This document shows positions 1-64,000 of a DNA stretch of 64,000 nucleotides, piece after piece. Both the position numbers and the translations under genes were made by a program. The first letter of the stretch is position 1. Each line of letters starts with the position of its first letter. The notes beneath the pieces were generated by a model. It searched no databases. It saw only the letters and a program-made list of their open reading frames with translations, and was not told the origin of the DNA. This DNA is from an uncultured Bacteroidales bacterium (GTDB taxonomy: Bacteria; Bacteroidota; Bacteroidia; Bacteroidales; FEN-979), in contig CAIKNA010000338.1 of assembly GCA_903828645.1 (NCBI GenBank), positions 1,468 through 65,467 on the forward strand. Reading direction: 5' to 3'.

Positions 1-2351
1 GTTCCATCATGTTTGTAACCCTGTTTGCGGTTAAACTGCCAGTACCAGCCGGCCGAGGCCTCGGTGCCATCGCTCATGGATGTTGCCTGGTGGTCGGAGC
101 CAAGGTTGCTGGTAATCCAACACTTTGTAAGTTCACCGGGAATATTGGTAACTGTGCCATAGGTAGTAGTTTTTGTAACCGGAGCTACCGCTCCTGCAAC
201 GTGGTTGATAGTCATCGTTGAAATTCCGCAAGCCCAGCAAGCCCCGGTAGATTGATTTAATGCAGCCGAAAGTGAGTAGCCGCAGCCATTGTATGCCCAT
301 ACATAACGGGTATAAGCCGTGCCACAGGTAATACCGGTTTCGCTCTTGGTGGTGGCTGTTCCCATTTCGGTTGCCGATGCGAAATCATCGGTCGTATTCC
401 ATTTATAGCCTGTAGCATCCGATACACTATTCCAGTTCCAGACAATGGAAGTTTGGGTAGCAACATGCGCAGCAGCGACAGGAGATGCCGGCACACCAGC
501 AGGAACAGTAGCGGTAAGTATTGTCATGGCAGATTCACCGCAACTGCTGTACGCCCATGCGTACCTCGTATATGTTGTTCCGCATATGGTGCCTGTTTCG
601 GTTTTGCTCGTGGCGGCAGCCATTTCGGTTGCCGTCTCGTAATCCGCCGTTGTATTCCATTTGTAGCCGGCAGCACCGGAAACAGCCACCCAATTCCATA
701 TAATCTGACCCTGCAACATCACGGGTGAACCTGCAACGGGTGCGGCAATCGCACAAGGCGAAAAGGTCATCCACGAGCCATTGGTAAAGATACTCAGCGA
801 ACCGCTGGTACCACATGTTGTGCAATAAACCATTAAACCTTCGGCAGGGCTCGCAATTGCGTTACGCTGAACACGGGTCATGCGGGGAAGAAGAACACCA
901 TTCGTTGTGCTGGTAAATTCGGCCAATGCCGATGAAACTGGCGCGCTTGTGCCGACGCCAACTTTCCCTTCCACCAGCAAACCATTGGCAGGAGCGGAAA
1001 TGGTCCCGGAATAAGTTGACCCGATCACAACTTTACCTGCAATATCAAATTTATTTTGCGGATTTGAGGTTCCAAGACCAACTTTTCCGGAATTGTAAAA
1101 AAGACTGGTGCCATTGGCACTCCATTGGCTTGAAACTTTGTTGTTGAAACTATTCCAGTCTCCGCTGCTCAAGTATCCCGACTGGCTTGTACCCGCCTGT
1201 TTTACCTGGATGGATGCTCCGGTGCCAAGGACGGCCGCACTGCCACCAGTTAGCATCAAAACTGAGGAGCCTGATTCGGTGAGGTTGCCTTTATTTATTG
1301 TCAAATCCGTTCCTGCACCTAATACGGAACCTAAGCCGCCACTGACCGTAATATCAGTCGAAGTCAAGTTACCTTTATTGATGGTCAGACCGGCGCCGGT
1401 ACCTTTTACCGCACCTGTCCCTCCGGACACGGTAATGTCGCTCGATGTAAGGTTTCCAAAGGTCAGTGTACTTTGCTTGTTATTGAATGTGTTCCAGTCG
1501 GTATTGCTCAGATAACCTGATTGGCTGGCGCCTGATTGTTTAACTTGTACCGACACCCCGCTGCCTAAAACCGATCCCGTACCTCCTGAAATGGCAAGAA
1601 CTGAGGATGTTGCCTCGGTGAGATTTCCCTTATTAACAGTCAAAGCCATGCCGTTGCCAATAACAGCGCCATTCCCGCCGGTAATAGTCATATCCGCTGA
1701 GGTTGCATTTCCAAGGGTCAAACCATTTTGTTTGTTGTTGAAGGTATTCCAGTCGCTTGAGGTCAAATATCCGCTGGTTGCTGAATTTGCTGTATTGATT
1801 GATCCCGAAAGTTGATTACCCGATATGGATAAATTTAAGGGACCTGTCCCGTTTGCAAGCATAATCCGATTGGCGTAGGCCATGTTCCAATTTGTGATAT
1901 TTCCCGCTGTTATCCCACTTGCTGGATGAACACTGAAAATGGGGTCAGTTTCAGTAAAACTTGTCAAATAACCTGCCGTAGCATGGTTGCCCCATCCATA
2001 GGCTGCGTTCCAGTTGCCAATATTCCCGACCGTAATTCCACTGGCAGGATGAGCAGTGAAAACAGGGTCTGTTTCCGTATAGGGTTCATTAAACTGCTTC
2101 CAGATGGTGCCATTAAACCAAAACAGTGAATTTACCGTGACATTGTAAACAATAAGTCCTTCGGCAGGTGTCAGGATGGCATTCATCTGCTCAGTGGTCA
2201 TTCGGGGAGGTAAAAACCCTTTGCTGGTTGAATTAACATCAAGCATTGATGATGAGTGCGGTGCACTGTTATCGGTATTGATACCTACCTGGGCAATCGC
2301 ATTGCCACCGATGATGATCAGGGCAAATAAAAGAATAAAATACTTTTTCAT
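1..2351 (-). CDS. Secreted repeat-rich lectin-like surface protein, 3' end cut by window edge (absent from supplied ORF track)
   Basis: My own minus-strand translation from the ATG at 2349-2351 reads [52 protein letters not shown]... It stays open to position 1. With no in-window stop, the track omitted it. It contains repeated GNLT..S(V/I)QVKQ.G.SQSGYLS..DWN.FNNK units and two FN3-like I.WNW..V..A.GYKWNT...YTRY.WAY modules. It ends with the start of a Fibrobacter-succinogenes-major-paralogous-type domain (CWITSNLG...GWYWQFNRKQGY). Confidence 0.8.
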   Translation of the reverse strand, partial: MKKYFILLFALIIIGGNAIAQVGINTDNSAPHSSSMLDVNSTSKGFLPPRMTTEQMNAILTPAEGLIVYNVTVNSLFWFNGTIWKQFNEPYTETDPVFTAHPASGITVGNIGNWNAAYGWGNHATAGYLTSFTETDPIFSVHPASGITAGNITNWNMAYANRIMLANGTGPLNLSISGNQLSGSINTANSATSGYLTSSDWNTFNNKQNGLTLGNATSADMTITGGNGAVIGNGMALTVNKGNLTEATSSVLAISGGTGSVLGSGVSVQVKQSGASQSGYLSNTDWNTFNNKQSTLTFGNLTSSDITVSGGTGAVKGTGAGLTINKGNLTSTDITVSGGLGSVLGAGTDLTINKGNLTESGSSVLMLTGGSAAVLGTGASIQVKQAGTSQSGYLSSGDWNSFNNKVSSQWSANGTSLFYNSGKVGLGTSNPQNKFDIAGKVVIGSTYSGTISAPANGLLVEGKVGVGTSAPVSSALAEFTSTTNGVLLPRMTRVQRNAIASPAEGLMVYCTTCGTSGSLSIFTNGSWMTFSPCAIAAPVAGSPVMLQGQIIWNWVAVSGAAGYKWNTTADYETATEMAAATSKTETGTICGTTYTRYAWAYSSCGESAMTILTATVPAGVPASPVAAAHVATQTSIVWNWNSVSDATGYKWNTTDDFASATEMGTATTKSETGITCGTAYTRYVWAYNGCGYSLSAALNQSTGACWACGISTMTINHVAGAVAPVTKTTTYGTVTNIPGELTKCWITSNLGSDHQATSMSDGTEASAGWYWQFNRKQGYKHDG

Positions 2352-2728
2352 GGGTAATGATTTGGTTGTGTATTATTTAATTGATTTAGAGATAGGGTGT
2401 TTTCATAACATTAATCGCTCAATATCAGCCGTATAGCAAAAATATGTTAATTGTAATCAACTTTTACAACTGTTAGAAATAAGTTATGCTATTCATATTC
2501 GTTCCACATAATATATGTAAATCAATCATATCCAAATCCGGATTCATCAATGGTAACCACTGTTAAAACAGGTGAAATTGGCTGAAGGAGATGATATTTC
2601 TGAAACAATTCCAGCTGATATTGGAATTTTGGATTAATTTTAACCGTTCAATTGACAGTACAAATGGCCTCCCTAATCAGGATTTTCAATTGGTTCATGA
2701 GCCGCTAACCAAACTACCCGGATAATCT

Positions 2729-4176
2729 ATGTTTGAACAAACCTTTAAAAATATCGATGACATCCTCCACAAAGATGCTGGTTGTGGCAGTGAACTTGAC
2801 TATGTAGAGCAAACCTCCTGGATTCTGTTCCTGAAATACCTCGACGATCTGGAACGGGACCGCAAGACTTCTGCAGAGCTTTCCGGCACGACATACAGCT
2901 ATATCATAAGCCCGGAGTACAGATGGGACGTATGGGCCTCCCCGAAGAACGGCGATGGTAAGCTGGATTTTCACAAGGCACTCAAAGGCGATGACCTGAA
3001 GGATTTTGTGGATCACAAGCTGTTTCCGTACCTGAAGAAGTTCAAAGCTGAGAAAGCCGACACCATTGAATACAAGATCGGGGAGATCTTCAGCGAATTG
3101 AAAAACAGGCTGCAAAGCGGGTACAACTTGCGTGAGGTGATCAACCTTATCGATGAACTCCGCTTCCGTTCCCATGCCGAGAAGCACGAAATGTCGCACC
3201 TTTATGAGGGCAAGATTCAGAACATGGGCAACGCCGGGCGCAATGGCGGAGAATACTACACCCCCGCCCATTAATTCGCACCATCGTTAAGGTAGTGGCA
3301 CCATCCATAGGGGACAAGGTATACGACGGCGCTGTGGGCTCTGCAGGCTTCCTTTGTGAGGCATTCGAGTTCATGAAAGAGAGCAAACGCCTGACCACGA
3401 AGGACGTTGAAACCCTCCAGAAGGGAACATTCTACGGCAAGGAGAAGAAATCGCTGGCATACATCATCGGCATCATGAACATGATCCTCCACGGGATCGA
3501 AGCCCCGAACATCGTGCATACCAATACGCTGGCTGAAAACCTTGCCGACATACAGGAGAAGGATCGTTACGACATCGTGCTTGCCAATCCACCCTTCGGG
3601 GGCAAGGAACGTGCGGAGGTGCAGCAGAACTTCCCGATCAAGACGGGAGAGACGGCATTCCTGTTCCTGCAACATTTCATTAAAATCCTCAAAGCTGGCG
3701 GTAGGGCAGGGGTGGTGATCAAAAATACCTTCCTGTCAAATACTGACAATGCATCCGTTAGTCTCCGAAAGCTGTTGCTGGACAGTTGTAACCTTCACAC
3801 GGTCCTTGATCTCCCAGGCGGCACATTCACGGGGGCTGGTGTGAAGACGGTGGTGTTGTTCTTTGAGAAGGGTGCGCCCACCCGAAAGATATGGTTCTAC
3901 CAGCTCAATCTGGATCGCAATCTTGGCAAGACCAACCCGCTCAATGAAAATGACCTGGCAGATTTTGTGGCTTTGCAGAAGACCAAAGCTGATTCCCCGA
4001 ACTCATGGTCGGTTGATGTGACTGCTGTCGATACTGCTACCTATGATCTGTCAGCAAAGAATCCCAATAAAAAAGAGGAGGTGGCGCTGCGGCAGCCTAA
4101 TGAGATCATTGCGGAGATGAAAGCGCTTGATGCGGAAAGTGCGGAGATTTTATCAACATTACTGAAGATATTATGA
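2729..4176 (+). pseudogene. hsdM: Type I restriction-modification DNA methyltransferase subunit HsdM, reading frame broken by a 1-nt shift in a C5 run
   Basis: ORF 2729-3274 has an HsdM N-terminal-type domain and ends ...GGEYYTPAH*. ORF 3295-4176 has the MTase core (DGAVGSAGFL, LANPPFGG). Shifting frame after the C run at 3261-3265 reads YYTP-RPLIRTIVKVVAPSIGDKVYDGAVGSAGF without interruption, so the two ORFs are one gene. Confidence 0.85.
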
Positions 4177-5198
4177 CAAATCTAGAGAAGGAGAATCCCC
4201 CGGTAGTGTATCAACAACTGTTGAATACCATCTCAGATGTCTATGCGAGAGGTTATCGAAAAACAGTCATGGCCGTAAATTCCAACATGGTGCAAACATA
4301 TTGGGAAATCGGGCAATATATTGTTGAATTTGAACAAGGGGGAGTTTTAAAGGCGAAATATGGCAAAGCGCTTCTGGAAAATCTCTCTGAAGATCTTTCC
4401 CTTCTTCATGGCAAGGGATTTAGTTTGAGTAATTTAAAGCGAATGAGGCAGCTTTATGATTTTTATCCAATTGGTGCGGAACTTCCGCACCAATTAACAT
4501 GGACTCATCTCGTTGAGCTGATTAAGATCAACGATCCCCTGGAACGTTCGTTTTACCAGAACCAATCCATCATTGAGAACTGGAGTACCACCGATCTGAT
4601 CCGTCAGAAAAAATCTTCGCTGTTTTTGCGCCTGGCTGCATCCAAAGATAAAGAAGGAATACTGCAACTTGCGAAACAGGGTCAATTGATTCAACAGCCT
4701 GAGGATATTATCCGTGAACCTTGTGTTCTTGAATTTCTGAAAATCCCGGAGCCATATCATCTGACCGAAAGCGATCTGGAAACCCGTCTGATTGACCATC
4801 TGCAGCAATTTCTGCTCGAATTAGGCAAAGGGTTTGCCTTTATCGGCAGGCAGTATCGCATAACCCTTGGCAACCGTAATCATTATGTTGATCTTGTTTT
4901 TTACCATCGCATCCTGAAATGCTTTGTGCTGATTGATCTGAAAAAAGAGGAAGCCGGATATGCTGATGTTGGCCAGATGAACATGTATCTCGGTTATTTT
5001 GAAAGCGAAGAGAATACGGAAGGGGATAATCCGCCCGTCGGCATTGTTCTGGCGAAGGAAAAGGATGACCTGCTGGTGCAATACGCGATGCACAACCTCA
5101 CTTCGCAGCTTTTCATTAACAAATATCAATTTTACATGCCGGACAAAGAGGCATTGAGGCAATTGATAGAAAAACAGTTGATTGTGGAAGATGAATAA
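4173..5198 (+). CDS. DUF1016 / YhcG-family PDDEXK nuclease-domain protein nested in the Type I R-M operon
   Basis: 341-aa ORF. The N-terminal helical region reads YWEIGQYIVEFEQGG..KAKYGKALLENLSEDL. The C-terminal PD-(D/E)xK-like core reads YVDLVFYHRILKCFVLIDLKKEE. The start overlaps the hsdM stop (ATGA at 4173-4176). Confidence 0.75.
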   Translation: MTNLEKENPPVVYQQLLNTISDVYARGYRKTVMAVNSNMVQTYWEIGQYIVEFEQGGVLKAKYGKALLENLSEDLSLLHGKGFSLSNLKRMRQLYDFYPIGAELPHQLTWTHLVELIKINDPLERSFYQNQSIIENWSTTDLIRQKKSSLFLRLAASKDKEGILQLAKQGQLIQQPEDIIREPCVLEFLKIPEPYHLTESDLETRLIDHLQQFLLELGKGFAFIGRQYRITLGNRNHYVDLVFYHRILKCFVLIDLKKEEAGYADVGQMNMYLGYFESEENTEGDNPPVGIVLAKEKDDLLVQYAMHNLTSQLFINKYQFYMPDKEALRQLIEKQLIVEDE

Positions 5199-6366
5199 CG
5201 ATATGAAACATGGGGATGGTATGAAAAAGGGGTGGGAAGTGAAGAGACTCGGAGAGTGCTTTAAATTAAAAAGCGGTGAAGCATTGGTTAGTAATAAAAT
5301 GCAGGAAGGTGATATTCCTGTTTTCGGTGGAAATGGGATAGCTGGTTATCATAATGAATTTAACCTTCATGGTAGTAATGTTATTATCGGAAGAGTCGGG
5401 GCATTGTGTGGTAAAGTAAGACATATCACCAAAAAAATATGGCTAACAGATAATGCTTTTCATGTTGTTGATTTTAATTATTCTTTTGACCACGCCTTTC
5501 TATCCTATCTTCTGAATTTTAAAAATCTTCGCAATTATGCAAGACAGGCTGCACAACCAGTTATTTCTAATTCCTCTTTAAAAGAGGTCGATTTAGAATT
5601 TCCCTCATCCATATCCGAACAGCAGTGTATCGTAACCATCTTGAATGAAGCCTTTGCAGCAATTGCTAAAGCCAAGGAGAATGCCGAAAAGAACCTTGTC
5701 AATGCACGGGGAGTTTTTGAAGCTTATCTGCAAAGTGTATTTACGAATCCTGCAATTGGTTGGGAGAAAAAGAAATTATGCGAGGTGGCAGAAATCAAGG
5801 GTGGGGGTACTCCGTCAAAAGCTGTAGCAAAATACTGGAATGGAACGATTCCATGGGTCTCCCCTAAAGACATGAAGTGCAAAGAAATATTTGACGCTCA
5901 AGATCACATTTCAATGGACGCAATAGAAAACAGTTCAACTTCCCTTGTCAGATCGGGAGCTATCCTCATTGTAGTACGATCTGGAATTTTGGCACATACT
6001 GTTCCTCTTGCCATTACAAGGAAGGATGTAACAATTAATCAGGACATAAAGGCTCTTATACCAAAAAAAGAAGTAGCTCCAGAGTTCCTTTTCTATCATT
6101 TGTCTGCTTTACACAAAGTATTATTGTCACTGGCAAATAGGGGTGCAACTGTTCATAGACTCCCATCTGAGTTGCTTGGTACATTGAAGGTTTCAATCCC
6201 GTCATTGCAAGTGCAAAAATCTATTGTCGGCAAAATTGACAACTTTTTTTCTGAAACACAGAATCTGGAAGCCATTTACAAGCAAAAACTCGCTGATCTG
6301 GACGAACTGAAGAAATCAATCCTTGAGAAAGTATTCACAGGAGAATTGAAAACCGAAAAAGTATAA
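5191..6366 (+). CDS. hsdS: Type I restriction-modification specificity subunit HsdS (two target-recognition domains)
   Basis: ORF 5182-6366. It has two TRD halves, each starting W..(K)(R/K)L(G/C)E (WEVKRLGECF; WEKKKLCEVAEIKGGGTPSK). Conserved helical spacers follow (EQQCIVTILNEAF..., VQKSIVGKIDNFFSETQNLE...LKKSILEKVF). I prefer the ATG at 5191 (ATGAATAA overlap with the upstream stop) over the TTG at 5182; ATGs at 5203 and 5221 are also possible. Confidence 0.85.
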   Translation: MNNDMKHGDGMKKGWEVKRLGECFKLKSGEALVSNKMQEGDIPVFGGNGIAGYHNEFNLHGSNVIIGRVGALCGKVRHITKKIWLTDNAFHVVDFNYSFDHAFLSYLLNFKNLRNYARQAAQPVISNSSLKEVDLEFPSSISEQQCIVTILNEAFAAIAKAKENAEKNLVNARGVFEAYLQSVFTNPAIGWEKKKLCEVAEIKGGGTPSKAVAKYWNGTIPWVSPKDMKCKEIFDAQDHISMDAIENSSTSLVRSGAILIVVRSGILAHTVPLAITRKDVTINQDIKALIPKKEVAPEFLFYHLSALHKVLLSLANRGATVHRLPSELLGTLKVSIPSLQVQKSIVGKIDNFFSETQNLEAIYKQKLADLDELKKSILEKVFTGELKTEKV

Positions 6367-6370
6367 ACCA

Positions 6371-6628
6371 ATGAGCGAAAATCGAAACATAGAATACAAA
6401 TCGATACGGTTTCTCAAAGGCAAGAATACTAACTGGGACGAGCTGGCAAAAGACTGCGTATGTTTTGCAAACGGTCAGGGCGGGTATATTTACATCGGGA
6501 TTGAAGATGGTGCCTCAGAAATTAAAAGGCTTTTACGGGAACTGGTCACTAAAGGGTTGCTATCAACTCAGGGTGAGCGGAAGTGGATGAAATATTCTAT
6601 AAAGCAAAACAAATCAGAAAACGTATAA
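6371..6628 (+). CDS. 85-aa relic or mini-protein: AlbA_2 (Schlafen-like DNA-binding) N-terminus joined directly to a C-terminal winged-helix tail
   Basis: NIEYKS...LAKDCVCFANGQGGYIYIGIEDG is the typical start of the roughly 400-aa AlbA_2/ATPase/HTH proteins common in defence loci. IKRLLRELVTKGLLSTQGERKWMKYSI looks like their C-terminal wHTH. The middle part is missing. Confidence 0.5.
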   Translation: MSENRNIEYKSIRFLKGKNTNWDELAKDCVCFANGQGGYIYIGIEDGASEIKRLLRELVTKGLLSTQGERKWMKYSIKQNKSENV

Positions 6629-6692
6629 AGAATTTATAAAACAGGTATATAGATTTAACCAAACCATTGACTTTAAGTATTATATATAAATC

Positions 6693-8987
6693 ATGAACGA
6701 AGCCGAAACCCGTGCAGAACTGATCGATCCGCAGCTTAAACAAAGCGGCTGGGGTGTGGTTGAGGGTTCACGCATCCTGCGGGAGCATCATATCACGGCT
6801 GGTAAAATTCAGACGGGCGGAGGTCATGGCAAGCCTTTGATCGCAGATTATGTGCTGGTGTATCAGGGGCGCAAACTGGCGGCCATTGAAGCCAAGAGTA
6901 ACGAGTTGGGCGTTGGCGAAGGTGTGGCTCAGGCAAAGAACTACGCTGAGAAGTTGAATCTGGAGACCACCTTTGCCGCCAACGGGAGAGAAATCTACCA
7001 GATATGCATGACCACTGGCAAGGAAGGCATCATCCCCAGCTTTCCAACTCCAGATCAACTATGGAACAAAACCTTTGAAGCACAGAACCTCTGGCGGGAT
7101 AAATTCAGCCAGATTCCCTTTGAGGATATTGGCGGAACGAAAGATGTCCGGTTTTATCAGGAGATCGCAGTCAACAACGTCATGGCAGCCATAGCCGAAG
7201 AGAAGCAGCGCATCCTGTTAACCCTTGCAACGGGTACTGGCAAGACCTTCATCGCATTCCAGATCGCATGGAAGCTGTTCCAGTCCCGATGGAATCTCAG
7301 CAGGGACGGATCACGGAGACCACAGATATTATTTCTGGCTGATCGGAACATCCTCGCTGATCAGGCGTTCAATGCATTCTCAGCATTCCCGGAGGATGCC
7401 CTTGTCCGCATCAGCCCGAGGGAGATCAGCAGGAAAGGCGGAGTGCCTACCAACGGCAGTATCTTCTTTACCATCTTCCAGACCTTCATGTGCGGACCAG
7501 AGAACACCCCGTACTTTGGGGAGTACCCGCCAGACTTCTTCGATTTCATCATCATTGACGAGTGTCACCGTGGCGGGGCTAACGATGAGAGCAACTGGCG
7601 GGCGATCATGGAATACTTTTCTCCAGCTATCCAGATGGGACTGACAGCCACACCCAAACGCAAAGACAACGTCGACACCTACCGATACTTCGGTGATCCC
7701 GTATACATATACTCCCTGAAGGAGGGGATAAACGACGGATTCCTCACCCCCTTCAAGGTAAAGCGCATCAAGACCACGCTGGATGATTACCTGTACACCT
7801 CAGACGATGATGTTATAGAGGGCATGGTAGAAGAGGGAAAACTCTATCAGGAGCCGGACTTCAACAGGATCATCGAAATCAAGGCACGAGAAGCCAAGCG
7901 GGTTGAGATTTTCATGAATGAGACCAACCAGAGCGAGAAAGCCATTGTGTTCTGCGCCACGCAGGATCATGCCGCAGCGGTGAGGGATCTGGTCAACCAG
8001 ATCAAGAAAAGCAAGGAGCCGAACTACTGCGTCAGGGTTACCGCCAATGATGGGGCGCTGGGGGAACAGTGCCTTCGGGAATTTCAGGACAATGAGAAAT
8101 CCATCCCCACCATCCTTACAACGTCGCAGAAGCTTTCAACAGGGGTTGATGCACGTAATATCAGATCGATCATCCTGATGCGTCCGATCAACAGCATGAT
8201 TGAATTTAAGCAGATTATCGGGAGAGGGACAAGGTTGTTTGACGGGAAGGAATACTTCACTATTTATGACTTTGTGGATGCCTATCATCACTTTGCCGAT
8301 CCTGAGTGGGATGGGGAGCCGATAAATCCTGAACCCACAGAAAGAACTACCGGACCAAAACCTCCCGGAGAACCTCGGCCACAGCCGCCAGAGCCAAATA
8401 AAAAGATCAAGATCAAGTTACGGGATGGCAAGGAACGGGAGATCCAGCACATGGTGTCCACATCCTATTGGAGTTCGGATGGCAAGCCCATTTCAGCGGA
8501 GGAGTTCCTGCAGAACCTTTATGGGGTGCTGCCTGAGTTCTTTAAGAATGAAGAGGAGTTACGGGCGATATGGTCTGACCCCATTACCCGCAAAGCATTC
8601 CTTGACAAGATAGCGGGGATAGGGTTCGGCAAAGAAGAGCTGTCAGCCATGCAGCGCATGATTGAGGCGGAGGATTGCGACCTGTTCGATGTGCTGGAGT
8701 ACGTATCCTTTGCCAGACCCAAGATCACACGGCTGAATCGTGTGGTCAAGGCAAAGGAGACAATTTTCATGGGGCTGGATGACAGACACAAGGAGTTTCT
8801 GGATTTTGTGTTGTCAAAGTACATTGAATCAGGGGTTGACCAGCTGGACCAGGAGAAGCTATCGAGTTTGCTCATGTTGAAATACAATACCATACAGGAT
8901 GCCATGGAACATTTGGGAGACGTGGAGATGATCAGGTCAACCTTCCTGTCGTTCCAGAAGCATTTGTATGCGGTGGGAGCTGCTTGA
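6693..8987 (+). CDS. hsdR: Type I restriction enzyme R subunit HsdR (PD-(D/E)xK nuclease + SF2 helicase/translocase + EcoEI-R-type C-terminal domain)
   Basis: 764-aa ORF. The N-terminus reads NEAETRAELIDPQL...ADYVL...IEAKS. Helicase motifs are TGTGKT and IIIDECHRGG, followed by MGLTATP. A Pro-rich linker precedes a C-terminal region resembling the EcoEI R C-terminal domain. Confidence 0.9.
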   Translation: MNEAETRAELIDPQLKQSGWGVVEGSRILREHHITAGKIQTGGGHGKPLIADYVLVYQGRKLAAIEAKSNELGVGEGVAQAKNYAEKLNLETTFAANGREIYQICMTTGKEGIIPSFPTPDQLWNKTFEAQNLWRDKFSQIPFEDIGGTKDVRFYQEIAVNNVMAAIAEEKQRILLTLATGTGKTFIAFQIAWKLFQSRWNLSRDGSRRPQILFLADRNILADQAFNAFSAFPEDALVRISPREISRKGGVPTNGSIFFTIFQTFMCGPENTPYFGEYPPDFFDFIIIDECHRGGANDESNWRAIMEYFSPAIQMGLTATPKRKDNVDTYRYFGDPVYIYSLKEGINDGFLTPFKVKRIKTTLDDYLYTSDDDVIEGMVEEGKLYQEPDFNRIIEIKAREAKRVEIFMNETNQSEKAIVFCATQDHAAAVRDLVNQIKKSKEPNYCVRVTANDGALGEQCLREFQDNEKSIPTILTTSQKLSTGVDARNIRSIILMRPINSMIEFKQIIGRGTRLFDGKEYFTIYDFVDAYHHFADPEWDGEPINPEPTERTTGPKPPGEPRPQPPEPNKKIKIKLRDGKEREIQHMVSTSYWSSDGKPISAEEFLQNLYGVLPEFFKNEEELRAIWSDPITRKAFLDKIAGIGFGKEELSAMQRMIEAEDCDLFDVLEYVSFARPKITRLNRVVKAKETIFMGLDDRHKEFLDFVLSKYIESGVDQLDQEKLSSLLMLKYNTIQDAMEHLGDVEMIRSTFLSFQKHLYAVGAA

Positions 8988-9089
8988 TGGTTTGTTGCTT
9001 ACTCCATATGATGAATGAACTAAATTGCATCAAACCAGGTTGCAATTGTAACGCCGCTTTTTTCAGAAACCCTTTAATGTAAACGAAAA

Positions 9090-9285
9090 GTATGGTCCAT
9101 GATACTGAAGTAACATCGATGAATTATTCTGAAATTGATCGTTTACACTTATTCGGGAGTCTTAAAGTCTGAAGATTACTACAAAGATCAAAGATTCTTT
9201 TGCTTTACGTGAAATATCTGTTCTGGATCATATAATTGTAGCAAAGGATGCTTATTTTTCCTTCGCAGATGAAGGAACCATGTAA
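9090..9285 (+). pseudogene. radC: RadC (JAB/MPN) C-terminal relic, frameshifted and with a degenerate active-site motif
   Basis: Frame at 9166-9285 reads SLKITTKIKDSFALREISVLDHIIVAKDAYFSFADEGTM*, a typical RadC C-terminus. Upstream in another frame, LIVYTYSGVLKSED sits where ..HNHPSG..PSE.D is expected. There is no start codon and no N-terminal part. Confidence 0.6.
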
Positions 9286-9293
9286 TATTTTTC

Positions 9294-9319
9294 GTCCCGG
9301 GAAACCGAGACTTTTTTTT
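9294..9319 (+). terminator. Hairpin plus T8 run after the RadC relic
   Basis: GTCCCGG-GAAA-CCGAGAC (one mismatch) followed by TTTTTTTT. Confidence 0.55.
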
Positions 9320-9504
9320 ATTCTCATATCTTCATATTGGAATAATCGGTTATTCGGAAAATTATGAATTTTCATGCGGGTTCAGTGAGGTATATCATTG
9401 TTCTTTGATTTATTACCTATCTTTGATATGAAAATATAGCCAGGTCAACCTATCAATATGAGAATTCTTAATAAAAGGATTTCGAGTTGATAAATTCTTT
9501 GGGA

Positions 9505-12500
9505 ATGAATGTCAGGCATATTATTGTTTTTCTCGTAACCATTTTTTTCCTTCCGGCCCTTGCCACATTTGGTGAAGGCTCAAAGCAGCTAAGGCCGGAT
9601 ACAACCCATCAAGCTTACCTTACAATAACTGGTCCGTCATGGTGGCCGGAATGTTTCGCCACATCTGACTGTGATGACGATCATAAATTATTTGTACGGA
9701 TTGCGAGTCCTTCCGAGAAAATCTATTTTGGATTTGGCACAACAGGGCTTGTCTTTAGAATCAAGAAAGATGGAATGGTGGTTTTTGGACCTAAAATAAT
9801 ATACATCAATGCACAAGGTTATATCAAATATAACAGCCAGGCAATTGCCGGACCGAACGTGCTTGACGTTCATGGATATAATGCTTTTGCATTTGCACCG
9901 GGCATTCCGGGCGATTACAGTATAGAGTTCGATCCACAACCTACAATTGCACGATTTGATATTTCAGTAATTGATACGGCCCTTTATCCGTTGGCAGCCA
10001 TTGATGGCCGGCTTTGGTCAAAAGACTGGCTTATATCAATGGGGAGTTCAACAGTACCTAATAATTCTTTTCTTGCAACCATGTATATTTATTCCGACGA
10101 CTCAGTTGTTACATCAATCTATTTTAACAACATGTTGCCAAATGGCATTCAATTTGTTGCCAATCGTAACGGATTATATTCCCCACCTGCTCTTTTTGAT
10201 ACCAGCCGGATGTCACGAAACTGCTTATGTCTTTTTCCACAATATAAAATTTTCCTATGCAATCCCGATTCGAATCAATTCCCAACAGGAACCAATGGTT
10301 TGATTCAGAACGGGGTTACTGTTACCCCCCAATGTGACGGATCGGTTATGCTCACTTTTTCGGCAAATAAACCCGGGATAGTTAACGTTGAAATAGAAGT
10401 AAACCCTTTACCTGGTCACCAACCTGAAGATGTTACACTGACCAGTACGGTAATAGCGGGAACCAACACGATCATTTGGAATGGCCTGAACGGGCTGGGA
10501 GTTCCTGTTCCATCCGGAGCTGTCGTTGGCATTACTGTTTCCTATGTGAATGGCCTCACCAATCTTCCATTATTCAGCGTTGAAAAAAATCTGAACGGTT
10601 TTATTGTCCAGCTTGTCAGACCACCCGGGCCACCTCTTGCCATTTATTGGGATGATAGTTTATTGCCATGGTGGGGAGGAGTAGCCCAACTAAGTGGTTG
10701 CTATAGTTCTTTACCCTCAAATGGATGTCATACCTGGGATGGAGGTAATAATTGGGGGCTCGGACAAAGCAACACCGTGAACAGCTGGTGGTATTCAGCC
10801 AGCAGTAATATAAATCTCGGGAATGTCACGTTGGTGGGTCCGCCTGAGCAAGTCGCGAATATTCTTGGTTCCCTTCAACCATGTTTATACAATACGGAAT
10901 CGTATACCGTTCAGCCTGATCCCCTGCCGGGAGCAGATCAAAACAGGTACAACTGGGTACTTGCCGATGCCGGTACCGGAACGATCCTTCTTGATTTGAT
11001 GGATATGGGATCAACCATCAATATAGATTTTTCAAGTTTTCCGGCAGGTCAAAAATGGTTAAAAGTTCGAGGTAACTCAACTGCCTGCGGTTTCGGAACC
11101 TTCGGTCCTGCACCCAACGGGATATTGATTAACAGTATTCAGCCAACCCAGATTACCAACACGGCCCATACCTTCACTATTTGCAGCGGTGAACAAACGG
11201 ATATTTTACTTCAAGCTTCCATTCCGTCAACATCATTCAATTATTCTGCAACTGCCACCTCTCCCCTGCTTACCGGGTTTTTCCCCGACAATATCAATCC
11301 AATCCATCAGACACTCTATAACACAGGAGGTGAACCGGATTCCGTAATTTATCGGGTTGTCCCATTTGTAACGCCATGCAGTGGAGATACAACTGACTTT
11401 TATGTTATCGTAAACCCTTACCTGCCTGCCGGTGTTTCCATCGATGTATCCTCCAACCCTGTGTGCAGCGGCACTTCCGTCACATTTACAGCCACACAAT
11501 CAAACGGAGGAACAACTCCTCACTATCAATGGAAAGTAAATGGCAATAATTCAGGTACAGACAGTCCAACTTTTACACTGGTACCCAACAACAATGATGT
11601 GATCTCGTGTACACTTACCTCATCACAGGTTTGCGTTACAGGAAATCCTGCTGTAAGCAATTTGATAACGATGTATGTCACTCAAGCCTTGCCTGTAAGC
11701 GTTTCAGTTTCCACCTTATCAAACACCGTTTGCAGCGGCACATCCGTGTTATTTTCGGCCTTGCCTTTGAATGAAGGTCCAGCCCCGGGTTACCAATGGC
11801 AAGTCAATGGCAGCAATGCCGGGACTAACAATCCAGATTTCACATATATTCCATCTGATAACGACATGGTGAGTTGTGTTCTCACCTCGTCTGAAACGTG
11901 TGCTACCGGTAATCCTGCGACCAGCAATACAATCACAATCAGTGTAAATCAAAATTTTCCGGTAGCCGTTTCGCTGGGTGCATCCTCGAATCCCGTTTGT
12001 TCAGGCACTTCTGTAACATACACTGCTACACCTGCAAATGGAGGGATTACCCCGATTTATTTGTGGAAAGTGAATGGGATTATTTCCGGAACCAACAGCC
12101 CGAATTTTATTTATATTCCCAATAACAATGATATCGTAACCTGTATACTCACTTCTTCAGAGGCATGTGCCTCAGGTAATCCTTCAACCAGCAACCAGGC
12201 AGTGATGACTGTTACTCCAAACCTTCCAGTCAGCATTTCGATCTCAACACCTTCAACTTCTTTCTGTTCCGGGAGTCCTATTACCATTACCGCAACTCCT
12301 GCCAATGGTGGAACAATTCCTGCTTTTCAATGGAAACTGAATGGGGTGAATTTCGGAGCCAATAATTCTGTCTTGACCTATAATCCATTCTCCGGCGATA
12401 TAATAACATGTGTTTTGTCATCCTCTGATATTTGTGTTACCGGAAATCCTGCAACCTCGAATATGCTTACATTGACAGGAACTACGACACTTCCTGCTGG

Positions 12501-13563
12501 CGTAACAATCATAGCCAACGCAAACCCCTTCTGCCAGGGATCTCAGGTTGCGTTCACAGCAACACCGGTCAATGGTGGGGCCAACCCCTCATATCAATGG
12601 AAGGTGAATGGAGCTAATGCCGGGACAGACCTCCCGATTTTTAGCTATAATCCGGCAAATAATGATCTCGTTCATTGTGAAATAGTATCGAATCTAAATT
12701 GTGTTACCGGTAACCCGGCAATTTCCTCAAATATTAACATGGTTGAGAAATTGTCCCCCGTTGTTTCTTTCGCATCCTGCTTTGATACCATTACAACGGT
12801 GAATGCCAAGCCTTATAAATTAAAAGGGGGAATACCCTACGGTGGATCTTATTCCGGTCCGGGAGTCGACCCTGCAACCGGAATTTTCACACCTGTTACT
12901 GCAGGATCAGGATTGAAAACCATTAACTATATATATACCAATATTTCGTTATGCAGTGCTTTTCAAACAAGGACGGTATTTGTTCAACCTTCGCCAACAT
13001 TCGTGTGTGGAAATTCATTAACTGATATCCGTGATAATAAAATTTACCCAACCGTATTAATCGGGTCACAGTGTTGGATGGCTTCCAATTTGAACTACGG
13101 CATATCTATTCCATCATCGCAGGTTCAGTCTGATAATTGCATTCCAGAAAAGCACTGTTATAACGACCTTAATGGAAATTGTACCAACTATGGAGGGCTT
13201 TATCAATGGGAGGAGATGATGAAGTACGATGATACCCCTGCCGGGCAGGGCTTGTGCCCCCCAGGCTGGCATGTTCCTACTGAAGGTGAATGGACCACTT
13301 TAATAAATTATTACCTGGGTAATTCTCTTGCCGGAAAGCCATTACAGGATTCTGTTTTCAATGGGTTTCGTGCAATGAGAAGTGGGATTCTTTATTTGAA
13401 TTCAAGCATGAGTTTTATGGGATTCGCCACCCTTTTCTGGACATCCACACCTGGCAGCCAGTTCAAGGGCATCTCGCATGGGGTCAATACCTACAATTAT
13501 TCAGTATCCCTGTATGAATCTTCAAGAGCAAATTCCTTTTCTATCAGATGTTTAAAAGATTAA
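9505..13563 (+). CDS. Giant secreted surface protein: unknown N-terminal region, 5 tandem Cys-containing Ig/PKD-like repeats, C-terminal Fibrobacter-succinogenes-major-paralogous-type lectin-like domain
   Basis: ORF 9487-13563. The track start is a TTG; the ATG at 9505 gives MNVRHIIVFLVTIFFLPALA, a signal peptide. There are five repeats of about 88 aa (..NPVCSGTSVTFTAT..NGG..P.YQWKVNG...G...P.F.Y.P.N.D.V.C.LTSS..C.TGNPA.SN...). The C-terminus reads CWMASNLNYG...GGLYQWEEMM...CPPGWHVPTEGEWTTL...FWTST...SIRCLKD. Confidence 0.85.
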   Translation: MNVRHIIVFLVTIFFLPALATFGEGSKQLRPDTTHQAYLTITGPSWWPECFATSDCDDDHKLFVRIASPSEKIYFGFGTTGLVFRIKKDGMVVFGPKIIYINAQGYIKYNSQAIAGPNVLDVHGYNAFAFAPGIPGDYSIEFDPQPTIARFDISVIDTALYPLAAIDGRLWSKDWLISMGSSTVPNNSFLATMYIYSDDSVVTSIYFNNMLPNGIQFVANRNGLYSPPALFDTSRMSRNCLCLFPQYKIFLCNPDSNQFPTGTNGLIQNGVTVTPQCDGSVMLTFSANKPGIVNVEIEVNPLPGHQPEDVTLTSTVIAGTNTIIWNGLNGLGVPVPSGAVVGITVSYVNGLTNLPLFSVEKNLNGFIVQLVRPPGPPLAIYWDDSLLPWWGGVAQLSGCYSSLPSNGCHTWDGGNNWGLGQSNTVNSWWYSASSNINLGNVTLVGPPEQVANILGSLQPCLYNTESYTVQPDPLPGADQNRYNWVLADAGTGTILLDLMDMGSTINIDFSSFPAGQKWLKVRGNSTACGFGTFGPAPNGILINSIQPTQITNTAHTFTICSGEQTDILLQASIPSTSFNYSATATSPLLTGFFPDNINPIHQTLYNTGGEPDSVIYRVVPFVTPCSGDTTDFYVIVNPYLPAGVSIDVSSNPVCSGTSVTFTATQSNGGTTPHYQWKVNGNNSGTDSPTFTLVPNNNDVISCTLTSSQVCVTGNPAVSNLITMYVTQALPVSVSVSTLSNTVCSGTSVLFSALPLNEGPAPGYQWQVNGSNAGTNNPDFTYIPSDNDMVSCVLTSSETCATGNPATSNTITISVNQNFPVAVSLGASSNPVCSGTSVTYTATPANGGITPIYLWKVNGIISGTNSPNFIYIPNNNDIVTCILTSSEACASGNPSTSNQAVMTVTPNLPVSISISTPSTSFCSGSPITITATPANGGTIPAFQWKLNGVNFGANNSVLTYNPFSGDIITCVLSSSDICVTGNPATSNMLTLTGTTTLPAGVTIIANANPFCQGSQVAFTATPVNGGANPSYQWKVNGANAGTDLPIFSYNPANNDLVHCEIVSNLNCVTGNPAISSNINMVEKLSPVVSFASCFDTITTVNAKPYKLKGGIPYGGSYSGPGVDPATGIFTPVTAGSGLKTINYIYTNISLCSAFQTRTVFVQPSPTFVCGNSLTDIRDNKIYPTVLIGSQCWMASNLNYGISIPSSQVQSDNCIPEKHCYNDLNGNCTNYGGLYQWEEMMKYDDTPAGQGLCPPGWHVPTEGEWTTLINYYLGNSLAGKPLQDSVFNGFRAMRSGILYLNSSMSFMGFATLFWTSTPGSQFKGISHGVNTYNYSVSLYESSRANSFSIRCLKD
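11420..12750 (+). repeat. Five in-frame tandem coding repeats (about 265 bp / 88 aa each)
   Basis: Repeat units start LPAGVSIDV, LPVSVSVST, FPVAVSLGA, LPVSISIST and LPAGVTIIA. All share the conserved C...C...C spacing and the YQWK(V/L)NG core. Confidence 0.85.
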
Positions 13564-13663
13564 ACTTTGGGTTTTTAGCTATTGAAAAACAATTTCGTGT
13601 TACCATACAGGTGTATATATTAAGGGGGTATGTAATACTCTATGGAATAATGTTCGGGTCTAT

Positions 13664-14080
13664 ATGGAATCGTGTAAATATGGCATAATAGTATTTGAAG
13701 ATTTGGATAGAGGAAATATAAATCCAAACATATCCATTGAACTTGGGTATATGCTGGCTAAGGAAAAAACCTGTCTGGTATTAAAGGAGAAACTTATGTC
13801 CAAACTGCCGACTGATATTGGTGGACTTATTTATCATGGATTTAATATTAAACAATTAAAAACCCTGAAAAATGAGATTTCAAAATGGATAGAAAATGAT
13901 TTACAAATAAAATTACAATATACGACTCTATGTGAATTAGTTGAAAATATCTCTTCGAACGTTGGGAATAAATATCTATACGAAAGAAGCCTGCCGGAAA
14001 GGCTAAAAAGCCACTTTCGTTGGTTGCCCCGGTATTTGGAGAAAACCAAAGACCGGTGCCGGCATCAATCGTACCGGTAG
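13664..14080 (+). pseudogene. 5'-truncated TIR-like (COG4271 / Cap12-type nucleotide-binding) domain fragment; the ORF tail is read-through into unrelated DNA
   Basis: GIIVFEDLDRGNINPNISIELGYMLAKEKTCLVLKEKLMSKLPTDIGGLIY matches the family pattern ..aivllT.DD....R.NV.fELGyf.Gklg...v..L......PSDl.G..Y. The N-terminal strand (VFIVHG-type) is absent. The upstream in-frame sequence is open only to a TGA at 13583-13585 and has no start. From about 13985 the ORF is antisense to another gene fragment. Confidence 0.4.
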
Positions 14081-14204
14081 CTTTCCTTTTCCAGCCTGCA
14101 ACAGTATCTCCTCCAAGATAGGTTGTAAGTGTTGTCCATTCAGCATCTGTTGGTACATGCCAGCTAGTGGGACAAAGTTTCTCTGTCTTTACTGCGTACT
14201 GAAG
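13985..14204 (-). pseudogene. Orphan fragment of a Fibrobacter-succinogenes-major-paralogous (TIGR02145-type) lectin-like domain
   Basis: Minus-strand translation reads QYAVKTEKLCPTSWHVPTDAEWTTLTTYLGGDTVAGWKRKATGTIDAGTGLWFSPNTGATNESGFLAFPAGFF. It has no start, no N-terminal part and no proper C-terminus. Confidence 0.6.
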
Positions 14205-14223
14205 GTGTCATGTGATTTTTTAT

Positions 14224-14242
14224 CCCGGGAAACCGGGTTTTT
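14224..14242 (+). terminator. Perfect CCCGG-GAAA-CCGGG hairpin plus T5; part of the second RadC-3'-end/terminator relic (14183-14242)
   Basis: Read directly. The flanking sequence ...GAAGGTGTCATGTGATTTTTTATCCCGGGAAACCGGGTTTTT aligns with ...GAAGGAACCATGTAATATTTTTCGTCCCGGGAAACCGAGACTTTTT at 9271-9316. Confidence 0.6.
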
Positions 14243-14351
14243 ATTGCTTTACCGAAACACTGGGTAGTTGAAGTGACATTCTCTTGGTTTTCAAGTTATC
14301 GAAGACTCAACAAAGACGATGTTGCTGCTTGTTTTTCTTTTAGTAATCCGA

Positions 14352-17114
14352 TCAATCATGAAGGCATCTGACGCTAAACCCATTCGCCTTGAGCCCTGCA
14401 TATAGCGATACTGAGAGGTTAGTTGTATTCATCCCATGTGACCAGGCTCGTACTTGATCCGCTTGAGTGGATGACCAGAATATCTCAGCGAAACCGGGAA
14501 AACTACAGGTTGTATTAAGATAGTAAACCCCACTCTGTAGTGCCCTGAACCCGTTAAGATAGGTATCCTGTAGCGGATATCCTGCTTTTGAATTTCCCTG
14601 ATAGTAGTTGATGAGTATCGTCCATTCCGACTCGTCGGGGACGTGCCAGCCCGGGGGACAAAGACCCTGGAAGCCGGGAGTGGCGTCGTAGTTCATAATC
14701 TCACCCCATTGGTAGTAGGAGTACTTTGCCGATGTGGCAGAAGTATGTGAATATTTTTCAGGGAGACAGTTGTCTTGCTGATGCTGGGATTCCGGAATTT
14801 CAGTTCCATAGTCGAGGTTGGAGGCCATCCAGCATTGGGTTCCGATTTGAACTGTAGGATAAACCTTATTGTCGCGGATGTCGGTCAGGTTACCTCCGCA
14901 GTTAAAGGCAGGATTGGCCTGCACTGCGATGGTCTTGTTTTTCCCGGCACTGCAAAGTGTGACATTGGTATACGAGTAGTTTATCGTTTTTAAACCTGTT
15001 CCTGCCAACGATGGTGTAAATACCCCGGTTGTGGAGTTAACTCCTGGCCCTGCATAGGTGCCGCCATAAGGGAGGCCTCCATGTAGTTTAAAGGGTTTGG
15101 CGTTGAGCGTGGTGATGGTATCAAAGCAGGTGGTGAAAGAGACTACAGGCAAGGGCAAAGCCGACATGATAATCTTGGAGGAGGAGGTCGGGCTGGCTGT
15201 TACGCAGTAGAGGTTGGATGTCATGATACAGCGGATGCTGTCTCCTGGCAGTGGCAAATAAGTGTAGGTTGGTAGGTTGCTGGCTGTACTGACACCATTG
15301 ACTTTCCATTGGTATGATGGCAATGTGCCTCCGTTTGTTGGCCAGGCAGTGTAGGTTACGCTGGTTCCCGGGCAAAAGGGGTTGGCGGTGGAGGTAACAT
15401 TTACACTGGCCGGGAAGTTGCTGTTTTCGGTCAGGACGACGGTGGTGCTTGTGGCCGGATTGTTGGTTATGCACTGCAGGCTTGAGGTCATGTAACAGCG
15501 CACCTGGTCGCCGTTAACGGGGATGTAAGTGTAGACTGGGCCGGTGGCCGTCATGTCGATATCGTTTACCTTCCAGAGGTAGACTGGTGTAAGTCCGCCA
15601 TGGTCGGGGGTTGCTGTGATGGTTACAGCGTCTCCGGTGCAGTAAGGATTTGGGACTGCCGCAATCGTAACGTTTACGGCCATATTTGGATCGACTCCCA
15701 TGGTTACAGTGTTAGAGGAGGCGGGGTTGTTTGATACGCAGGTGGTGTTGGAGGAGGTTAAAATGCAAGATACAAGGTCACCAGGCGCGGGTATATAGGT
15801 GTAGGTTGATAACCCGGTGCCGGCATTACCGCCATTTACTTTCCAATTATAAACAGGTGTTACTCCTTCATTGCCCGTGGTAGCAGTAAGGGTGACTGTT
15901 GCTCCTGCACAGACAGGGTTGGCGGAGGGGGAGATCGAAATTGTTACCGGCAGCAAAGGGTCGACGATCATCGTGATGATGTTGGAGGTGGCCGTGTTGT
16001 TTGATGAACAGGGGGCATCGGAGGTGAGTTCGCAGGTCACCTGGTCGCCATTAACAGGGTTGTATGTATAAACTGCATTATTTGCATTGATTACATTAAC
16101 TGCATTCACTTTCCATTGGTATTGCGGAAGGGTGCCGCCGTTTGTCGGAAAGGCAGTAAAGGTGACAGCGGTCCCGGCACATATGTTATTTGCAGATCCG
16201 GAAACAGAAACATCAACGGATACGCTCGCATTTACTGCAACAGGAAATGGGGGAGACGGGATGCCTGTGCTGCATAAATCAGACCCATAAACAGTTATAT
16301 TCCCGGAAATGGCACCTGCGGAATAACTCACGGTGATTGAATTTGTGTTGGCTCCATTGGTGATCGTTGCACCGGGTGGGATGTTCCATACGTAATAAGT
16401 TGCATTGGCAACAGGAGGAACTGTGTACACTTTCCCCATATCGCCCTGGCAAACGCTTTCGGGGCCGATGATGGTTCCGGCCTCACCGGTAGGAAGACAA
16501 AATGTTACAGTTAATGTTGGCCGCCAATTGGTATTGGGATGAGAACTTGAAGCAAAAACCATGGAACGGTAAAGCTGTTCGGTTAAAAGCCTGATCATCC
16601 ACCCGAAGTTTGAGGCGGGGTTTGCAATCATCTGCATCACGGGAACCTTTACATCAATACTCGGATAATCCTGTGTATTGCTTGTTGAAGATGGAAGGTA
16701 GACACTATTCAGGGCTGTTGTTGACGGCTGATTGTTCCAGGTTACAAGACTTTTATCCCAATCCTGGGTTATAACCAATAAATTACTTTGATTATCACCA
16801 TATTGAAGCTGAGAGTATCCGGAGGTGATATTGCAGTATAACGATAGTGTAGCACTGATTATAATTGCATTTGCAGGGATGGGGGTGAGGTCAAAATAAA
16901 TCAGGCTTCGTAATGAAACCGGGGTTCCTGAGACAGTCCATGCATTGGAGGTAAAATCGGGGGTTGTACCGAAGGGTACATTTGCAAAATCTGTCCTGAC
17001 TAATGCGCATTTTCCATCAGAGGGCCCGGGACTGAAAATTAATGTTTGCGTTTGAGGTAAACCCGCCAGGGTCAATGAAAGAAAAAGCAATATTGAATGC
17101 AGAATTCGTTTCAA
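14352..17114 (-). CDS. Giant secreted surface protein: DNRLRE-type N-terminal domain, 4 tandem Cys-containing Ig/PKD-like repeats, C-terminal lectin-like domain paralogous to that of 9505-13563
   Basis: 920-aa ORF. The only possible start is the TTG at 17112-17114, because an in-frame stop lies 2 codons upstream. KRILHSILLFLSLTLAGLPQ is a signal peptide. The N-terminal part reads SLRSLIYFDL...A.LSLY...VTWNNQP...GWMIRL. The C-terminal roughly 270 aa align residue by residue with the other giant protein (CFDTITT.NAKP.KL.GG.PYGG.Y.GPGV...CWMASNL.YG...CPPGWHVP...). Confidence 0.8.
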   Translation of the reverse strand: MKRILHSILLFLSLTLAGLPQTQTLIFSPGPSDGKCALVRTDFANVPFGTTPDFTSNAWTVSGTPVSLRSLIYFDLTPIPANAIIISATLSLYCNITSGYSQLQYGDNQSNLLVITQDWDKSLVTWNNQPSTTALNSVYLPSSTSNTQDYPSIDVKVPVMQMIANPASNFGWMIRLLTEQLYRSMVFASSSHPNTNWRPTLTVTFCLPTGEAGTIIGPESVCQGDMGKVYTVPPVANATYYVWNIPPGATITNGANTNSITVSYSAGAISGNITVYGSDLCSTGIPSPPFPVAVNASVSVDVSVSGSANNICAGTAVTFTAFPTNGGTLPQYQWKVNAVNVINANNAVYTYNPVNGDQVTCELTSDAPCSSNNTATSNIITMIVDPLLPVTISISPSANPVCAGATVTLTATTGNEGVTPVYNWKVNGGNAGTGLSTYTYIPAPGDLVSCILTSSNTTCVSNNPASSNTVTMGVDPNMAVNVTIAAVPNPYCTGDAVTITATPDHGGLTPVYLWKVNDIDMTATGPVYTYIPVNGDQVRCYMTSSLQCITNNPATSTTVVLTENSNFPASVNVTSTANPFCPGTSVTYTAWPTNGGTLPSYQWKVNGVSTASNLPTYTYLPLPGDSIRCIMTSNLYCVTASPTSSSKIIMSALPLPVVSFTTCFDTITTLNAKPFKLHGGLPYGGTYAGPGVNSTTGVFTPSLAGTGLKTINYSYTNVTLCSAGKNKTIAVQANPAFNCGGNLTDIRDNKVYPTVQIGTQCWMASNLDYGTEIPESQHQQDNCLPEKYSHTSATSAKYSYYQWGEIMNYDATPGFQGLCPPGWHVPDESEWTILINYYQGNSKAGYPLQDTYLNGFRALQSGVYYLNTTCSFPGFAEIFWSSTQADQVRAWSHGMNTTNLSVSLYAGLKANGFSVRCLHD
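15150..16235 (-). repeat. Four in-frame tandem coding repeats (about 88 aa), same repeat family as 11420-12750
   Basis: Units start ASVSVDVSV, LPVTISISP, MAVNVTIAA and FPASVNVTS. All share the Y(Q/N/L)WKVN core and the Cys spacing. Confidence 0.85.
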
Positions 17115-17131
17115 AGTTCAGATTCTGAACT
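17115..17131. promoter_or_regulatory. Perfect 8-1-8 palindrome AGTTCAGA-T-TCTGAACT immediately 5' of the TTG start of 14352-17114
   Basis: Read directly. It abuts the start codon at 17112-17114. Function is unknown; it could be an operator or a translation-masking hairpin. Confidence 0.3.
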
Positions 17132-17192
17132 CCAAATATAGCAAGAAATTGGTTTGATTTACTAAAAAGAACTTTGTTGTTGAATGGAATGC

Positions 17193-17790
17193 TTATTGTA
17201 AGTCGGGGATGAAACCTGATGATATCCCGGCTGCACCATTTGATTGGAGATCATTCAGCACTGCGGATAAAACAGTGGTCCATTCTGTAGAAGTCGGGAT
17301 ACGCCATCCGGCCTTAAGTTCAATAGTACAAGGATCGTTGACGGCAACCCAATCAGAAGTTTCACTGATACTGCTAATCCAGGTGGTATTGGGTATGCGG
17401 ATCGTCGTATACTGAAACCCCTGATTGTAGTCAAACTGCCGGTACCGGCAGGTTGAAGCCTCGGTGGCATCACTTATATGCCCATATAAAGCGCATTTAA
17501 ACGGTAGCACAAGTCAACCCTGTTTTAGTTTTTGTTGTAGCGGTTGCCATGTCAGTTGCTGCAGTGTAGTCATTCGTGAGGCCCCATATATAACCTGTAG
17601 CCCCACAGAATTCCAATTCCAACAATTGAGCCCGGACCTGCAACATTTATTTCAGCATTAGATGCCCGAGTAAATGGAATTGGGGAAGTTGTCTTTGTCA
17701 GGGTTCGAAAGCCGGAGTTTCCACATACATTGTAAGCCCATACGTATCTGTTATAAGTTGTCCGGTCCGGTATACTCAGCAATCATTGCG
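17193..17790 (-). pseudogene. Decayed, 5'-truncated, multiply frameshifted paralogue of the lectin-like surface proteins (1-2351 and 24235-25794 family)
   Basis: Pieces lie in three frames: TTYNRYVWAYNVCGNS; ..FCGATGYIWGLTNDYTAATDMATATTKTKTGLTC; and TEAS.CRYRQFDYNQGFQY...NDPC...GWRIPTSTEWTTV. These match the FN3-like and C-terminal lectin-like modules of the intact family members. Confidence 0.6.
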
Positions 17791-17834
17791 GATCACGACT
17801 TTCCCGGTGCCTTGATTGATGAGTATTTTGGTAA

Positions 17835-18145
17835 TTATTTTTTAGTTACTTTGAGTTCGCCCTGGTCGGATACGATGATCTTCCACTCTGTGCCATTGGG
17901 AGAGGTCAGGATCAATCCGGAATTACTATTACTGATTAGTAAATCACCTTTCGCGATCTCGATGATGGATTTCGGTTTATCCGTACCAATGCCTATATTG
18001 CCTGAATCCAAAAAAACAATCCGGCCATTGGTCGACCAGGGAGATTTGCCCCCTGATGCCGCTTATTGTCATTGATGCTAACCTGCCCGAGAACAGAAAT
18101 TGCACACGAAACAGTAAGAATTGGGAGGATGAAATTCTTTTTCAT
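17835..18145 (-). pseudogene. Small secreted protein gene split by a frameshift at a homopolymer (C5 on + strand, 18049-18053)
   Basis: MKKNFILPILTVSCAISVLGQVSINDNKRHQG is followed, after a 1-nt shift, by GKSPWSTNGRIVFLDSGNIGIGTDKPKSIIEIAKGDLLISNSNSGLILTSPNGTEWKIIVSDQGELKVTKK*. The joined product is about 100 aa. Confidence 0.5.
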
Positions 18146-18711
18146 TGGGAGTGAGTTTTGGATGAAAGACAAATGCAATTGTTAGACCATAACGTTTATC
18201 ATCTTGAAAATAAGATGGTTGATGTCTGATATAAACGGTTGAAATAAGTCCTTAATGTGTTGTGAACTTTGTGTACACCTGCGAAGCTGAAAGTACCATT
18301 AAAACCAATGAAATAAGGAACTGTGGTAAAGTTTTCATTTCCAGGTTGTTTAAAATTGTCAGAAACATTTGCTTCATGATTGGCCTCAATTCGGGATTTA
18401 TTCAATCGAAAAACATTTTTAGTATTTTAGTATTTCGGTTAATACTGGAATCTCATGGGAAAATATCTAAGCACCCTGTTTCGATTGCAGAGTACTAACT
18501 ATTGATCATAATGGAGAATTAATCCCAAATATACTGAATTGTATATAGCTCCTGTGGGAAATTGTAACTTTATGCTCTCAATATAAAAAGCGGCGCTCTT
18601 TCATTGGTCAGTTTTGGAAGTAAATCCAAAGTCGGGAACAGGGACCTCCCATTCTCTCCCGAAGCTCGCACGGGTTTAAGCTGTGAAGCGTTATCAGTAA
18701 TTTTTAAAAAC

Positions 18712-19413
18712 ATGAATATACACTTTCCGCCTGTCAATGTTAGAATACCTGTTGCCATCTTATCACTCCTTTTACTTTGTATCGACTCGTTTAGTCAGGT
18801 TCCTGAAGTCAAACTCTCTCTTGGGCAATTGATAAGATTTAGAAAAGGCTATATAGTAACAATTGACAATGATACCGTGTATTCATTAATTTGTCATTCC
18901 TCAGACAATGAAGTGTTTTTTGTTCCGGAACCCTTTAAATATAACAGGGCATGGGGCTTTAATAAATCGAAGATACCCTGTTTGACAACCGAAGATGAAA
19001 AAATAAAATCATTTCTCAGAAATGGACTCTTATATGAACCTTGCAAAATTCCGCCAAAAAACAAAACGGTATTTTTAACAGTATTAGAAGCTGGCACCCT
19101 TACGTTATATGCCTTATTAAATGAATACTCCAACAAATCTTTCATGGGAACGGTATCAAAGGCAGAATACAAATCGGAAAAAGGATACTTCATGAATTTT
19201 GATGATGAATATTATGGAATTAAAGATTTTTATCTTAGAAAGAACACGGACCAGCTTATTCTTATTCCGAGAGGCGATAATAAGTTTCAAAAAGTCTTCC
19301 TGCCATTGATCAGGGATAATAAAACATTTGTCCGGAGTTTATCTGGTCAGGATGTAGATTATTCTCACATCAGGAGTTTGGTTAAGCAGTATAATTCGAC
19401 CTTAGGAAAATGA
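18712..19413 (+). CDS. Hypothetical secreted protein
   Basis: ORF 18604-19413. The internal ATG at 18712 gives MNIHFPPVNVRIPVAILSLLLLCIDSFSQ, a signal peptide. I recognise no family. Confidence 0.55.
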   Translation: MNIHFPPVNVRIPVAILSLLLLCIDSFSQVPEVKLSLGQLIRFRKGYIVTIDNDTVYSLICHSSDNEVFFVPEPFKYNRAWGFNKSKIPCLTTEDEKIKSFLRNGLLYEPCKIPPKNKTVFLTVLEAGTLTLYALLNEYSNKSFMGTVSKAEYKSEKGYFMNFDDEYYGIKDFYLRKNTDQLILIPRGDNKFQKVFLPLIRDNKTFVRSLSGQDVDYSHIRSLVKQYNSTLGK

Positions 19414-19585
19414 AAAACTACTGGAAATATGCCGTCAGCCGGTCAATGTAGGCGTGTTTCCGGAAGCTGGCATCCACCAAACCTGTAAATGACGAACAAA
19501 ATTTAAATATAAAACAAGTAAACCGCTCACTGCGTGCTGCCGGCGCAACAAAAGGGGGTATTATTATCCCGGAAGACAACATACT

Positions 19586-20110
19586 ATGAGACGCCTATTG
19601 ACTTTTTTTTACTCCTTAGGCTGATACAGTGTTATGGACAGGTGGACAATAAAAGTTTTATCGGAACTGTTGACAGCGTTTATTCGAAAATATTAAAGGA
19701 AAACAGGGAAATATGGGTTTATTTACCTGACAACTTTGACAGAAAGCAGTAGTACCCAATTGCATATCTGCTCGATGGGACGACAAATTTTCACTCATTT
19801 ACCGGCTTAATAAACCATTCAGGTATTTCTTCCTTAATACCGGAAATGATTTTATAGGAATTGTAAATACAAATAGAAACAGAGACCATACTCCTTCTTA
19901 CAATTCTTCAAACTACGACAGATCTAATGGACGAGGAGAAACATTTACTTCCTTCCTGGAACAAGAACTAATTCCATACGTTTAATCTCATTATCCAACT
20001 GCTCCGTATCGCATGTTGGTTGGGCATTCGCTCGGTGGATTGTTTGTTGTAAATACGCTGTTAAATCACGCCTCATTGTTTAATTCTTATATTGCCCTTG
20101 ACCCTTCTGG
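19586..20110 (+). pseudogene. Alpha/beta-hydrolase ('putative esterase', PF00756-like) pseudogene with at least 4 lesions and 3' truncation
   Basis: MRRLLTFF(LLLRLIQCYGQ) needs a shift in the T8 run at 19603-19610. An in-frame TAG at 19750-19752 sits before YPIAYLLDG. There is a second frameshift near IPEMI/IGIVNTNRNRDHTPS. An in-frame TAA follows LIPYV. The catalytic-Ser motif GHSLGG is present. Homology ends after IALDPS. Confidence 0.7.
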
Positions 20111-20412
20111 AAGATTAGCCACCATTAATTATAAAAGCAGTTTTTCGATACTGAGTTCAGGGAAGCAACGATAGACTTCGATGTTTGAGGTTCTTCTCTT
20201 CACCATTGAATTATCTCACATCACTGTAAACTCTGTTGGGTTGGACCTGGTAGTTGTAAACTTAGACTTTGATGTCTTTGACTTACCCAGTCGGATATCA
20301 TGCCCCGTGAAGGTCAGATCACCCCATGTGATCGCCCTGAGAGTCTGTTTGATTGGCCGTTCGTGAAGATGTGATTGTTCCATCTGAGGGGTTTGATTTT
20401 CAATGACGTCGT

Positions 20413-20444
20413 AAAAAAAAAGCTATCCCGGATCAAGATAGCTT
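20413..20444 (-). terminator. Rho-independent-type hairpin (AGCTATC / GATAGCT) followed by a T9 run on the minus strand
   Basis: Minus strand reads GAAGCTATCTTGATCCGGGATAGCTTTTTTTTTAC. Confidence 0.55.
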
Positions 20445-20488
20445 CAAATGAAAATAATGGTTTTACCTGAATGGATCATTTCATTTCT

Positions 20489-20585
20489 ATATAAATTTGA
20501 ATCCAGAGAAAAGCATTTGAAATCGTCAAGCAAGAAAAAGCCCTGCAAATAATTGATTATCAAAAATTTCAAAGAACGATTTGAT
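20489..20585 (-). mobile_element. Solo copy of the transposase-proximal end of the IS4-family element seen at 25946-26616
   Basis: The roughly 97 bp ATATAAATTTGAATCCAGAGAAAAGCATTTGAAATCGTCAAGCAAGAAAAAGCCCTGCAAATAATTGATTATCAAAAATTTCAAAGAACGATTTGATGG aligns with 26521-26616 with only scattered mismatches, in the same orientation. Similarity stops where the transposase body would begin. Confidence 0.7.
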
Positions 20586-21097
20586 GGTTTAGCGAGACAC
20601 TGGTGATAATGATTTATCAAAATGACGGGCTTTGGGACGGTCATCACTCTAACCGCATTATAGTGCCGGATGTTATGAGATCATTCATCCCGGGTCATCC
20701 TGTGAAGCCGAAATCGTGTAGATCTAATCTCTTAACAGTCGTACATGGTTGGATTATCAAATAACCGGAGTCGCCGGCACATAACCGGCTTTATCCCCCA
20801 TTATTCCCGGTATATTGAAGATAAGTGCTCCCGGGTTGCAACCGGGTTACAACCGGATTGGTTCCGGCCAGTGGAAGAAAACAGGATGGAACCAGGGGCA
20901 AAAAGCAAATTCGGAATTAGCGTTATACCCAGGAAAACGTGGACAGTAACCAGTACTTTTTTTACCCCGTCGTGGTACAGGTTAAAACACCGTTTCAGGA
21001 AAGATTGAAAGAGAGAATGGTTACCGGCACTCCTTGAGGAACCTGTTAGAATCCTCATGATGTGGAATCCTCTTAAGCAACTGGTTTTTTACCTGGG

Positions 21098-21820
21098 TTA
21101 AACCGATGGATAATATTCAGCCCTGGAAATTACAAAATCTTCAAACTGACCCACATTCGGTTTCCAGTCCAGTCCCAGCCCTGCACCCATGATCAGGTTC
21201 ATGGGCCTGAGAGGATAGTTCGGCGTTGCGGATGGTACGGTCATGGTGTTTTTCCCGTTCACGACCCAGGTCATTCCCGATGGAAGCCAGGTGAAAACAA
21301 GCTCAATGTCATTGAGGTCGAGAGGCCACAGTTTCCAGTATGTTTTTGAAAGGATGGTGTTGTTGGTGTAGGTGGGTCCCTCGTGAAAACTATGGGTAAG
21401 ATGGAAGCGTGTGAAGAACCCGTCTTTTCTGAAATGTTCGAATACATCTGTTTCGGGAGGCATTCCCATTCCATCACCTTTCGGAGGCAGGGGATGGAGG
21501 TCGAGAAACCAGATAGCCGGCCAGGAGCCGCGGAAGTTGGGTAACCTGAAAACAAACCGGTATGTTCCAAAATGGGTGCGGGAATCTTCCTTTGAAATAA
21601 CTGAGCCTACCGACCAATTGGAGGTTGTTTTGATAACATTCCAGTTTTTATCCATTTTCCAGCCATTGCATATGGCATTGGAACAACCGAAATGAACTGA
21701 TCCATCAGGATGATATGAGACCAGCTGATCGTTGATGCAGATCTCTTTGTCGGTGTCGGGGTTGATGATGCTTCCCCAGGGGAAGGAATAAGTCCAGCGT
21801 GTTTTATCGAGCAGGTTCAT
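21098..21820 (-). CDS. GH16-like (concanavalin-A-like glucanase fold) protein, no recognisable signal peptide
   Basis: 240-aa ORF. WPAIWFL...PPETDVFEHF fits the GH16 pattern WPA.W.....E.D..E. The N-terminus MNLLDKTRWTYSFPWG is not hydrophobic. Confidence 0.5.
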   Translation of the reverse strand: MNLLDKTRWTYSFPWGSIINPDTDKEICINDQLVSYHPDGSVHFGCSNAICNGWKMDKNWNVIKTTSNWSVGSVISKEDSRTHFGTYRFVFRLPNFRGSWPAIWFLDLHPLPPKGDGMGMPPETDVFEHFRKDGFFTRFHLTHSFHEGPTYTNNTILSKTYWKLWPLDLNDIELVFTWLPSGMTWVVNGKNTMTVPSATPNYPLRPMNLIMGAGLGLDWKPNVGQFEDFVISRAEYYPSV

Positions 21821-21860
21821 CGTGTTGAATATTGGATAGTTCTGGTTTTGTTAATGATCG

Positions 21861-23810
21861 TTATTGCCTGGTCATCGTTCCCAGTACCGAAAGGTTGACT
21901 CCGGCAGCGACTGAAAATGTGGCACCGCTCTCGATCAACATGGGGCCGCACGACATTCCAACATTTCGTACGACCGGCATCCTGACCGCACTCACCGGGA
22001 TTTTCACGCTTTCATTGACCGGTACACCCGCGGGAGTCCAGTTTCCTCCTGTGTTCCAGTCATCGCTGAGAGCGCCTGTCCAGGTTTTGGTGTAAAATAC
22101 CCCCTGTGACAGGGTGGCTTGTTTTAACACGATTTCGTTCCCGGGATCAAAGGTGAAGGAGGTTGGCTGTTTTGAAAAGGTCCACATGTACTCCTGGTAA
22201 TTAAAGGTATTCATCACCCTGATCAGGCTGTCGGTGTTATCCTGGAAGTGGATTTTCAACACAACGGGCATTTGAAAAAACGGGGCATTGGTCTGGGTTT
22301 GTTTAATAAGAAAATGGAGATCCCAGTTACCGCTTCCGAGATGTTCAAAATAGTATTGATTTGCATAGAGAGGATGGTTTGGCGCGTAGACCCACTGGTT
22401 GAAATACCAGGTGTAATCCGCACCGGTAACATTGTTGACCTTGTCTTTAAAATCGGCGATGGATGCAGAATGGAACCGAAGGTTTGTGTCATTGGCGTAA
22501 GCCTGGAGAGCCGCAAAAAACATCGGGTCACCCAGGGTGTACCTGAGCATGTGGAGCACGCACGATCCCTTTGCGTATGTGATCGCATAATTAAAGAGGG
22601 TGTTTACATCCGGGGTGGTGGTTGCCCATGAAGGAACGGATATTGCCCATCCGGGGTTGCTGCCCAGGTAATTCGAAGCATCGGCGTTTACCTGGCTCTT
22701 GTAAGTGGTATAACCTCCAGTTCTCTCCCACCAGAAGTCTTCACACCATGTGGCAAATCCTTCATTCAGCCAGATATCGGCCCAGGTGTCGCAGGTGATC
22801 ATGTCGCCAAACCATTGGTGGGCGAATTCATGTGCGATCAGCGATTCATCCCAGCAGCCGGGGCAGATGCTGGTAAGTGTCTGGTTTTCCATACCGCCCC
22901 AGGCAAACTGGTTGTTGAGCGCAGCAAATCCATTTTTCTGAAAAGGATGTTCGCAAAAATGCTGTGAATACCAGTCTGTCAAGGGTCTGATCACCGCTTT
23001 GATCCCGCTCACACTTTCTCCGGGGTTGTAATAAAACCTTATGGGAACACTGTCTGCCGGGTTTGACAGCTTATGCCAGTAAACAATGTCGAGGTTGTAG
23101 TTTACTTTTGAGGTCATAACCACCAGGTAGGTAGCCACATTATGAATGCTTGCCCAGTGATATCTGATGGTATCTGCAGAAAATGTGGAATCCATCAGTT
23201 TTCCGTTGGAGCCGAATTTCACCGTGGAGGGAACCTTTGCCGTAAGGTCGAGGAGCGCTTTGTCGGAAGGCTTGTCCCAGCAAGGGAACCAGTTTCGTGC
23301 ACCCTCGGGTTCACAGTCGGTAAACAACATTCCACCGGAAACATACAAAGCTCCATCCTGCACGTTTTGATGCCTGTAATAGATTTTCACTTCTGCGATT
23401 TCACCGGGGAGGTAGGTGCGGTTCAGCGCAATGGTAAGAATATTGCCGGCATGCGTAAAGGAGACTCCCGCCAGTCGAACCGAATCAATGACCAGGGATG
23501 AATTGACCGCATTCAGCTTTATCACCGAAAGGGTGGAATCCACCCTGAACTGTATGATATTGGAAGCGCTGAAGTTTTTCGGATAGGGTGAGAAATAACA
23601 TTGATAGAGGTTGAGGTTCAGCGTATATTTCAGGACATCGAAGGCATGGGGGAGGCTGTACACGGAATTGTCCGGTAATTCCTTCACGGAAATTGCCGAG
23701 CTCTTTTTCATCTGGCAGTAATGAGCTCCGCGCGGGCCCGGGTTATCCTGTGACCGGGTAGCCTGCGAGATCAGGATAAAAACCGTGAGGATAAGCATGA
23801 GTTTTTTCAT
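21861..23810 (-). CDS. M1-family zinc aminopeptidase with an extra C-terminal 'WTG..DW..G.NW' module
   Basis: Motifs are WGGMENQ (GxMEN), HEFAHQWFGD (HExxH) and WLNEGFA (distal Glu). I prefer the ATG at 23808-23810 (MKKLMLILTVFILISQATRSQ, signal peptide) over the track start at 23843. Confidence 0.85.
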   Translation of the reverse strand: MKKLMLILTVFILISQATRSQDNPGPRGAHYCQMKKSSAISVKELPDNSVYSLPHAFDVLKYTLNLNLYQCYFSPYPKNFSASNIIQFRVDSTLSVIKLNAVNSSLVIDSVRLAGVSFTHAGNILTIALNRTYLPGEIAEVKIYYRHQNVQDGALYVSGGMLFTDCEPEGARNWFPCWDKPSDKALLDLTAKVPSTVKFGSNGKLMDSTFSADTIRYHWASIHNVATYLVVMTSKVNYNLDIVYWHKLSNPADSVPIRFYYNPGESVSGIKAVIRPLTDWYSQHFCEHPFQKNGFAALNNQFAWGGMENQTLTSICPGCWDESLIAHEFAHQWFGDMITCDTWADIWLNEGFATWCEDFWWERTGGYTTYKSQVNADASNYLGSNPGWAISVPSWATTTPDVNTLFNYAITYAKGSCVLHMLRYTLGDPMFFAALQAYANDTNLRFHSASIADFKDKVNNVTGADYTWYFNQWVYAPNHPLYANQYYFEHLGSGNWDLHFLIKQTQTNAPFFQMPVVLKIHFQDNTDSLIRVMNTFNYQEYMWTFSKQPTSFTFDPGNEIVLKQATLSQGVFYTKTWTGALSDDWNTGGNWTPAGVPVNESVKIPVSAVRMPVVRNVGMSCGPMLIESGATFSVAAGVNLSVLGTMTRQ

Positions 23811-23960
23811 GAATGGAGGATTGGGGGATATTATGCAACACAAATTTAGCTATTTTAAGGGTTCATTAAAACGATGTCCTGATAAAGCTTCGAAAAAATT
23901 TCATAGTTCCGAAAAAAAGGTTACTTTTGCACTCCCTGATTGGTACTATGTGCCAAAAAT

Positions 23961-24044
23961 GCCCGGATGGCGGAATTGGTAGACGCGCTAGTTTCAGGGA
24001 CTAGTATCCGTACGGATGTGCAGGTTCGAGTCCTGTTCCGGGCA
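23961..24044 (+). tRNA. tRNA-Leu (anticodon CAG), long variable arm, no encoded CCA
   Basis: Acceptor stem is GCCCGGA/TCCGGGC with discriminator A. The D region is GGCGGAATTGGTAGACGC. The anticodon stem is CTAGT/ACTAG with loop TTCAGGG. The variable arm is TATCCGTACGGATG. The T arm is GCAGGTTCGAGTCCTGT. Confidence 0.9.
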
Positions 24045-24061
24045 CAGAGAATCACTCTTAA

Positions 24062-24096
24062 AACGCTGTAAATGTAATGTTTACGGCGTTTTTTGT
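24062..24096 (+). terminator. Hairpin (AACGCTGTAAA / TTTACGGCGTT, one G-T pair) plus T run downstream of tRNA-Leu
   Basis: Read directly: AACGCTGTAAATGTAATGTTTACGGCGTTTTTTGTTTT. Confidence 0.6.
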
Positions 24097-24234
24097 TTTC
24101 CGCAGGGACGGTAGGGGGGACGGTAAAAATTCTGAAACTGGCTTGAATAATTCCGAAACTTGAGTTCCTAATAAAAGATCGTGAAGAAACAGCGGGTATG
24201 GAAATCTGGGATTGTTTAAATTTATAGTTATTGA

Positions 24235-25794
24235 TCAGAATGCCCTGACAGCTCGAACATATTGTATCCAGTTTTTACCATAACTCCCAAATACTCCAAA
24301 GGGAAAATAAACATTCCATGCATTGATTGCGTCATTTTCCGAGGAACTCGCATATGTCCAGGCAGCGAAACCACCGATCAAATATCTTTGCTGAAACATC
24401 TCCCACAATTCATTTTTAGATGGCAAAAACCAATCATCGTATCCATTAAGAACCAGGTCATTACAGATCTGGGCTGCTATCCCGGGAGTGTTACAACCAT
24501 TAACAATGGCCGTTGTATTTGCCTGGCCGGTTCCGATTGCAATGGAAGTGCCCCCGATTAATGTTCCGTAACAACCCCAGGGGGCTCCGGTGCTTTGATC
24601 AATTGTAGCTGAAATAAGGCCGTGTTGTCCGGAACCATCCAGATAAAAGATGATGCCACCACCATAGTTCTGTCCAACAGAAAATTGTGTTGTTGTGAAA
24701 GTCAAATCATCCCCGTACGAAGTTCCTGCGCTGTTCGTCGCATAGGCCCTTACATGGTAGAGGGTATTGGAAGACAATCCTGTCAGATTGCTCGAATAAT
24801 TACCTGTTCCACCACCATCCACTGTTTTGCTTCCTGATGTTGTCGGATTAAGAGATGTGCTCCAACAAACACCTCTTGCTGAAATAACGCCTCCGCCATC
24901 TGACTGTATATCTCCACCGCTACTCGCGGTTGTTTGCGTAATGTTTGATATGGGTGCAGTTGAAACGGTTGGGAGTATGACACAGGTCAAGGTTGATTGT
25001 TCCAGTATGGTCACAGCAGAATTCCCGCAATCATTGTAAGACCATAAATATCTTGTGTAGGGTGTGGCACATGTGAGATCTGTTTCTATTTTTGTGATAT
25101 TCGTACTAAGATCAATTGCTGAAGCGTAATCGGGGGAGGTGCTCCATTTATAACCGGTAATTCCAGAAACTGGATTCCAGTTCCAGATGATCTGCGTTTC
25201 AGTAGCCTGGTGTGTTCCGGTTATGGGTGAGGAAGGGCTTGCTGTAGTTGTCTGGCTCAAGACTGTGGCAGGAGAATGCCCGCACTGGTTGTATGACCAC
25301 ACATATCGTGTGTATGTTGAGTTACAGGATAATCCTGATTCAGTTTTGGATGTATTTGTGCCTAAGTCAAGTGCAGTAGGGTAGTTATCTGATGTATTCC
25401 ATTTGTAACCTTGCACAAAAGGAACAACCGTCCAATTCCAAATGATCTGGTAAGATGAGGCGATATGAACATCAGATATTGGAGATAGCGGAGTCAAGCA
25501 ATTTGCACTTAGTGTGAACCAGTTGCCATACATGAAGATGCAAAGTGCACCTGAATCGCCTGGATGGCAATTACTGCAATAGATCACAAGGCCATCGGAA
25601 GGATTGGCTACAGCAAAAAGTTCTGTCTTGGTCATCCTAGGGGGAAGAAATCCTTTTGTGGTTGATTTTACTTCCAGCATAGCGGAATTATCGGGACTGC
25701 TTCCATCATTATTAATGGAAACCTGTCCGAAAATCTGCAGGGCAGTCATCATGAACGAGACCACAAAACCTGCGAAGATGATGCTCTTTTTCAT
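24235..25794 (-). CDS. Secreted lectin-like surface protein: shared N-terminal leader module, two FN3-like modules, C-terminal DUF1566 (Lcl C-terminal-type) domain
   Basis: I use the ATG at 25792-25794 ([55 protein letters not shown]). There are two I.WNW..V.G.TGYKW.TS...YTRY.WSYN.CG modules. The C-terminus reads [20 protein letters not shown]...[14 protein letters not shown]...VRAVRAF. Confidence 0.85.
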
Positions 25795-25945
25795 AATGGA
25801 TTTATTATCACACCTCAAATATAATTCATTAACTGTGAAAATGCAAACAGAATTAAAAGTCTCAGATAACTTTTCCCCCATGTTTAATGGAAATCTATGG
25901 TCAAGTGACAGGTTTTCCTCGGCACCATAGTCATTACAGACCTGC

Positions 25946-26616
25946 TCATCTGCCTTGTTCATACGGAATTTGATCCATTGCATTGACATCATTGACAGAT
26001 GCTGGTGTAATATAAACAAAGCTGGGTATCCGGGTTTTAACATCATACAGCGTGGGCATTTTGATTCCACCGTTTGCCCTTCGGAACTCCGCCCACCAGA
26101 AAACGCTTAAACAAAGATCAATGGCCGTAGAGTCAAAAGCATAAATATTGCCATCGACTTTCATTTCAAAATCACTACAAACACATACTCTGGGTGCATA
26201 GTCAATGAGATGGAAAGCAAACTCTTCATACAGCTTATAATCACTGCGAATATTCGCCCTGGTAAGTGTTGATCGGGTAACGTTTGAGCCCAGCCCCAGA
26301 TGATTGGATTTCGTTTTGTGAGCATCAAGAGCCACAATCATGTCACGCAGACTATAACGGGTAGTAAGTTGCCCAAAAACCATGCACAGCATTTGATTCC
26401 AACAGGTAAATGTGCGAATGTGTTTATTGCCATTGTGTTTTTGAACAATACGGTCAAATACCCGACGAGGCAGAAAATCAGTAATCTGAGCAAAAACGTA
26501 TTTCCCTTGGTTCCTTTCCGATATAGATTTGAACCCAAAGAAAACCAATTGAAATCGTCACGCAAAAAAAGCACTACAAACAATTGATTATCAAAAATTT
26601 CAAAGAACGATTTAAT
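25946..26616 (-). mobile_element. IS4-family (DUF4372 + DDE) transposase relic: only the N-terminal ~200 aa plus the adjacent IS end remain
   Basis: ORF 25946-26548 reads ..NQGKYVFAQITDFLPRRVFDRIVQKHNGNKHIRTFTCWNQMLCMVFGQLT...[64 protein letters not shown], then a stop. The DDE catalytic core that normally follows is absent. Confidence 0.75.
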
Positions 26617-26636
26617 ATTTTAACGAACCCTTCATC

Positions 26637-27233
26637 ATGCAAACTGTATTATCCAAAGCCGAAGAGATCAGGAATTCAGGACTCCGGGCAGCGATCTGCA
26701 TCGTCATAGAAACCAGGGGTTCCACTCCCCGGAAACAGGGATCAAAAATGATCGTTTTTAAGGATGGGACGATTTTCGGAAGCATCGGTGGCGGCCCGGT
26801 TGAAAAAGAGGTGGCAGAAAAAACGGTGGAACTGATTGCCCTGTTTGATCCGCGTGAAAGGATCTTCGATGATCCTGCTTTCGCAGGTTGTACCTGCATC
26901 GGGAAAGATTACTTCGAAGCAATTGACAAGGCCGTCTTTGATGATAATACCTATATTATCATCGTCACTCCCAAACATGTTTACGATGAGGAGATCCTGG
27001 TGAAGGTGACGCGCAAACCCCATGCATATACTGGAATGATTGGGAGCCGCAGAAAAGTTGAACAGGCAACCAAACGTTTCCTGGATGAAAACCTCCTTAC
27101 CGCGGAAGAGATAGAATCAATTGACATGCCGATGGGGATTAAATTCAATGCGCAAACACCCCAGGAGATCGCCATCAGCCTGCTGGCCAAACTGATCGAT
27201 GTCAGGAACCAGGTTATGAATAGCAACAATTAA
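26637..27233 (+). CDS. XdhC/CoxI-family accessory protein, unusually short (Rossmann-like start appears to be missing)
   Basis: N-terminus reads AAICIVIETRGSTPRKQGSKMIVFKDGTIFGSIGGGPVE. C-terminus reads YTGMIGSRRKV...DMPMGIKFNAQTPQEIAISLLAKLI. At 198 aa the protein looks shorter than typical family members. Confidence 0.55.
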   Translation: MQTVLSKAEEIRNSGLRAAICIVIETRGSTPRKQGSKMIVFKDGTIFGSIGGGPVEKEVAEKTVELIALFDPRERIFDDPAFAGCTCIGKDYFEAIDKAVFDDNTYIIIVTPKHVYDEEILVKVTRKPHAYTGMIGSRRKVEQATKRFLDENLLTAEEIESIDMPMGIKFNAQTPQEIAISLLAKLIDVRNQVMNSNN

Positions 27234-27693
27234 CGTCAGAACAGGCTGTCTCTTCTATTAAAATCTTGTCATTGATTTGAAGAGTGGCCAACCCGTCACA
27301 GGTTATTTTGATCCTTTTGATCGTGTTATTCACTGAAACAGTCAGAATATTGTTTTCAATGCCGGCAATAAAGCCGATCAGGTGAACATCCGGTTTAATT
27401 TTCGTACCGTTGAAAACTTCACCAGGCTTTCTCTGTTCCTGAATTTTCCCGTTCTCAATGACGTACACAAAATCAGATAACCTGTAAACTCCGCTGATAT
27501 CATGACTCACCAGGAGGGTCGTGGCCTGGAAATTCGCATGTGCCTGGATAATCTCATGTTGCAGGCTTTGCCTGGTTTCGCTGTCTAACGCTGATAACGG
27601 TTCATCCAGCAATCATATCTTAGGTTTTCGTGCCAGGGCCCTTGCAACGGCTAACCGTTGCTGCTGTCCGCAAAGATCAGCTGAAAACAAAAT
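27214..27693 (-). pseudogene. ABC-transporter ATPase relic (ModC-like, TOBE-type C-terminus): 5'-truncated, in-frame TGA, damaged signature motif
   Basis: Minus strand reads [40 protein letters not shown]...LLVSHD..., then a TOBE-like tail. The TGA is at 27613-27615. LSGGQ is reduced to LCGQ. The Walker A region is absent. Confidence 0.65.
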
Positions 27694-27954
27694 GTCGAAA
27701 GGTTTCTAATATTCGAAAACAGAAATTGTCAAAAACAGCAAACAGGAAGAGGTCCTCCCGATGATTATTTGCTTAATCGGGAATAGAGTTAAATGGTGAA
27801 CCGTTAATCCCAAAAATTCATCAACAAATTGTGAAAGGAGGGTAAATTTGTCAGCATTAAAACTTACTTGAACAATGAAGAAACCAGCCTGATGATTTCA
27901 AGTTATACTTTAGCAATCTGAATTAATCAGAGAAAATATCTAAAACACCTGAAA

Positions 27955-30900
27955 ATGAGGGTAAAATTATTCGCTGCAATCTTATTTCTTGTGATTCAGC
28001 TCCCGTTTGCATCCCTGTTTGCACAAACCTCCGTTGTGAAGGGAACTGTTCTTTCCAAGGACGACAACCAGTCTGTACCCGGGGTTAATGTTGTCGTAAA
28101 AGGGTCGTCCCATGGGGTTTCTACCGACATTGAAGGACGATATTCCATCCAGGCTGATAAGAAGGATGTGCTGGTTTTCAGCTTTATTGGTTTCCAGCCT
28201 CAGGAGTTCCTGGTTGGCGAGCAGAAGGAGATCAATGTGGTCCTGATCCCCGTAACGACCAATCTTGACGAGGTAGTGGTTGTTGGATACGGATCAAAAA
28301 AGAAGAGTGATTTGATCGGGGCAGTCTCTTCCGTAAAAAATTCCGAACTGATTGCCATTCCCTCTTCAGATATACAGGGAATGCTCAAAGGGCAAGTTGC
28401 CGGGTTGGCCGTATCTGTTGCAAGTGCAGCTCCCGGGGGAAGTTCAAATGTTCTGCTGCGTGGTACCAACTCACTGAAAGGCGGAACATCACCCCTGTAT
28501 GTTGTTGACGGACTGCCGATCGACAACATCAACGAAATAAACGTGAATGACATTGAAACCGTAAGCGTCCTGAAGGATGCCTCAGCCCAGGCCATATACG
28601 GTGCCAGGGCTTCCAATGGCGTTATCCTGATCACCACCCGGAGGGGCGTTAATTCCAAGGGGAAGATCAATGTTACCTATGATGGCTATGTGACTTTCCA
28701 GAATGTGAGCAAACAGATGAAACTTTTCTCTGCGCAGGATTATATTCAACTAAGACGCGAGGCCTTCAGGGCAGACAATGCCGATTCGGCCAATGGTTGG
28801 AAGGGCACATACCTGCCCGACAGCATTATTTTCAACCCCACGGAACAGCAAAACATTAAAAATGGAAATTTTGTAGACTGGCTCGACCTGGCTTTCAAGA
28901 AAAACGCCTTACTCACCAAGCATGATATCGGCATTTCGGGAGGTAATGAACACACCAGGTATTCCGCTTCCATAGGCATTTTTTACCAGGACGGAATCCG
29001 GTTGAGCTCCGATTATAAACGGTACAACGGGAAACTCGTTCTCGACCAGGATGTTACAAAATGGTTGACGGTGGGTGCATCTGCTTACTATTCGCACTAT
29101 GTGCAGAACCTTGAAACCCAATCGCTGACGGGCTTCATCACTTTTTCACCTATCGCCGACCTTTACAATGCGAATGGCGAGATGAATCTCTATCCATTGG
29201 GTGATTTCAAATCAGTTAATCCTTTATGGTGGGAGAAAACCCAGGATTCAACTTATATCGGCGACCGCGGCATCTATACCGGTTATCTCGAGATACACCC
29301 CTTACCGATCCCGGGCCTGAAGTACCACCTTAATGGCAGTTTTGACAACAGCTACAGGCAGGCAGGTGGATTCCACACCCTGGATGATCCCAACAAGTAC
29401 CTGGGAAAAGGATATATCAATGTTACTTACCGTAAAATCTGGAATTACAACATTGAAAACATACTTACATACGAAGCCAAGGCTTTCAAGACCCACCGTT
29501 ATGATATCACCATGATGCAGAGTGTATTCCGGCGTGATGAAATATCCACCTCTGCCAGTGCCACCAAACTTGCCAATGATTTTTTCGGGCTTAACAGCCT
29601 CGGTTCCGCCCTGGAATCGGGGGTCAACCGGATTGAGCAGCAGCGCAGCATGGTTTCTTTCATGGGTCGTGTCAATTATATCATCAATGACAAATATCTT
29701 TTCAATTTCACCATCCGCGCCGACGGCTCCTCCGTGTTTGGATCGAATAACAAATGGGGATATTTCCCCTCTGGTGCTTTTTCCTGGAATATGCAGAATG
29801 AAAAATTCATGAAGGGGGTCAAATGGATATCAGAGTCAAAACTCAGACTCAGCGCCGGACAGATCGGGAATGAGGGAATCCCTCCTTATGGAAGCCTTTC
29901 ACTGGCAGATCCTGCCTTCTATGTGAGCAACGGGAATCCTGTGATTGGCTACCTGCCTGGAACAAGTCTGCCAAATCCAAACCTTAAGTGGGAAACAACA
30001 ACAACTTTCAACATTGGTTATGATTTCTCCCTGTTTAAAAGCCGCTTATTCGGAAGTTTTGAGGTATATAAGAAAATCACTACGAACCTGCTTGTCAACC
30101 GGCTAATTCCAACCGGCCTGGGCTATTCCAGTATTCCTGATAATCTTGGGGAGATTCAGAATACGGGCTTCGAAGCCGGCCTGAATGGTTTTGTCGTATC
30201 GAACCATGACCTTTCGTGGATGGTCGGTGCCAAATTCGCGATGAATAAAAACAAACTGACCAAAGGTGTTTTAGTTGATCCGGTGACCGGTCAATATGTG
30301 GATGATGTGCTTAACAAATGGTTTATCGGGCAACCTGTCAATGTTTATTATGATTATAAATATCTGGGTATCTGGCAGATCGGTGATGATATTGCCCATT
30401 CCCCGCAGCCGAAAGCCCGCCCGGGAGATGTCAGGGTGGCGGATGTAAGTGGTCCCAAAGGGGTTCCTGATGGTATCATCACCGCGGATGACAGGGTCGT
30501 GATTCACCGTGATCCGGATTTCATCATGTCATTCAATACCACGCTCAAGTATAAAGGACTTGAATTTTCTGCCGATGTATACATAGTAAAAGGGCCGATC
30601 CGCAGCAACCTGTTCATGTCTGATTATAATTCCGGTGGGACCATGCAGGGAAACCTGAACGGGGTATACCGTGATTACTGGCTCCCCGAAACCGGGGGTA
30701 CAACCGCATTCAGGCCTCACTATGACAATGGCCTGGTTACGCAATACATGAGTGCATTGAATTACCAGGATGCTTCCTATGTTCGTCTTACCAATGTGAC
30801 GATTGCCTATAACCTGCCCGACAAATGGGTAAAAGCGATGAAGATGACAAGATTTAAAATATATGTAAGGGGAGACCGGTTGTTCACCTTTACAAAATAC

Positions 30901-30981
30901 CAGTCTTTCGGGCCCGAAACCGATCCCGACGGTTATCCCGAGTCGCGTGATGTGACAGTTGGAGTAAATGTTAATTTTTAA
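27955..30981 (+). CDS. susC: SusC/RagA-family TonB-dependent outer-membrane transporter
   Basis: 1008 aa with a signal peptide. A carboxypeptidase-regulatory-like domain (VKGTVLSKDDNQSVPGVNVVVKG) is followed by a plug (DEVVVVGYGSKKKSDLIGAVS; LKGQVAGL; PLYVVDG) and a C-terminal beta-barrel ending ..VGVNVNF. A SusD gene lies directly downstream. Confidence 0.93.
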   Translation: MRVKLFAAILFLVIQLPFASLFAQTSVVKGTVLSKDDNQSVPGVNVVVKGSSHGVSTDIEGRYSIQADKKDVLVFSFIGFQPQEFLVGEQKEINVVLIPVTTNLDEVVVVGYGSKKKSDLIGAVSSVKNSELIAIPSSDIQGMLKGQVAGLAVSVASAAPGGSSNVLLRGTNSLKGGTSPLYVVDGLPIDNINEINVNDIETVSVLKDASAQAIYGARASNGVILITTRRGVNSKGKINVTYDGYVTFQNVSKQMKLFSAQDYIQLRREAFRADNADSANGWKGTYLPDSIIFNPTEQQNIKNGNFVDWLDLAFKKNALLTKHDIGISGGNEHTRYSASIGIFYQDGIRLSSDYKRYNGKLVLDQDVTKWLTVGASAYYSHYVQNLETQSLTGFITFSPIADLYNANGEMNLYPLGDFKSVNPLWWEKTQDSTYIGDRGIYTGYLEIHPLPIPGLKYHLNGSFDNSYRQAGGFHTLDDPNKYLGKGYINVTYRKIWNYNIENILTYEAKAFKTHRYDITMMQSVFRRDEISTSASATKLANDFFGLNSLGSALESGVNRIEQQRSMVSFMGRVNYIINDKYLFNFTIRADGSSVFGSNNKWGYFPSGAFSWNMQNEKFMKGVKWISESKLRLSAGQIGNEGIPPYGSLSLADPAFYVSNGNPVIGYLPGTSLPNPNLKWETTTTFNIGYDFSLFKSRLFGSFEVYKKITTNLLVNRLIPTGLGYSSIPDNLGEIQNTGFEAGLNGFVVSNHDLSWMVGAKFAMNKNKLTKGVLVDPVTGQYVDDVLNKWFIGQPVNVYYDYKYLGIWQIGDDIAHSPQPKARPGDVRVADVSGPKGVPDGIITADDRVVIHRDPDFIMSFNTTLKYKGLEFSADVYIVKGPIRSNLFMSDYNSGGTMQGNLNGVYRDYWLPETGGTTAFRPHYDNGLVTQYMSALNYQDASYVRLTNVTIAYNLPDKWVKAMKMTRFKIYVRGDRLFTFTKYQSFGPETDPDGYPESRDVTVGVNVNF

Positions 30982-31004
30982 CCCCTGAGCAAAATTCAAC
31001 AACT

Positions 31005-32606
31005 ATGAAATTTAATACAACATTTGCTGCGATGCTCTTCATATTCACTCTTGGATTCACGGGATGTAAGAAATACCTTGAAGAGACCAATCCTTCGCAG
31101 GTTACCACGGATTTCCTCTACTCAACCCCGGAAGGCATTCAGGCTGCAGTGAACGGCCTTTATACCATGGAACGCGCACAGGTTGACGATAATGAGAGCA
31201 ATGACTTTGCGCTCGTCCAGGGCGATTTGGGTACCGATATCGATTTTATGCGGGCCGGCACCTACCCGAGTGTTGCACGGTACAGGCTTGACGGCAACCT
31301 TCCCAACCAGACCGTTATCCAGGGGTGGTGGCGCAAATGGTACCAGATCATCGAAAGGACGAACAGCATCATTACTTTTGGAAAACAGCTCAGCATGTCG
31401 GACAGTGCCAAAAAGCAACTCCTGAGGGAAGCTTATATCTACCGTGCTTATTCGTATTTCTGGCTTGTCCGCAAATTTGATAACATATGGTTAAATCTTG
31501 AGCCGACGACTTCGGCGAATTTTGAAAACCGGGTATACAAAGTAGCATCCCAGGACGAGGTTTACTCAACAATCATTTCCGATCTTGATATTGCCATCGG
31601 CTCTTATGGAAACACCTGGACTACCCGGCCCGGCCAGTTCGGCCTTGGTGCGGCGCTTTACCTCAGGATCGATGTTGCATTGTGGAGGAAGGATTATCAG
31701 CTGGCGGCTGCGCTGGCCGGCCGGTTGATCAATGAGGGCCCTTATGCACTGGTCGACCCGAACCTGATCTTTACAAAGGATGGAAGAAACGACACCAGGG
31801 AAGGGATATACGTTATGCAATTTGATGAATTTGCTGTCGGGGGAGGGAAGTTTCATCGGTTACCCCTTATTTTTACCGCAGATTATAAGTCTGTACCAGG
31901 AACCATGATGGTGTCGGAATATGGCGGGTACGGATGGGCCAGGATTTTCCCAAACGAATACCTGACCAGTTTGTACGACTCTGTTAATGATATACGATGG
32001 AATGCCTGGTTTCAGCATTACTATACCTATAATGATGCAACTTACAACTTCACAGGATTGTCATATAAGCTGGGTGATACGCTGAAGAATGGCCAGAATT
32101 CCACACTCACCGGATCCAACTATTTCAAGGATGCAAGTATCAGTTGCAAGAAATATTGGGATTGGATAAAAGTTCCGAAGGCGACAGTCTCCTACAACAA
32201 TATTTACATGTTCCGGTTCTCGGAGGTTTACCTGATGGCAGCCGAAGCCGAGTGGCGTTTGGGAAATACAGCACCGGCATTAGCCTATCTCAATACATTG
32301 AGACAGAGCAGGATTCTTCCGAATCCAAACCAATTGCTTACATCGGTTGACCAGGAGACCATCCTCGAAGAACACGCGAGGGAACTGGGATTGGAAGGGA
32401 AAAGATGGTTTTTCCTAAAAAGGCTCGGACTGCTTGTGGAACGCGTAAGGGAACACGGCGGAACAACCATGTTCAGGCATGTCATTGCAACTGACCCCAT
32501 CTGGTATTCTCAACGGACAAACATACAGGATTATCACGTGAGATGGCCGATCCCGCAGGCGGAAATTGATGCCATGGGCGGATTCCCGCAGAATACAGGC
32601 TACTGA
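31005..32606 (+). CDS. susD: SusD/RagB-family nutrient-binding outer-membrane lipoprotein
   Basis: 533 aa. The lipobox is LGFTGCKK. TPR-like SusD features are present (WRKWYQIIERTN, YIYRAYSYFWLV, FRFSEVYLMAAEA, ILEEHARELGLEGKRWFFLKR). Confidence 0.92.
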   Translation: MKFNTTFAAMLFIFTLGFTGCKKYLEETNPSQVTTDFLYSTPEGIQAAVNGLYTMERAQVDDNESNDFALVQGDLGTDIDFMRAGTYPSVARYRLDGNLPNQTVIQGWWRKWYQIIERTNSIITFGKQLSMSDSAKKQLLREAYIYRAYSYFWLVRKFDNIWLNLEPTTSANFENRVYKVASQDEVYSTIISDLDIAIGSYGNTWTTRPGQFGLGAALYLRIDVALWRKDYQLAAALAGRLINEGPYALVDPNLIFTKDGRNDTREGIYVMQFDEFAVGGGKFHRLPLIFTADYKSVPGTMMVSEYGGYGWARIFPNEYLTSLYDSVNDIRWNAWFQHYYTYNDATYNFTGLSYKLGDTLKNGQNSTLTGSNYFKDASISCKKYWDWIKVPKATVSYNNIYMFRFSEVYLMAAEAEWRLGNTAPALAYLNTLRQSRILPNPNQLLTSVDQETILEEHARELGLEGKRWFFLKRLGLLVERVREHGGTTMFRHVIATDPIWYSQRTNIQDYHVRWPIPQAEIDAMGGFPQNTGY

Positions 32607-32647
32607 CAGGGTCCTGGCAATTAAAAATCAATATTAACAGTGAATTT

Positions 32648-34990
32648 ATGATAACAGGGAAGAAAATTTTTACAATATTGCTGATGGTCGGGTTGGGCTG
32701 GAATTATGCAGATGGACAGACAACCTTCACCCCCCAGGAAGACAGCTATATTTATGCGGGGGGTACCAAGGCTAACGATCCATACGGGATTATCAACCCG
32801 GATACCCTGAAGACCAGGAAGAGTGTCGCTTCAGAGGAGTTTACCAGGGAAACATACGTGCTGTTCAACATAGGGCATTTTGATACGACTTTTTCTTCTG
32901 TAAAGGTGAAACTTTACGGCACAGTTGCCGAGACAAAGAGGACCCAGATCTTTTCCACAGATACCACCTGGATTGAAGAGACCCTGACCGGGAACAACCG
33001 CCCTTCGGGAATCTATATCAGTGATATAACGTTGACGCCAGGTACCGGGTACTACTCCTGGGATGTGACAAATTATATAAACCAGGCGGTGAGTGAAGGG
33101 CGTCACCGGGTTTCGTTTATCTTCAAGGACATGGCGGGAGCGGTTTCGACCAAGGATACGCCCTGGCATTCCAAGGAAAACCCGTCGGGCAAAGCTCCCC
33201 TCATCGAGTTGACCCCCGGACCGATGCCCTTTCACCGGCATGGCACCTATTTTATCGACCCGGTGATTGGCAATGACAGCAATTCGGCAGCAAGTCCGTT
33301 AGTAGCGTGGAAAACCCTTGACAGGATCAATTCGGAGTATTTTATTGCCGGCGACTCAATCCTGTTCAAATGCGACGGGGTGTGGAACGGCCAGCTGGCT
33401 CCCAAAGGAAGCGGTGCTCCGGGTAACCCCATTGTGATCGGCAGCTACGACAGCGGCAATAAACCCCTGATAAACGGGATGGGATTGTTTACCAATACCG
33501 TACAGTTCAATGGCCAGCATCACCTGGAAATCCAGGATCTGCACGTTACCAATTTAGGGAGTACAGCTGATTTCCGTCGGGCACTCTACTTCCAGGCAGA
33601 GGATATGGGCTCCATTGAACATGTCATGTTAAGGCGTATTGAAATCTCCGACGTGAACGGGCTGATGGATAATACGGATGCGGCAAAGAACTGCGGAGGA
33701 ATTATTTTCGAAATTTCCGGGACTGCCAGGGAAACCTGGTTCGATACACTGGTCATCGAAGATTGTTACATCCACGATGTAGACCGGAGTGGCATCGCGA
33801 ACCTGTCGACCTGGGAAAACCGCACCCTTACAGCAAACACGAACTGGGTTCCAAGCCGCAACATCATCATCCGGGGAAATATTTTCGAAAAGACAGGGGC
33901 CAATGCCCTTATTGTCAGGGTGGCCGATCAGCCTTTGATGGAACATAATTTATTTAATCAATGCGGGTTTAAGGGCACTGGAAATGCCTGTTTCAATTTT
34001 AATACGGATGGTGCCATCTGGCAGTACAATGAAGCCTGCTTCACGAAATATAATGCAGGGGATGAGGATGCCGGTGGCTTTGACAGCGATTTTAAATCGA
34101 TCAACTCCATCATACAATACAATTACAGCCATGACAACGAATGGGGGGCGGTACTGGTAACCGGTGGCCCGACCACTTCAGGAGGGTTCAACGACGGAAC
34201 AGTTGTGAGGTATAATCTGTTTGTCAATAACAAACATCATGAGATCAAAACATCAGGTCATTCAACCAACTCCTTTTTTTATAACAATACAGTGTACAAC
34301 CGACCCACCATGACCGGGATTGTTGTCATCTGGCATAAAAACTGGGATGGGTATTCGATCGATACACATTATTACAACAATCTCTTCCAGGTTCAGGGAT
34401 CCGGCGCCAGCGTAGATGTCGGGGGAAGCTCGGGCAATGTGTTTGATTACAACCTGTTCTGGGGAGCGAACATTGCAAATGAACCGGCCGATGACCACAA
34501 ACTTAAGTTAAATCCTTTGCTGGTTGCACCCGACTCAACAGGATATGGTGCGGATACCATTTGGGGTTACAGGTTGTCGAAAAACTCGCCCGCCATTAAT
34601 TCAGGGATGTCGGTACCGGGTGCACCAACTAGGGATATCGAGAAAAACCCTGTTCCGATGTACCTGGTTCCCGACCGCGGGGCTTTCGAATACAACGGGC
34701 CTTACGGAATTTTATCCCTGGCGGATAATTCCTCCATCCAGATCTTCCCGAATCCTGCCAGAGAACAGGTTAATATCCGGATGAAAAACATTCAGGGATC
34801 CATCTCCGCCATCCGGTTGTTTTCATTAGCCGGAATTCAGCTGTATGAGAAAACACTCACCTCTTATGAGGTCCCCGAAACGCTAACCCTCCCCCTGAAT
34901 CAGCTCAGGCTGGAACCCGGCTGTTACATTCTGAAGATTTATTCTGGTACTGACTGTCAATATGCGTCACTGTTGCTGATCGACAAATAA
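32648..34990 (+). CDS. T9SS cargo: DNRLRE-type N-terminal domain + right-handed parallel beta-helix + type-A C-terminal sorting domain (divergent member of the beta-helix trio)
   Basis: 780 aa with a signal peptide. The N-terminal part reads QEDSYIYAG...RETYVLFNI...WIEETLTGNNRPS...YYSWDVTNYI. The beta-helix entry reads YFIDPVIGNDSNSAASPLVAWKTLDRIN...GDSILFKCDGVWNGQLAPKGSGAPGNPIVIGSY. The CTD reads IQIFPNPAREQVNIRM...GCYILKIY. Confidence 0.75.
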   Translation: MITGKKIFTILLMVGLGWNYADGQTTFTPQEDSYIYAGGTKANDPYGIINPDTLKTRKSVASEEFTRETYVLFNIGHFDTTFSSVKVKLYGTVAETKRTQIFSTDTTWIEETLTGNNRPSGIYISDITLTPGTGYYSWDVTNYINQAVSEGRHRVSFIFKDMAGAVSTKDTPWHSKENPSGKAPLIELTPGPMPFHRHGTYFIDPVIGNDSNSAASPLVAWKTLDRINSEYFIAGDSILFKCDGVWNGQLAPKGSGAPGNPIVIGSYDSGNKPLINGMGLFTNTVQFNGQHHLEIQDLHVTNLGSTADFRRALYFQAEDMGSIEHVMLRRIEISDVNGLMDNTDAAKNCGGIIFEISGTARETWFDTLVIEDCYIHDVDRSGIANLSTWENRTLTANTNWVPSRNIIIRGNIFEKTGANALIVRVADQPLMEHNLFNQCGFKGTGNACFNFNTDGAIWQYNEACFTKYNAGDEDAGGFDSDFKSINSIIQYNYSHDNEWGAVLVTGGPTTSGGFNDGTVVRYNLFVNNKHHEIKTSGHSTNSFFYNNTVYNRPTMTGIVVIWHKNWDGYSIDTHYYNNLFQVQGSGASVDVGGSSGNVFDYNLFWGANIANEPADDHKLKLNPLLVAPDSTGYGADTIWGYRLSKNSPAINSGMSVPGAPTRDIEKNPVPMYLVPDRGAFEYNGPYGILSLADNSSIQIFPNPAREQVNIRMKNIQGSISAIRLFSLAGIQLYEKTLTSYEVPETLTLPLNQLRLEPGCYILKIYSGTDCQYASLLLIDK

Positions 34991-34999
34991 ATAGACGTT

Positions 35000-36406
35000 A
35001 TGGTCACTGCCCTGAGAATCACAAATTTTATTTGCCTGTTCCTGATTCTGATCGTATCCTGCGTTTCAAGCCATACCGTTCCTGTGTGCGGGAAAACCAG
35101 CATCGAAGCCAGGCAATGGAGTAAGGTGGATGGCGTGGTAAATTATTCTGACTGGAAACTATTTCATGCCACCACCATGGAAGACCTCAAAGGATTTAAA
35201 AGGAATTCAGCTAGCCCGGAGACCATTTATGGGAGTGACCAAAGAAAAGAGTTCAAGGCTACCGGGTTCTATTACACAACCCTGGATGGGGACCGCTGGT
35301 GGATTGTTGACCCTGCTGGCAATGCAAACCTGAATGTGGCTGTGAACGGTGTTCGGCCGGGAAGTTCGGCAAGAAACGAAAAATCTCTCCTGGAAAAATT
35401 TGGTTCGGAGGAGAGTTGGATCACCCGTACACAACAGGATTTAAGGGCAACCGGCTTTAATGGCACAGCCTGCTGGTCGGAAATTCCCCTGGTGAAATAT
35501 GGCAACCAGCATTGTTCGACCCCATTAAGTTACACGCTCATGTTAAGCCTGTGGTCGGGGTACCAGAAACAGGCGAAGAAAAATCATTCCCAGGGAACAT
35601 CCTTCAACGTCTTTGATGCTGAATTTGAGACCTATGCAGATAACCAGGCACAAAAATTAGTTGAAACCAGGGATGATCCCATGTTGCTGGGATATTTCTC
35701 TGATAACGAGTTGACTTTCAATCCTGACATCCTGGATGAATATCTTTCGGCAGGGGATTCGAACAATCCGAACTACAAAGCGGCAAAAAGCTGGATCGAT
35801 CGGCAGGGGGTTACCAGGGAAAATGTTACAGACCTTCAACGCCAGCAGTTTCTGGGTGTTGTGGCAGACCACTACTACAAGGTAGTGACCGGTGCAATTA
35901 AAAAATATGACCACAACCATATGTACCTGGGCAGCAGGTTGCATGGAAAGCCCAAACATAATGAATACATCATAGCTGCAGCCGGAAAGTACTGCGATAT
36001 CCTTTCAATAAATTATTATGGACAGTGGGAACCTTCACCAAAGCATTTTACCGAATGGCGCAAATGGTCCGGCAAACCCGTAATCATTACTGAATTTTAC
36101 GTAAAAGGGGATGATTCGGGACTGCCCAATATGTCAGGTGCAGGCTGGCGGGTGAAAACGCAGGAGGAGCGGGGAATATTTTATGAAAACTTCTGTATTA
36201 AACTCTTACAGATGAAAAACTGCGTAGGATGGCATTGGTTCAGGTACATGGACAACGATCCGACCGACACAACGGCCGATGAGTCAAACAATGATTCGAA
36301 CAAAGGGATCGTGAACAATTATTACGAGTATTATCAGCCGCTTACACACCATATGAAGGAATTGAACGACAACAGGTATAACCTGGTACGGTACTTCGAT
36401 AACTAA
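35000..36406 (+). CDS. Putative clan-GH-A-like (TIM-barrel) glycoside hydrolase lipoprotein, family not assignable by eye
   Basis: 468 aa. The lipoprotein-type leader is FLILIVSCVS. Candidate acid/base residue is in YFSDNELTF and candidate nucleophile in PVIITEFYVKGDDSG. The tail reads CVGWHWFRYMDNDP...NKGIV. Confidence 0.4.
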   Translation: MVTALRITNFICLFLILIVSCVSSHTVPVCGKTSIEARQWSKVDGVVNYSDWKLFHATTMEDLKGFKRNSASPETIYGSDQRKEFKATGFYYTTLDGDRWWIVDPAGNANLNVAVNGVRPGSSARNEKSLLEKFGSEESWITRTQQDLRATGFNGTACWSEIPLVKYGNQHCSTPLSYTLMLSLWSGYQKQAKKNHSQGTSFNVFDAEFETYADNQAQKLVETRDDPMLLGYFSDNELTFNPDILDEYLSAGDSNNPNYKAAKSWIDRQGVTRENVTDLQRQQFLGVVADHYYKVVTGAIKKYDHNHMYLGSRLHGKPKHNEYIIAAAGKYCDILSINYYGQWEPSPKHFTEWRKWSGKPVIITEFYVKGDDSGLPNMSGAGWRVKTQEERGIFYENFCIKLLQMKNCVGWHWFRYMDNDPTDTTADESNNDSNKGIVNNYYEYYQPLTHHMKELNDNRYNLVRYFDN

Positions 36407-36462
36407 GCCTGATCCGCCGAAAATAGCTAACTTTACATCCTTGCTAATCCCCAGGTTGCCCA

Positions 36463-39400
36463 ATGAAATTGCTTAGAGGCCTGTGTCTTGTTTTGTTAAC
36501 CGGCTTGTCGCAAATGGCTTGCGGGCAGGGAAATAACCTCTTTTTCCGGCACCTCACAACCAACGAGGGACTGTCGAACAATACCGTATATGCCATCAAC
36601 GAAGACACCCTTGGATTTATCTGGATCGGGACCCGGAGTGGACTTAACCGGTTTGACGGGCATTCATTTAAGGTCTACGACAACAGCAGCGGGCTGAGAA
36701 ACGTATTCATCAACACCATCTTCAGAGATTCGAAAGGCAGGATATGGGTCGGAACACAAGGCGGTGGAATATCGCGGTATGAATATGAAACAGGTGGTTT
36801 TACCTCTTTTGTCAACGATCCATTAAAGCCGAATACGATAAGTCACGATGATGTTCAGGCCATTGTTGAAGACCACAAGGGCAACCTGTGGATCGGCACC
36901 CATGAAGGCGGGCTCAACATGTTAGACATGTCCACCAATACGATTACCAGGGTCCCTGTTCAAAAGTTGCTGCCGGCAGGGTATCGCATCGACCGGATCA
37001 ATACAATGCTGATGGAGAATGATACCCTCATCTGGATCGGAACCCTGGATGGTCTTTTCTCATACAACCCGTTGAAAAACAGAATTTATCCATTCCTGGT
37101 AAATGGAAATCCGGTTAATGCCAGGATCCTTGCGCTTTTTGTTGAGGAACCTGACAAACTCTGGCTTGGGACACAGTCGGGAATCGTCAAAGTTGATATC
37201 GCCAGGCATCTGGATGAATATGTAATTTCGGGAAAAACAGGACTTTCAAGCGATCTCGTGGTAGATATCAAAAAAAGCCCGGACGGACGCATCATGATCG
37301 CCACCGATGGTGGTGGTCTGAATATTTACGATCCGGCTTCCGGGGTGTTTACTCCCTTTATGAATAATCCCAATTCCCCGAACGGGATCAGTAATAATTC
37401 GGTTTATACTATATTCATTGATAGTTTCAAAGGGTTGTGGGTTGGAAATTACATCGGGGGGATCAACTACTACAGCGAGTATGACTGGAAGTTCCAGCCT
37501 GTCAAACACGAATTGAACGACCCGCAAAGTTTATCGGATAACCACGTGAGGTGTTTTTACCAGGATGGACAGGGGATGATTTGGATAGGAACCCTGGGGG
37601 GGCTGAATCAATATGATCCGGCATCCGGCAGGTTCAGGATATATGCTGCAGACAAGAAGGATAATCATTCACTGACATCCAACTCGGTTCTTTCAATATA
37701 TGAAGACCGGGACGGGAAATTCTGGATCGGCACCTTTGGTGGAGGGATCAGCATCTTTGATAAAAAAAGTAAAACCTTCCGGAAATTCCGACACAGGGAC
37801 GACCCGACCGGATCGCTTGAAAAGGCAAATATTTACAGCATCATTGAGGCATCCTCGAATAAACTGTATATTGCCAGCCTTGGCGGAATCTATTTGCTTG
37901 ACCGGAACACCGACCGAATGACAAGATTCCTTTCTACCAATTCAAGATTATCAAACAACACGGTCAAGGTACTGTGCAAGGATAAATCGGGAAATATCTG
38001 GGCAGGGACAAACCAGGGGATCAATAAGCTTAACCATGAAAACGGTGAGATAACCTGTTACAGCCATTCCATTTCGAACCCGAACTCTTTGTCGAATAAC
38101 CGGATATTATCCATTATTACAGCGAATGACGGCAAATTGTGGATTGGAACTGAAGGAGGCGGCGTTTCCATTTTCGACCCCTCAGCCGAACGGTTTTATT
38201 CCATTACGACCACGGATGGATTGCCGGATAACGTCGTCAATTCCGTGTTACAGGACAATCTTGGAATTTTCTGGCTTGCCACCAACAAGGGGCTGGTCAG
38301 GTATGATCAAAGCACGAAAAAAATGAGGATCTATACCAGCGCTGATGGTTTACAAGCCAATGAGTTCAACCAGAACGCGGCGCTGAAATCAAAAGACGGC
38401 AACCTCTATTTTGGCGGGATCAACGGGTACAATGTCATTTCCCCCGGTAACCTGATTACGGACTTCTCGCCACCGAAGGTGATCCTCACCGACTTGTACA
38501 TATCCAATAAACTTGTCAGACCGGGTGATGAGCAAAGTCCGATCGATAAACAACTCTTCCTTGAAAAAAGAATATCCCTGGGATATGAAGCAACCTTTGA
38601 GATCGATTTTGCCGCTCTGGGTTTTATCAACAAGGGCAAGTACCAGTATTCATACAAAATGACAGGGTTATCCTTGGACTGGACTGAATTTCGCGAGGGC
38701 CGGTCGGCAAGTTATTCAAATCTTCCCCCGGGATTGTACACCTTTATGGTCAGGGCCAGGAACAACGATGGAGTCCTGAGCAGCAATCCTGCCAGCATTG
38801 AAATAAGGATATTGCCGCCGTTATGGAAAACCTGGTGGGCATTTTGCCTCTACATCCTCGTAATCCTGGCCTTACTGTTCATGTTCATGCGGTATAATAT
38901 TTCCTGGATCCGGGTGAAAAACCAGCTGATCCTTGAAAGAAAGGAAAAGGAACAACTTGAGGAACTGAACCAAATGAAACTGGGTTTCTTCACCAACATC
39001 TCCCATGAATTCAAAACACCGCTGACGCTCATCCTGGGATCCCTTGACAACCTTAAACACTCTGGTCCCAACAATCAACCGGATCAACTCCGCAACATCG
39101 AGAAAAATGCACAGCGACTCCTCATTTTGATCAACCAGTTGCTCGAATTCCGGAAAGCCGAAAACGGATTGATGAAGTTAAAGGCTACAAAGGGCAATAT
39201 CGTCAATTTTCTGAGGGGGATCAAAGAGAATTTTGAAGAATTCGCAAGAATGAAAAGCATTCACTTTGAGTTGAATGCGAGCGGAAACATCCCTGAAATA
39301 TGGTTCGATGCAGAAAAGATCGAAAAGATCCTTTACAACCTGTTATCAAATGCCTTTAAATTTGTGAATCCCGGAGGGAGGATCGAGATCAACCTCGCGT

Positions 39401-40563
39401 TCAGGGAAATCGAAGCTGCAAAGGAACCGCAAGGGCAACGCAGCTTTCTGGAGTTGGTTGTAAAGGATACAGGGCAAGGGATGTCAGTTGACGACCTGAA
39501 AAATATTTTTAACAGGTTTTACCAGGAATCAAAGGATGCTACCCGGACACAACACACTGAAGGATCGGGAATCGGGCTGGCATACAGCAAAAAACTCGTG
39601 GAATTGCATCACGGTGAGATATCTGTGCAAAGTGAACAGGGGAAAGGGGCTTCGTTCATCATCCTGCTTCCGGTAGGGAAAGGCCACCTTAACGATGATG
39701 AGATCAAGGAAGAGATTAATTTTCAGCTAATAATGGACTACCAGGGACTGTCAGGGGTTTTCAATGATGAAAGTCCGTTTTCGGAAAACGTTCCCGTTGT
39801 AAATGAAAATATGCCGATTCTTTTGGTGGTTGATGATAATCCAATGATATGCAAGGTCATTGCAGAGAAGTTTCATCAGGAGTACCAGGTCATTACTGCC
39901 GGAAACGGGATTGAAGGACTGGAAAAGGCCAGGAAATTCGTTCCCGATATCATCATCTCGGATATCCTGATGCCGGGGATGGATGGGATTGAATTTTGCA
40001 GGAAGATCAAGGATGAGTTGCTCACTTGTCACATCCCGGTCATCATGCTGACGGCCAAGAGTGATGATGACAGCCAGATCGAGGGAATCAGCACTGGTGC
40101 CGATGCCTATATTGCCAAACCATACAACCCGGAGATTTTGCAGGCAACGCTGAGAAACCTGGTCAATTCCCGCAAGGTCCTGCTGAATAAATTTTACGGG
40201 AAGGAGCAGTTTGTTCCCTCGGAGGTGGTCAGCAATAAAATTGATGAAAAGTTCCTGAACCGGCTCATTGGGCTGATCGAAGAATATGCGGAGCAGGAAA
40301 CCATTGATATCAGCGTCATTTGCCGCGAGATTGCGATGAGCAGGTCGGCATTATACCGTAAGCTGAAGGCACTTACAGGCAATTCGATTCAGGATTTTAT
40401 CAGGATGGTGAAGCTTCGCAAGGCATCCCGCATGTTATTGGAAACGACACAGACCATTTCAGAAATCGCCTACCAATCGGGTTTTCCGAATACCAAACAT
40501 TTCAGTACCACATTCAAAAAGCAGTTTGGGAAAACACCCTCGGAATACCGGCAGCAAAACTGA
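36463..40563 (+). CDS. Hybrid two-component system regulator (periplasmic beta-propeller/Y_Y_Y sensor, His kinase, receiver, AraC-type HTH)
   Basis: 1366 aa. It has repeated W(I/V)GT..G(L/G) propeller blades, a TM helix (WWAFCLYILVILALLFMF) and an H-box (FFTNISHEFKTPLT). It also has an HATPase domain (GSGIGLAY), a receiver (LLVVDDNPMI...SDILMPGMDG) and a C-terminal AraC HTH (ISEIAYQSGFPNTKHFSTTFKKQFGKTPSEYR). Confidence 0.93.
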   Translation: MKLLRGLCLVLLTGLSQMACGQGNNLFFRHLTTNEGLSNNTVYAINEDTLGFIWIGTRSGLNRFDGHSFKVYDNSSGLRNVFINTIFRDSKGRIWVGTQGGGISRYEYETGGFTSFVNDPLKPNTISHDDVQAIVEDHKGNLWIGTHEGGLNMLDMSTNTITRVPVQKLLPAGYRIDRINTMLMENDTLIWIGTLDGLFSYNPLKNRIYPFLVNGNPVNARILALFVEEPDKLWLGTQSGIVKVDIARHLDEYVISGKTGLSSDLVVDIKKSPDGRIMIATDGGGLNIYDPASGVFTPFMNNPNSPNGISNNSVYTIFIDSFKGLWVGNYIGGINYYSEYDWKFQPVKHELNDPQSLSDNHVRCFYQDGQGMIWIGTLGGLNQYDPASGRFRIYAADKKDNHSLTSNSVLSIYEDRDGKFWIGTFGGGISIFDKKSKTFRKFRHRDDPTGSLEKANIYSIIEASSNKLYIASLGGIYLLDRNTDRMTRFLSTNSRLSNNTVKVLCKDKSGNIWAGTNQGINKLNHENGEITCYSHSISNPNSLSNNRILSIITANDGKLWIGTEGGGVSIFDPSAERFYSITTTDGLPDNVVNSVLQDNLGIFWLATNKGLVRYDQSTKKMRIYTSADGLQANEFNQNAALKSKDGNLYFGGINGYNVISPGNLITDFSPPKVILTDLYISNKLVRPGDEQSPIDKQLFLEKRISLGYEATFEIDFAALGFINKGKYQYSYKMTGLSLDWTEFREGRSASYSNLPPGLYTFMVRARNNDGVLSSNPASIEIRILPPLWKTWWAFCLYILVILALLFMFMRYNISWIRVKNQLILERKEKEQLEELNQMKLGFFTNISHEFKTPLTLILGSLDNLKHSGPNNQPDQLRNIEKNAQRLLILINQLLEFRKAENGLMKLKATKGNIVNFLRGIKENFEEFARMKSIHFELNASGNIPEIWFDAEKIEKILYNLLSNAFKFVNPGGRIEINLAFREIEAAKEPQGQRSFLELVVKDTGQGMSVDDLKNIFNRFYQESKDATRTQHTEGSGIGLAYSKKLVELHHGEISVQSEQGKGASFIILLPVGKGHLNDDEIKEEINFQLIMDYQGLSGVFNDESPFSENVPVVNENMPILLVVDDNPMICKVIAEKFHQEYQVITAGNGIEGLEKARKFVPDIIISDILMPGMDGIEFCRKIKDELLTCHIPVIMLTAKSDDDSQIEGISTGADAYIAKPYNPEILQATLRNLVNSRKVLLNKFYGKEQFVPSEVVSNKIDEKFLNRLIGLIEEYAEQETIDISVICREIAMSRSALYRKLKALTGNSIQDFIRMVKLRKASRMLLETTQTISEIAYQSGFPNTKHFSTTFKKQFGKTPSEYRQQN

Positions 40564-40780
40564 CAGAGAGCCTTTTATCACCATTCCCTATAAACTATAT
40601 TTCAATCAGGGATTTGTTCTTTGAACAATAGAGGAACAGAATTGAACAGCCCTGAAACATCCCCTGACGGATAAAGCAATAATTTTACTGCAATTTAAAC
40701 CCCCGGCAATTGCGGGCGGGTTCAAGTCAAGCTGTTCTATCCAATTAGTAGATCATGAAGTCAAACAAAATTAAAATCCT

Positions 40781-43700
40781 ATGAAAATCAAGACAATCAC
40801 TGCTGTAATTCTGTTGTCTGGAATTACTTTTCTGTTATCCTCCTACGGAGGAGATGAGAATTCTGATTATCCGGGAGGCGCGCCAGCAGGGTACACCGGA
40901 TCACCAGGCGACGGGATGGACTGCCACAATTGCCATGGAGGATCTGCTTCCACAGCTGCCGACTGGATCACCTCCAACATTCCTGCCCAGGGCTATACTC
41001 CTGGGACAACATACACCATCACGGTAACTGTGACCGGGTCAGGGAACAAAGGTTTTGAGGTTTCACCGCAAAATGCAACGGGTACATTGCTTGGTACTCT
41101 CGCCGCCGGATCGGGAAACCATACGACAGGCAGTGGGAAATATGTAACACATAGCAGTTCAGTTTCTGCCAATCCTGCTACCTGGACCTTCCAGTGGACA
41201 GCACCTGTAGCAGGTACAGGATCGGTGACCTTTTACGGGGCCTTTTGTGTTTCAAAATCCACTACAAAATTGTCGACAATGGTTATTACCGAGGCCGCTG
41301 CTTCACCATTATCAGTAACAGCCTCTGCAACGCCGCCGGCCATCACTTCGGGACAGACTTCCCAGTTAAGTGCAACTGCTACAGGCGGTTCAGGAACATA
41401 TACTTATTCATGGACATCGAACCCTTCAGGGTTTACATCAACGCTGCAGAATCCTGTGGTAACCCCGACCGCCACGACCACCTATACCGTACAGGTCAAT
41501 GATGGAGCAAACACAGCTAACGGCACTGCCACAGTTTCAGTGGGGTCGCTCCCGGTATCCATTTTCCAGTTTACCTTCGAGGATGTGCTGACTCCCGTGG
41601 TCGACAATGCCATCGGAATTCCCGTGTTCACTTCATCCGGGGTTGGCGGGTTGAATTTCAATGCCACAACCCCCTGTGAAGGTGCAAAAATGTACCAGGG
41701 TTCTTATTGGACCATCGGCGATTATTACCAGTTTGCGGTGAATACAACAGGGTATTCGAATATCACTTTCAGCTACTGTGAGCGCGGATCCAATGTCCTG
41801 ATGGGTAATTTCCTTGTACGGGTTAGCCCTGACGGAACCAATTGGACAACCGTGCTTGCTGATTATACACCACCGCTTAGCAACACTACAAAAACGACTG
41901 GTGTCTTTCCGGCTTCCTGTGAAAATACGGCTAATGTTTTAATTCAGATATACAAGACCAGCGCTCCGACATCGACCGGACAGAGTTTGAGACTGGATAA
42001 TGCTATTCTTACAGGCACCCCTGAAAATGCTCCACCCGTTGCAACCTTTGACCCGGTATCAGGTTCAACAGGCGTCCTGGTGAATGTTAACCCGGTTATT
42101 ACCTTTAACGAACCCATACAGAAGACCAACGGAACACCCCTGACGAACACCGACCTTCCTTCGCTGCTGACTTTTAAAATGACGAATGCCAGTGGAACGA
42201 ATGTTCCGTATACGGCCACCATCAATGATGCAAAAACTGTTATTAATGTTGTACCGGCCGCCAACCTGGCTTTTACACATTTATACTACCTTGCGGTCGC
42301 ACCTGTTGAGGATGGCCTGGGAAATGAATCCGGAACTCAAAGTTCCACGTTTACCACTATGGCAAACACAATAAGCAACGACGCCACACTAAGTGATCTT
42401 GATGTGAATGGCACCACCGTTGCGGGGTTCACTTCCTCCATGTTAACCTATATTGTAGAATTGCCCTACGGGACAACGGTAGTCCCCTCAGTGACAGCAA
42501 CCCCGGCTTTCGGTCTTGCAACAGTGAGCATAACGCCTGCCGCCTCCCTGCCAGGAACCACAAGTGTGGTTGTAACAGCCCAGGATGGCACAACCCAACT
42601 GACTTATGCCATATCTTTCACCCTGGCTACTCCCAGCAATGATGCGACCCTAAGCACCTTCAAGTGGATGCCCTCCGGTGGAAGTCAAAGCATCCTGGTT
42701 ACCGGCTTTGCTCCAACCATCATGGATTATTCAATCGACTTACCTGTAGAAGTGACTTCACTAACCATATCGGCATCAACAACCAACAGCGGAGCAACCC
42801 TGGTGGTAACACCCCCTGCAAACCTGTCAGGTACTGCTTTGCAACGTACAGGAACCGTTGTAGTCACTGCCCAAAACGGAACTACCACCCATACCTACAC
42901 TGTTCTTTTCAACATCACAAATTCGCTGCCTTATCATTTCAAGGAGGGTTTTGTGACCTTTCCGCCTGTAAACTGGACTTATACCGGGAATATCAGTTTG
43001 TCCGCGGCAAACGGAACCGGAATTTATGCAACGGGATTGTCAAGCCCGAAATTCAAATGGACCGCGCCTGCAGACGGTGGTATTCTTAATATGCCCGTTT
43101 GCAACACTGCCGGGACCCTGGTCTTTTACGTCAGGGTTCTTGATAACTCCCTGGCTGACCAATTGCACCTCTACATTGAAAAATCGACTAATGGCGGTTC
43201 GACCTGGACAACCCTCAGCACCGACCCCATGCCAATGACCGGTAGCACAGCCATCTGGAACCAGGTAACCATCCCTGTCAATGACAACAGTTCTTCCCTG
43301 CTGCTGCGTTTTCGCGGATCAGCAATCACGGGGACCGCTTCCCAGGGGCTGTTTTATATCGATGATGTAAGCCTGACCATGAACCCTGTTGCCGACGCCT
43401 CTTTGAGTGATCTGAAGGTCGGAGGGACCACGGTCGCAGGATTTTCCGCCGCCATCTACAGTTACAACGTGGTATTGCCTCCCGGAACAACGGTTGTGCC
43501 CCCTGTTACTGCAACAACCTCATGGGCTGGTGCGACGGCCATTGTTACCAATGCTCCGGGACTGCCTGGAACTTCAACGGTTGCAGTTACTGCCCAAAAC
43601 GGGATCAATACCACACTTTATACTGTTAACATGTCGGATTCCCTTTCTGCTCCTTCGAATCTTCTGGCAACCCAGGTTCCCGGAAGCCAGGTGACCCTTA

Positions 43701-45589
43701 CCTGGAATGACAACAACACCAACGAAACAGGATTCAGCATTGAGCGAAAGCCTACCGGCGGTTTATTTGCAGTCGTGGGAAATGCCGGTGCGAACACTAC
43801 TTCTGCAAGCAATTCTTTACCGGGTCTTAATCCCAATGATTTTATTCCGGCCGACCGGTTTGCAGCGGTTACCCTGACTTCGGGAGTTCATTATGCGGAT
43901 GTGATCAACTACCTGGGTGTCCCGACACCACTTTACCTTGACGTATATGAACCCACCAGCGATACGACCCTGGCGCGACCCATGATCATCTGGATCCATG
44001 GGGGAGGTTACAGAACGGATTCATACCGGACCCAGGGATATATCGTCGATTATTGCAACAGGTTTGCGAAACGGGGATATGTTTGCATGTCCATCGACTA
44101 CCGTCTTCGTGATGGATATGCCATGCCCACACAGGCTTCAGAGTTTCCGGCTTTGCAGGATGCTGCAAGGGATGCCAATGCAGCCATCAGCTGGGTCAAA
44201 GCCAACGCTGCCTCCTACCACATTGACCCTAACCTGATATTCATTGCAGGGGGGTCGGCAGGAGGTCAGACCACACAGACCGTTTGCCAGTTTGATGGTC
44301 CCGATCCGACTGCTTTATATCCTCCCGAAAATCAATATCTTACTGCACCATGGAACAAAACCAGCCTGATTGCCAACGCGACCCTGTGGGGAGGCCTGGA
44401 GCCGGAAATGCGTGGATGGGTTTACCCTTACCTGGAACCGACCGACATTCCGACCATACTGGTTCATGGAAGTGCGGATGTGACAATCCTTCCCCAGAAC
44501 AGCATCGACCTGAATGATACGCTCACCGCAACCGGCGTGACCAGCGAACTTCATATCATCCCCGGGGCCACCCATAGCTGTCTTGGCCATGAAACTGAAA
44601 TATCTGAATGGGTGTCTGCATTTTTCGCCCAGGAGTGGAACAAGGTAAATGCACTGGCAGCATCGTATACATATCGTGCGACCGCATATAATGCTGCCGG
44701 AGGTTCCGGTTATTCCAATACTTCAGGGTGGCCTGTGGCAGATAGTGCGACTTCATCAGGGTTCACAACCAAAGCAGATCTCAATGTACCAGGAACTTCC
44801 TGGTTTGTAATTCTGCCTGCCGGTGATCCCGCACCCACTTCGCTGCAAGTCAAAGAGGGGAAAAATGGCGCAGGAATTACCCTGGCGGACAATCTCAAAG
44901 GATCGATTGCCTGCACAGCAGGAAAAACCGAGTATCAGGCGGTGATCACGGGCCTGAACAGTTCAACAACCTATGATGTATATTTTGCGGCCGCGAATGC
45001 AGCACAAAAACTCCAGTCTGCTCCCACAAAGGTGATTGTGACCACCACGGCCCCGTCGGTACCTGCAAACACATCTGTTGCCGGCACGGTAGCACAAACA
45101 ACATGTTACAATGCCACCAATACGATAACCGTTGCCGGTTCTCCAAATGAATTCATCATTGAAAACGGTGGTCATGCCACCATGATCGCAGGGGTAAACA
45201 TACGCTGTCTCCCCGGAACCAAAGTTCTCCCGGGCGGCTACATGTGGGGATATATCACCACCACCGGCTCCTGGTGCGGAATGAAGTCATCATCCATAAT
45301 AACTCTCGCCGAAGATGTTCCTGAAGCGCAATCAAGCCATGAACAATCCATGTGCAAGGTCTACCCTAACCCGACAGCGGGGGATTTCACCATTGAACTA
45401 CAGGCTGTTCCCGGTAACTGCAGGGTTCACGCCGAAGGATACGGAATGCGTGGGGAAAAGATTTTTTCATCCGATTTGTCAGGCAGGGGGAAACATCAAT
45501 TTTCATTGTCTGATTTTCCTTCCGGGATCTACTTTATACGTGTGATCGCGGGGGATAAGATCGAAACGTTCAAGGTAATCAGGCAATAA
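40781..45589 (+). CDS. 1602-aa multidomain T9SS cargo: N-terminal CxxCH-containing module, Ig-like, SbsA/Big_5-like, 3 cadherin-like, MAM/CBM-like, FN3 with a nested alpha/beta-hydrolase (esterase), type-A CTD
   Basis: Signal peptide, then DCHNCHGG at codons 47-54. ATLSDL-type modules occur three times. APSNLLATQVPGSQVTLTWNDNNTNETGFSIERK is the first FN3 half. The esterase part has IWIHGGGY, IAGGSAGGQ, VHGSADV and GATHSC. SYTYRATAYNAAGGSGYSN is the second FN3 half. The CTD reads CKVYPNPTAGDFTIEL...GIYFIRVIAGDKIETFKVIRQ. Confidence 0.8.
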   Translation: MKIKTITAVILLSGITFLLSSYGGDENSDYPGGAPAGYTGSPGDGMDCHNCHGGSASTAADWITSNIPAQGYTPGTTYTITVTVTGSGNKGFEVSPQNATGTLLGTLAAGSGNHTTGSGKYVTHSSSVSANPATWTFQWTAPVAGTGSVTFYGAFCVSKSTTKLSTMVITEAAASPLSVTASATPPAITSGQTSQLSATATGGSGTYTYSWTSNPSGFTSTLQNPVVTPTATTTYTVQVNDGANTANGTATVSVGSLPVSIFQFTFEDVLTPVVDNAIGIPVFTSSGVGGLNFNATTPCEGAKMYQGSYWTIGDYYQFAVNTTGYSNITFSYCERGSNVLMGNFLVRVSPDGTNWTTVLADYTPPLSNTTKTTGVFPASCENTANVLIQIYKTSAPTSTGQSLRLDNAILTGTPENAPPVATFDPVSGSTGVLVNVNPVITFNEPIQKTNGTPLTNTDLPSLLTFKMTNASGTNVPYTATINDAKTVINVVPAANLAFTHLYYLAVAPVEDGLGNESGTQSSTFTTMANTISNDATLSDLDVNGTTVAGFTSSMLTYIVELPYGTTVVPSVTATPAFGLATVSITPAASLPGTTSVVVTAQDGTTQLTYAISFTLATPSNDATLSTFKWMPSGGSQSILVTGFAPTIMDYSIDLPVEVTSLTISASTTNSGATLVVTPPANLSGTALQRTGTVVVTAQNGTTTHTYTVLFNITNSLPYHFKEGFVTFPPVNWTYTGNISLSAANGTGIYATGLSSPKFKWTAPADGGILNMPVCNTAGTLVFYVRVLDNSLADQLHLYIEKSTNGGSTWTTLSTDPMPMTGSTAIWNQVTIPVNDNSSSLLLRFRGSAITGTASQGLFYIDDVSLTMNPVADASLSDLKVGGTTVAGFSAAIYSYNVVLPPGTTVVPPVTATTSWAGATAIVTNAPGLPGTSTVAVTAQNGINTTLYTVNMSDSLSAPSNLLATQVPGSQVTLTWNDNNTNETGFSIERKPTGGLFAVVGNAGANTTSASNSLPGLNPNDFIPADRFAAVTLTSGVHYADVINYLGVPTPLYLDVYEPTSDTTLARPMIIWIHGGGYRTDSYRTQGYIVDYCNRFAKRGYVCMSIDYRLRDGYAMPTQASEFPALQDAARDANAAISWVKANAASYHIDPNLIFIAGGSAGGQTTQTVCQFDGPDPTALYPPENQYLTAPWNKTSLIANATLWGGLEPEMRGWVYPYLEPTDIPTILVHGSADVTILPQNSIDLNDTLTATGVTSELHIIPGATHSCLGHETEISEWVSAFFAQEWNKVNALAASYTYRATAYNAAGGSGYSNTSGWPVADSATSSGFTTKADLNVPGTSWFVILPAGDPAPTSLQVKEGKNGAGITLADNLKGSIACTAGKTEYQAVITGLNSSTTYDVYFAAANAAQKLQSAPTKVIVTTTAPSVPANTSVAGTVAQTTCYNATNTITVAGSPNEFIIENGGHATMIAGVNIRCLPGTKVLPGGYMWGYITTTGSWCGMKSSSIITLAEDVPEAQSSHEQSMCKVYPNPTAGDFTIELQAVPGNCRVHAEGYGMRGEKIFSSDLSGRGKHQFSLSDFPSGIYFIRVIAGDKIETFKVIRQ

Positions 45590-45624
45590 TCAGGCAACTT
45601 TTAACCGAAGAACAGGAGCGCAGT

Positions 45625-47538
45625 ATGCCAAAAATAAATTATGCTGTTTTACTTTCTGTTACAGCATTCATGCTGATAGTGACCATCAACCGGGCTCAGA
45701 CATTGAGCCCGGTTGACGGCCCTGATATCCAGTATCATGGTGTTTTGAAAAAGCAGGGGCCGGCTGGAACTACCTATTATCTGGATGCCACCGGTGGTAA
45801 TGATGCCGACGGGGGAACATCCCCTGCAACGGCATGGAAAACGCTTGCGAAGGTGAATGGGACAACATTCCTGGCGGGGGACAATCTCCTCTTCAAAGCC
45901 GGGGAGGTATGGACCGGAAGGCTTAATCCGAAAGGTTCAGGAAATTCGGGAAATCCGATCATCATCGACATGTACGGTACCGGGAGCAAACCTTTGATCG
46001 ACGGCAACGGCATGACCGGCACAGGCGTAGTTTACCTCTATAACCAGCAATACTGGGAGATCAATAACCTGGAGATAACAAACAATGCAGCGTCCGGGGA
46101 TGACCGTCGCGGTGTGCGGATTGAAGCTAAAAATTTTGGCACTGCCAGCCATATTTATTTAAAAAACCTGAATGTTCACAACATAAAAGGGCTGGTAGGA
46201 CAGGGGAGGCCTGAAAAGAGGACAGGTGGTATCGGGTTTGCCATTGTGAGCGTATCTTCCCAGGATACCCATTTCAATGACATCCTTGTGGAAAACTGCT
46301 TGGTCACCTCCTGCGACAACCAGGGAATTATTACCGAATGTGTTACAGGCGATGGCTTTGCTCCATACTCAGCCGAGTGGAACTCAATGAAAATAACCAA
46401 TGCCGTCATCCGCAACAACACCATCTCCGATATTTCGAAGAATGCCATGATCATCCGTTTGTTTGAGGGAGGGGTGGTTGAACATAACCTCTGTTTCAAT
46501 ACTGCCAATGGGATCAGCGGGAATACCATCTTCTCGGCAGCCTGTTCCGGGACTGTTTTCCAATATAATGAAGGGTATGCGAACCATTCGCCCGATGCCG
46601 ACGGAAGCTTATACGATGCCGACCTCCGTTCGCCAAACACCTATTGGCAATACAGCTACAGCCACGAAAATGCACACGGACTTTTCTGGACCTGTACCGA
46701 CCAGGCAGACGATCATGTTGTTTGCAGGTACAACATCAGCCAGAACGATCAGGGAATTATTTTCTGCATCAACTATCCGGTGACATCAGTCAGCGTTTAT
46801 AATAATACGGTATACTGCGACGCAGATCTCTCCCCCATTATCATTTCGGAGCGGAACAATGGAGGAAGCGGCACCAGGACCTATACTTTTAGCAACAACC
46901 TGATCTGTAATATGAGCGCGACGGCCAGTTACGACTTTACACCGGATTATATCAGGACGATCGACTACAATTGTTTCTGGGGTCTGCATCCGGCGAACGA
47001 ACCTGCTGACCCTCACAAGATCACCTCCGACCCCAAACTGGTGAATCCCGGCAGCGGGGGCAATGGTTTGACTACAGTAACCGGGTATCAGTTGCAGGCT
47101 AACTCATCCTGCATCAATGCGGGAACAGTGATCACAGATAATGGCGGCAAAGACTTTTGGGGAAACCCACTTTATAATGGGGTTCCCGATATCGGCGCTC
47201 ATGAGTATGCCTTGTCACCGACGGGGATTGGTGGTGATCAGGAATTTCACTCTGATCAGGACCGGTCATTGTTTAAAGTTTACCCTTGTCCCACTTCAGG
47301 CCTTCTTACCATTGAACTCAGGGATATGGCCGGAACTTCCGGGGTTCACGCCGAAGGTCATAGGGTCAATGGAGATATGGCTTTTTCTGTAGATTTTTGC
47401 AGCGGGCTGAAACATAAACTATCTTTAACAAATTTTCCTGACGGGATCTATCTGATCCATTTGAGCGCAGGTGAAAAGGCAGAAACGATCAGGATAATAA
47501 AACAACAATGGGCAAAATATTACTTTCAGGGTTACTGA
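45625..47538 (+). CDS. T9SS cargo: right-handed parallel beta-helix protein (close paralogue of the core of 48502-51330) + type-A CTD
   Basis: 637 aa with a signal peptide. Core reads YYLDATGGNDADGGTSPATAWKTLAKVNG...LFKAGEVWTGRLNPKGSG...NQGIITEC...DADGSLYDADLRSPNTYWQYSYSHENAHGLFWTC...DIGAHEY. The CTD reads FKVYPCPTSGLLTIEL...GIYLIHLSAGEKAETIRIIKQ. Confidence 0.8.
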   Translation: MPKINYAVLLSVTAFMLIVTINRAQTLSPVDGPDIQYHGVLKKQGPAGTTYYLDATGGNDADGGTSPATAWKTLAKVNGTTFLAGDNLLFKAGEVWTGRLNPKGSGNSGNPIIIDMYGTGSKPLIDGNGMTGTGVVYLYNQQYWEINNLEITNNAASGDDRRGVRIEAKNFGTASHIYLKNLNVHNIKGLVGQGRPEKRTGGIGFAIVSVSSQDTHFNDILVENCLVTSCDNQGIITECVTGDGFAPYSAEWNSMKITNAVIRNNTISDISKNAMIIRLFEGGVVEHNLCFNTANGISGNTIFSAACSGTVFQYNEGYANHSPDADGSLYDADLRSPNTYWQYSYSHENAHGLFWTCTDQADDHVVCRYNISQNDQGIIFCINYPVTSVSVYNNTVYCDADLSPIIISERNNGGSGTRTYTFSNNLICNMSATASYDFTPDYIRTIDYNCFWGLHPANEPADPHKITSDPKLVNPGSGGNGLTTVTGYQLQANSSCINAGTVITDNGGKDFWGNPLYNGVPDIGAHEYALSPTGIGGDQEFHSDQDRSLFKVYPCPTSGLLTIELRDMAGTSGVHAEGHRVNGDMAFSVDFCSGLKHKLSLTNFPDGIYLIHLSAGEKAETIRIIKQQWAKYYFQGY

Positions 47539-48491
47539 TGATATTGCTTTCGGAAGCGCATTGCAGTACTTCTCCGTATCGTCAGGTAACACCACCCGCC
47601 GATACATCCAGGGTGGCATCCTTGAACGGGGAATGGATCATCCTGTGTGAATTTATGTTGCAGGCACGGTCGCAACGAACAATTATCATCAATTATTTTC
47701 GCAACAGGTACGGAGTCGAATACAGTAATGACTTCTGGTCAGGAAAAATTGATGGCACAACACCCATGGATGTATTAAAAAAAAAAGTTCTGGATACACT
47801 CGTCCAGATCAAGGTTCAGCAAATCTGCGCCCGGAATGCCGGGCTCATCGCCGACATCAGTTATGAGGCCTTCCTTAAGGCACTGGAAACAGAAAATCAA
47901 AGACGGTCATCAGCCAAAGCATCCGGCAGAATAATCTATGGGCCGGTGCGATATACCGAAGAGGTTTACTATAATTACCTGTTCACTAATTTGGTTAACA
48001 GGCTGAAGGAATACCTGGCCGGGACGGTTTTTAAAATCACGGAAGAAAAACTGAAAGAAGTGTATGATAAGGAGAAGGACAGCCTGTACCGGAAAGGTTT
48101 TGTCACTATAGTTGCCCTGAAAAAATTGAGGCCATTTAAAAATGCCGTCAGTGATGACAATGCGCAGACAGGGACGGATGCAGAAAACACCCTGGTTTTC
48201 AATGATTCCGTTTATTCCCCGGAAGAGGGTGATCCATTCAGGTCGATGGTAAGGGAAACTTCAAGCAAACTTGCAAAAGGGCAATCCAGTAAGAAAATTG
48301 AATTTGGCGGTAACTGTTATATTGTCACAGTAAAGGAAAAAACATCATTGGGTTTCCGTTCTTACGACCAATGCAAATCCCTGGTCAGGAATCTCCTTAC
48401 CGGTCGCATGTATGAAAACTATATCCGGGACCTGGTAAAAAAGGCCACCTGTGAAACAAACATGGATGTTTACGAAAATATACAATTTTAA
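47508..48491 (+). CDS. Hypothetical exported protein, mostly helical; possibly SurA-N/PpiD-like chaperone without a rotamase domain
   Basis: 327-aa ORF. MGKILLSGLLMILLSEAHC is a signal/lipobox-like leader. It overlaps the upstream gene by 31 nt. The alternative ATG at 47538 would give a TGATG stop/start overlap. The functional guess rests only on weak resemblance (..DVLKKKVLDTLVQIKVQQ.., charged helical repeats). Confidence 0.5.
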   Translation: MGKILLSGLLMILLSEAHCSTSPYRQVTPPADTSRVASLNGEWIILCEFMLQARSQRTIIINYFRNRYGVEYSNDFWSGKIDGTTPMDVLKKKVLDTLVQIKVQQICARNAGLIADISYEAFLKALETENQRRSSAKASGRIIYGPVRYTEEVYYNYLFTNLVNRLKEYLAGTVFKITEEKLKEVYDKEKDSLYRKGFVTIVALKKLRPFKNAVSDDNAQTGTDAENTLVFNDSVYSPEEGDPFRSMVRETSSKLAKGQSSKKIEFGGNCYIVTVKEKTSLGFRSYDQCKSLVRNLLTGRMYENYIRDLVKKATCETNMDVYENIQF

Positions 48492-48501
48492 CTCTTGATA
48501 A

Positions 48502-51330
48502 ATGACAGGAAGACCATTACTGCCCAAAAGTTTCATGACGATTTTGTTTCTTATCTCTGCGATTTTTATGACCGGAATCTCTGGTCAATCGCAAACATTC
48601 AACCCCGTTGCCGACTCCTATATCCATGACGTAAATCCAACAACAAATTATGGCACCTCCGTGGATCTTTACGTGAAAAAAGGAACTGCCTCCAACTTCA
48701 GGAAAGCATATATAAAATTTGACCTGAGTGCTGCGGGAATCAGTATCATTAACAGTGCCATCGTCAGAATGTATGCAACCAATTCAACGGCCATCGTCAT
48801 GAATGTACACCAGGTCTCCGATGGATGGACCGAAACGGGAATTACCTGGAACAATGCCCCGGCTGAAGGTGCCATTATCAATTCTGTTGCACTGCTTGCC
48901 TCTCCGGGTTATTACGAATGGGATATCACTTCCTATGTTCAAAGCCAATTTGCAGCAAGTGATAAATTGATCAGTCTTGTTTTTTATTCAGCAACCATAA
49001 GTTCGCCTTCAATTATATTCAGCAGCAGGGATGCTTCTGTAAATAAACCGGAACTGGTTATCAACGGTAACATCACCGCTCCTGCCGCACCGACAGGTCT
49101 TGTGGCGACTGCTGTTTCAACCAGCCAGATCGACCTGGTGTGGGCGGATAATGCGACCAACGAATCAGGCTATAAGATTGAAAGCAAGACCGGTTCTGAC
49201 CCATTTACAGAAATTGCCAGTATTGGCGCCGGTTCGGCCTCCTGGTCAAATACCGGACTGCCTTTAAACACTGCAGTGACTTACCGGGTGTATGCATACA
49301 ATGGGGCAGGAAATTCCAACTATTCCAATGAGGCCACGGCGACAACCATGAGCCCGGGAATTACAACTTACTTTGTTGATGCCACCGGCGGAAATGATGG
49401 AAACAGTGGATTATCTCCGTCAATGGCATGGAAATCACTTGCGAAGGTTAATGGAATTACGTTTAACCCGGGCAGCAGGATTCTTTTTAAGGCCGGAGAA
49501 GTATGGACCGGAAGACTCTATCCGAAAGGATCGGGATTAGCCGGCTATCCTAATTCCATCGACATGTATGGTACGGGAACCAAACCCATCATCAATGGAA
49601 ACGGCTTGACCGGAACCGGGGTCGTTTACCTTTACAACCAGCAATACTGGGAAATCAGCAACCTCGAGATCACAAATGATGCAACTGCCGGAGATGACCG
49701 TCGGGGTGTACGAATTGAAGCAGAAAACTTTGGCACGGCCAACCATATTTATTTAAAAAACCTGGCCATTCACAACATCAAGGGACTGGTAGGGCAGGGC
49801 CGCACTGAAAAGAGAACCGGAGGAATCGGCTTCGCCATTGTGGATGTTTCCATCCAGGAGACCCATTTCAATGACATCCTGGTTGAAAATTGTGTGATCA
49901 CTTCATGCGATAACCAGGGTATCATCACGGAGTGCGTAAGTGGTGATGGCTTCGATCCATATTCTGCCGAGTGGAATGCCATGAAGATCACCAATGGGGC
50001 AATCCGGAACAATACCATTTCAGATATTTCCAAGAATGCCATGATCATCAGGTTGTTCGAAGGAGGTGTGGTAGAGAATAACCTTTGTTACAACACGGCC
50101 AACGGGATCACCGGCAACACCATCTTCTCCGCCTCATGCTCCGGAACAGTGTTCCAGTACAATGAAGGCTACGGGAATCATTCACCAGATTATGACGGAA
50201 GCCTGTACGATGCTGATCTCCGATCGCCCAATACCTATTGGCAATACAGTTACAGCCACGACAACGCACACGGTCTGTTCTGGACCTGCACCGTTCAGGC
50301 CGATGTAAATGTAGTATGCCGTTACAATATAAGCCAGAATGACCAGGGGGTGATCTTTTGCATCAACTACCCGGTTACTTCCATCAAGGTATACAACAAC
50401 ACAGTGTATTGTCCTGCAAACCTTTCACCAATCATCATTTCAGAGCGGAATACCGGCGGCGGCACCAGGACCTACACCTTTAATAACAACCTGATTTATA
50501 ATTTAAGCCCCTCTGCCAGTTATGACTGGACTTCGGGTTATAACCGCACCATCGATTATAATTGTTTCTGGGGGATCCACCCGTCAACCGAACCATCAGA
50601 CCCTCATAAGATCACTGCCGACCCGAAATTGGCCGGCGCGGGAAGCGGGGGCATCGGTATCAATTCCGTGGACGGATATAAACTTCAGTCAAATTCATCG
50701 TGTATCAGCAAGGGAAAAGTGATTTCCGGGAACGGTGGAAAAGACTACTGGGGAAATCCACTCTACAATGGATTGCCGGATATCGGGGCTCATGAGTACA
50801 CCCAGCCGCCTAATGCACCCACGAATCTGACTCCCGTGGTCGTATCCCCCGGACTGATCACGTTAAACTGGACGGATAATTCCCTCAATGAGACCGGATT
50901 CAGGATCGAACGCAAGAATAACAACGGGTCCTTTTCATTGATCGGCACTGTTGGACCGGATATCAGCACTTTCAGCAATACAGCGATTTCGCTCGATACT
51001 GCCTATGTTTACCGCGTGTGTGCCGTCAATACCGCGGGGAATTCAGGGTATTCAAATGAATCGATGGCTACCAACCAATGGACAGGAACGACCGATTCTG
51101 ACTGGTCGAACGGGAACAACTGGGCGGCGGGGGTAATGCCTGATACCGTAGCTTATGTTACAATCGCCCCATCATCCAACAACCCGGTCATTGTTTCCAT
51201 GGTTACACTCAGGAGCCTGCGGATTGCCCCGGGTGCTTTGCTGACAGTCATGATCTATGGAACCCTTGTCATCAATGATAATCTGATCATTTCAGGTGAA
51301 ACGGATCAGGGAAATACCGGATCTGACTGA
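48502..51330 (+). CDS. Secreted DNRLRE domain + FN3 + right-handed beta-helix + FN3 + C-terminal 'WTG..DW..G.NW' module; no T9SS CTD
   Basis: 942 aa. The alternative start at 48535 gives MTILFLISAIFMTGISGQ. The DNRLRE-type part reads ADSYIHDVNPTTNYG...RKAYIKFDL...ITWNNAP...YYEWDITSYV. The FN3 parts read LVWADNATNESGYKIES and LNWTDNSLNETGFRIERK. The beta-helix core matches 45625-47538 at most positions. Confidence 0.8.
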   Translation: MTGRPLLPKSFMTILFLISAIFMTGISGQSQTFNPVADSYIHDVNPTTNYGTSVDLYVKKGTASNFRKAYIKFDLSAAGISIINSAIVRMYATNSTAIVMNVHQVSDGWTETGITWNNAPAEGAIINSVALLASPGYYEWDITSYVQSQFAASDKLISLVFYSATISSPSIIFSSRDASVNKPELVINGNITAPAAPTGLVATAVSTSQIDLVWADNATNESGYKIESKTGSDPFTEIASIGAGSASWSNTGLPLNTAVTYRVYAYNGAGNSNYSNEATATTMSPGITTYFVDATGGNDGNSGLSPSMAWKSLAKVNGITFNPGSRILFKAGEVWTGRLYPKGSGLAGYPNSIDMYGTGTKPIINGNGLTGTGVVYLYNQQYWEISNLEITNDATAGDDRRGVRIEAENFGTANHIYLKNLAIHNIKGLVGQGRTEKRTGGIGFAIVDVSIQETHFNDILVENCVITSCDNQGIITECVSGDGFDPYSAEWNAMKITNGAIRNNTISDISKNAMIIRLFEGGVVENNLCYNTANGITGNTIFSASCSGTVFQYNEGYGNHSPDYDGSLYDADLRSPNTYWQYSYSHDNAHGLFWTCTVQADVNVVCRYNISQNDQGVIFCINYPVTSIKVYNNTVYCPANLSPIIISERNTGGGTRTYTFNNNLIYNLSPSASYDWTSGYNRTIDYNCFWGIHPSTEPSDPHKITADPKLAGAGSGGIGINSVDGYKLQSNSSCISKGKVISGNGGKDYWGNPLYNGLPDIGAHEYTQPPNAPTNLTPVVVSPGLITLNWTDNSLNETGFRIERKNNNGSFSLIGTVGPDISTFSNTAISLDTAYVYRVCAVNTAGNSGYSNESMATNQWTGTTDSDWSNGNNWAAGVMPDTVAYVTIAPSSNNPVIVSMVTLRSLRIAPGALLTVMIYGTLVINDNLIISGETDQGNTGSD

Positions 51331-51566
51331 AGAGTTATACGTTTTGATTGCCAAAGAAACCCTTATGAATAGGAAAGAAACCAGTTTCACCATTTCAATG
51401 GGCTACCTTTGTTTCTTTAGAATATCAGTAAAGATTATGAAACATAAGAAACTCATTCTCTGGCAATCGCTCCTGATCGTATTGTTGCTGATCATGGTGC
51501 TTTTTATTATTTCAGTGATATAAACGGCGTACATATTTTTAAAATTACTAATCAAATTCAAGGAAT

Positions 51567-53510
51567 ATGAAAAGATCTTTACAATTTAGTTTCGGTATAA
51601 CGCTGTTTTTCATGATGGTAGTTGTCCATCCACTTGCAGCCCAGATACTCATGCTGGACAATTTCGATTATCCGGCAGGTGACTCGTTGACCAAGCACAA
51701 CTGGATCCAGCAGTCGAACACAACGACATTTCCTTTGATGGTGTCGAACGGGGGACTAACCTATTCAGGGTACATCGGGTCAGGCATAGGAAATGCAACA
51801 ACCTTGGGAGTTGAAGGCCAGGACGTTTTCCGTGGTTTTGTAAAGCAGACGCTGCCAGGCACACTTTACCTGACCTGCCTTGCAAAAGTGATCACGGCGA
51901 CAACTGCCGGCGATTTCTTTATCTCATTCAAGGAATCAGCCACCTCCCCGACAAATGTCAACTACCGGGGAAGGGTTTGGGTGAAGGCTGATGCATCAAA
52001 CCATCTTGCATTCGGCGTTACCAAAGGTGCAATGACGTCTCCAATGGTTCCCAATTATACAGGGTTTACCTATAACTTAAATACCACCTATCTTCTGGTT
52101 ATGAAGTTTACCATCGTAGAAGGAACCGTCCCCAACGACAGTGCACAACTGTTTATCGACCCGGTTATCGGAAATCCCGAGCCTGCTGCTTCGGTTATTT
52201 GCCCTGATGTCAACTCTGGGAGCGATTTGGGTCTTGGATCCGTTTTATTAAGACAGGGAACCAACGGGTCATCCCCCAGTGTAATGATAGATGGCATCCG
52301 GGTGTCAAAAAGCTGGCAGTCTGCTATCACGCCAAGCAATGTCTCTACGCTCAGCAATTTGCAGGTCGACGGCACCACGGTAACCGGCTTTCTGCCCAAT
52401 GTGTTTACCTATAATGACACGGTTCCATTCGGTCAGCCTACGGTTGCAGTAACTGGCACCACAACCTGCATCATGGCGAACATGATTGTCAATACGACAA
52501 CGTCAATCCCTGGAATATCGACGGTGGTGGTAACTGCGGAGAATGGAACTTCCACCAGCACCTATACGATCATCCATTCATATTTCTTTTACACGGTCAA
52601 CCTGACAGTAAACCCGGTTGGAACCGGAACGGTGTCGGGGGGCGGGGTGTTGCCATGGGGGATTCCGGCAACGGTTACAGCCACACCAAACACAGGGTAT
52701 GGCTTTATGAACTGGACAGAGTATGGAACAATTGTCAGTACAAACCCAAACTATACTTTTAACCCGGTGAACAATACGGAGTTAGTTGCTAACTTTGGCC
52801 TGCTTTACCAGATAACTGCTACCGCTTCTCCTGCAGCCGGAGGTACCATCACAGGGACCGGTCCGGTGGTTTCGGGCGGAACAGCAACGCTTACCGCAAC
52901 CGCACAAAACGGATATATTTTCGACAACTGGACAGAAAACGGCAGTGTGATCGGTACATCGCCTGCTCTTGTGCTAACGAACGTAACGGCAAACCACGAT
53001 GTAGTGGGACATTTTCTTCAGAGTTCCAACACCTTTACTGTTTCGGCCACGGCGAATCCACCGGCAGCCGGTGTGGTTACCGGATCGGGGAATGTGCCGG
53101 CAGGCGGAAGCATCACGCTCAGTGCTTCCCAGAATTGGGGCTATGTATTCGTGAACTGGACTGAAAACGGCAACGTGCTTGGAACTTCAAATTCGCTGAC
53201 ATTCACCAATGTACAGACAAATCATTCAGTCATTGCCAATTTCCGTCAAGTTGGCGTAGGACTTGAAGATCATTCAATTTCGGGAATCGAGGTATTTCCG
53301 ACCTTTGCAGGGAATGACGTGTATGTAAAAAGCCAAAACCGGATGGATGAGATCCAGGTAATTGACCTCGAAGGCAAACTGGTATGGAAGGAGAGACCCG
53401 GAGGAAACAGCGCCACTATCTCCATCTCGATGTGGAACAGCGGGGTTTACCTGGTGAGGGTCATATCCGGAGACCAGGTGTTTACCAGGAGAATCATCAA
53501 AGGGAAATAG
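51567..53510 (+). CDS. T9SS cargo without recognisable catalytic domain: N-terminal beta-sandwich-like region, cadherin-like module, 3 InlB-B-repeat-like units, type-A CTD
   Basis: 647 aa with a signal peptide. The cadherin-like part reads STLSNLQVDGTTVTGF...VVVTAENGTSTSTYTI. Three roughly 70-aa repeats follow the pattern Y.V...A.P...G.V.G.G......T..A....GY.F.NWTE.G......P...F. The CTD reads IEVFPTFAGNDVYVKS...GVYLVRVISGDQVFTRRIIKGK. Confidence 0.75.
   Translation: MKRSLQFSFGITLFFMMVVVHPLAAQILMLDNFDYPAGDSLTKHNWIQQSNTTTFPLMVSNGGLTYSGYIGSGIGNATTLGVEGQDVFRGFVKQTLPGTLYLTCLAKVITATTAGDFFISFKESATSPTNVNYRGRVWVKADASNHLAFGVTKGAMTSPMVPNYTGFTYNLNTTYLLVMKFTIVEGTVPNDSAQLFIDPVIGNPEPAASVICPDVNSGSDLGLGSVLLRQGTNGSSPSVMIDGIRVSKSWQSAITPSNVSTLSNLQVDGTTVTGFLPNVFTYNDTVPFGQPTVAVTGTTTCIMANMIVNTTTSIPGISTVVVTAENGTSTSTYTIIHSYFFYTVNLTVNPVGTGTVSGGGVLPWGIPATVTATPNTGYGFMNWTEYGTIVSTNPNYTFNPVNNTELVANFGLLYQITATASPAAGGTITGTGPVVSGGTATLTATAQNGYIFDNWTENGSVIGTSPALVLTNVTANHDVVGHFLQSSNTFTVSATANPPAAGVVTGSGNVPAGGSITLSASQNWGYVFVNWTENGNVLGTSNSLTFTNVQTNHSVIANFRQVGVGLEDHSISGIEVFPTFAGNDVYVKSQNRMDEIQVIDLEGKLVWKERPGGNSATISISMWNSGVYLVRVISGDQVFTRRIIKGK
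52590..53243 (+). repeat. Three in-frame tandem InlB-B-repeat-like coding units (~70 aa each)
   Basis: The units are YTVNLTVNPVGTGTVSGGG...NWTEYGTIVSTNPNYTF, YQITATASPAAGGTITGTG...NWTENGSVIGTSPALVL and FTVSATANPPAAGVVTGSG...NWTENGNVLGTSNSLTF. Confidence 0.75.
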
Positions 53511-53533
53511 TAACAACTTAAAAAAAAATTGAT

Positions 53534-55036
53534 ATGAAAAAAAATCTACCAAAAAGTATGTTTATAGTGATCCTGATGATCCTTCTGTCAGGTTCATTAA
53601 GTGCCCAGGTCTATAGTTTCCAGGAAGGTTTTGCAACAAATGCACCTCCTGCCGGCTGGATCACAACCAATGTGGCATGGTCAACCCTGCACAATAACGG
53701 GTTATATACTGGCGCCTATGCAGCCAAACTAAAGCCCAACGAGTCCTTCCTGATATGCAAGGCCGTCAATACCGCCGACATGCTTCAGTATTATTGCCAG
53801 GTGCGGGATACCACGGCAGCAACCAATTTTCACCTGATGATCGAGAAATCGACCGATAAGCTGACGTGGACAGAAATAAGTAAAGATCCGTTCAATAAAG
53901 CAGACACGAACTGGCAGGTGATGAATTTATCTGTAAAGGATAATTCCCCGGTACTTTACATCCGGTTTCATGCAACCGCGCTGGGCGGAACTGCGACTCT
54001 CGGACTCTGTTACATCGACGATGTGAGCATTACCAAACTGGCGGTATCCCCAACAGATGCCACCCTGACCGATTTTACTTACAACAGTACAACCGTGGAT
54101 GGATTTGCCGCGACTACGCTTAACTACGCGGTTGAAGTGCCATACTTTGTTTCACAGGTGGCCATGGGAGGAACACCCAATAATCCGGCGGCCACCATGA
54201 CCATCACTAACCCGACCTACTTACGCGGGACTGAAGCTGAGCGTACCGGCAAAATTGTTGTGCATGCCTCTGATGGGGTGACCACCAAGACCTATTCGAT
54301 CGTATTTACAGTTTCAAAATACATTTACAAGACCGGATTTGTAACGACCGGATCAGCCATTGTCCCATTTGAAGGCTGGACCACCAGTTATACCCTGGTC
54401 TCCACGACCATTCCGATGGGAGATCATGGTACATTTCCAGGAACTGCTGCTTTCAAGTTTATCCGCGGTCAAACCGATAAAGTCGGATACCTTAATACTG
54501 CAAAATATGTAAAATCAGACACGCTTGATTTCTGGCTTGCTGTTGACCAGGGTGACGGCGTGGAGCATATGCTGATCGAAAAACGTGTTCTCGGCGGAAT
54601 AAAGGTGACGGTAGGCAACATCAATGCCACCGATATGGGTCCCGACTGGAAAGAATTCAAATACCCAATCAAGACAGACGACAGCACCGAGATCATCTTC
54701 ACTCCAACCATAACTCCTGAAAGCCTGGTGACCAGGATTTTCATGGATGATCTGAGTCTTACCGGAAAACCGGTTATCGGGGGCATCACAAAAGTTACAG
54801 GAAAGGCAAACATGTCTTTCTACCCGAACCCAGCCACCGATTATATCACGGTGAGCATAAATGATCCTGCTTTCCATTCTGTTGATCTTTATGACATTAC
54901 TGGAAAAAGGGTCTTTTCAGCCGAAGTCAGTGGAGAGGGAATCAACATCGACCTGCGAGTTTACCCGAGGGGGATTTATTTCGTAACCTGCAGGAATAAT
55001 GAATGCGTTACCACAGGGAAATTTATTAAAAATTAA
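53534..55036 (+). CDS. T9SS cargo without recognisable catalytic domain: two MAM/CBM-like beta-sandwich modules flanking a cadherin-like module, type-A CTD
   Basis: 500 aa with a signal peptide. FQEGFATNAPPAGW...LMIEKSTDKLTWTEIS...CYIDDVSIT is homologous to FKEGFVTFPPVNW...LYIEKSTNGGSTWTTLS...FYIDDVSLT in 40781-45589. The cadherin-like part starts TDATLTDFTYNSTTVDGF. The CTD reads MSFYPNPATDYITVSI...GIYFVTCRN. Confidence 0.75.
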   Translation: MKKNLPKSMFIVILMILLSGSLSAQVYSFQEGFATNAPPAGWITTNVAWSTLHNNGLYTGAYAAKLKPNESFLICKAVNTADMLQYYCQVRDTTAATNFHLMIEKSTDKLTWTEISKDPFNKADTNWQVMNLSVKDNSPVLYIRFHATALGGTATLGLCYIDDVSITKLAVSPTDATLTDFTYNSTTVDGFAATTLNYAVEVPYFVSQVAMGGTPNNPAATMTITNPTYLRGTEAERTGKIVVHASDGVTTKTYSIVFTVSKYIYKTGFVTTGSAIVPFEGWTTSYTLVSTTIPMGDHGTFPGTAAFKFIRGQTDKVGYLNTAKYVKSDTLDFWLAVDQGDGVEHMLIEKRVLGGIKVTVGNINATDMGPDWKEFKYPIKTDDSTEIIFTPTITPESLVTRIFMDDLSLTGKPVIGGITKVTGKANMSFYPNPATDYITVSINDPAFHSVDLYDITGKRVFSAEVSGEGINIDLRVYPRGIYFVTCRNNECVTTGKFIKN

Positions 55037-55060
55037 ACAGGCATCCGAAAAACCACATTC

Positions 55061-55132
55061 GCACAAAAGACGCTAAGACGCTAAGAATTATGTAATTGAA
55101 CTGATATTCCTGGCATCTTGGCGTTTTTGCGC
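55061..55132 (+). terminator. Long imperfect hairpin between the T9SS-cargo block and the GH2 gene
   Basis: The left arm GCACAAAAGACGCTAAGACGCTAAG (contains a GACGCTAA direct duplication) pairs imperfectly with the right arm GGCATCTTGGCGTTTTTGCGC. The loop is about 26 nt. No clean T run follows, so a terminator role is uncertain. Confidence 0.35.
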
Positions 55133-55159
55133 TTTAAACTTTACCCCTGATTCCTGATT

Positions 55160-57022
55160 ATGAATAAATGTATAACAACCAGGCTCTGCGGATTCATTAT
55201 AATCCTCTCAGTTTTTCTGTGCTATCCCGTAATCAGAAGTCAGGGGCAGACCCCCTTGATACAGAATATCAATAACCGGGCGGTTCTCTCCCTCAACGGA
55301 AAATGGAACTACATCATTGATCCCTATGAAATGGGTTACTATGACTATCGTGCCATACCTTTTGATGAGAATCCCAAACCTCAGGACAGGGCTTTTTATA
55401 CCAATGCAAAACCGAAGGATAAATCTGAGCGGATCGAATACGATTTTGACAAATCACCCACTCTTTTGGTTCCCAGGGACTGGAATTCACAGGATGAGAA
55501 ACTGTTGTATTATGAAGGGACCATCTGGTATAAAAAATCATTCAATTATCATAAAGACGCGGCAGGAAACAGGGTTTTTCTCCATTTTGGCGCCGTGAAC
55601 TACCGTGCCGATGTTTATCTGAATGGGAAAAAACTCGGCTACCACAAAGGCGGGTTCACTCCCTTTAATTTCGAGATCACCGACCTGGTTGCAGAGAAAG
55701 ATAATTTCGTCATTTTAAGGGTCTGTAACACCCGGAAAGCCGAGGAGGTTCCCACACTCAATACCGACTGGTGGAATTATGGTGGAATTACCCGGGATGT
55801 CAACGTTGCAGAGACCCCTGCTGTATTTATCTGCGACTATTTTCTGCAATTGAAAAAAGGTTCGGGAGATGTACTTAAAGGGTACGTGAAGCTTAACGGA
55901 CAAGGCATTTCAGGAAAAGAGGTCAGGTTGACCATCCCGGAGATGAAGTTTGAAAAAACCGTCATAACCGACGATGCAGGATTTGCGGCCATTGAAGTCG
56001 CCGTCCCGGGGTTACACCGCTGGTCGCCTGAGGATCCTTACCTTTATGATGTGAAGATCAGCACATCGATGGATGCAGTTACCGACAGGATCGGTTTCAG
56101 GATGGTCGAAACAAGCGGGATGGATATCCTGCTTAACGGTAAACCTGTTTTTCTCCGGGGGATCAGCATTCATGAAGAAAACGCCATCCGGGGAGGAAGG
56201 GCATATTCCAGGGAGGATGCCATTATGCTGCTTACCTGGGCAAGGGAACTGGGGTGTAATTTTGTGCGGCTTGCACACTATCCCCATAATGAAAACCTGG
56301 CAAGGGTTGCCGATGAGATGGGAATCATGGTTTGGGAGGAAAACCCCGTTTACTGGACCATCCAGTGGACAAACCAGGAGACCTTCAATACTGCGGCAAC
56401 TCAGTTGAAAGAGATGATTTCCAGGGACAAAAACCGGGCTTCGGTCATCGTATGGTCGATGGCCAACGAGACCCCGGTCACACCTGAGAGACTGACATTT
56501 CTGAAAAATCTCGCCGATACGGCCAGGAGCATCGACAACGTTCGCCTTATCAGTGCCGCATTGGAACAACATGGTACGCCCGGGAATGAACTGGTCAGGA
56601 CCATTGAGGACCCTTTCGCTCAGTATGTCGACCTCGTGAGTTTTAACGAATACATCGGATGGTACGACGGACTGCCTGACAAGTGCAGGAAAATAGAATG
56701 GAATATCCTTTTTAAAAAACCGGTGTTTATTTCCGAATTCGGTGCGGATGCGCTTGGTGGGATGCACGGCGACAGCCTGACCCGATGGTCGGAGGAGTAC
56801 CAGCAATATATGTACAGGGAGACACTGGGGATGATTGGAAAAATTCCGCAGTTGCGTGGATGTTCTCCATGGATTCTGGTGGACTTCAGGTCGCCGAGGA
56901 GGGTTTTACCCGGGATCCAGGATGGCTGGAACCGCAAGGGACTCATCTCGGAAACGGGAAACAAGAAAAAAGCATTTTACACGTTGAAAGAATTTTACGA
57001 AACAATCAGCAAAAAGTACTGA
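55160..57022 (+). CDS. GH2-family glycosidase, probably beta-glucuronidase
   Basis: 620 aa with a signal peptide. Motifs are VYLNGKKLGYHKGGFTPFNFEITD, WSMANE (acid/base Glu) and FISEFGADA (nucleophile Glu). The C-terminal GWNRKGL carries the N-x-K motif that contacts the glucuronate carboxylate in GUS enzymes (E. coli GGNKKGI). Confidence 0.8.
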   Translation: MNKCITTRLCGFIIILSVFLCYPVIRSQGQTPLIQNINNRAVLSLNGKWNYIIDPYEMGYYDYRAIPFDENPKPQDRAFYTNAKPKDKSERIEYDFDKSPTLLVPRDWNSQDEKLLYYEGTIWYKKSFNYHKDAAGNRVFLHFGAVNYRADVYLNGKKLGYHKGGFTPFNFEITDLVAEKDNFVILRVCNTRKAEEVPTLNTDWWNYGGITRDVNVAETPAVFICDYFLQLKKGSGDVLKGYVKLNGQGISGKEVRLTIPEMKFEKTVITDDAGFAAIEVAVPGLHRWSPEDPYLYDVKISTSMDAVTDRIGFRMVETSGMDILLNGKPVFLRGISIHEENAIRGGRAYSREDAIMLLTWARELGCNFVRLAHYPHNENLARVADEMGIMVWEENPVYWTIQWTNQETFNTAATQLKEMISRDKNRASVIVWSMANETPVTPERLTFLKNLADTARSIDNVRLISAALEQHGTPGNELVRTIEDPFAQYVDLVSFNEYIGWYDGLPDKCRKIEWNILFKKPVFISEFGADALGGMHGDSLTRWSEEYQQYMYRETLGMIGKIPQLRGCSPWILVDFRSPRRVLPGIQDGWNRKGLISETGNKKKAFYTLKEFYETISKKY

Positions 57023-57873
57023 TGGGACTGTTTAATGCATCATGGGGCAAAGTATTGTCCATTTGCACGCTCCTGACGGCCATTACCGGGTGTGTCTCCA
57101 TGCATGACCAACCTGTCAGGAACATGAGCGGCACTTCAACGTATTCAGTTTCAGGACTGGATATCTACCTGCTGATTGGCCAGTCAAACATGGCCGGGCG
57201 CGCACAGATCCTCGTTCCCGATTTCGATACCCTCTTTGGAACTTTTCTTTTTACCGGCGATAGTGTTCACCCCTGGGAACCGGCTGTGAATCCGCTCAAT
57301 AAATATTCAACGATCAGAAGAGAACTCTCTGTTCAGCAGTTGAGCCCGGGTTATTATTTTGCCAAAACGATGATGGCAAAGGAACCCGCAAAACGTTTAG
57401 GGTTGGTGGTCAACGCACGCGGCGGAACCTCCATCGACCTGTGGGCGCCAGGCACCACATATTTCAAGGATGCTGTCAGTCGCACAAGGCAGGCTTTGCA
57501 CAGCGGGCACCTCAGAGCCATTCTTTGGCACCAGGGTGAATCGGATGTGAAAAAATACCGGGAATACCCTGATAAGATTGTTACCCTGATTGGAGCCCTT
57601 CGCAAAGAGCTGAACAGCCCTGGTCTGCCTTTTATTGCAGGAGAAGTAGCCGAAGAAAAACCGAACCGGGCCGGGTTCAACGTGATGCTGAAAGAAACCT
57701 TGTCGAAGATACCATATACTTCCGTGGTTAGTGTGACCGGATTGACCACATACGATTCCACCCACTTTGACACACGGTCAATGAGGATTCTCGGGGAACG
57801 ATATGCCCTTGAGACAAAGAAAGTACTGGACGGTCAGAAAATGAAAGTAAAACCTACAAAAAAATCAAAATAA
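57022..57873 (+). CDS. SASA-type (sialate O-acetylesterase-like / DUF303, SGNH-like) carbohydrate esterase lipoprotein
   Basis: I use the ATG at 57022 (MGLFNASWGKVLSICTLLTAITGCVS, lipobox), which overlaps the GH2 stop as TGATG. Motifs are LLIGQSNMAGRA and ILWHQGESD. Confidence 0.75.
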   Translation: MGLFNASWGKVLSICTLLTAITGCVSMHDQPVRNMSGTSTYSVSGLDIYLLIGQSNMAGRAQILVPDFDTLFGTFLFTGDSVHPWEPAVNPLNKYSTIRRELSVQQLSPGYYFAKTMMAKEPAKRLGLVVNARGGTSIDLWAPGTTYFKDAVSRTRQALHSGHLRAILWHQGESDVKKYREYPDKIVTLIGALRKELNSPGLPFIAGEVAEEKPNRAGFNVMLKETLSKIPYTSVVSVTGLTTYDSTHFDTRSMRILGERYALETKKVLDGQKMKVKPTKKSK

Positions 57874-57882
57874 CTTTGAAAA

Positions 57883-58734
57883 ATGGATGAAATAACCTTC
57901 AAAGATTTAAACAATACCCTCACGGTGATTACCGGAGGCGCCGGGGTGATCGGAAAAGCGATCGCGCTGGGACTGGCCTCAATCGGGGGCAGGACGGTAA
58001 TACTCGATATTGATCTGGACGCTGCACAGTTCGTTGCAGCCGAAATCACGGAACGTACCGGGAGTTTTTGCATGGGAGTAAAGGCTGATGTGCTGAACAA
58101 ACAGTCATTGCTTGCCGCCAGGGAGACCATACACCGGGAGGCCGGGAAGATTAGCTTCCTGATCAATGGGGCAGGAGGGAACGCGCCGAAGGGAACCACC
58201 CGGCTGGAAGAGATAGTACCTGAGCAGATCCATGACCTGGCAGGAACTTTTTTCGGACTGGAGGTGGAGGGAATGGAGCGCATTTTTGACTTGAATTATT
58301 TCGGAACCATTCTGCCAACGATGGTCTTTGCTGCCGATATGATCGAGGCAGGCAAAGGGGCAATTCTGAATATTTCTTCCCTGAGCGCCTTTCACCCCCT
58401 GACGAAAATACCGGTTTATTCTTCAGCCAAGGCAGCCATTAATAATTTCACGGAATGGCTGGCAGTTCATATGGCTAAAACGGGTGTGCGCGTCAATGCC
58501 ATCGCACCGGGATTCTTCCTGACAAAACAGAACAGGTTCCTCCTGATAGATGAACAATCCGGCAACCTTTTACCCCGTGGCCAGAAAATCATGACCGGTA
58601 CGCCGATGGGACGGTTTGGAACACCCGAGGAACTTGCAGGCCCGGTTGCCTTTCTTCTTTCCGACATGGCGCGCTACATTACCGGCACGGTTATGCTGAT
58701 CGATGGTGGATATAATGCATACAGCGGAGTATGA
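57883..58734 (+). CDS. uxuB: SDR-family D-mannonate oxidoreductase (fructuronate reductase, Bacteroides UxuB type)
   Basis: TGGAGVIGKA; NGAGGNAPKGTT...FFGLEVEGMERIFDLNYFGTILPT; ILNISSLSAF.PLTKIPVYSSAKAAINNFTEWLAVHMA; RVNAIAPGFFLTKQNRFLL; TPMGRFGTPEEL; IDGGYNAYSGV. This is the characteristic pattern of the SDR-type UxuB of Bacteroidota. Confidence 0.7.
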   Translation: MDEITFKDLNNTLTVITGGAGVIGKAIALGLASIGGRTVILDIDLDAAQFVAAEITERTGSFCMGVKADVLNKQSLLAARETIHREAGKISFLINGAGGNAPKGTTRLEEIVPEQIHDLAGTFFGLEVEGMERIFDLNYFGTILPTMVFAADMIEAGKGAILNISSLSAFHPLTKIPVYSSAKAAINNFTEWLAVHMAKTGVRVNAIAPGFFLTKQNRFLLIDEQSGNLLPRGQKIMTGTPMGRFGTPEELAGPVAFLLSDMARYITGTVMLIDGGYNAYSGV

Positions 58735-58753
58735 TCGTGGAAATAATAACAAA

Positions 58754-59833
58754 ATGAGTATGCAACTGAAGAGACAATTTTCCTGGTCATTGCTGGTTCC
58801 AACCAGCATGGGGGTGAGGCTAACCCCGAAAAATGGTCAGCCGGTTCATAGCAGTGATACATTTAAAATGCAGGCAACGAGCGCTGAAACCAATGTTGCC
58901 AGCATCCCTGCATCCTTAGGGCTTCCTGTAAAGGTACTCACCACCTTTGTAAAAGGGAGTCCGGTTGCCCGGTTTATAAAAAACAGCCTGGCAAGCCGGC
59001 ACATGGTTTATGAAGGAAGGGAAGTGGAACAGGGTGGTCCATGGGGATACCGCCACCAGTTCAACATCGCCGACAGCGGTTTTGGCACCCGGGGTCCGCG
59101 CGTGCTCAACGACCGCGCAGGCGAAGTGGGCCGAATCCTGCGTATGAACGATTTTGACCTGGTCCGGATCTTTGAAAAAGAGGGTGTTCAGATCGTGCAC
59201 CTGTCGGGCCTGATCGCTGCCTTATCCCCGGAAACAGGACAATTTTGCCTTGAACTGGCCCGGGCAGCAAAGCGAACCGGATCCCTGATTTCGTTTGACC
59301 TGAATTACCGGGCCTCATTCTGGAAGGACCGTGAAAAAGAGTTGCATGATATCTTCATCGAGATCACTTCAATCTCCAATATCCTTGTTGGGAATGAAGA
59401 GGATTTTCAGCTTTGCCTGGGAATTGAAGGCCCTGAGGCAGGCGGAAAAAGCATCGACGCAGAACTGGAAAGTTTTAAGAAAATGATTATCCGCGCCAGG
59501 CAGGCTTTCCCCGGCGTTTCGGTATTTGCTACCACACTTCGTCAGGTGGTCAGCGCTAACCAGCATTTATGGGGTGCAATCATGCTTGAAGGCGACATCT
59601 GGCATATTGTTGAGCCTCGTGAAATTGCTATCCTTGATCGCATCGGCGGGGGTGATGGATTTGTCGGCGGATTGCTTTACGGGATATTGAAGGAGTGGGA
59701 ACCTGAAAAATGGATACGGTTTGGCTGGGCCAGCGGTGCCCTGGCCACTACATTTTTAACCGACTATGCCCAGCCCGCAGATGAGGAGATGATCTGGAGT
59801 ATCTGGAAAGGGAATGCGAGGGTCAGTCGATAA
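58754..59833 (+). CDS. kdgK: PfkB-family sugar kinase, likely 2-dehydro-3-deoxygluconokinase
   Basis: I use the ATG at 58754, which lies after the uxuB stop. The start reads LLVPTSMGVRLTP. Other features are HLSGLIAALSPETGQFCLELARAAK, FDLNYRASFW and the C-terminal anion-hole motif DRIGGGDGFVGGLLYG. Context is next to uxuB. Confidence 0.7.
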   Translation: MSMQLKRQFSWSLLVPTSMGVRLTPKNGQPVHSSDTFKMQATSAETNVASIPASLGLPVKVLTTFVKGSPVARFIKNSLASRHMVYEGREVEQGGPWGYRHQFNIADSGFGTRGPRVLNDRAGEVGRILRMNDFDLVRIFEKEGVQIVHLSGLIAALSPETGQFCLELARAAKRTGSLISFDLNYRASFWKDREKELHDIFIEITSISNILVGNEEDFQLCLGIEGPEAGGKSIDAELESFKKMIIRARQAFPGVSVFATTLRQVVSANQHLWGAIMLEGDIWHIVEPREIAILDRIGGGDGFVGGLLYGILKEWEPEKWIRFGWASGALATTFLTDYAQPADEEMIWSIWKGNARVSR

Positions 59834-59854
59834 CAGGAAACAGGAAAAATAATT

Positions 59855-61123
59855 ATGATATACTACCAGGGTGGTTCAGCCGGTACAGAGTTTACGCGCG
59901 ACATGCTTTGCAGGGCGCTTTTTGAAGCGCTCGGCAAACTTGGCCCACGGCGTAAAATATTGGTGATCCCGCCCGATTTTACCAGGTTTCATTCACATGC
60001 AGGGATTCTTACCGAAATGATCTGGGAATACTATGTTGATGCGGTGTCCGACATCCTCCCGGCTCTTGGAACCCATGTGGCCATGGCGGAAAGTGAACTT
60101 GATACGATGTTCGGGAAGGTACCCCATTCGCTTTTCCGGGTACACGACTGGAGGAATGATACGGTGACACTGGGAGAGGTGCCGGCTGAGTTTGTGAACA
60201 GGGTTTCTGAAGGAAAGGTTAGTTTTGCCTGGCCGGCGCAGGTCAACAAACTTTTAACCGGAGGCGGATTCGACCTCATTCTTTCTATTGGGCAGGTTGT
60301 ACCCCACGAGGTGATCGGGATGGCCAATTACAACAAGAACATTTTTGTCGGTACCGGCGGACGCGAAGGGATCAATAAAAGCCATTTCCTGGGAGCTGCC
60401 TATGGAATGGAACGAATCATGGGCAAAGCGGACAATCCGGTGCGGCAGGTGCTTAACTATGCCGCAGAACATTTCACAGTTGATTTGCCAATCGTATATG
60501 TCCATACGGTCGTATCAAAATCATCAGGAGGAATCCCGGGCGTGAACGGATTGTTTATCGGGAATGATCATGAATGCTTTACAAATGCCGCTGCGCTTTC
60601 GCTGGAGGTCAATTTTGAAAGGGTGAGCGAACCCCTGGAAAAGGTGGTCGTTTATCTTGATCCGGAAGAGTTTAAAAGTACCTGGCTTGGCAACAAAAGC
60701 ATATACCGGACAAGGATGGCCATTGCCAACGGCGGCGAACTCATCGTTCTTGGCCCGGGGATCCGTACCTTTGGAGAGGACAAGGAGATCGACCGCCTGA
60801 TCCGGAAATATGGATACAAAACCACACCTGAGATTCTTGAGTTTGTCAGGCAAAATGATGACCTGGCTCGGAACCTGAGTGCTGCCGCACATCTGATCCA
60901 TGGATCATCGGAAAATCGTTTTACTATCACGTATTGTCCCGGACATATGTCACAGGAAGAGATTAATGGAGTGAATTTTGAATACGCTGATCTCCACATG
61001 ATGATGCAAAGATACAATCCGGCCATGCTTCACGATGGGTACAACCAGGTTGGAAATGAACGGATATTCTATATTTCCAATCCGGCCCTTGGTTTGTGGG
61101 CCCATTCGAGCAGACTGACATAA
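59855..61123 (+). CDS. LarA-like (lactate racemase N-terminal domain / DUF2088 superfamily) protein, putative sugar-acid epimerase
   Basis: 422 aa. ILVIPPDFTRFHS resembles the LarA ..D.TRP.. strand. GQVVPHEVIGMANYNKNIFVGTGGREGINKSH lines up by eye with the LarA segment carrying catalytic His, cofactor-tethering Lys and Ni-ligand His. The assignment is by pattern only. Confidence 0.45.
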   Translation: MIYYQGGSAGTEFTRDMLCRALFEALGKLGPRRKILVIPPDFTRFHSHAGILTEMIWEYYVDAVSDILPALGTHVAMAESELDTMFGKVPHSLFRVHDWRNDTVTLGEVPAEFVNRVSEGKVSFAWPAQVNKLLTGGGFDLILSIGQVVPHEVIGMANYNKNIFVGTGGREGINKSHFLGAAYGMERIMGKADNPVRQVLNYAAEHFTVDLPIVYVHTVVSKSSGGIPGVNGLFIGNDHECFTNAAALSLEVNFERVSEPLEKVVVYLDPEEFKSTWLGNKSIYRTRMAIANGGELIVLGPGIRTFGEDKEIDRLIRKYGYKTTPEILEFVRQNDDLARNLSAAAHLIHGSSENRFTITYCPGHMSQEEINGVNFEYADLHMMMQRYNPAMLHDGYNQVGNERIFYISNPALGLWAHSSRLT

Positions 61124-61138
61124 TAAAATTCCAGGGAA

Positions 61139-62266
61139 ATGATAAAAATTGTTGCTGACAATAAAATTCCGTTTCTGAAAGGTGTCCTGGAACCCTATGC
61201 TTCTGTCAACTACCTGGATGGAAGGCAAATAGACCGCTTGGCAGTTGAAAATTGCGATGCCCTTCTGATCAGGACCCGTACAATTTGCAATTCATCCCTG
61301 CTTCGGGATTCAGCGGTCAAGTTTATTGCAACAGCAACCATAGGTTTCGACCACATCGATACAGGATATTGCTATTCCCGTTCAATCCGCTGGGTCAATG
61401 CCCCGGGATGCAATGCCGGTTCGGTGCAGCAGTATATCGCTTCAGTACTGGCCAACCTGGTTTTAAAACATCACTACTCCCTGGCAGGTAAAACACTTGG
61501 TATCATAGGAGTAGGACATGTTGGAAAGAAAGTCGAGGCGTTGGCCCGCCTCCTCGGTATGAAGGTCCTGTTGAACGACCCGCCACGGGCAAGAAAGGAA
61601 GGGAGGGCTGGATTTGTTCCGATTCACAGGCTATTAGTGGAGTCGGATATTGTAACGCTGCATGTTCCATTGAACAGGTCGGGGGAGGATATGACCTTGC
61701 ACCTGATCAACCAGGCCACACTCGGGCTCATGAAACCCGGTTCATGGCTTATCAACACATCACGCGGAGAAGTAGCCGATGGTGATTCACTTAATTCAGC
61801 ACTTACTGCCGGTCGCCTTGAAGGCACCGTACTTGATGTCTGGGAAAATGAACCTTCAATTGACCTGAAACTTTTAGAACAGGTTACCCTTGCAACTCCG
61901 CATATTGCCGGTTATTCAACCGATGGTAAATTAAACGGCACCGTTCAGGTGGTCAGAAAACTCGGAAATCATTTTAATCTTCCGATTGCTTCCTGGGAAC
62001 CTCCCGGGATCGCGGAACCATCGGATTCAATCATCACCTTCGACTGCCGGGATCATACATTGGAAAAAATAGCCTGCATGGCAATGCTTCACACCTATGA
62101 TGTGAATGATGATGATTTAAGGTTTCGTTCTAACCCGGGTGAATTCGAAAAACAAAGAGGCGATTATCCTGTCAGGAGAGAGTTCCCAGCTTATAAAATC
62201 AAGTTGTTAAATTGTCCCGACGCGGCAAGGGAGATATTTGAGACATTGGGGTTTTCGGGTGGTTGA
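61139..62266 (+). CDS. pdxB: 4-phosphoerythronate dehydrogenase
   Basis: It aligns by eye along its whole length with E. coli PdxB. Matching segments are KIVADNKIPF, DALLIRTRT, KFIATATIGFDHID, NAPGCNAGSVQQYI and GIIGVGHVGKK. Further matches are LNDPPRA, LHVPL, LINTSRGEV, LDVWENEP and TPHIAGYS. The C-terminal dimerisation-domain motif PGEFEKQRGDYPVRREF is also present. Confidence 0.88.
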   Translation: MIKIVADNKIPFLKGVLEPYASVNYLDGRQIDRLAVENCDALLIRTRTICNSSLLRDSAVKFIATATIGFDHIDTGYCYSRSIRWVNAPGCNAGSVQQYIASVLANLVLKHHYSLAGKTLGIIGVGHVGKKVEALARLLGMKVLLNDPPRARKEGRAGFVPIHRLLVESDIVTLHVPLNRSGEDMTLHLINQATLGLMKPGSWLINTSRGEVADGDSLNSALTAGRLEGTVLDVWENEPSIDLKLLEQVTLATPHIAGYSTDGKLNGTVQVVRKLGNHFNLPIASWEPPGIAEPSDSIITFDCRDHTLEKIACMAMLHTYDVNDDDLRFRSNPGEFEKQRGDYPVRREFPAYKIKLLNCPDAAREIFETLGFSGG

Positions 62267-62350
62267 AAACAAGTACAAAAGGGGCAAATCGGACTGAATC
62301 TTTTTTGGTCTTAAGGTGACTAAATTTTGAATTTTAAAATAAAATTAAGA

Positions 62351-63805
62351 ATGAAAAAATTTGCAGATATTGGTTTAATAGGACTGGCGGTGATGGGCGA
62401 GAATCTCGTCCTGAATATGGAAAGCAAAGGCTTTACGGTAGCGGTCTTTAACAGGTCGCTTGAAAAGATCGATCAGTTCATGAAAGATCGGGGAAACAAC
62501 AAGAACATCATCGGGACACATTCCCTGGAGGAATTTGTCAGAACCCTAGAACGACCCCGCAAAGTGATGCTGATGGTGAAGGCCGGAAAACCGGTGGATG
62601 AATTTATCGAACTTTTAATTCCTTACCTGGAACATGGGGATATCATCATTGACGGCGGAAATTCGCATTTCCCCGATTCAAACCGCCGGACGGCATACCT
62701 GGAAAGCAAGGGCTTGTTGTTTATCGGAACAGGGGTCTCCGGTGGCGAAGAGGGTGCCCTGCGCGGACCCTCCATCATGCCCGGAGGTTCTCCGGCAGCA
62801 TGGCTGCTTGTAAAACCCATTTTCCAGGCCATCGCTGCCAAAGTAAGTGATGGAACTCCCTGTTGTGACTGGGTGGGCGAAAACGGGGCGGGTCACTTTG
62901 TCAAAATGGTGCATAACGGGATCGAATATGGCGACATGCAGATCATCTGCGAAGCCTACCAGGTTATGAGAGATATGCTTGGCATGAAGGCGGAAGAGAT
63001 ACACCTGGTTTTCAAAGAATGGAATGAAGGCGACCTGGGAAGCTACCTGATCGAAATCACAAGCGATATTTTTGCCTTCCGTGATGCTGATGGAACGGCA
63101 CTGGTCGACAACATCCTGGATGCTGCGGGACAGAAAGGAACCGGGAAATGGACCGGGGTTGCTGCGCTCGATCTTGGAGTACCGCTGACACTGATCGGTG
63201 AAGCGGTTTTTGCCCGTTGCCTCTCCTCTCAAAAGGAGGAGCGCGTGGAAGCCTCAAAGCTCCTGGCAACTCCTTCCCATGCTTTCAAGGGTGAACGGGA
63301 ACTTTTTCTCCGCCATTTAAAAGATGCCCTGTATGGGTCGAAGATCGTTTCGTATGCGCAGGGATACCTGCTGATGCGGGCCGCAGCAAAAGAATACGGA
63401 TGGAACCTGAACTATGGAGGTATTGCCATGATGTGGCGGGGCGGATGTATCATCCGTTCCAATTTCCTGGACAAGATCCGGGATGCCTATATGTTAAACA
63501 ACCAACTGACCAACCTTTTACTTGACCCGTTTTTCAGCAACACCATCATGGATGCACAGCCTGGCTGGCGGAATGTAATATCCGAAGCTGCTTTGAATGG
63601 GATCCCGGTCCCGGCCATGTCGTCGGCTCTTGCTTATTTTGACGGGTTCAGGACTGCAAACCTACCGGCAAATCTGCTTCAGGCCCAGCGCGACTATTTC
63701 GGAGCTCATACGTACGAGCGGACCGACCGGCCACGCGGTGAATTCTTTCATACGAACTGGACCGGAAGGGGAGGAGAAACATCCTCGTCAACCTATAATG
63801 TGTGA
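62351..63805 (+). CDS. gnd: NADP-dependent 6-phosphogluconate dehydrogenase (decarboxylating)
   Basis: I use the ATG at 62351 (MKKFADIGLIGLAVMGENLVLNM); the track start at 62327 is a TTG. Motifs are GTGVSGGEEGA..GPS.MPGG, HFVKMVHNGIEYGDMQ, GQKGTGKW and RDYFGAHTYER. Confidence 0.93.
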   Translation: MKKFADIGLIGLAVMGENLVLNMESKGFTVAVFNRSLEKIDQFMKDRGNNKNIIGTHSLEEFVRTLERPRKVMLMVKAGKPVDEFIELLIPYLEHGDIIIDGGNSHFPDSNRRTAYLESKGLLFIGTGVSGGEEGALRGPSIMPGGSPAAWLLVKPIFQAIAAKVSDGTPCCDWVGENGAGHFVKMVHNGIEYGDMQIICEAYQVMRDMLGMKAEEIHLVFKEWNEGDLGSYLIEITSDIFAFRDADGTALVDNILDAAGQKGTGKWTGVAALDLGVPLTLIGEAVFARCLSSQKEERVEASKLLATPSHAFKGERELFLRHLKDALYGSKIVSYAQGYLLMRAAAKEYGWNLNYGGIAMMWRGGCIIRSNFLDKIRDAYMLNNQLTNLLLDPFFSNTIMDAQPGWRNVISEAALNGIPVPAMSSALAYFDGFRTANLPANLLQAQRDYFGAHTYERTDRPRGEFFHTNWTGRGGETSSSTYNV

Positions 63806-63857
63806 AGGAAATGACAAATGACAAATTAATGTGTATAAACCACTTATTTAGAATTAA

Positions 63858-64000
63858 ATGAAAAAGATATTCCTGGTAAGTCTTATTGTAACTGTGGCAG
63901 TCATCCAGACTTTTGCACAAATAAAAGCCGACAAAAGACCCTTCACCGATTATTTTAATACCGACAGTTGCACCTTTCTGACTTCCGGGCGAAATACCTA
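63858..64000 (+). CDS. Start of a secreted hypothetical protein, cut by the right window edge (absent from ORF track)
   Basis: The ATG at 63858 gives MKKIFLVSLIVTVAVIQTFAQIKADKRPFTDYFNTDSCTFLTSGRNT..., a classic signal peptide. The frame is open to the end of the window. Confidence 0.55.
   Translation, partial: MKKIFLVSLIVTVAVIQTFAQIKADKRPFTDYFNTDSCTFLTSGRNT

Follow-up and report, generated by a model that had tools for sequence, protein, structure and literature searches.

A SusCD/HTCS polysaccharide utilisation locus with three GH136-family beta-helix proteins in an uncultured freshwater Bacteroidales bacterium

The window analyzed here is a 64,000-nucleotide stretch of the genome of an uncultured freshwater Bacteroidales bacterium (GCA_903828645.1, CAIKNA010000338.1:1468-65467). 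Positions 27955-63805 form a single co-directional block that includes SusC, SusD and a hybrid two-component system regulator (HTCS). An ORF survey places every long ORF of this block on the + strand. ORFs on the - strand are at most 264 aa long and nested in + strand ORFs, and the intergenic junctions range from -32 to +236 nt. The predicted features are as follows.

27955-30981, + strand: SusC-type TonB-dependent transporter, 1008 aa (TIGR04056, 799 bits vs. a cut-off of 368; Plug and CarbopepD_reg_2 domains)
31005-32606, + strand: SusD-family lipoprotein, 533 aa (PF07980, E=9e-29; PF14322; N-terminus ...FTGC)
32648-34990, + strand: CBM96/DNRLRE module, divergent GH136-like beta-helix and T9SS C-terminal sorting domain (CTD), 780 aa (CBM96, E=1e-25; Por_Secre_tail; PDB 7V6M, E=1e-26; 6KQS, E=9e-11)
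35000-36406, + strand: GH50-family lipoprotein of the BpGH50 subfamily, 468 aa (PDB 5T3B, E=5e-65; GH50 agarases 4BQ2, E=3e-24; signal ends LIVSC)
36463-40563, + strand: HTCS regulator, 1366 aa (seven Reg_prop, Y_Y_Y, HisKA, HATPase_c, Response_reg, HTH_18/AraC)
40781-45589, + strand: T9SS cargo protein, 1602 aa, in which choice-of-anchor V, Big_5, cadherin-like, MAM-like and fn3 modules precede an alpha/beta esterase of BD-FAE type (about residues 1053-1280) and a terminal CTD (Pfam; NF041895, E=2e-22)
45625-47538, + strand: GH136-family beta-helix glycosidase core and T9SS CTD, 637 aa (PDB 7V6M, E=4e-38; 7V6I, E=3e-26; LnbX 5GQC, E=1e-24; NF047897, E=5e-29)
47508-48491, + strand: LnbY/GH136I-like dedicated chaperone or partner subunit, 327 aa, or 317 aa with the gene-caller start (NF047894, "lacto-N-biosidase chaperone LnbY", E=3e-21, below the equivalog cut-off)
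48502-51330, + strand: CBM96, GH136-family core and two fn3 modules without a CTD, 942 aa (CBM96, E=7e-41; fn3; NF047897, E=4e-23)
51567-53510, + strand: T9SS cargo protein, 647 aa, with a predicted N-terminal concanavalin/LamG-like jelly roll, a cadherin-like module, three InlB-B repeats and a CTD (Pfam; AF2 model)
53534-55036, + strand: T9SS cargo protein of MAM-like and cadherin-like modules, 500 aa (Pfam; modules repeated in the 1602-aa protein)
55160-57022, + strand: GH2 beta-hexuronidase (glucuronidase/galacturonidase type) with signal peptide, 620 aa (PDB 7VQM, "GH2 beta-galacturonate AqGalA", E=1e-219; 6D1N, E=2e-207; NF007538, E=4e-80, below cut-off)
57022-57873, + strand: SASA-type carbohydrate esterase, a lipoprotein of 283 aa counted from Met80 of its longest ORF at 56785-57873 (PF03629, E=4e-51; lipobox; layout of locus L002)
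57883-58734, + strand: UxuB-type D-mannonate oxidoreductase of the SDR type (NF006132, 347 bits vs. a cut-off of 281)
58703-59833, + strand: PfkB-family sugar-acid kinase, KDG-kinase-like (PF00294; NCBIfam matches all below cut-off)
59855-61123, + strand: LarA-family nickel-pincer "putative hexonate epimerase" (NF052594, 646 bits vs. a cut-off of 500)
61139-63805, + strand: PdxB-like 2-hydroxyacid dehydrogenase (NF001309, 416 bits, below the cut-off of 434) and Gnd, 6-phosphogluconate dehydrogenase (TIGR00873, 765 bits)

The co-directional layout and the classic core of a polysaccharide utilisation locus (PUL) described in the initial annotation were both confirmed, the core by TIGR04056, PF07980 and the domain set of the regulator. 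Several Bacteroidales MAGs share the gene order. The 238-nt overlap of the GH2 and SASA ORFs is an artefact that arises when the longest ORF is chosen. Met80 (ATG at 57022) is the most probable start of the SASA gene; it shares 1 nt with the GH2 stop and yields a lipoprotein-type signal (LLTAITGC); the arrangement is identical in the L002 orthologue.

Like canonical Bacteroidota PULs (Sus-like, HTCS), the locus combines a SusC/SusD pair, an in-locus HTCS, predicted periplasmic exo-glycosidases and co-directional genes. Canonical PULs encode SusE/F/G-like lipoproteins, whereas here T9SS type-A cargo makes up most of the surface enzymes and binding proteins, an arrangement already noted for environmental Bacteroidota (e.g., PMC10792170). 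Our results support the earlier proposal that the extracellular machinery is largely T9SS cargo, with five sorting domains. A profile search places the type-A CTDs of the 780-, 1602-, 647- and 500-aa proteins above cut-off. The CTD of the 637-aa protein scores 19 bits, below cut-off, but its residues 540-627 match the genuine CTD of the 1602-aa protein at 47% identity (E=1e-21), so a count of five is acceptable. No CTD was found in the 942-aa paralogue and PF18962 is missing from its orthologues too; the pattern of CTD presence and absence is kept among orthologues. Genes for the T9SS machinery were not found within the window.

The three beta-helix proteins had been considered unclassifiable, and an undescribed polysaccharide lyase or wholly new hydrolase family was suggested for them. 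Sequence comparison instead identifies them as GH136-family homologues in an uncharacterised branch. The homology spans roughly 480 residues, with only 25-33% identity to characterised GH136 enzymes. The core of the 942-aa protein matches the 637-aa paralogue at 80% identity, and the 780-aa protein, whose subtype also adjoins SusD in L007 and L011, shares 34% identity with the 637-aa protein across 530 aa. Characterised GH136 enzymes are described as retaining. The predicted acid/base and nucleophile aspartates are D474 and D481 in the 780-aa protein (motif DAGGFDSD), D326 and D333 in the 637-aa protein (both invariant in alignment A1), and D565 and D572 in the 942-aa protein. The pair, seven residues apart, is kept in all three, and it aligns with the reference pair D568/D575 of ErLnb136 (PMC7335108). 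We compared the locus with 79 related loci from Bacteroidota, Ignavibacteria, Planctomycetes, Verrucomicrobia and others, where the motif is kept in 85 of 95 GH136-like genes. No characterised enzyme was found inside the clade (1,415 clusters at E<=1e-30).

Cleavage of a polyuronate by beta-elimination, as a lyase would perform it, is suggested by the beta-helix itself, a frequent lyase fold, and by the CBM96 modules, since the founding CBM96 member binds alginate (PMC9971899). Four to five related loci carry GH88-like and DUF2264 genes, which typically act downstream of lyases, and Pfam gives the trio only a weak Beta_helix match. However, homology to solved GH136 hydrolases is full-length (E down to 4e-38), the predicted catalytic aspartates are invariant, and a GH136-specific chaperone partner adjoins. 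Pfam and NCBIfam returned no pectate-lyase or other PL family, and the window lacks GH88 and GH105. We therefore regard a lyase, or a wholly new hydrolase family, as very improbable.

The partner gene at 47508-48491 stands between the genes for the 637- and 942-aa proteins. It was absent from the initial annotation. The AF2 model of the 327-aa product (pLDDT 85.6) predicts a SurA/PrsA-like fold, with SurA/PrsA/PEB4/CBF2 chaperones as best Foldseek matches (probability 1.0). An LnbY-like gene adjoins or is fused to GH136-like genes in 44 of the 79 related loci.

The closest known systems are LnbX/LnbY of Bifidobacterium longum and ErLnb136/RhLnb136 of Eubacterium and Roseburia (PDB 5GQC, 6KQS, 7V6I, 7V6M). 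These share the right-handed beta-helix (about 480 residues alignable), the putative Asp acid/base and nucleophile with the same spacing, and the SurA/PPIase-like GH136I/LnbY partner, which likewise neighbours the enzyme here and is fused to it in some relatives. In contrast to them, the present locus is a Gram-negative PUL with T9SS sorting domains, CBM96 modules and three GH136 paralogues, and shows systematic association or fusion with SASA and BD-FAE esterases. Could the three nevertheless be true lacto-N-biosidases in a system for lacto-N-biose or mucin-type glycans of a host or animal? All GH136 characterisations found in our literature searches are lacto-N-biosidases, and the predicted catalytic residues are kept. 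However, the relatives are environmental rather than from the gut (MAGs and isolates from lake, sediment and soil), the GH136 genes are closely linked to esterases, identity to the characterised enzymes is low, and the LNB/GNB phosphorylase pathway is not nearby. Pfam and NCBIfam gave no match in the window for GH112, GH20, GH29, GH95 or GH33 partners. ErLnb136 uses Trp548, part of its WPW motif, to stack on Gal (PMC7335108); in the sequence alignment the 637- and 942-aa proteins show FSA at this point, with Trp replaced by Ala, so that two of the three paralogues have probably lost the Trp that stacks on Gal in the LNB subsite. These observations make a lacto-N-biosidase system most unlikely, and a different specificity is inferred. 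The earlier question of placement in a characterised family thus has a divided answer: the family is known, but it brings no known substrate, given the 25-33% identity and a context unlike that of lacto-N-biose.

The 468-aa protein, previously described as clan-GH-A-like and unplaceable, has no Pfam or NCBIfam match but belongs to GH50. It matches BpGH50 (BACPLE_01683), of a GH50 subfamily in gut Bacteroides, over about 390 residues. Both are PUL-encoded and of similar length class, and their catalytic glutamates align; DNE(237) and TEF(365) also align with both catalytic Glu of Aga50D. BpGH50 lies in a porphyran PUL beside a GH105/GH154 gene, whereas the partners here are GH136 and esterase genes. 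An agar- or porphyran-type galactan as substrate is suggested by the beta-agarase activity of characterised GH50 enzymes and by the homology to Aga50D (E=3e-24). This is scarcely credible: BpGH50, the closest solved homologue, lacks activity on agarose and neoagarotetraose (PMC8260779), the locus has no GH16, GH86 or GH117, and the lineage is freshwater.

Two esterases reported earlier were verified. The 1602-aa protein carries HGGG at 1073 and GGSAG at about 1163, and the lipoprotein matches the SASA family. Residues 718-949 of the 1602-aa protein resemble the 500-aa protein (BLASTP E=2e-29). The jelly-roll domain of the 647-aa protein has no Pfam family; 20 of the 79 loci encode it, and in Ignavibacteria it forms a fusion with a BD-FAE esterase. 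Foldseek retrieves lectins and CBM40 together with the jelly-roll lyases PL36 Aly36B (6KCV) and PL20 glucuronan lyase (2ZZJ), the latter two with probability 1.0. These matches, the domain's recurrence, and a Tyr, Lys, Arg-Gln and Asp invariant across 30 homologues could indicate a catalytic lyase of the PL7/PL20/PL36 fold class rather than a binding module. We doubt this, as lectins or CBM40 and calreticulin are equally among the top matches, TM scores are only 0.34-0.59, and there is no sequence-level match to solved lyases. Frequent fusion to esterases and diverse anchors is typical of carbohydrate-binding modules.

Genes for uronate and sugar-acid metabolism follow. The GH2 enzyme has the glucuronidase N-x-K motif noted previously (N-R-K, residues 591-593), and the UxuB and LarA-like epimerase assignments score above their cut-offs. 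For the proposed KdgK, the PfkB family was recovered but the specific NCBIfam assignment was not. The window contains no UxaC, UxuA or Eda. The UxuB SDR cluster also adjoins GH136 loci L006, L034, L047 and L060, and some related loci carry UxaC, UxuA, ExuT-like MFS, GH88-like, DUF2264 and CE15 genes.

The substrate had been proposed to be acetylated and glucuronate-containing. Comparative genomics strongly backs O-acylation: esterases lie beside GH136-like genes in 46 of the 79 loci, Pseudopedobacter, Belliella and Fermentimonas have GH136-SASA fusions, and Sphingobacterium and Parapedobacter have BD-FAE-LnbY fusions. A hexuronate component is plausible for this locus, based on the GH2 hexuronidase, UxuB, the KdgK-like kinase and the uronate genes of some related loci. 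However, uronate-linked genes occur in only 19 of 79 loci and the GH2 with a WNxKG motif in only the closest five, so this component may be specific to the lineage. We infer an O-acetylated, hexuronate-bearing substrate.

An acetylated bacterial or microalgal exopolysaccharide or capsule (xanthan-, glucuronan- or colanic-acid-like), cut by GH136-like endo-depolymerases in the manner of phage tailspikes, would fit the coupling to esterases, the hexuronidase with UxuB, and the spread over EPS-rich habitats and many phyla. GH136-like homologues also occur on phage contigs, viral GH136 has been noted (PMC13502194), and planctomycete versions of the locus include sulfatases. These are arguments from context, however. 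The window lacks known xanthan and gellan enzymes (GH5 xanthanase, PL8, GH38), and partner GH families differ between clades, suggesting several substrates. We consider such a substrate possible but unlikely. An "enigmatic" PUL of Winogradskyella forsetii, for which no substrate could be proposed (PMC9723794), is likewise from Bacteroidota and built around GH136 enzymes. That PUL is marine and has sulfatases; the locus described here lacks them and encodes esterases and a hexuronidase instead.

We conclude that this is probably a PUL in which three GH136-family two-aspartate beta-helix glycoside hydrolases serve as LnbY-assisted depolymerases of an O-acylated, hexuronate-bearing glycan. The CBM96 modules are in line with this reading, as the founding member binds alginate and the module has also been found attached to PL8 enzymes (PMC13260240). 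In the periplasm, the LnbY/GH136I-like protein of predicted SurA/PrsA fold would act as the foldase of the GH136 enzymes, perhaps staying attached as a subunit. The T9SS would export the 780- and 637-aa enzymes, the giant modular esterase and the two lectin-like binding proteins. Outside the cell, esterases would remove O-acyl groups and the GH136 enzymes would cleave the decorated glycan, possibly to di- or oligosaccharides, for import via SusCD. Periplasmic finishing may involve the CTD-less 942-aa GH136 protein, the GH50-like and SASA esterase lipoproteins, and the GH2 beta-hexuronidase. Released hexuronate could enter central metabolism via UxuB and the KDG-kinase-like enzyme, and the HTCS may detect an oligosaccharide intermediate. 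The analysis shows how the proteins are classed, which catalytic residues they keep, how their domains are arranged, and the synteny and fusions; the compartments (from signal and CTD motifs only), order of action, substrate and specificity are our interpretation. The enzymes once considered unclassifiable fall into uncharacterised branches of known families, GH50 and GH136, the latter accompanied by its helper chaperone. The locus offers a useful lead, not a novel type of system.

Membership of the PdxB-like and Gnd genes in the locus is uncertain; the PdxB-like gene also adjoins GH136 loci L047 and L067.

The block between 27955 and 63805 contains 18 long ORFs, every one of them on the + strand, and the - strand ORFs in this interval are short and nested within them. 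Neighbouring genes overlap by up to 32 nt or lie up to 236 nt apart. Adjacent susC and susD genes occur together with CAZymes and a regulator, the Sus-like PUL pattern: the SusC matches TIGR04056 (799 bits), the SusD matches PF07980 (E=9e-29), and the regulator is a full hybrid two-component protein (HTCS) with an AraC output domain. These results confirm the one-strand SusC/SusD/HTCS block described in the initial annotation. Also recovered where that annotation had placed them were the esterase with its HGGG and GGSAG motifs, the GH2 with an N-x-K motif, the SASA esterase, UxuB, the PfkB kinase and the LarA-like epimerase. The window is part of a 75-kb metagenomic contig, and the gene order of the locus is retained in several lake Bacteroidales MAGs. 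In operation the locus resembles a standard Sus-type PUL, with surface enzymes predicted to be delivered by the type IX secretion system (T9SS) and key enzymes in GH136, GH50 and GH2. It is neither a new type of system nor the source of a new fold family.

An apparent 238-nt overlap of the GH2 and SASA genes is an artefact of choosing the longest ORF. Met80 is almost certainly the true start of the SASA gene; its ATG, at 57022, shares 1 base with the GH2 stop. This start yields a lipoprotein signal (LLTAITGC), and the orthologous locus L002, from another genome, has an identical GH2/SASA layout. Promoter and terminator scans of 27000-64000 gave counts no higher than those of shuffled controls (the sigma-70 consensus is unsuited to Bacteroidota), and the terminator scan found no + strand terminator in an intergenic gap. 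No match inside the locus was returned by tRNA and Rfam scans.

The genes of main interest, with predicted catalytic residues (acid/base, nucleophile) for the three beta-helix proteins, are:

32648-34990, + strand: 780-aa GH136-like protein; D474/D481, motif DAGGFDSD
35000-36406, + strand: 468-aa GH50-like protein
40781-45589, + strand: 1602-aa esterase
45625-47538, + strand: 637-aa GH136-like protein; D326/D333, motif DGSLYDAD
47508-48491, + strand: 327-aa LnbY-like protein
48502-51330, + strand: 942-aa GH136-like protein; D565/D572, motif DGSLYDAD
51567-53510, + strand: 647-aa protein with an N-terminal jelly roll
53534-55036, + strand: 500-aa protein of binding-type modules

The three beta-helix proteins had been considered unclassifiable, and candidates for an undescribed lyase or hydrolase family. 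This proposal is refuted by their homology to the catalytic beta-helix of LnbX-type enzymes, by which all three are assigned to GH136. Across its whole catalytic region, the 637-aa protein aligns with solved structures of the family (7V6M E=4e-38, 7V6I E=3e-26, LnbX 5GQC E=1e-24, ErLnb136 6KQS E=2e-18) and it also matches the NCBIfam LnbX model NF047897 (E=5e-29). The 942-aa protein matches the same model (E=4e-23) and its core is 80% identical to that of the 637-aa protein; the 780-aa paralogue is more divergent (34% identity) and is matched to 7V6M at E=1e-26 and to 6KQS at E=9e-11. ErLnb136 uses D568 as acid/base and D575 as nucleophile (PMC7335108), the first and last Asp of QDSMAWDAD in the 6KQS alignment. 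This pair, with its spacing of 7 residues, is kept in all three paralogues, is invariant in a cross-phylum alignment, and is present in 85 of 95 GH136-like genes of related loci. A lyase role for the trio was rejected on the basis of the GH136 homology and because no PL-type family (pectate-, alginate- or chondroitin-lyase, PL1/3/6/9 type) was matched in Pfam or NCBIfam, apart from one weak, generic Beta_helix match.

The substrate is probably not lacto-N-biose (LNB). In the sequence alignment, the position of the Trp that stacks against Gal in the LNB-binding subsite of ErLnb136 (W548; PMC7335108) is taken by Ala in both close paralogues (637 and 942 aa) and by Phe in the 780-aa one. Three lines of evidence point the same way: the apparent replacement of this Trp in two of the three paralogues, a habitat of lakes, sediments and soils, and a genomic context without the usual partners of the LNB pathway. 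In the literature searched, we found GH136 characterised only as gut lacto-N-biosidases, and nothing that ties the family to a non-LNB substrate.

Between the two close paralogues lies the 327-aa gene. It goes unmentioned in the initial annotation. Its product matches NF047894, the lacto-N-biosidase chaperone LnbY (E=3e-21), at 76 bits against an equivalog cut-off of 400, a score that rules out LnbY orthology and identifies it as a predicted distant family member. Sequence searches of the PDB gave no matches, and placement came only via NCBIfam and a fold search. The AlphaFold model (pLDDT 85.6) resembles periplasmic foldases of the SurA/PrsA/PEB4 type, including H. pylori CBF2 (5EZ1), a structural neighbour also given for the GH136I domain (PMC7335108). 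Some homologues bear Rotamase_2 or SurA_N Pfam domains. An LnbY-like gene adjoins or is fused to a GH136-like gene in 44 of the 79 related loci compared; the association with GH136 is observed, and sequence and model together identify the 327-aa protein as a putative GH136 partner.

The 468-aa protein, previously an unplaceable GH-A-like protein, is assigned to GH50: its closest solved homologue is BpGH50 (5T3B, E=5e-65), and it also matches the agarase Aga50D (4BQ2, E=3e-24). It has a predicted (beta/alpha)8 catalytic domain in which both catalytic Glu appear to be kept, as DNE (E237) and TEF (E365) align with Aga50D chain positions 491 and 652, which we take to be E534 and E695 in the published numbering. 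Function as an agarase was rejected as unlikely, as BpGH50 has no agarase activity (PMC8260779). The BpGH50 gene of B. plebeius adjoins a GH105|GH154 gene (PMC12316285).

The GH2 contains the Pfam N, middle and C domains and NRK at residues 591-593. It is predicted to be a beta-hexuronidase, given its similarity to the solved 'beta-galacturonate' GH2 7VQM (E=1e-219) and the B. uniformis-type GUS 6D1N (E=2e-207). Its score against the E. coli-type equivalog of NCBIfam is below the cut-off (270 vs 544 bits).

Two proteins noted earlier as consisting only of binding modules, of 500 and 647 aa, do look non-catalytic. The former has MAM-like and cadherin-like modules, which are repeated in the 1602-aa esterase. 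The N-terminus of the latter is a concanavalin/LamG-type jelly roll without a Pfam family (residues 27-250, window 51645-52320). A fold search with its model returned lectins and CBM40 as well as the jelly-roll lyases PL36 and PL20, with low TM scores, and no solved protein was matched by sequence. We regard a lyase as a minority possibility and a binding module as probable. The jelly roll is invariant at Y175, K180, E205, R229-Q230 and D242-G243-R245, and is found paired with diverse anchors (T9SS sorting domain, IPTL-CTERM, dockerin, FG-GAP, cupredoxin). The 1602-aa protein has a CHNCH sequence (residues 48-52, window 40922-40936), a CxxCH haem-c-type motif, within its N-terminal choice-of-anchor V domain (NF041895, E=2e-22).

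T9SS type-A C-terminal sorting domains (CTDs; Por_Secre_tail/TIGR04183) scored above cut-off in the 780-, 1602-, 647- and 500-aa proteins. The 637-aa protein scored below it, yet 47% identity (E=1e-21) between the end of this protein and the bona fide sorting domain of the 1602-aa protein brings the number to the five originally proposed. The 942-aa protein has no CTD and carries CBM96 and two fn3 domains instead, a contrast with its 637-aa paralogue that is kept among orthologues. The pair looks like one catalytic activity used both extracellularly and periplasmically.

A scan of GTDB representative genomes identified 77 related loci, which with two fetched earlier make 79. Single-linkage clustering of neighbouring genes merged all proteins sharing CTD, fn3 or CBM96 domains, and was replaced by labelling with HMMs made from the domains of the window. 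The loci derive from lakes, sediments and soils and from at least eight phyla, their hosts including Bacteroidales, Paludibacter, Sphingobacteriaceae, Chitinophaga, Belliella, Ignavibacteria, KSB1, Planctomycetes/Phycisphaerae, Verrucomicrobiota, Acidobacteriota and Clostridia. Besides the LnbY-like partner, the elements labelled in these loci include a BD-FAE esterase (38/79), SusC (24/79), SASA esterase (22/79), SusD (21/79), the jelly-roll domain (20/79), GH50-like proteins (18/79) and GH2 (17/79). At least one esterase is present in 46 of the loci.

Gene fusions make the coupling of esterase and GH136 explicit. GH136 cores are fused to SASA in Pseudopedobacter, Belliella and Fermentimonas, BD-FAE esterases to LnbY-like proteins in Sphingobacterium and Parapedobacter, and LnbY-like proteins to GH136 cores in one Pedobacter and one Acidobacteriota MAG. 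ErLnb136 likewise combines chaperone and GH136 core in one protein. By locus, the fusions are:

L035 8307-9851, L042 8337-9884, L049 8339-9898: BD-FAE + LnbY-like, ~515 aa, directly upstream of the GH136-like gene
L030 9416-13702, L040 9320-13906, L070 544-3384 and 5286-7601, L043 9323-11458, L048 9401-11965: GH136 + SASA and LnbY-like + GH136 (phmmer domains)

The BD-FAE-LnbY fusions suggest a stable-subunit role for the LnbY-like 'chaperone', with esterase and glycosidase held together through it.

Uronate-linked genes (GH2 with WNxKG, GH88-like, DUF2264, CE15, UxaC, UxuA, UxuB) are rarer, occurring in 19 of the 79 loci, and some planctomycete and Chitinophaga loci have sulfatases in their place. 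Given these frequencies, O-acylation looks to be the common denominator of the substrates of the clade, and a hexuronate component seems restricted to some lineages, that of the window among them. Of the acetylated, uronate-containing glycan initially proposed, the acyl part is therefore supported by the esterase counts and fusions, and the uronate part is plausible here and less general among relatives; the substrate class as a whole is plausible.

The family comprises 1,415 clusters (50% identity) at E<=1e-30, of which the best 150 all have E<1e-89, far closer than any characterised GH136. Searches of phages and plasmids (tblastn) found distant GH136-like homologues only (27-40% identity), none annotated with a substrate. 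GH136-like beta-helices are present in a human-faecal phage contig (MT837212.1 1500-3194; 33% identity, 82% coverage) and an Enterococcus phage (OR846592.1 32111-34054; 28% identity, 82% coverage), echoing the viral GH136 of Lake Cadagno sediment (PMC13502194). A Gram-positive version of the module occurs on a Paenibacillus cellulositrophicus megaplasmid (L080; NZ_CP045296.1 91452-95469). There, a 250-aa hypothetical protein comes before a GH136-like 'Ig-like domain-containing protein' (40% identity), and genes in the vicinity encode a Gfo/Idh/MocA oxidoreductase, a beta-galactosidase, an ABC sugar transporter and a two-component system.

From the family memberships, catalytic residues and domain architectures, which are observed, we infer the following steps. 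The SurA-like partner would fold the GH136 beta-helices in the periplasm and, as the fusions suggest, may stay bound as a subunit. The T9SS would then export the 780- and 637-aa enzymes, the 1602-aa esterase and the two binding proteins. Characterised GH136 enzymes are retaining, and the same is presumed for the trio. Deacylation and two-Asp glycosidic cleavage would generate fragments for import by SusCD, and degradation could be completed in the periplasm by the 942-aa paralogue, which lacks a CTD, the GH50-like lipoprotein, the SASA lipoprotein and the GH2 hexuronidase. UxuB and the KDG-kinase-like enzyme, perhaps with the LarA-like hexonate epimerase, may channel uronate into central metabolism.

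Genes for UxuB, the PfkB kinase, the LarA-like 'hexonate epimerase', a PdxB-like dehydrogenase and Gnd follow one another at 57883-63805, and could constitute a mannonate to gluconate to 6-phosphogluconate route for glucuronate. UxaC, UxuA and Eda were not found in the 64-kb window. A PdxB-like gene is also located beside the GH136 loci L047 and L067.

More broadly, the environmental GH136 clade may represent not lacto-N-biosidases but a new specificity class, with substrates among the O-acylated and often uronate-bearing glycans of microbes, algae or plants. The SurA-like GH136I partner of the clade would serve as a stable subunit physically coupling esterase to glycosidase, as the BD-FAE-LnbY and GH136-SASA fusions suggest, and Bacteroidota would hand this chaperone-dependent enzyme to the T9SS. 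We offer this combined reading tentatively, being slightly more doubtful than convinced of it. In the literature searched we found no description of the environmental clade, its systematic pairing or fusion with esterases, or its association with the orphan BpGH50 subfamily; a GH136 PUL of Winogradskyella has been termed 'enigmatic' (PMC9723794). The environmental branch is much larger than the gut family, keeps the catalytic machinery and an unusual dedicated chaperone, and is wired to acetyl-/feruloyl-type esterases, the orphan GH50 subfamily and, in some lineages, hexuronate catabolism. The locus provides a concrete set of enzymes with which to approach the substrate of 'enigmatic' GH136 PULs, and an initial route to the function of the BpGH50 subfamily. 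Cultured carriers exist for testing, among them Pseudopedobacter beijingensis CGMCC 1.12329, Sphingobacterium arenae KCTC 32294, Parapedobacter soli KCTC 12984, Belliella marina CGMCC 1.15180 and Chitinophaga alhagiae T22, making the locus a good, concrete lead for enzyme discovery.

Elsewhere in the window, genes at 3295-8987 are unrelated to the PUL and encode a YhcG/DUF1016 PDDEXK nuclease, a type I R-M specificity subunit (HsdS) and an HsdR helicase-nuclease. On the - strand, 21098-26070 encodes a small GH16-like protein, an M1 aminopeptidase and an Lcl_C-domain protein, and tRNA-Leu(CAG) at 23961-24045 is the sole RNA gene found by the tRNA and Rfam scans. Two large proteins (9487-13563, + strand; 14352-17114, - strand) have the Fibrobacter succinogenes major paralogous domain at their C-terminus. 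CBM96 and PKD modules are present as well in the second, so this organism employs CBM96 in further surface proteins.

What the first reader, a model, noticed from the sequence alone, without database searches (positions are those of the whole stretch)
59855..61123. LarA-like protein in a hexuronate-catabolism operon: possible nickel-pincer-dependent sugar-acid epimerase without cofactor genes nearby
The 422-aa ORF follows uxuB and kdgK by 21 nt and precedes pdxB. Its ..VIPPDFTRFHS.. and ..VVPHEVIGMANYNKNIFVGTGG...INKSH.. segments resemble the LarA core. In lactate racemase that core supplies a catalytic His, the Lys that tethers the nickel-pincer nucleotide (NPN) and a Ni-binding His.

LarA-superfamily members are known to racemise or epimerise other 2-hydroxyacids, sugar acids among them. 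In this context a mannonate/gluconate or altronate-type C2 epimerase would be logical. It could also compensate for the absence of uxaC and uxuA in this window. No larB/larC/larE-like genes are visible here.
Basis: inference. Interest (0 to 1): 0.6.

Follow-up and report, generated by a model that had tools for sequence, protein, structure and literature searches.

The report
Nickel-cofactor sugar-acid epimerase lacking cofactor genes
The gene encodes an intact member of a catalogued but never assayed branch of the nickel-pincer lactate-racemase family. It is needed to send glucuronate into the pentose-phosphate pathway, yet this genome and about two thirds of sampled Bacteroidota carriers lack all three known cofactor-synthesis genes.

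Summary
ORF 59855-61123 (+, 422 aa) is a LarA homologue. It scores 646 bits against NCBIfam NF052594 (cut-off 500), "nickel-dependent putative hexonate epimerase", which is group 18 of Desguin 2020. All seven catalytic and cofactor-binding residues are present, and the model has the LarA fold.

It sits in an 11-gene glucuronide operon: GH2, esterase, UxuB, PfkB kinase, LarAH18, PdxB, Gnd, then UxaC and an MFS transporter just past the window. The genome has no UxuA, Eda or Zwf and only this one Gnd. A C2 epimerisation of mannonate or 6-phosphomannonate is therefore the only visible link between UxuB and Gnd.

The gene's identity and role are already published and curated, and earlier agents of this scan filed the same family as ordinary on other genomes.

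What I add is that LarB, LarC and LarE are absent from this 100%-complete genome. They are also absent from 16 of 25 other sampled Bacteroidota carriers, three of them single-contig genomes, and from the closest complete chromosome. In these lineages the gene stays under strong purifying selection (dN/dS 0.02-0.09), and no alignment column separates them from LarBCE-positive carriers.

Where the cofactor comes from is unexplained. I found no paper describing this.

The parts
55160..57022 (+). GH2 glycoside hydrolase, beta-glucuronidase-like. First gene of the array; releases glucuronate.
   Evidence: Pfam Glyco_hydro_2_C/N. NCBIfam beta-glucuronidase NF007538 at 270 bits, below its cut-off.
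56785..57873 (+). SASA-family carbohydrate esterase. The listed start overlaps the GH2 gene, so the true start is probably further downstream.
   Evidence: Pfam SASA 174 bits.
57883..58734 (+). UxuB-type short-chain dehydrogenase (fructuronate to D-mannonate).
   Evidence: NCBIfam NF006132 D-mannonate oxidoreductase, 347 bits against cut-off 281. An orthologue lies upstream of LarAH18 in 21 of 24 other loci.
58703..59833 (+). PfkB-family sugar-acid kinase. It looks like KdgK but is most likely a gluconate or mannonate 6-kinase here.
   Evidence: Pfam PfkB and KDG-kinase-like NCBIfam hits, all below cut-off. The genome has no Eda, PF01081. A PfkB kinase is present in 17 of 24 loci.
59855..61123 (+). 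LarAH group-18 protein, the putative hexonate or 6-phosphohexonate 2-epimerase. This is the finding.
   Evidence: NF052594 at 646.5 bits. 4NAR/GntE2 at E 5.5e-32. AlphaFold2 pLDDT 89.9 with the LarA fold, TM 0.77 to 4NAR and 0.71 to 5HUQ. Key residues are invariant in 25 orthologues.
61139..62266 (+). PdxB-type 4-phosphoerythronate dehydrogenase. Probably not part of the pathway.
   Evidence: NF001309 at 416 bits, just under its cut-off of 434. It is next to LarAH18 or Gnd in 8 of 24 loci. Each of 25 other carriers has exactly one PdxB, including those where it is operon-linked. The own genome has a second copy on C201.
62327..63805 (+). Gnd, decarboxylating 6-phosphogluconate dehydrogenase. 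It is the exit of the pathway and the only copy in the genome.
   Evidence: TIGR00873 at 765 bits. Single PF00393 hit in the genome. No Zwf in the genome. It lies directly downstream of LarAH18, or after PdxB, in 23 of 24 other loci.
63858..64000 (+). Start of the operon's continuation beyond the window. On contig C338 the order is a 232-aa secreted hypothetical, a GDSL/LamG esterase, UxaC (window-equivalent 65947-67347) and an ExuT-like MFS transporter (67363-68715).
   Evidence: ORFs on the contig. Pfam and NCBIfam on locus L054: UxaC 690 bits, MFS D-galactonate-transporter subfamily.

Best explanation
The gene encodes a LarA-fold C2 epimerase. It converts the D-mannonate made by UxaC and UxuB from glucuronate into D-gluconate. 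Alternatively it acts after the kinase and converts 6-phosphomannonate into 6-phosphogluconate. Either way the PfkB kinase and Gnd can then pass the carbon to ribulose 5-phosphate.

The inferred chemistry is that of lactate racemase. A hydride moves from C2 of the 2-hydroxyacid to a pyridinium-type cofactor held by K161 and H177, and returns to the opposite face. H74 and H151 act as the two acid/base residues.

Shown here: family membership, the fold, conservation of the residues, the operon, the missing alternative routes, and purifying selection.

Inferred: the substrate, the order of kinase and epimerase, and the mechanism.

Unresolved: the cofactor's origin, because this organism has none of the known synthesis genes LarB, LarC and LarE. 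The options are import of the cofactor or a precursor, an unrecognised biosynthetic route, or a different cofactor in the same pocket.
For: Family: NF052594 at 646.5 bits against cut-off 500; Lar_N. The closest solved protein is 4NAR, which is GntE2, a proven D-gluconate 2-epimerase (PMC7583248).

Fold: the top 14 Foldseek PDB hits are all LarA-family structures.

Residues: D41, R44, H74, H151, K161, H177 and K281 are invariant in 25 orthologues and carry the exact LarA spacings. The H-E-V loop and W277 are the published group 18-20 signature.

Synteny: Gnd is adjacent in 23 of 24 loci, UxuB in 21 of 24 and a PfkB kinase in 17 of 24. UxaC and an MFS transporter are often nearby.

Necessity: the own genome lacks UxuA, Eda and Zwf and has a single Gnd. 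The same triple state, with no LarBCE, no UxuA and no Zwf, occurs in G401, G101, G337 and G233.

Selection: dN/dS is 0.02-0.09 in LarBCE-less genus pairs, the same range as in LarBCE-positive pairs.
Against: No group-18 protein has ever been assayed (PMC7583248).

LarB, LarC and LarE are absent genome-wide, so the only cofactor known for this family has no known source here. No CbiM/NikM-type or NiCoT nickel importer was found.

Group 18 differs from GntE2 at three substrate-lining positions: V153 for S156, N280 for G286 and H349 for N348. It also has NYN instead of SGG just before the cofactor lysine, so the substrate or cofactor fit may differ.

The kinase is 75% identical to kinases that sit beside Eda and KduI in other genomes, so its specificity is uncertain.
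Confidence: 0.7

Rival explanations
1. Same reaction and same cofactor, but the cell does not make the nickel-pincer nucleotide. It takes up NPN or a late precursor made by neighbouring microbes, or it makes NPN with enzymes unrelated to LarB/C/E.
For: All NPN-binding residues are invariant, and no alignment column separates LarBCE-less from LarBCE-positive carriers. In 7 of the 9 LarBCE-positive carriers LarAH18 is the only LarA homologue, so LarBCE plausibly serves it there. LarBCE status needs at least 3 changes on the LarAH18 tree, which fits repeated loss. Four Phycisphaerae carriers have LarB and LarE but no LarC, which shows that parts of the pathway can be replaced or dispensed with. 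Rhodothermaceae carry canonical LarA without LarBCE.
Against: I found no NPN transporter or salvage route described in the papers searched. The mBio 2024 paper calls the cofactor-containing LarA homologues labile. Carriers include a cultured isolate (Melioribacter sp. Ez-97), which presumably grows in pure culture. No candidate biosynthesis gene appears in the 25 neighbourhoods. No known nickel importer of the two families tested is present.
Confidence: 0.4
2. Same reaction but independent of NPN. Group-18 proteins use the LarA pocket with another hydride acceptor, for example a nickel-free nicotinic or nicotinamide mononucleotide. LarBCE, where present, would then serve other enzymes.
For: 17 of 26 sampled Bacteroidota carriers lack LarBCE. 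LarC presence follows host family rather than LarAH18: f28 17/17 and f26 8/8 with or without the gene, and almost none in the Melioribacteraceae-type family that carries it most often. The published context table shows no LarB/C/E next to group 18, unlike groups 1, 3, 4, 19 and 22. All 25 group-18 sequences aligned here have NYN where LarA and GntE2 have SGG, just before the lysine. Group 18 has never been assayed with NPN.
Against: The nickel-ligand His (H177) and the tether Lys (K161) are invariant, which is hard to explain without the pincer complex. The two nearest groups (19 and 20) need NPN in vitro. No NPN-independent LarA homologue with these residues is known. In docking, NAD(P)+ does not fit LarA (PMC13524815).
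Confidence: 0.2
3. Order variant. The PfkB kinase is a mannonate kinase and LarAH18 is the 6-phosphomannonate 2-epimerase. Both activities were shown in Lactobacillus suebicus extracts, and their genes were never identified.
For: [quoted passage not shown] Group 18 differs from the free-acid epimerase GntE2 at pocket positions and has extra invariant basic residues (R285, R287, K318, R355). The kinase is PfkB-type here, whereas Thermotoga uses the FGGY gluconokinase.
Against: There is no direct evidence. Groups 19 and 20 act on unphosphorylated mannonate. I did not test whether L. suebicus has a group-18 gene.
Confidence: 0.3
4. LarB, LarC and LarE are really present but were missed, because of assembly gaps in this 409-contig MAG or extreme divergence.
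For: The genome is a fragmented MAG with 4.57% contamination. Marker-gene completeness does not guarantee every gene.
Against: All three are also missing in the single-contig genomes G097, G213 and G337 and in the complete chromosome of the closest relative, OY782677. Scores are bimodal: 225-514 bits when a gene is present, and under 56 bits or no hit otherwise. The three genes co-occur perfectly in 41 genomes. tblastn with Bacteroidota LarB/C/E proteins finds only weak pieces of the purE, nadE and guaA loci; the best HMM hits are PurE, NadE, GuaA and TilS.
Confidence: 0.05
5. The gene is a decaying relic, or has a non-catalytic role, in lineages without the cofactor pathway.
For: Only the absence of LarBCE.
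Against: dN/dS is 0.02-0.09 with synonymous sites near saturation. 127 of 422 columns are invariant, including all active-site residues. Operon position is conserved. No other route links mannonate to Gnd in this genome.
Confidence: 0.03

Closest known systems
LarA-homologue group 18 ('putative hexonate epimerase') of Desguin et al. 2020 (PMC7583248), which is NCBIfam NF052594 NPN_18_hexonate
   Same: Full-length HMM match above the equivalog cut-off. It has the H-E-V loop and the W in helix alpha-11. The published context of SDR, 6-phosphogluconate dehydrogenase, ribokinase-family kinase, MFS transporter and glucuronate isomerase is the window's context.
   Different: Nothing in the protein differs. 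The family has never been assayed. I found no paper stating that many carriers, this one included, lack LarB/C/E.
GntE2 / LarAH20 of Thermotoga maritima (PDB 4NAR), an NPN-dependent D-gluconate 2-epimerase
   Same: Closest solved structure (TM 0.77, E 5.5e-32). All catalytic and NPN residues align. The pathway logic is the same: UxuB-type reductase, then epimerase, kinase and Gnd.
   Different: Only about 23% identity. Pocket positions differ: V153 for S156, N280 for G286, H349 for N348, and NYN for SGG before the lysine. The partner kinase is PfkB-type rather than FGGY. T. maritima has LarB, LarC and LarE; this genome has none.
LarA lactate racemase of Lactiplantibacillus plantarum (PDB 5HUQ) with its LarB/LarC/LarE maturation system
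   Same: Same two-domain fold (TM 0.71) and the same seven functional residues with identical spacings (H to K is 10 residues, K to H is 16).
   Different: About 15% identity. The substrate pocket is polar instead of bulky and hydrophobic. No lar maturation genes occur anywhere in the genome.
Mannonate kinase plus 6-phosphomannonate 2-epimerase route of Lactobacillus suebicus (PMC6978723)
   Same: Same overall conversion, from mannonate to 6-phosphogluconate and then Gnd, bypassing UxuA, KdgK and Eda.
   Different: It is known only as activities in cell extracts, with the genes unidentified. Whether a LarA homologue is responsible there is unknown.

Membership tests
LarA superfamily (DUF2088 / Lar_N, NPN-dependent 2-hydroxyacid racemases and epimerases) | Lar_N domain and the two-domain LarA fold | tested here: met
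   PF09861 at 38.2 bits against cut-off 23.3. AlphaFold2 model pLDDT 89.9. The top 14 Foldseek PDB hits are all LarA-family structures: 4NAR, 2YJG, 5HUQ, 6C1W, 6D6Z, 9EID and 9Q3K.
LarA superfamily | Catalytic residues equivalent to D72, H108, H174 and K298 of L. plantarum LarA | tested here: met
   D41, H74, H151 and K281 were aligned through 4NAR and by profile-profile comparison to canonical LarA. They are invariant in 25 orthologues. Residue roles come from PMC7583248.
LarA superfamily | NPN-binding residues equivalent to R75, K184 (tether) and H200 (nickel ligand) | tested here: met
   R44, K161 and H177. The spacings H151-K161 (10) and K161-H177 (16) equal those of LarA. All are invariant.
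LarA superfamily | Cofactor supply: LarB, LarC and LarE encoded in the same genome | tested here: not met
   LarC has no hit with TIGR00299 or PF01969. The best LarB hit is 52 bits (cut-off 175) and is PurE. The best LarE hits are at most 37 bits (cut-off 150) and are NadE, GuaA and TilS. The genome is 100% complete by marker genes.
LarA superfamily | Protein actually carries NPN and nickel | not testable with these tools
   This needs protein mass spectrometry and metal analysis.
LarAH group 18 / NCBIfam NF052594 | Full-length score above the curated equivalog cut-off | tested here: met
   646.5 bits against 500, covering positions 4-410 of 411.
LarAH group 18 / NCBIfam NF052594 | Published signature: E-V/S after the second catalytic His, and W in helix alpha-11 | tested here: met
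   H151-E152-V153 and W277 are invariant. The signature is described in PMC7583248.
LarAH group 18 / NCBIfam NF052594 | Genomic context of SDR, 6-phosphogluconate dehydrogenase and a ribokinase-family kinase | tested here: met
   All are present in the window. Across 24 other loci, Gnd is present in 23, UxuB in 21 and a PfkB kinase in 17.
LarAH group 18 / NCBIfam NF052594 | Hexonate 2-epimerase activity | not testable with these tools
   The activity has never been measured for any member.

The most novel reading that the evidence does not exclude
A large, strongly conserved branch of the LarA family works in bacteria that have none of the known nickel-pincer cofactor genes. These include Bacteroidales, Ignavibacteria/Melioribacteraceae, Lentimicrobiaceae and Roseivirgaceae, and canonical LarA shows the same state in Rhodothermaceae. 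This would mean one of three things: an undiscovered way to obtain the cofactor (uptake or salvage), a non-homologous biosynthetic route, or LarA-type hydride-shuttle catalysis with a different cofactor. The LarC-less but LarB/LarE-positive Phycisphaerae carriers point the same way for the nickel-insertion step.
Probability: 0.6. Interest if true: 0.75.

Novelty: new variant of a known kind. Interest (0 to 1): 0.55.

Why it matters
The gene itself is a routine member of a catalogued family, and its predicted role explains how many polysaccharide degraders lacking UxuA, KdgK and Eda burn glucuronate through Gnd. That role is mannonate, or its 6-phosphate, to gluconate, or its 6-phosphate.

The new point concerns the cofactor. 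The field's working rule is that LarA homologues need NPN made by LarB, LarE and LarC. The papers I could search discuss only the opposite mismatch, LarBCE without LarA. Here the enzyme is indispensable to its operon and under strong selection in complete genomes that lack all three genes.

Resolving this would reveal either cofactor sharing in microbial communities, a second biosynthetic route to a nickel-carbon cofactor, or a nickel-free version of the chemistry. At least one cultured carrier exists (Melioribacter sp. Ez-97), so the question can be tested directly.

Tried and rejected
1. PdxB as part of an NPN-free oxidise-and-reduce epimerisation. Rejected because each of 25 other carriers has exactly one PdxB, including those where it is operon-linked, so it is the housekeeping gene. 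Only this genome has a second copy.

2. A substitute cofactor gene in the neighbourhood. I clustered all ORFs within 8 kb on each side in 25 loci. This gave only KduI, Eda, an AKR, transketolase, UxaC, an MFS transporter and one conserved but unannotated ~517-aa family found in 14 of 25 loci, in LarBCE-positive and LarBCE-less genomes alike, which I did not follow up. The 232-aa hypothetical after gnd is not conserved elsewhere.

3. Residues distinguishing LarBCE-less from LarBCE-positive proteins. None were found.

4. Sequence-profile search of the PDB to reach L. plantarum LarA directly. Only 4NAR was hit. The mapping was therefore done by profile-profile alignment to canonical Bacteroidota LarA (probability only 51% because the profiles are shallow, but the aligned motifs and spacings agree).

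5. Expression evidence. No RNA holder is listed for the window; only lake-water DNA runs hold it.

6. Literature searches for LarA without LarBCE, for Bacteroidota or Flavobacteria LarA, and for Melioribacter uronate metabolism returned nothing relevant. The 2014 Nature Communications paper on lar gene distribution is not held, so I cannot exclude that it mentions larA-only genomes.

7. Nickel importers. Only the CbiM and NiCoT families were searched and neither was found. NikABCDE-type and TonB-dependent uptake were not tested.

Full report
**Observation**

The ORF at 59855-61123 (+) is open and 422 aa long. It lies 21 nt after a PfkB-kinase ORF and 15 nt before a PdxB-type ORF, and it contains the two quoted motifs. 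It matches Pfam Lar_N at 38 bits (cut-off 23.3). It also matches the NCBIfam equivalog NF052594, "nickel-dependent putative hexonate epimerase", over its full length at 646.5 bits (cut-off 500). That model is group 18 of the LarA-homologue tree of Desguin et al. 2020. There the group is called a putative hexonate epimerase because of its sequence signature and gene context, but no member was assayed (PMC7583248).

**Residues and fold**

The closest solved protein is 4NAR (E 5.5e-32). This is T. maritima GntE2, a proven NPN-dependent D-gluconate 2-epimerase. Its alignment, plus a profile-profile alignment of 25 orthologues against canonical Bacteroidota LarA, gives this mapping:

| This protein | L. 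plantarum LarA |
|---|---|
| D41 | D72 |
| R44 | R75 |
| H74 | H108 |
| H151 | H174 |
| K161 | K184 |
| H177 | H200 |
| K281 | K298 |

- The His-to-Lys spacing (10) and the Lys-to-His spacing (16) are identical to LarA.
- All seven residues are invariant in the 25 sequences, as are the group 18-20 signature H-E-V loop and W277.
- The paper assigns D72, H108, H174 and K298 to catalysis, and R75, K184 and H200 to NPN binding.
- An AlphaFold2 model (pLDDT 89.9) hits only LarA-family structures at the top of a Foldseek PDB search: 4NAR at TM 0.77 and 5HUQ at TM 0.71.
- Differences from GntE2 at pocket positions are V153 for S156, N280 for G286 and H349 for N348. The motif before the cofactor lysine reads NYN, where LarA and GntE2 have SGG.

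**Operon and pathway**

All the genes are on the + strand with gaps of at most 60 nt. In order they are:

1. GH2 beta-glucuronidase-like hydrolase
2. SASA esterase
3. UxuB-type D-mannonate oxidoreductase (NF006132, above cut-off)
4. PfkB kinase
5. LarAH18
6. PdxB
7. Gnd
8. Beyond the window end on the same contig: a secreted hypothetical, a GDSL/LamG esterase, UxaC and an ExuT-like MFS transporter

- The genome is 100% complete by marker genes and has 409 contigs.
- It has no UxuA, no Eda-type aldolase and no Zwf. Its only Gnd is the one in this operon.
- Mannonate therefore has no dehydratase route, and Gnd has no other source of 6-phosphogluconate.
- The only genes left to join them are the kinase and LarAH18, which together must supply a C6 phosphorylation and a C2 epimerisation.
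- The order of those two steps is open. Thermotoga epimerises first (PMC7583248). Lactobacillus suebicus extracts phosphorylate first (PMC6978723).

Across 24 other carriers, Gnd is adjacent in 23, UxuB in 21 and a PfkB kinase in 17. UxaC and an MFS transporter are frequent neighbours.

PdxB is next to the gene in 8 of 24 loci. Every other carrier has exactly one PdxB, so it is the housekeeping gene. The own genome has a second copy on contig C201.

**The cofactor problem**

That absence is what I find.

- LarC gives no hit with either model.
- The best LarB-like hit is PurE. The best LarE-like hits are NadE, GuaA and TilS.
- tblastn with Bacteroidota LarB, LarC and LarE proteins finds nothing more.

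This is not an assembly artefact. In an even sample of 401 genomes of the phylum, 26 carry the family (this counts the own genome and one gene split across contig ends).

- LarB, LarC and LarE co-occur perfectly across the 41 sampled genomes that hold a related LarA homologue.
- They are present in 9 carriers and absent in 17.
- The 17 include the single-contig genomes G097, G213 and G337.

Among 30 named carriers from other searches, six lack all three genes. These are the closest relative (complete Bacteroidales chromosome OY782677, 74% identity), a Roseivirgaceae, a Lentimicrobiaceae and three Ignavibacteriales. Four Phycisphaerae have LarB and LarE but no LarC (same calls).

LarC follows host family more than it follows the gene. 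Two families are 17/17 and 8/8 positive whether or not they carry LarAH18. The Melioribacteraceae-type family that carries LarAH18 most often is almost always negative.

**Is the gene still working without LarBCE?**

Yes, by every sequence test available.

- No alignment column separates the 16 LarBCE-less from the 9 LarBCE-positive proteins, and 127 of 422 columns are invariant.
- Within LarBCE-less genera, synonymous sites are near saturation while dN stays at 0.07-0.21. Where it can be computed, dN/dS is 0.02-0.09, against 0.04-0.09 in LarBCE-positive pairs.
- On the protein tree, LarBCE-less rows form multi-genus clades, and the state needs at least three changes.
- Five genomes combine no LarBCE, no UxuA and no Zwf with an adjacent Gnd: G000, G401, G101, G337 and G233. 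In these the epimerase step cannot be bypassed.
- In 7 of the 9 LarBCE-positive carriers LarAH18 is the only LarA homologue. This suggests the cofactor system does serve it there.

**Reading**

I commit to the published function: C2 epimerase of mannonate or 6-phosphomannonate feeding Gnd, by LarA-type hydride shuttling (confidence 0.7). I treat the cofactor's origin as a real, unexplained anomaly.

- Salvage or a non-homologous synthesis of NPN fits the invariant Lys and His best.
- An NPN-independent cofactor fits the weak link between LarAH18 and LarBCE distributions and the altered NYN motif.
- Missed genes or a decaying relic are poorly supported.

No candidate replacement gene emerged from 25 neighbourhoods. 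One conserved but unannotated ~517-aa family, present in 14 of those 25 loci in both LarBCE states, was not followed up. No CbiM-type or NiCoT nickel importer was found.

The papers I could search discuss LarBCE without LarA, but not the reverse. The 2014 distribution paper is not held.

**Relation to earlier work in this scan**

Several agents met the same family on other genomes and filed it as a known, ordinary group-18 epimerase. I agree on identity and role. None of the summaries shown mentions a genome-wide check for LarBCE, which is the part added here.

**Verdict**

The gene's identity and function are a confirmed member of a known kind. The organism-level context, an indispensable and selected NPN-type enzyme with no known NPN pathway, recurs across several FCB-group lineages. 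That makes it a variant worth an experiment. Cultured carriers and a working heterologous NPN-loading system exist to run it.

Noticed in passing
Genomes G406 (Anaerohalosphaeraceae chromosome OY775912), G407, G408 and G425, reached through loci L072, L078, L079 and L108: Four Phycisphaerae carriers of LarAH18 have clear LarB (about 295 bits) and LarE (about 310 bits) but no LarC (PF01969). This suggests a LarC-independent nickel-insertion step in that class.
   Followed up: partly
G284, G300, G324 and G328 (Rhodothermaceae); loci L059:1354-2634 and L060: These genomes, three of them single-contig, carry a canonical 'nickel-dependent lactate racemase' (Lar_N about 197 bits, all key residues kept) plus a second LarA homologue. 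They have no LarB, LarC or LarE.
   Followed up: partly
Own genome, contig C201:1680-2795 (outside the window): A second PdxB-type gene (425 bits) exists besides the operon copy at window 61139-62266 (415 bits). All 25 other carriers checked have a single PdxB. This could be a recent duplication or MAG contamination (4.57%).
   Followed up: partly
G413 (Marinilabiliaceae MAG, via L100) and G421 (Carboxylicivirga, via L133): The only LarC-like hits are short 281-284-aa ORFs covering just the first ~230 positions of the Ni_insertion model (82-86 bits). This may be a truncated or split LarC.
   Followed up: no
window 51567-55036, and contig C338 beyond the window (window-equivalent 68870-73477, minus strand): The uronate operon is flanked on both sides by large secreted proteins with type-IX secretion C-terminal sorting domains (InlB B-repeat, cadherin-like and Big_5 domains).
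   Followed up: no
window 58703-59833, compared with loci L029-L052: The PfkB kinase next to LarAH18 comes in two forms, about 75% or about 32-36% identical to the window's. The 75% form sits beside Eda and KduI in at least one other genome (G097, locus L043), although this genome has no Eda, so one kinase may serve both KDG and hexonate.
   Followed up: partly
window 56785-57022: The listed start of the SASA esterase ORF overlaps the end of the GH2 gene by 238 nt. Likewise the kinase ORF start overlaps uxuB by 32 nt. The true starts are probably further downstream.
   Followed up: no
loci L061-L140: The family is unusually conserved across phyla, at 61-74% identity between Bacteroidales, Ignavibacteria, Phycisphaerae, Acidobacteriaceae, Verrucomicrobiota and Spirochaetota. 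At least 588 species genomes match two 8-9-residue motifs.
   Followed up: no
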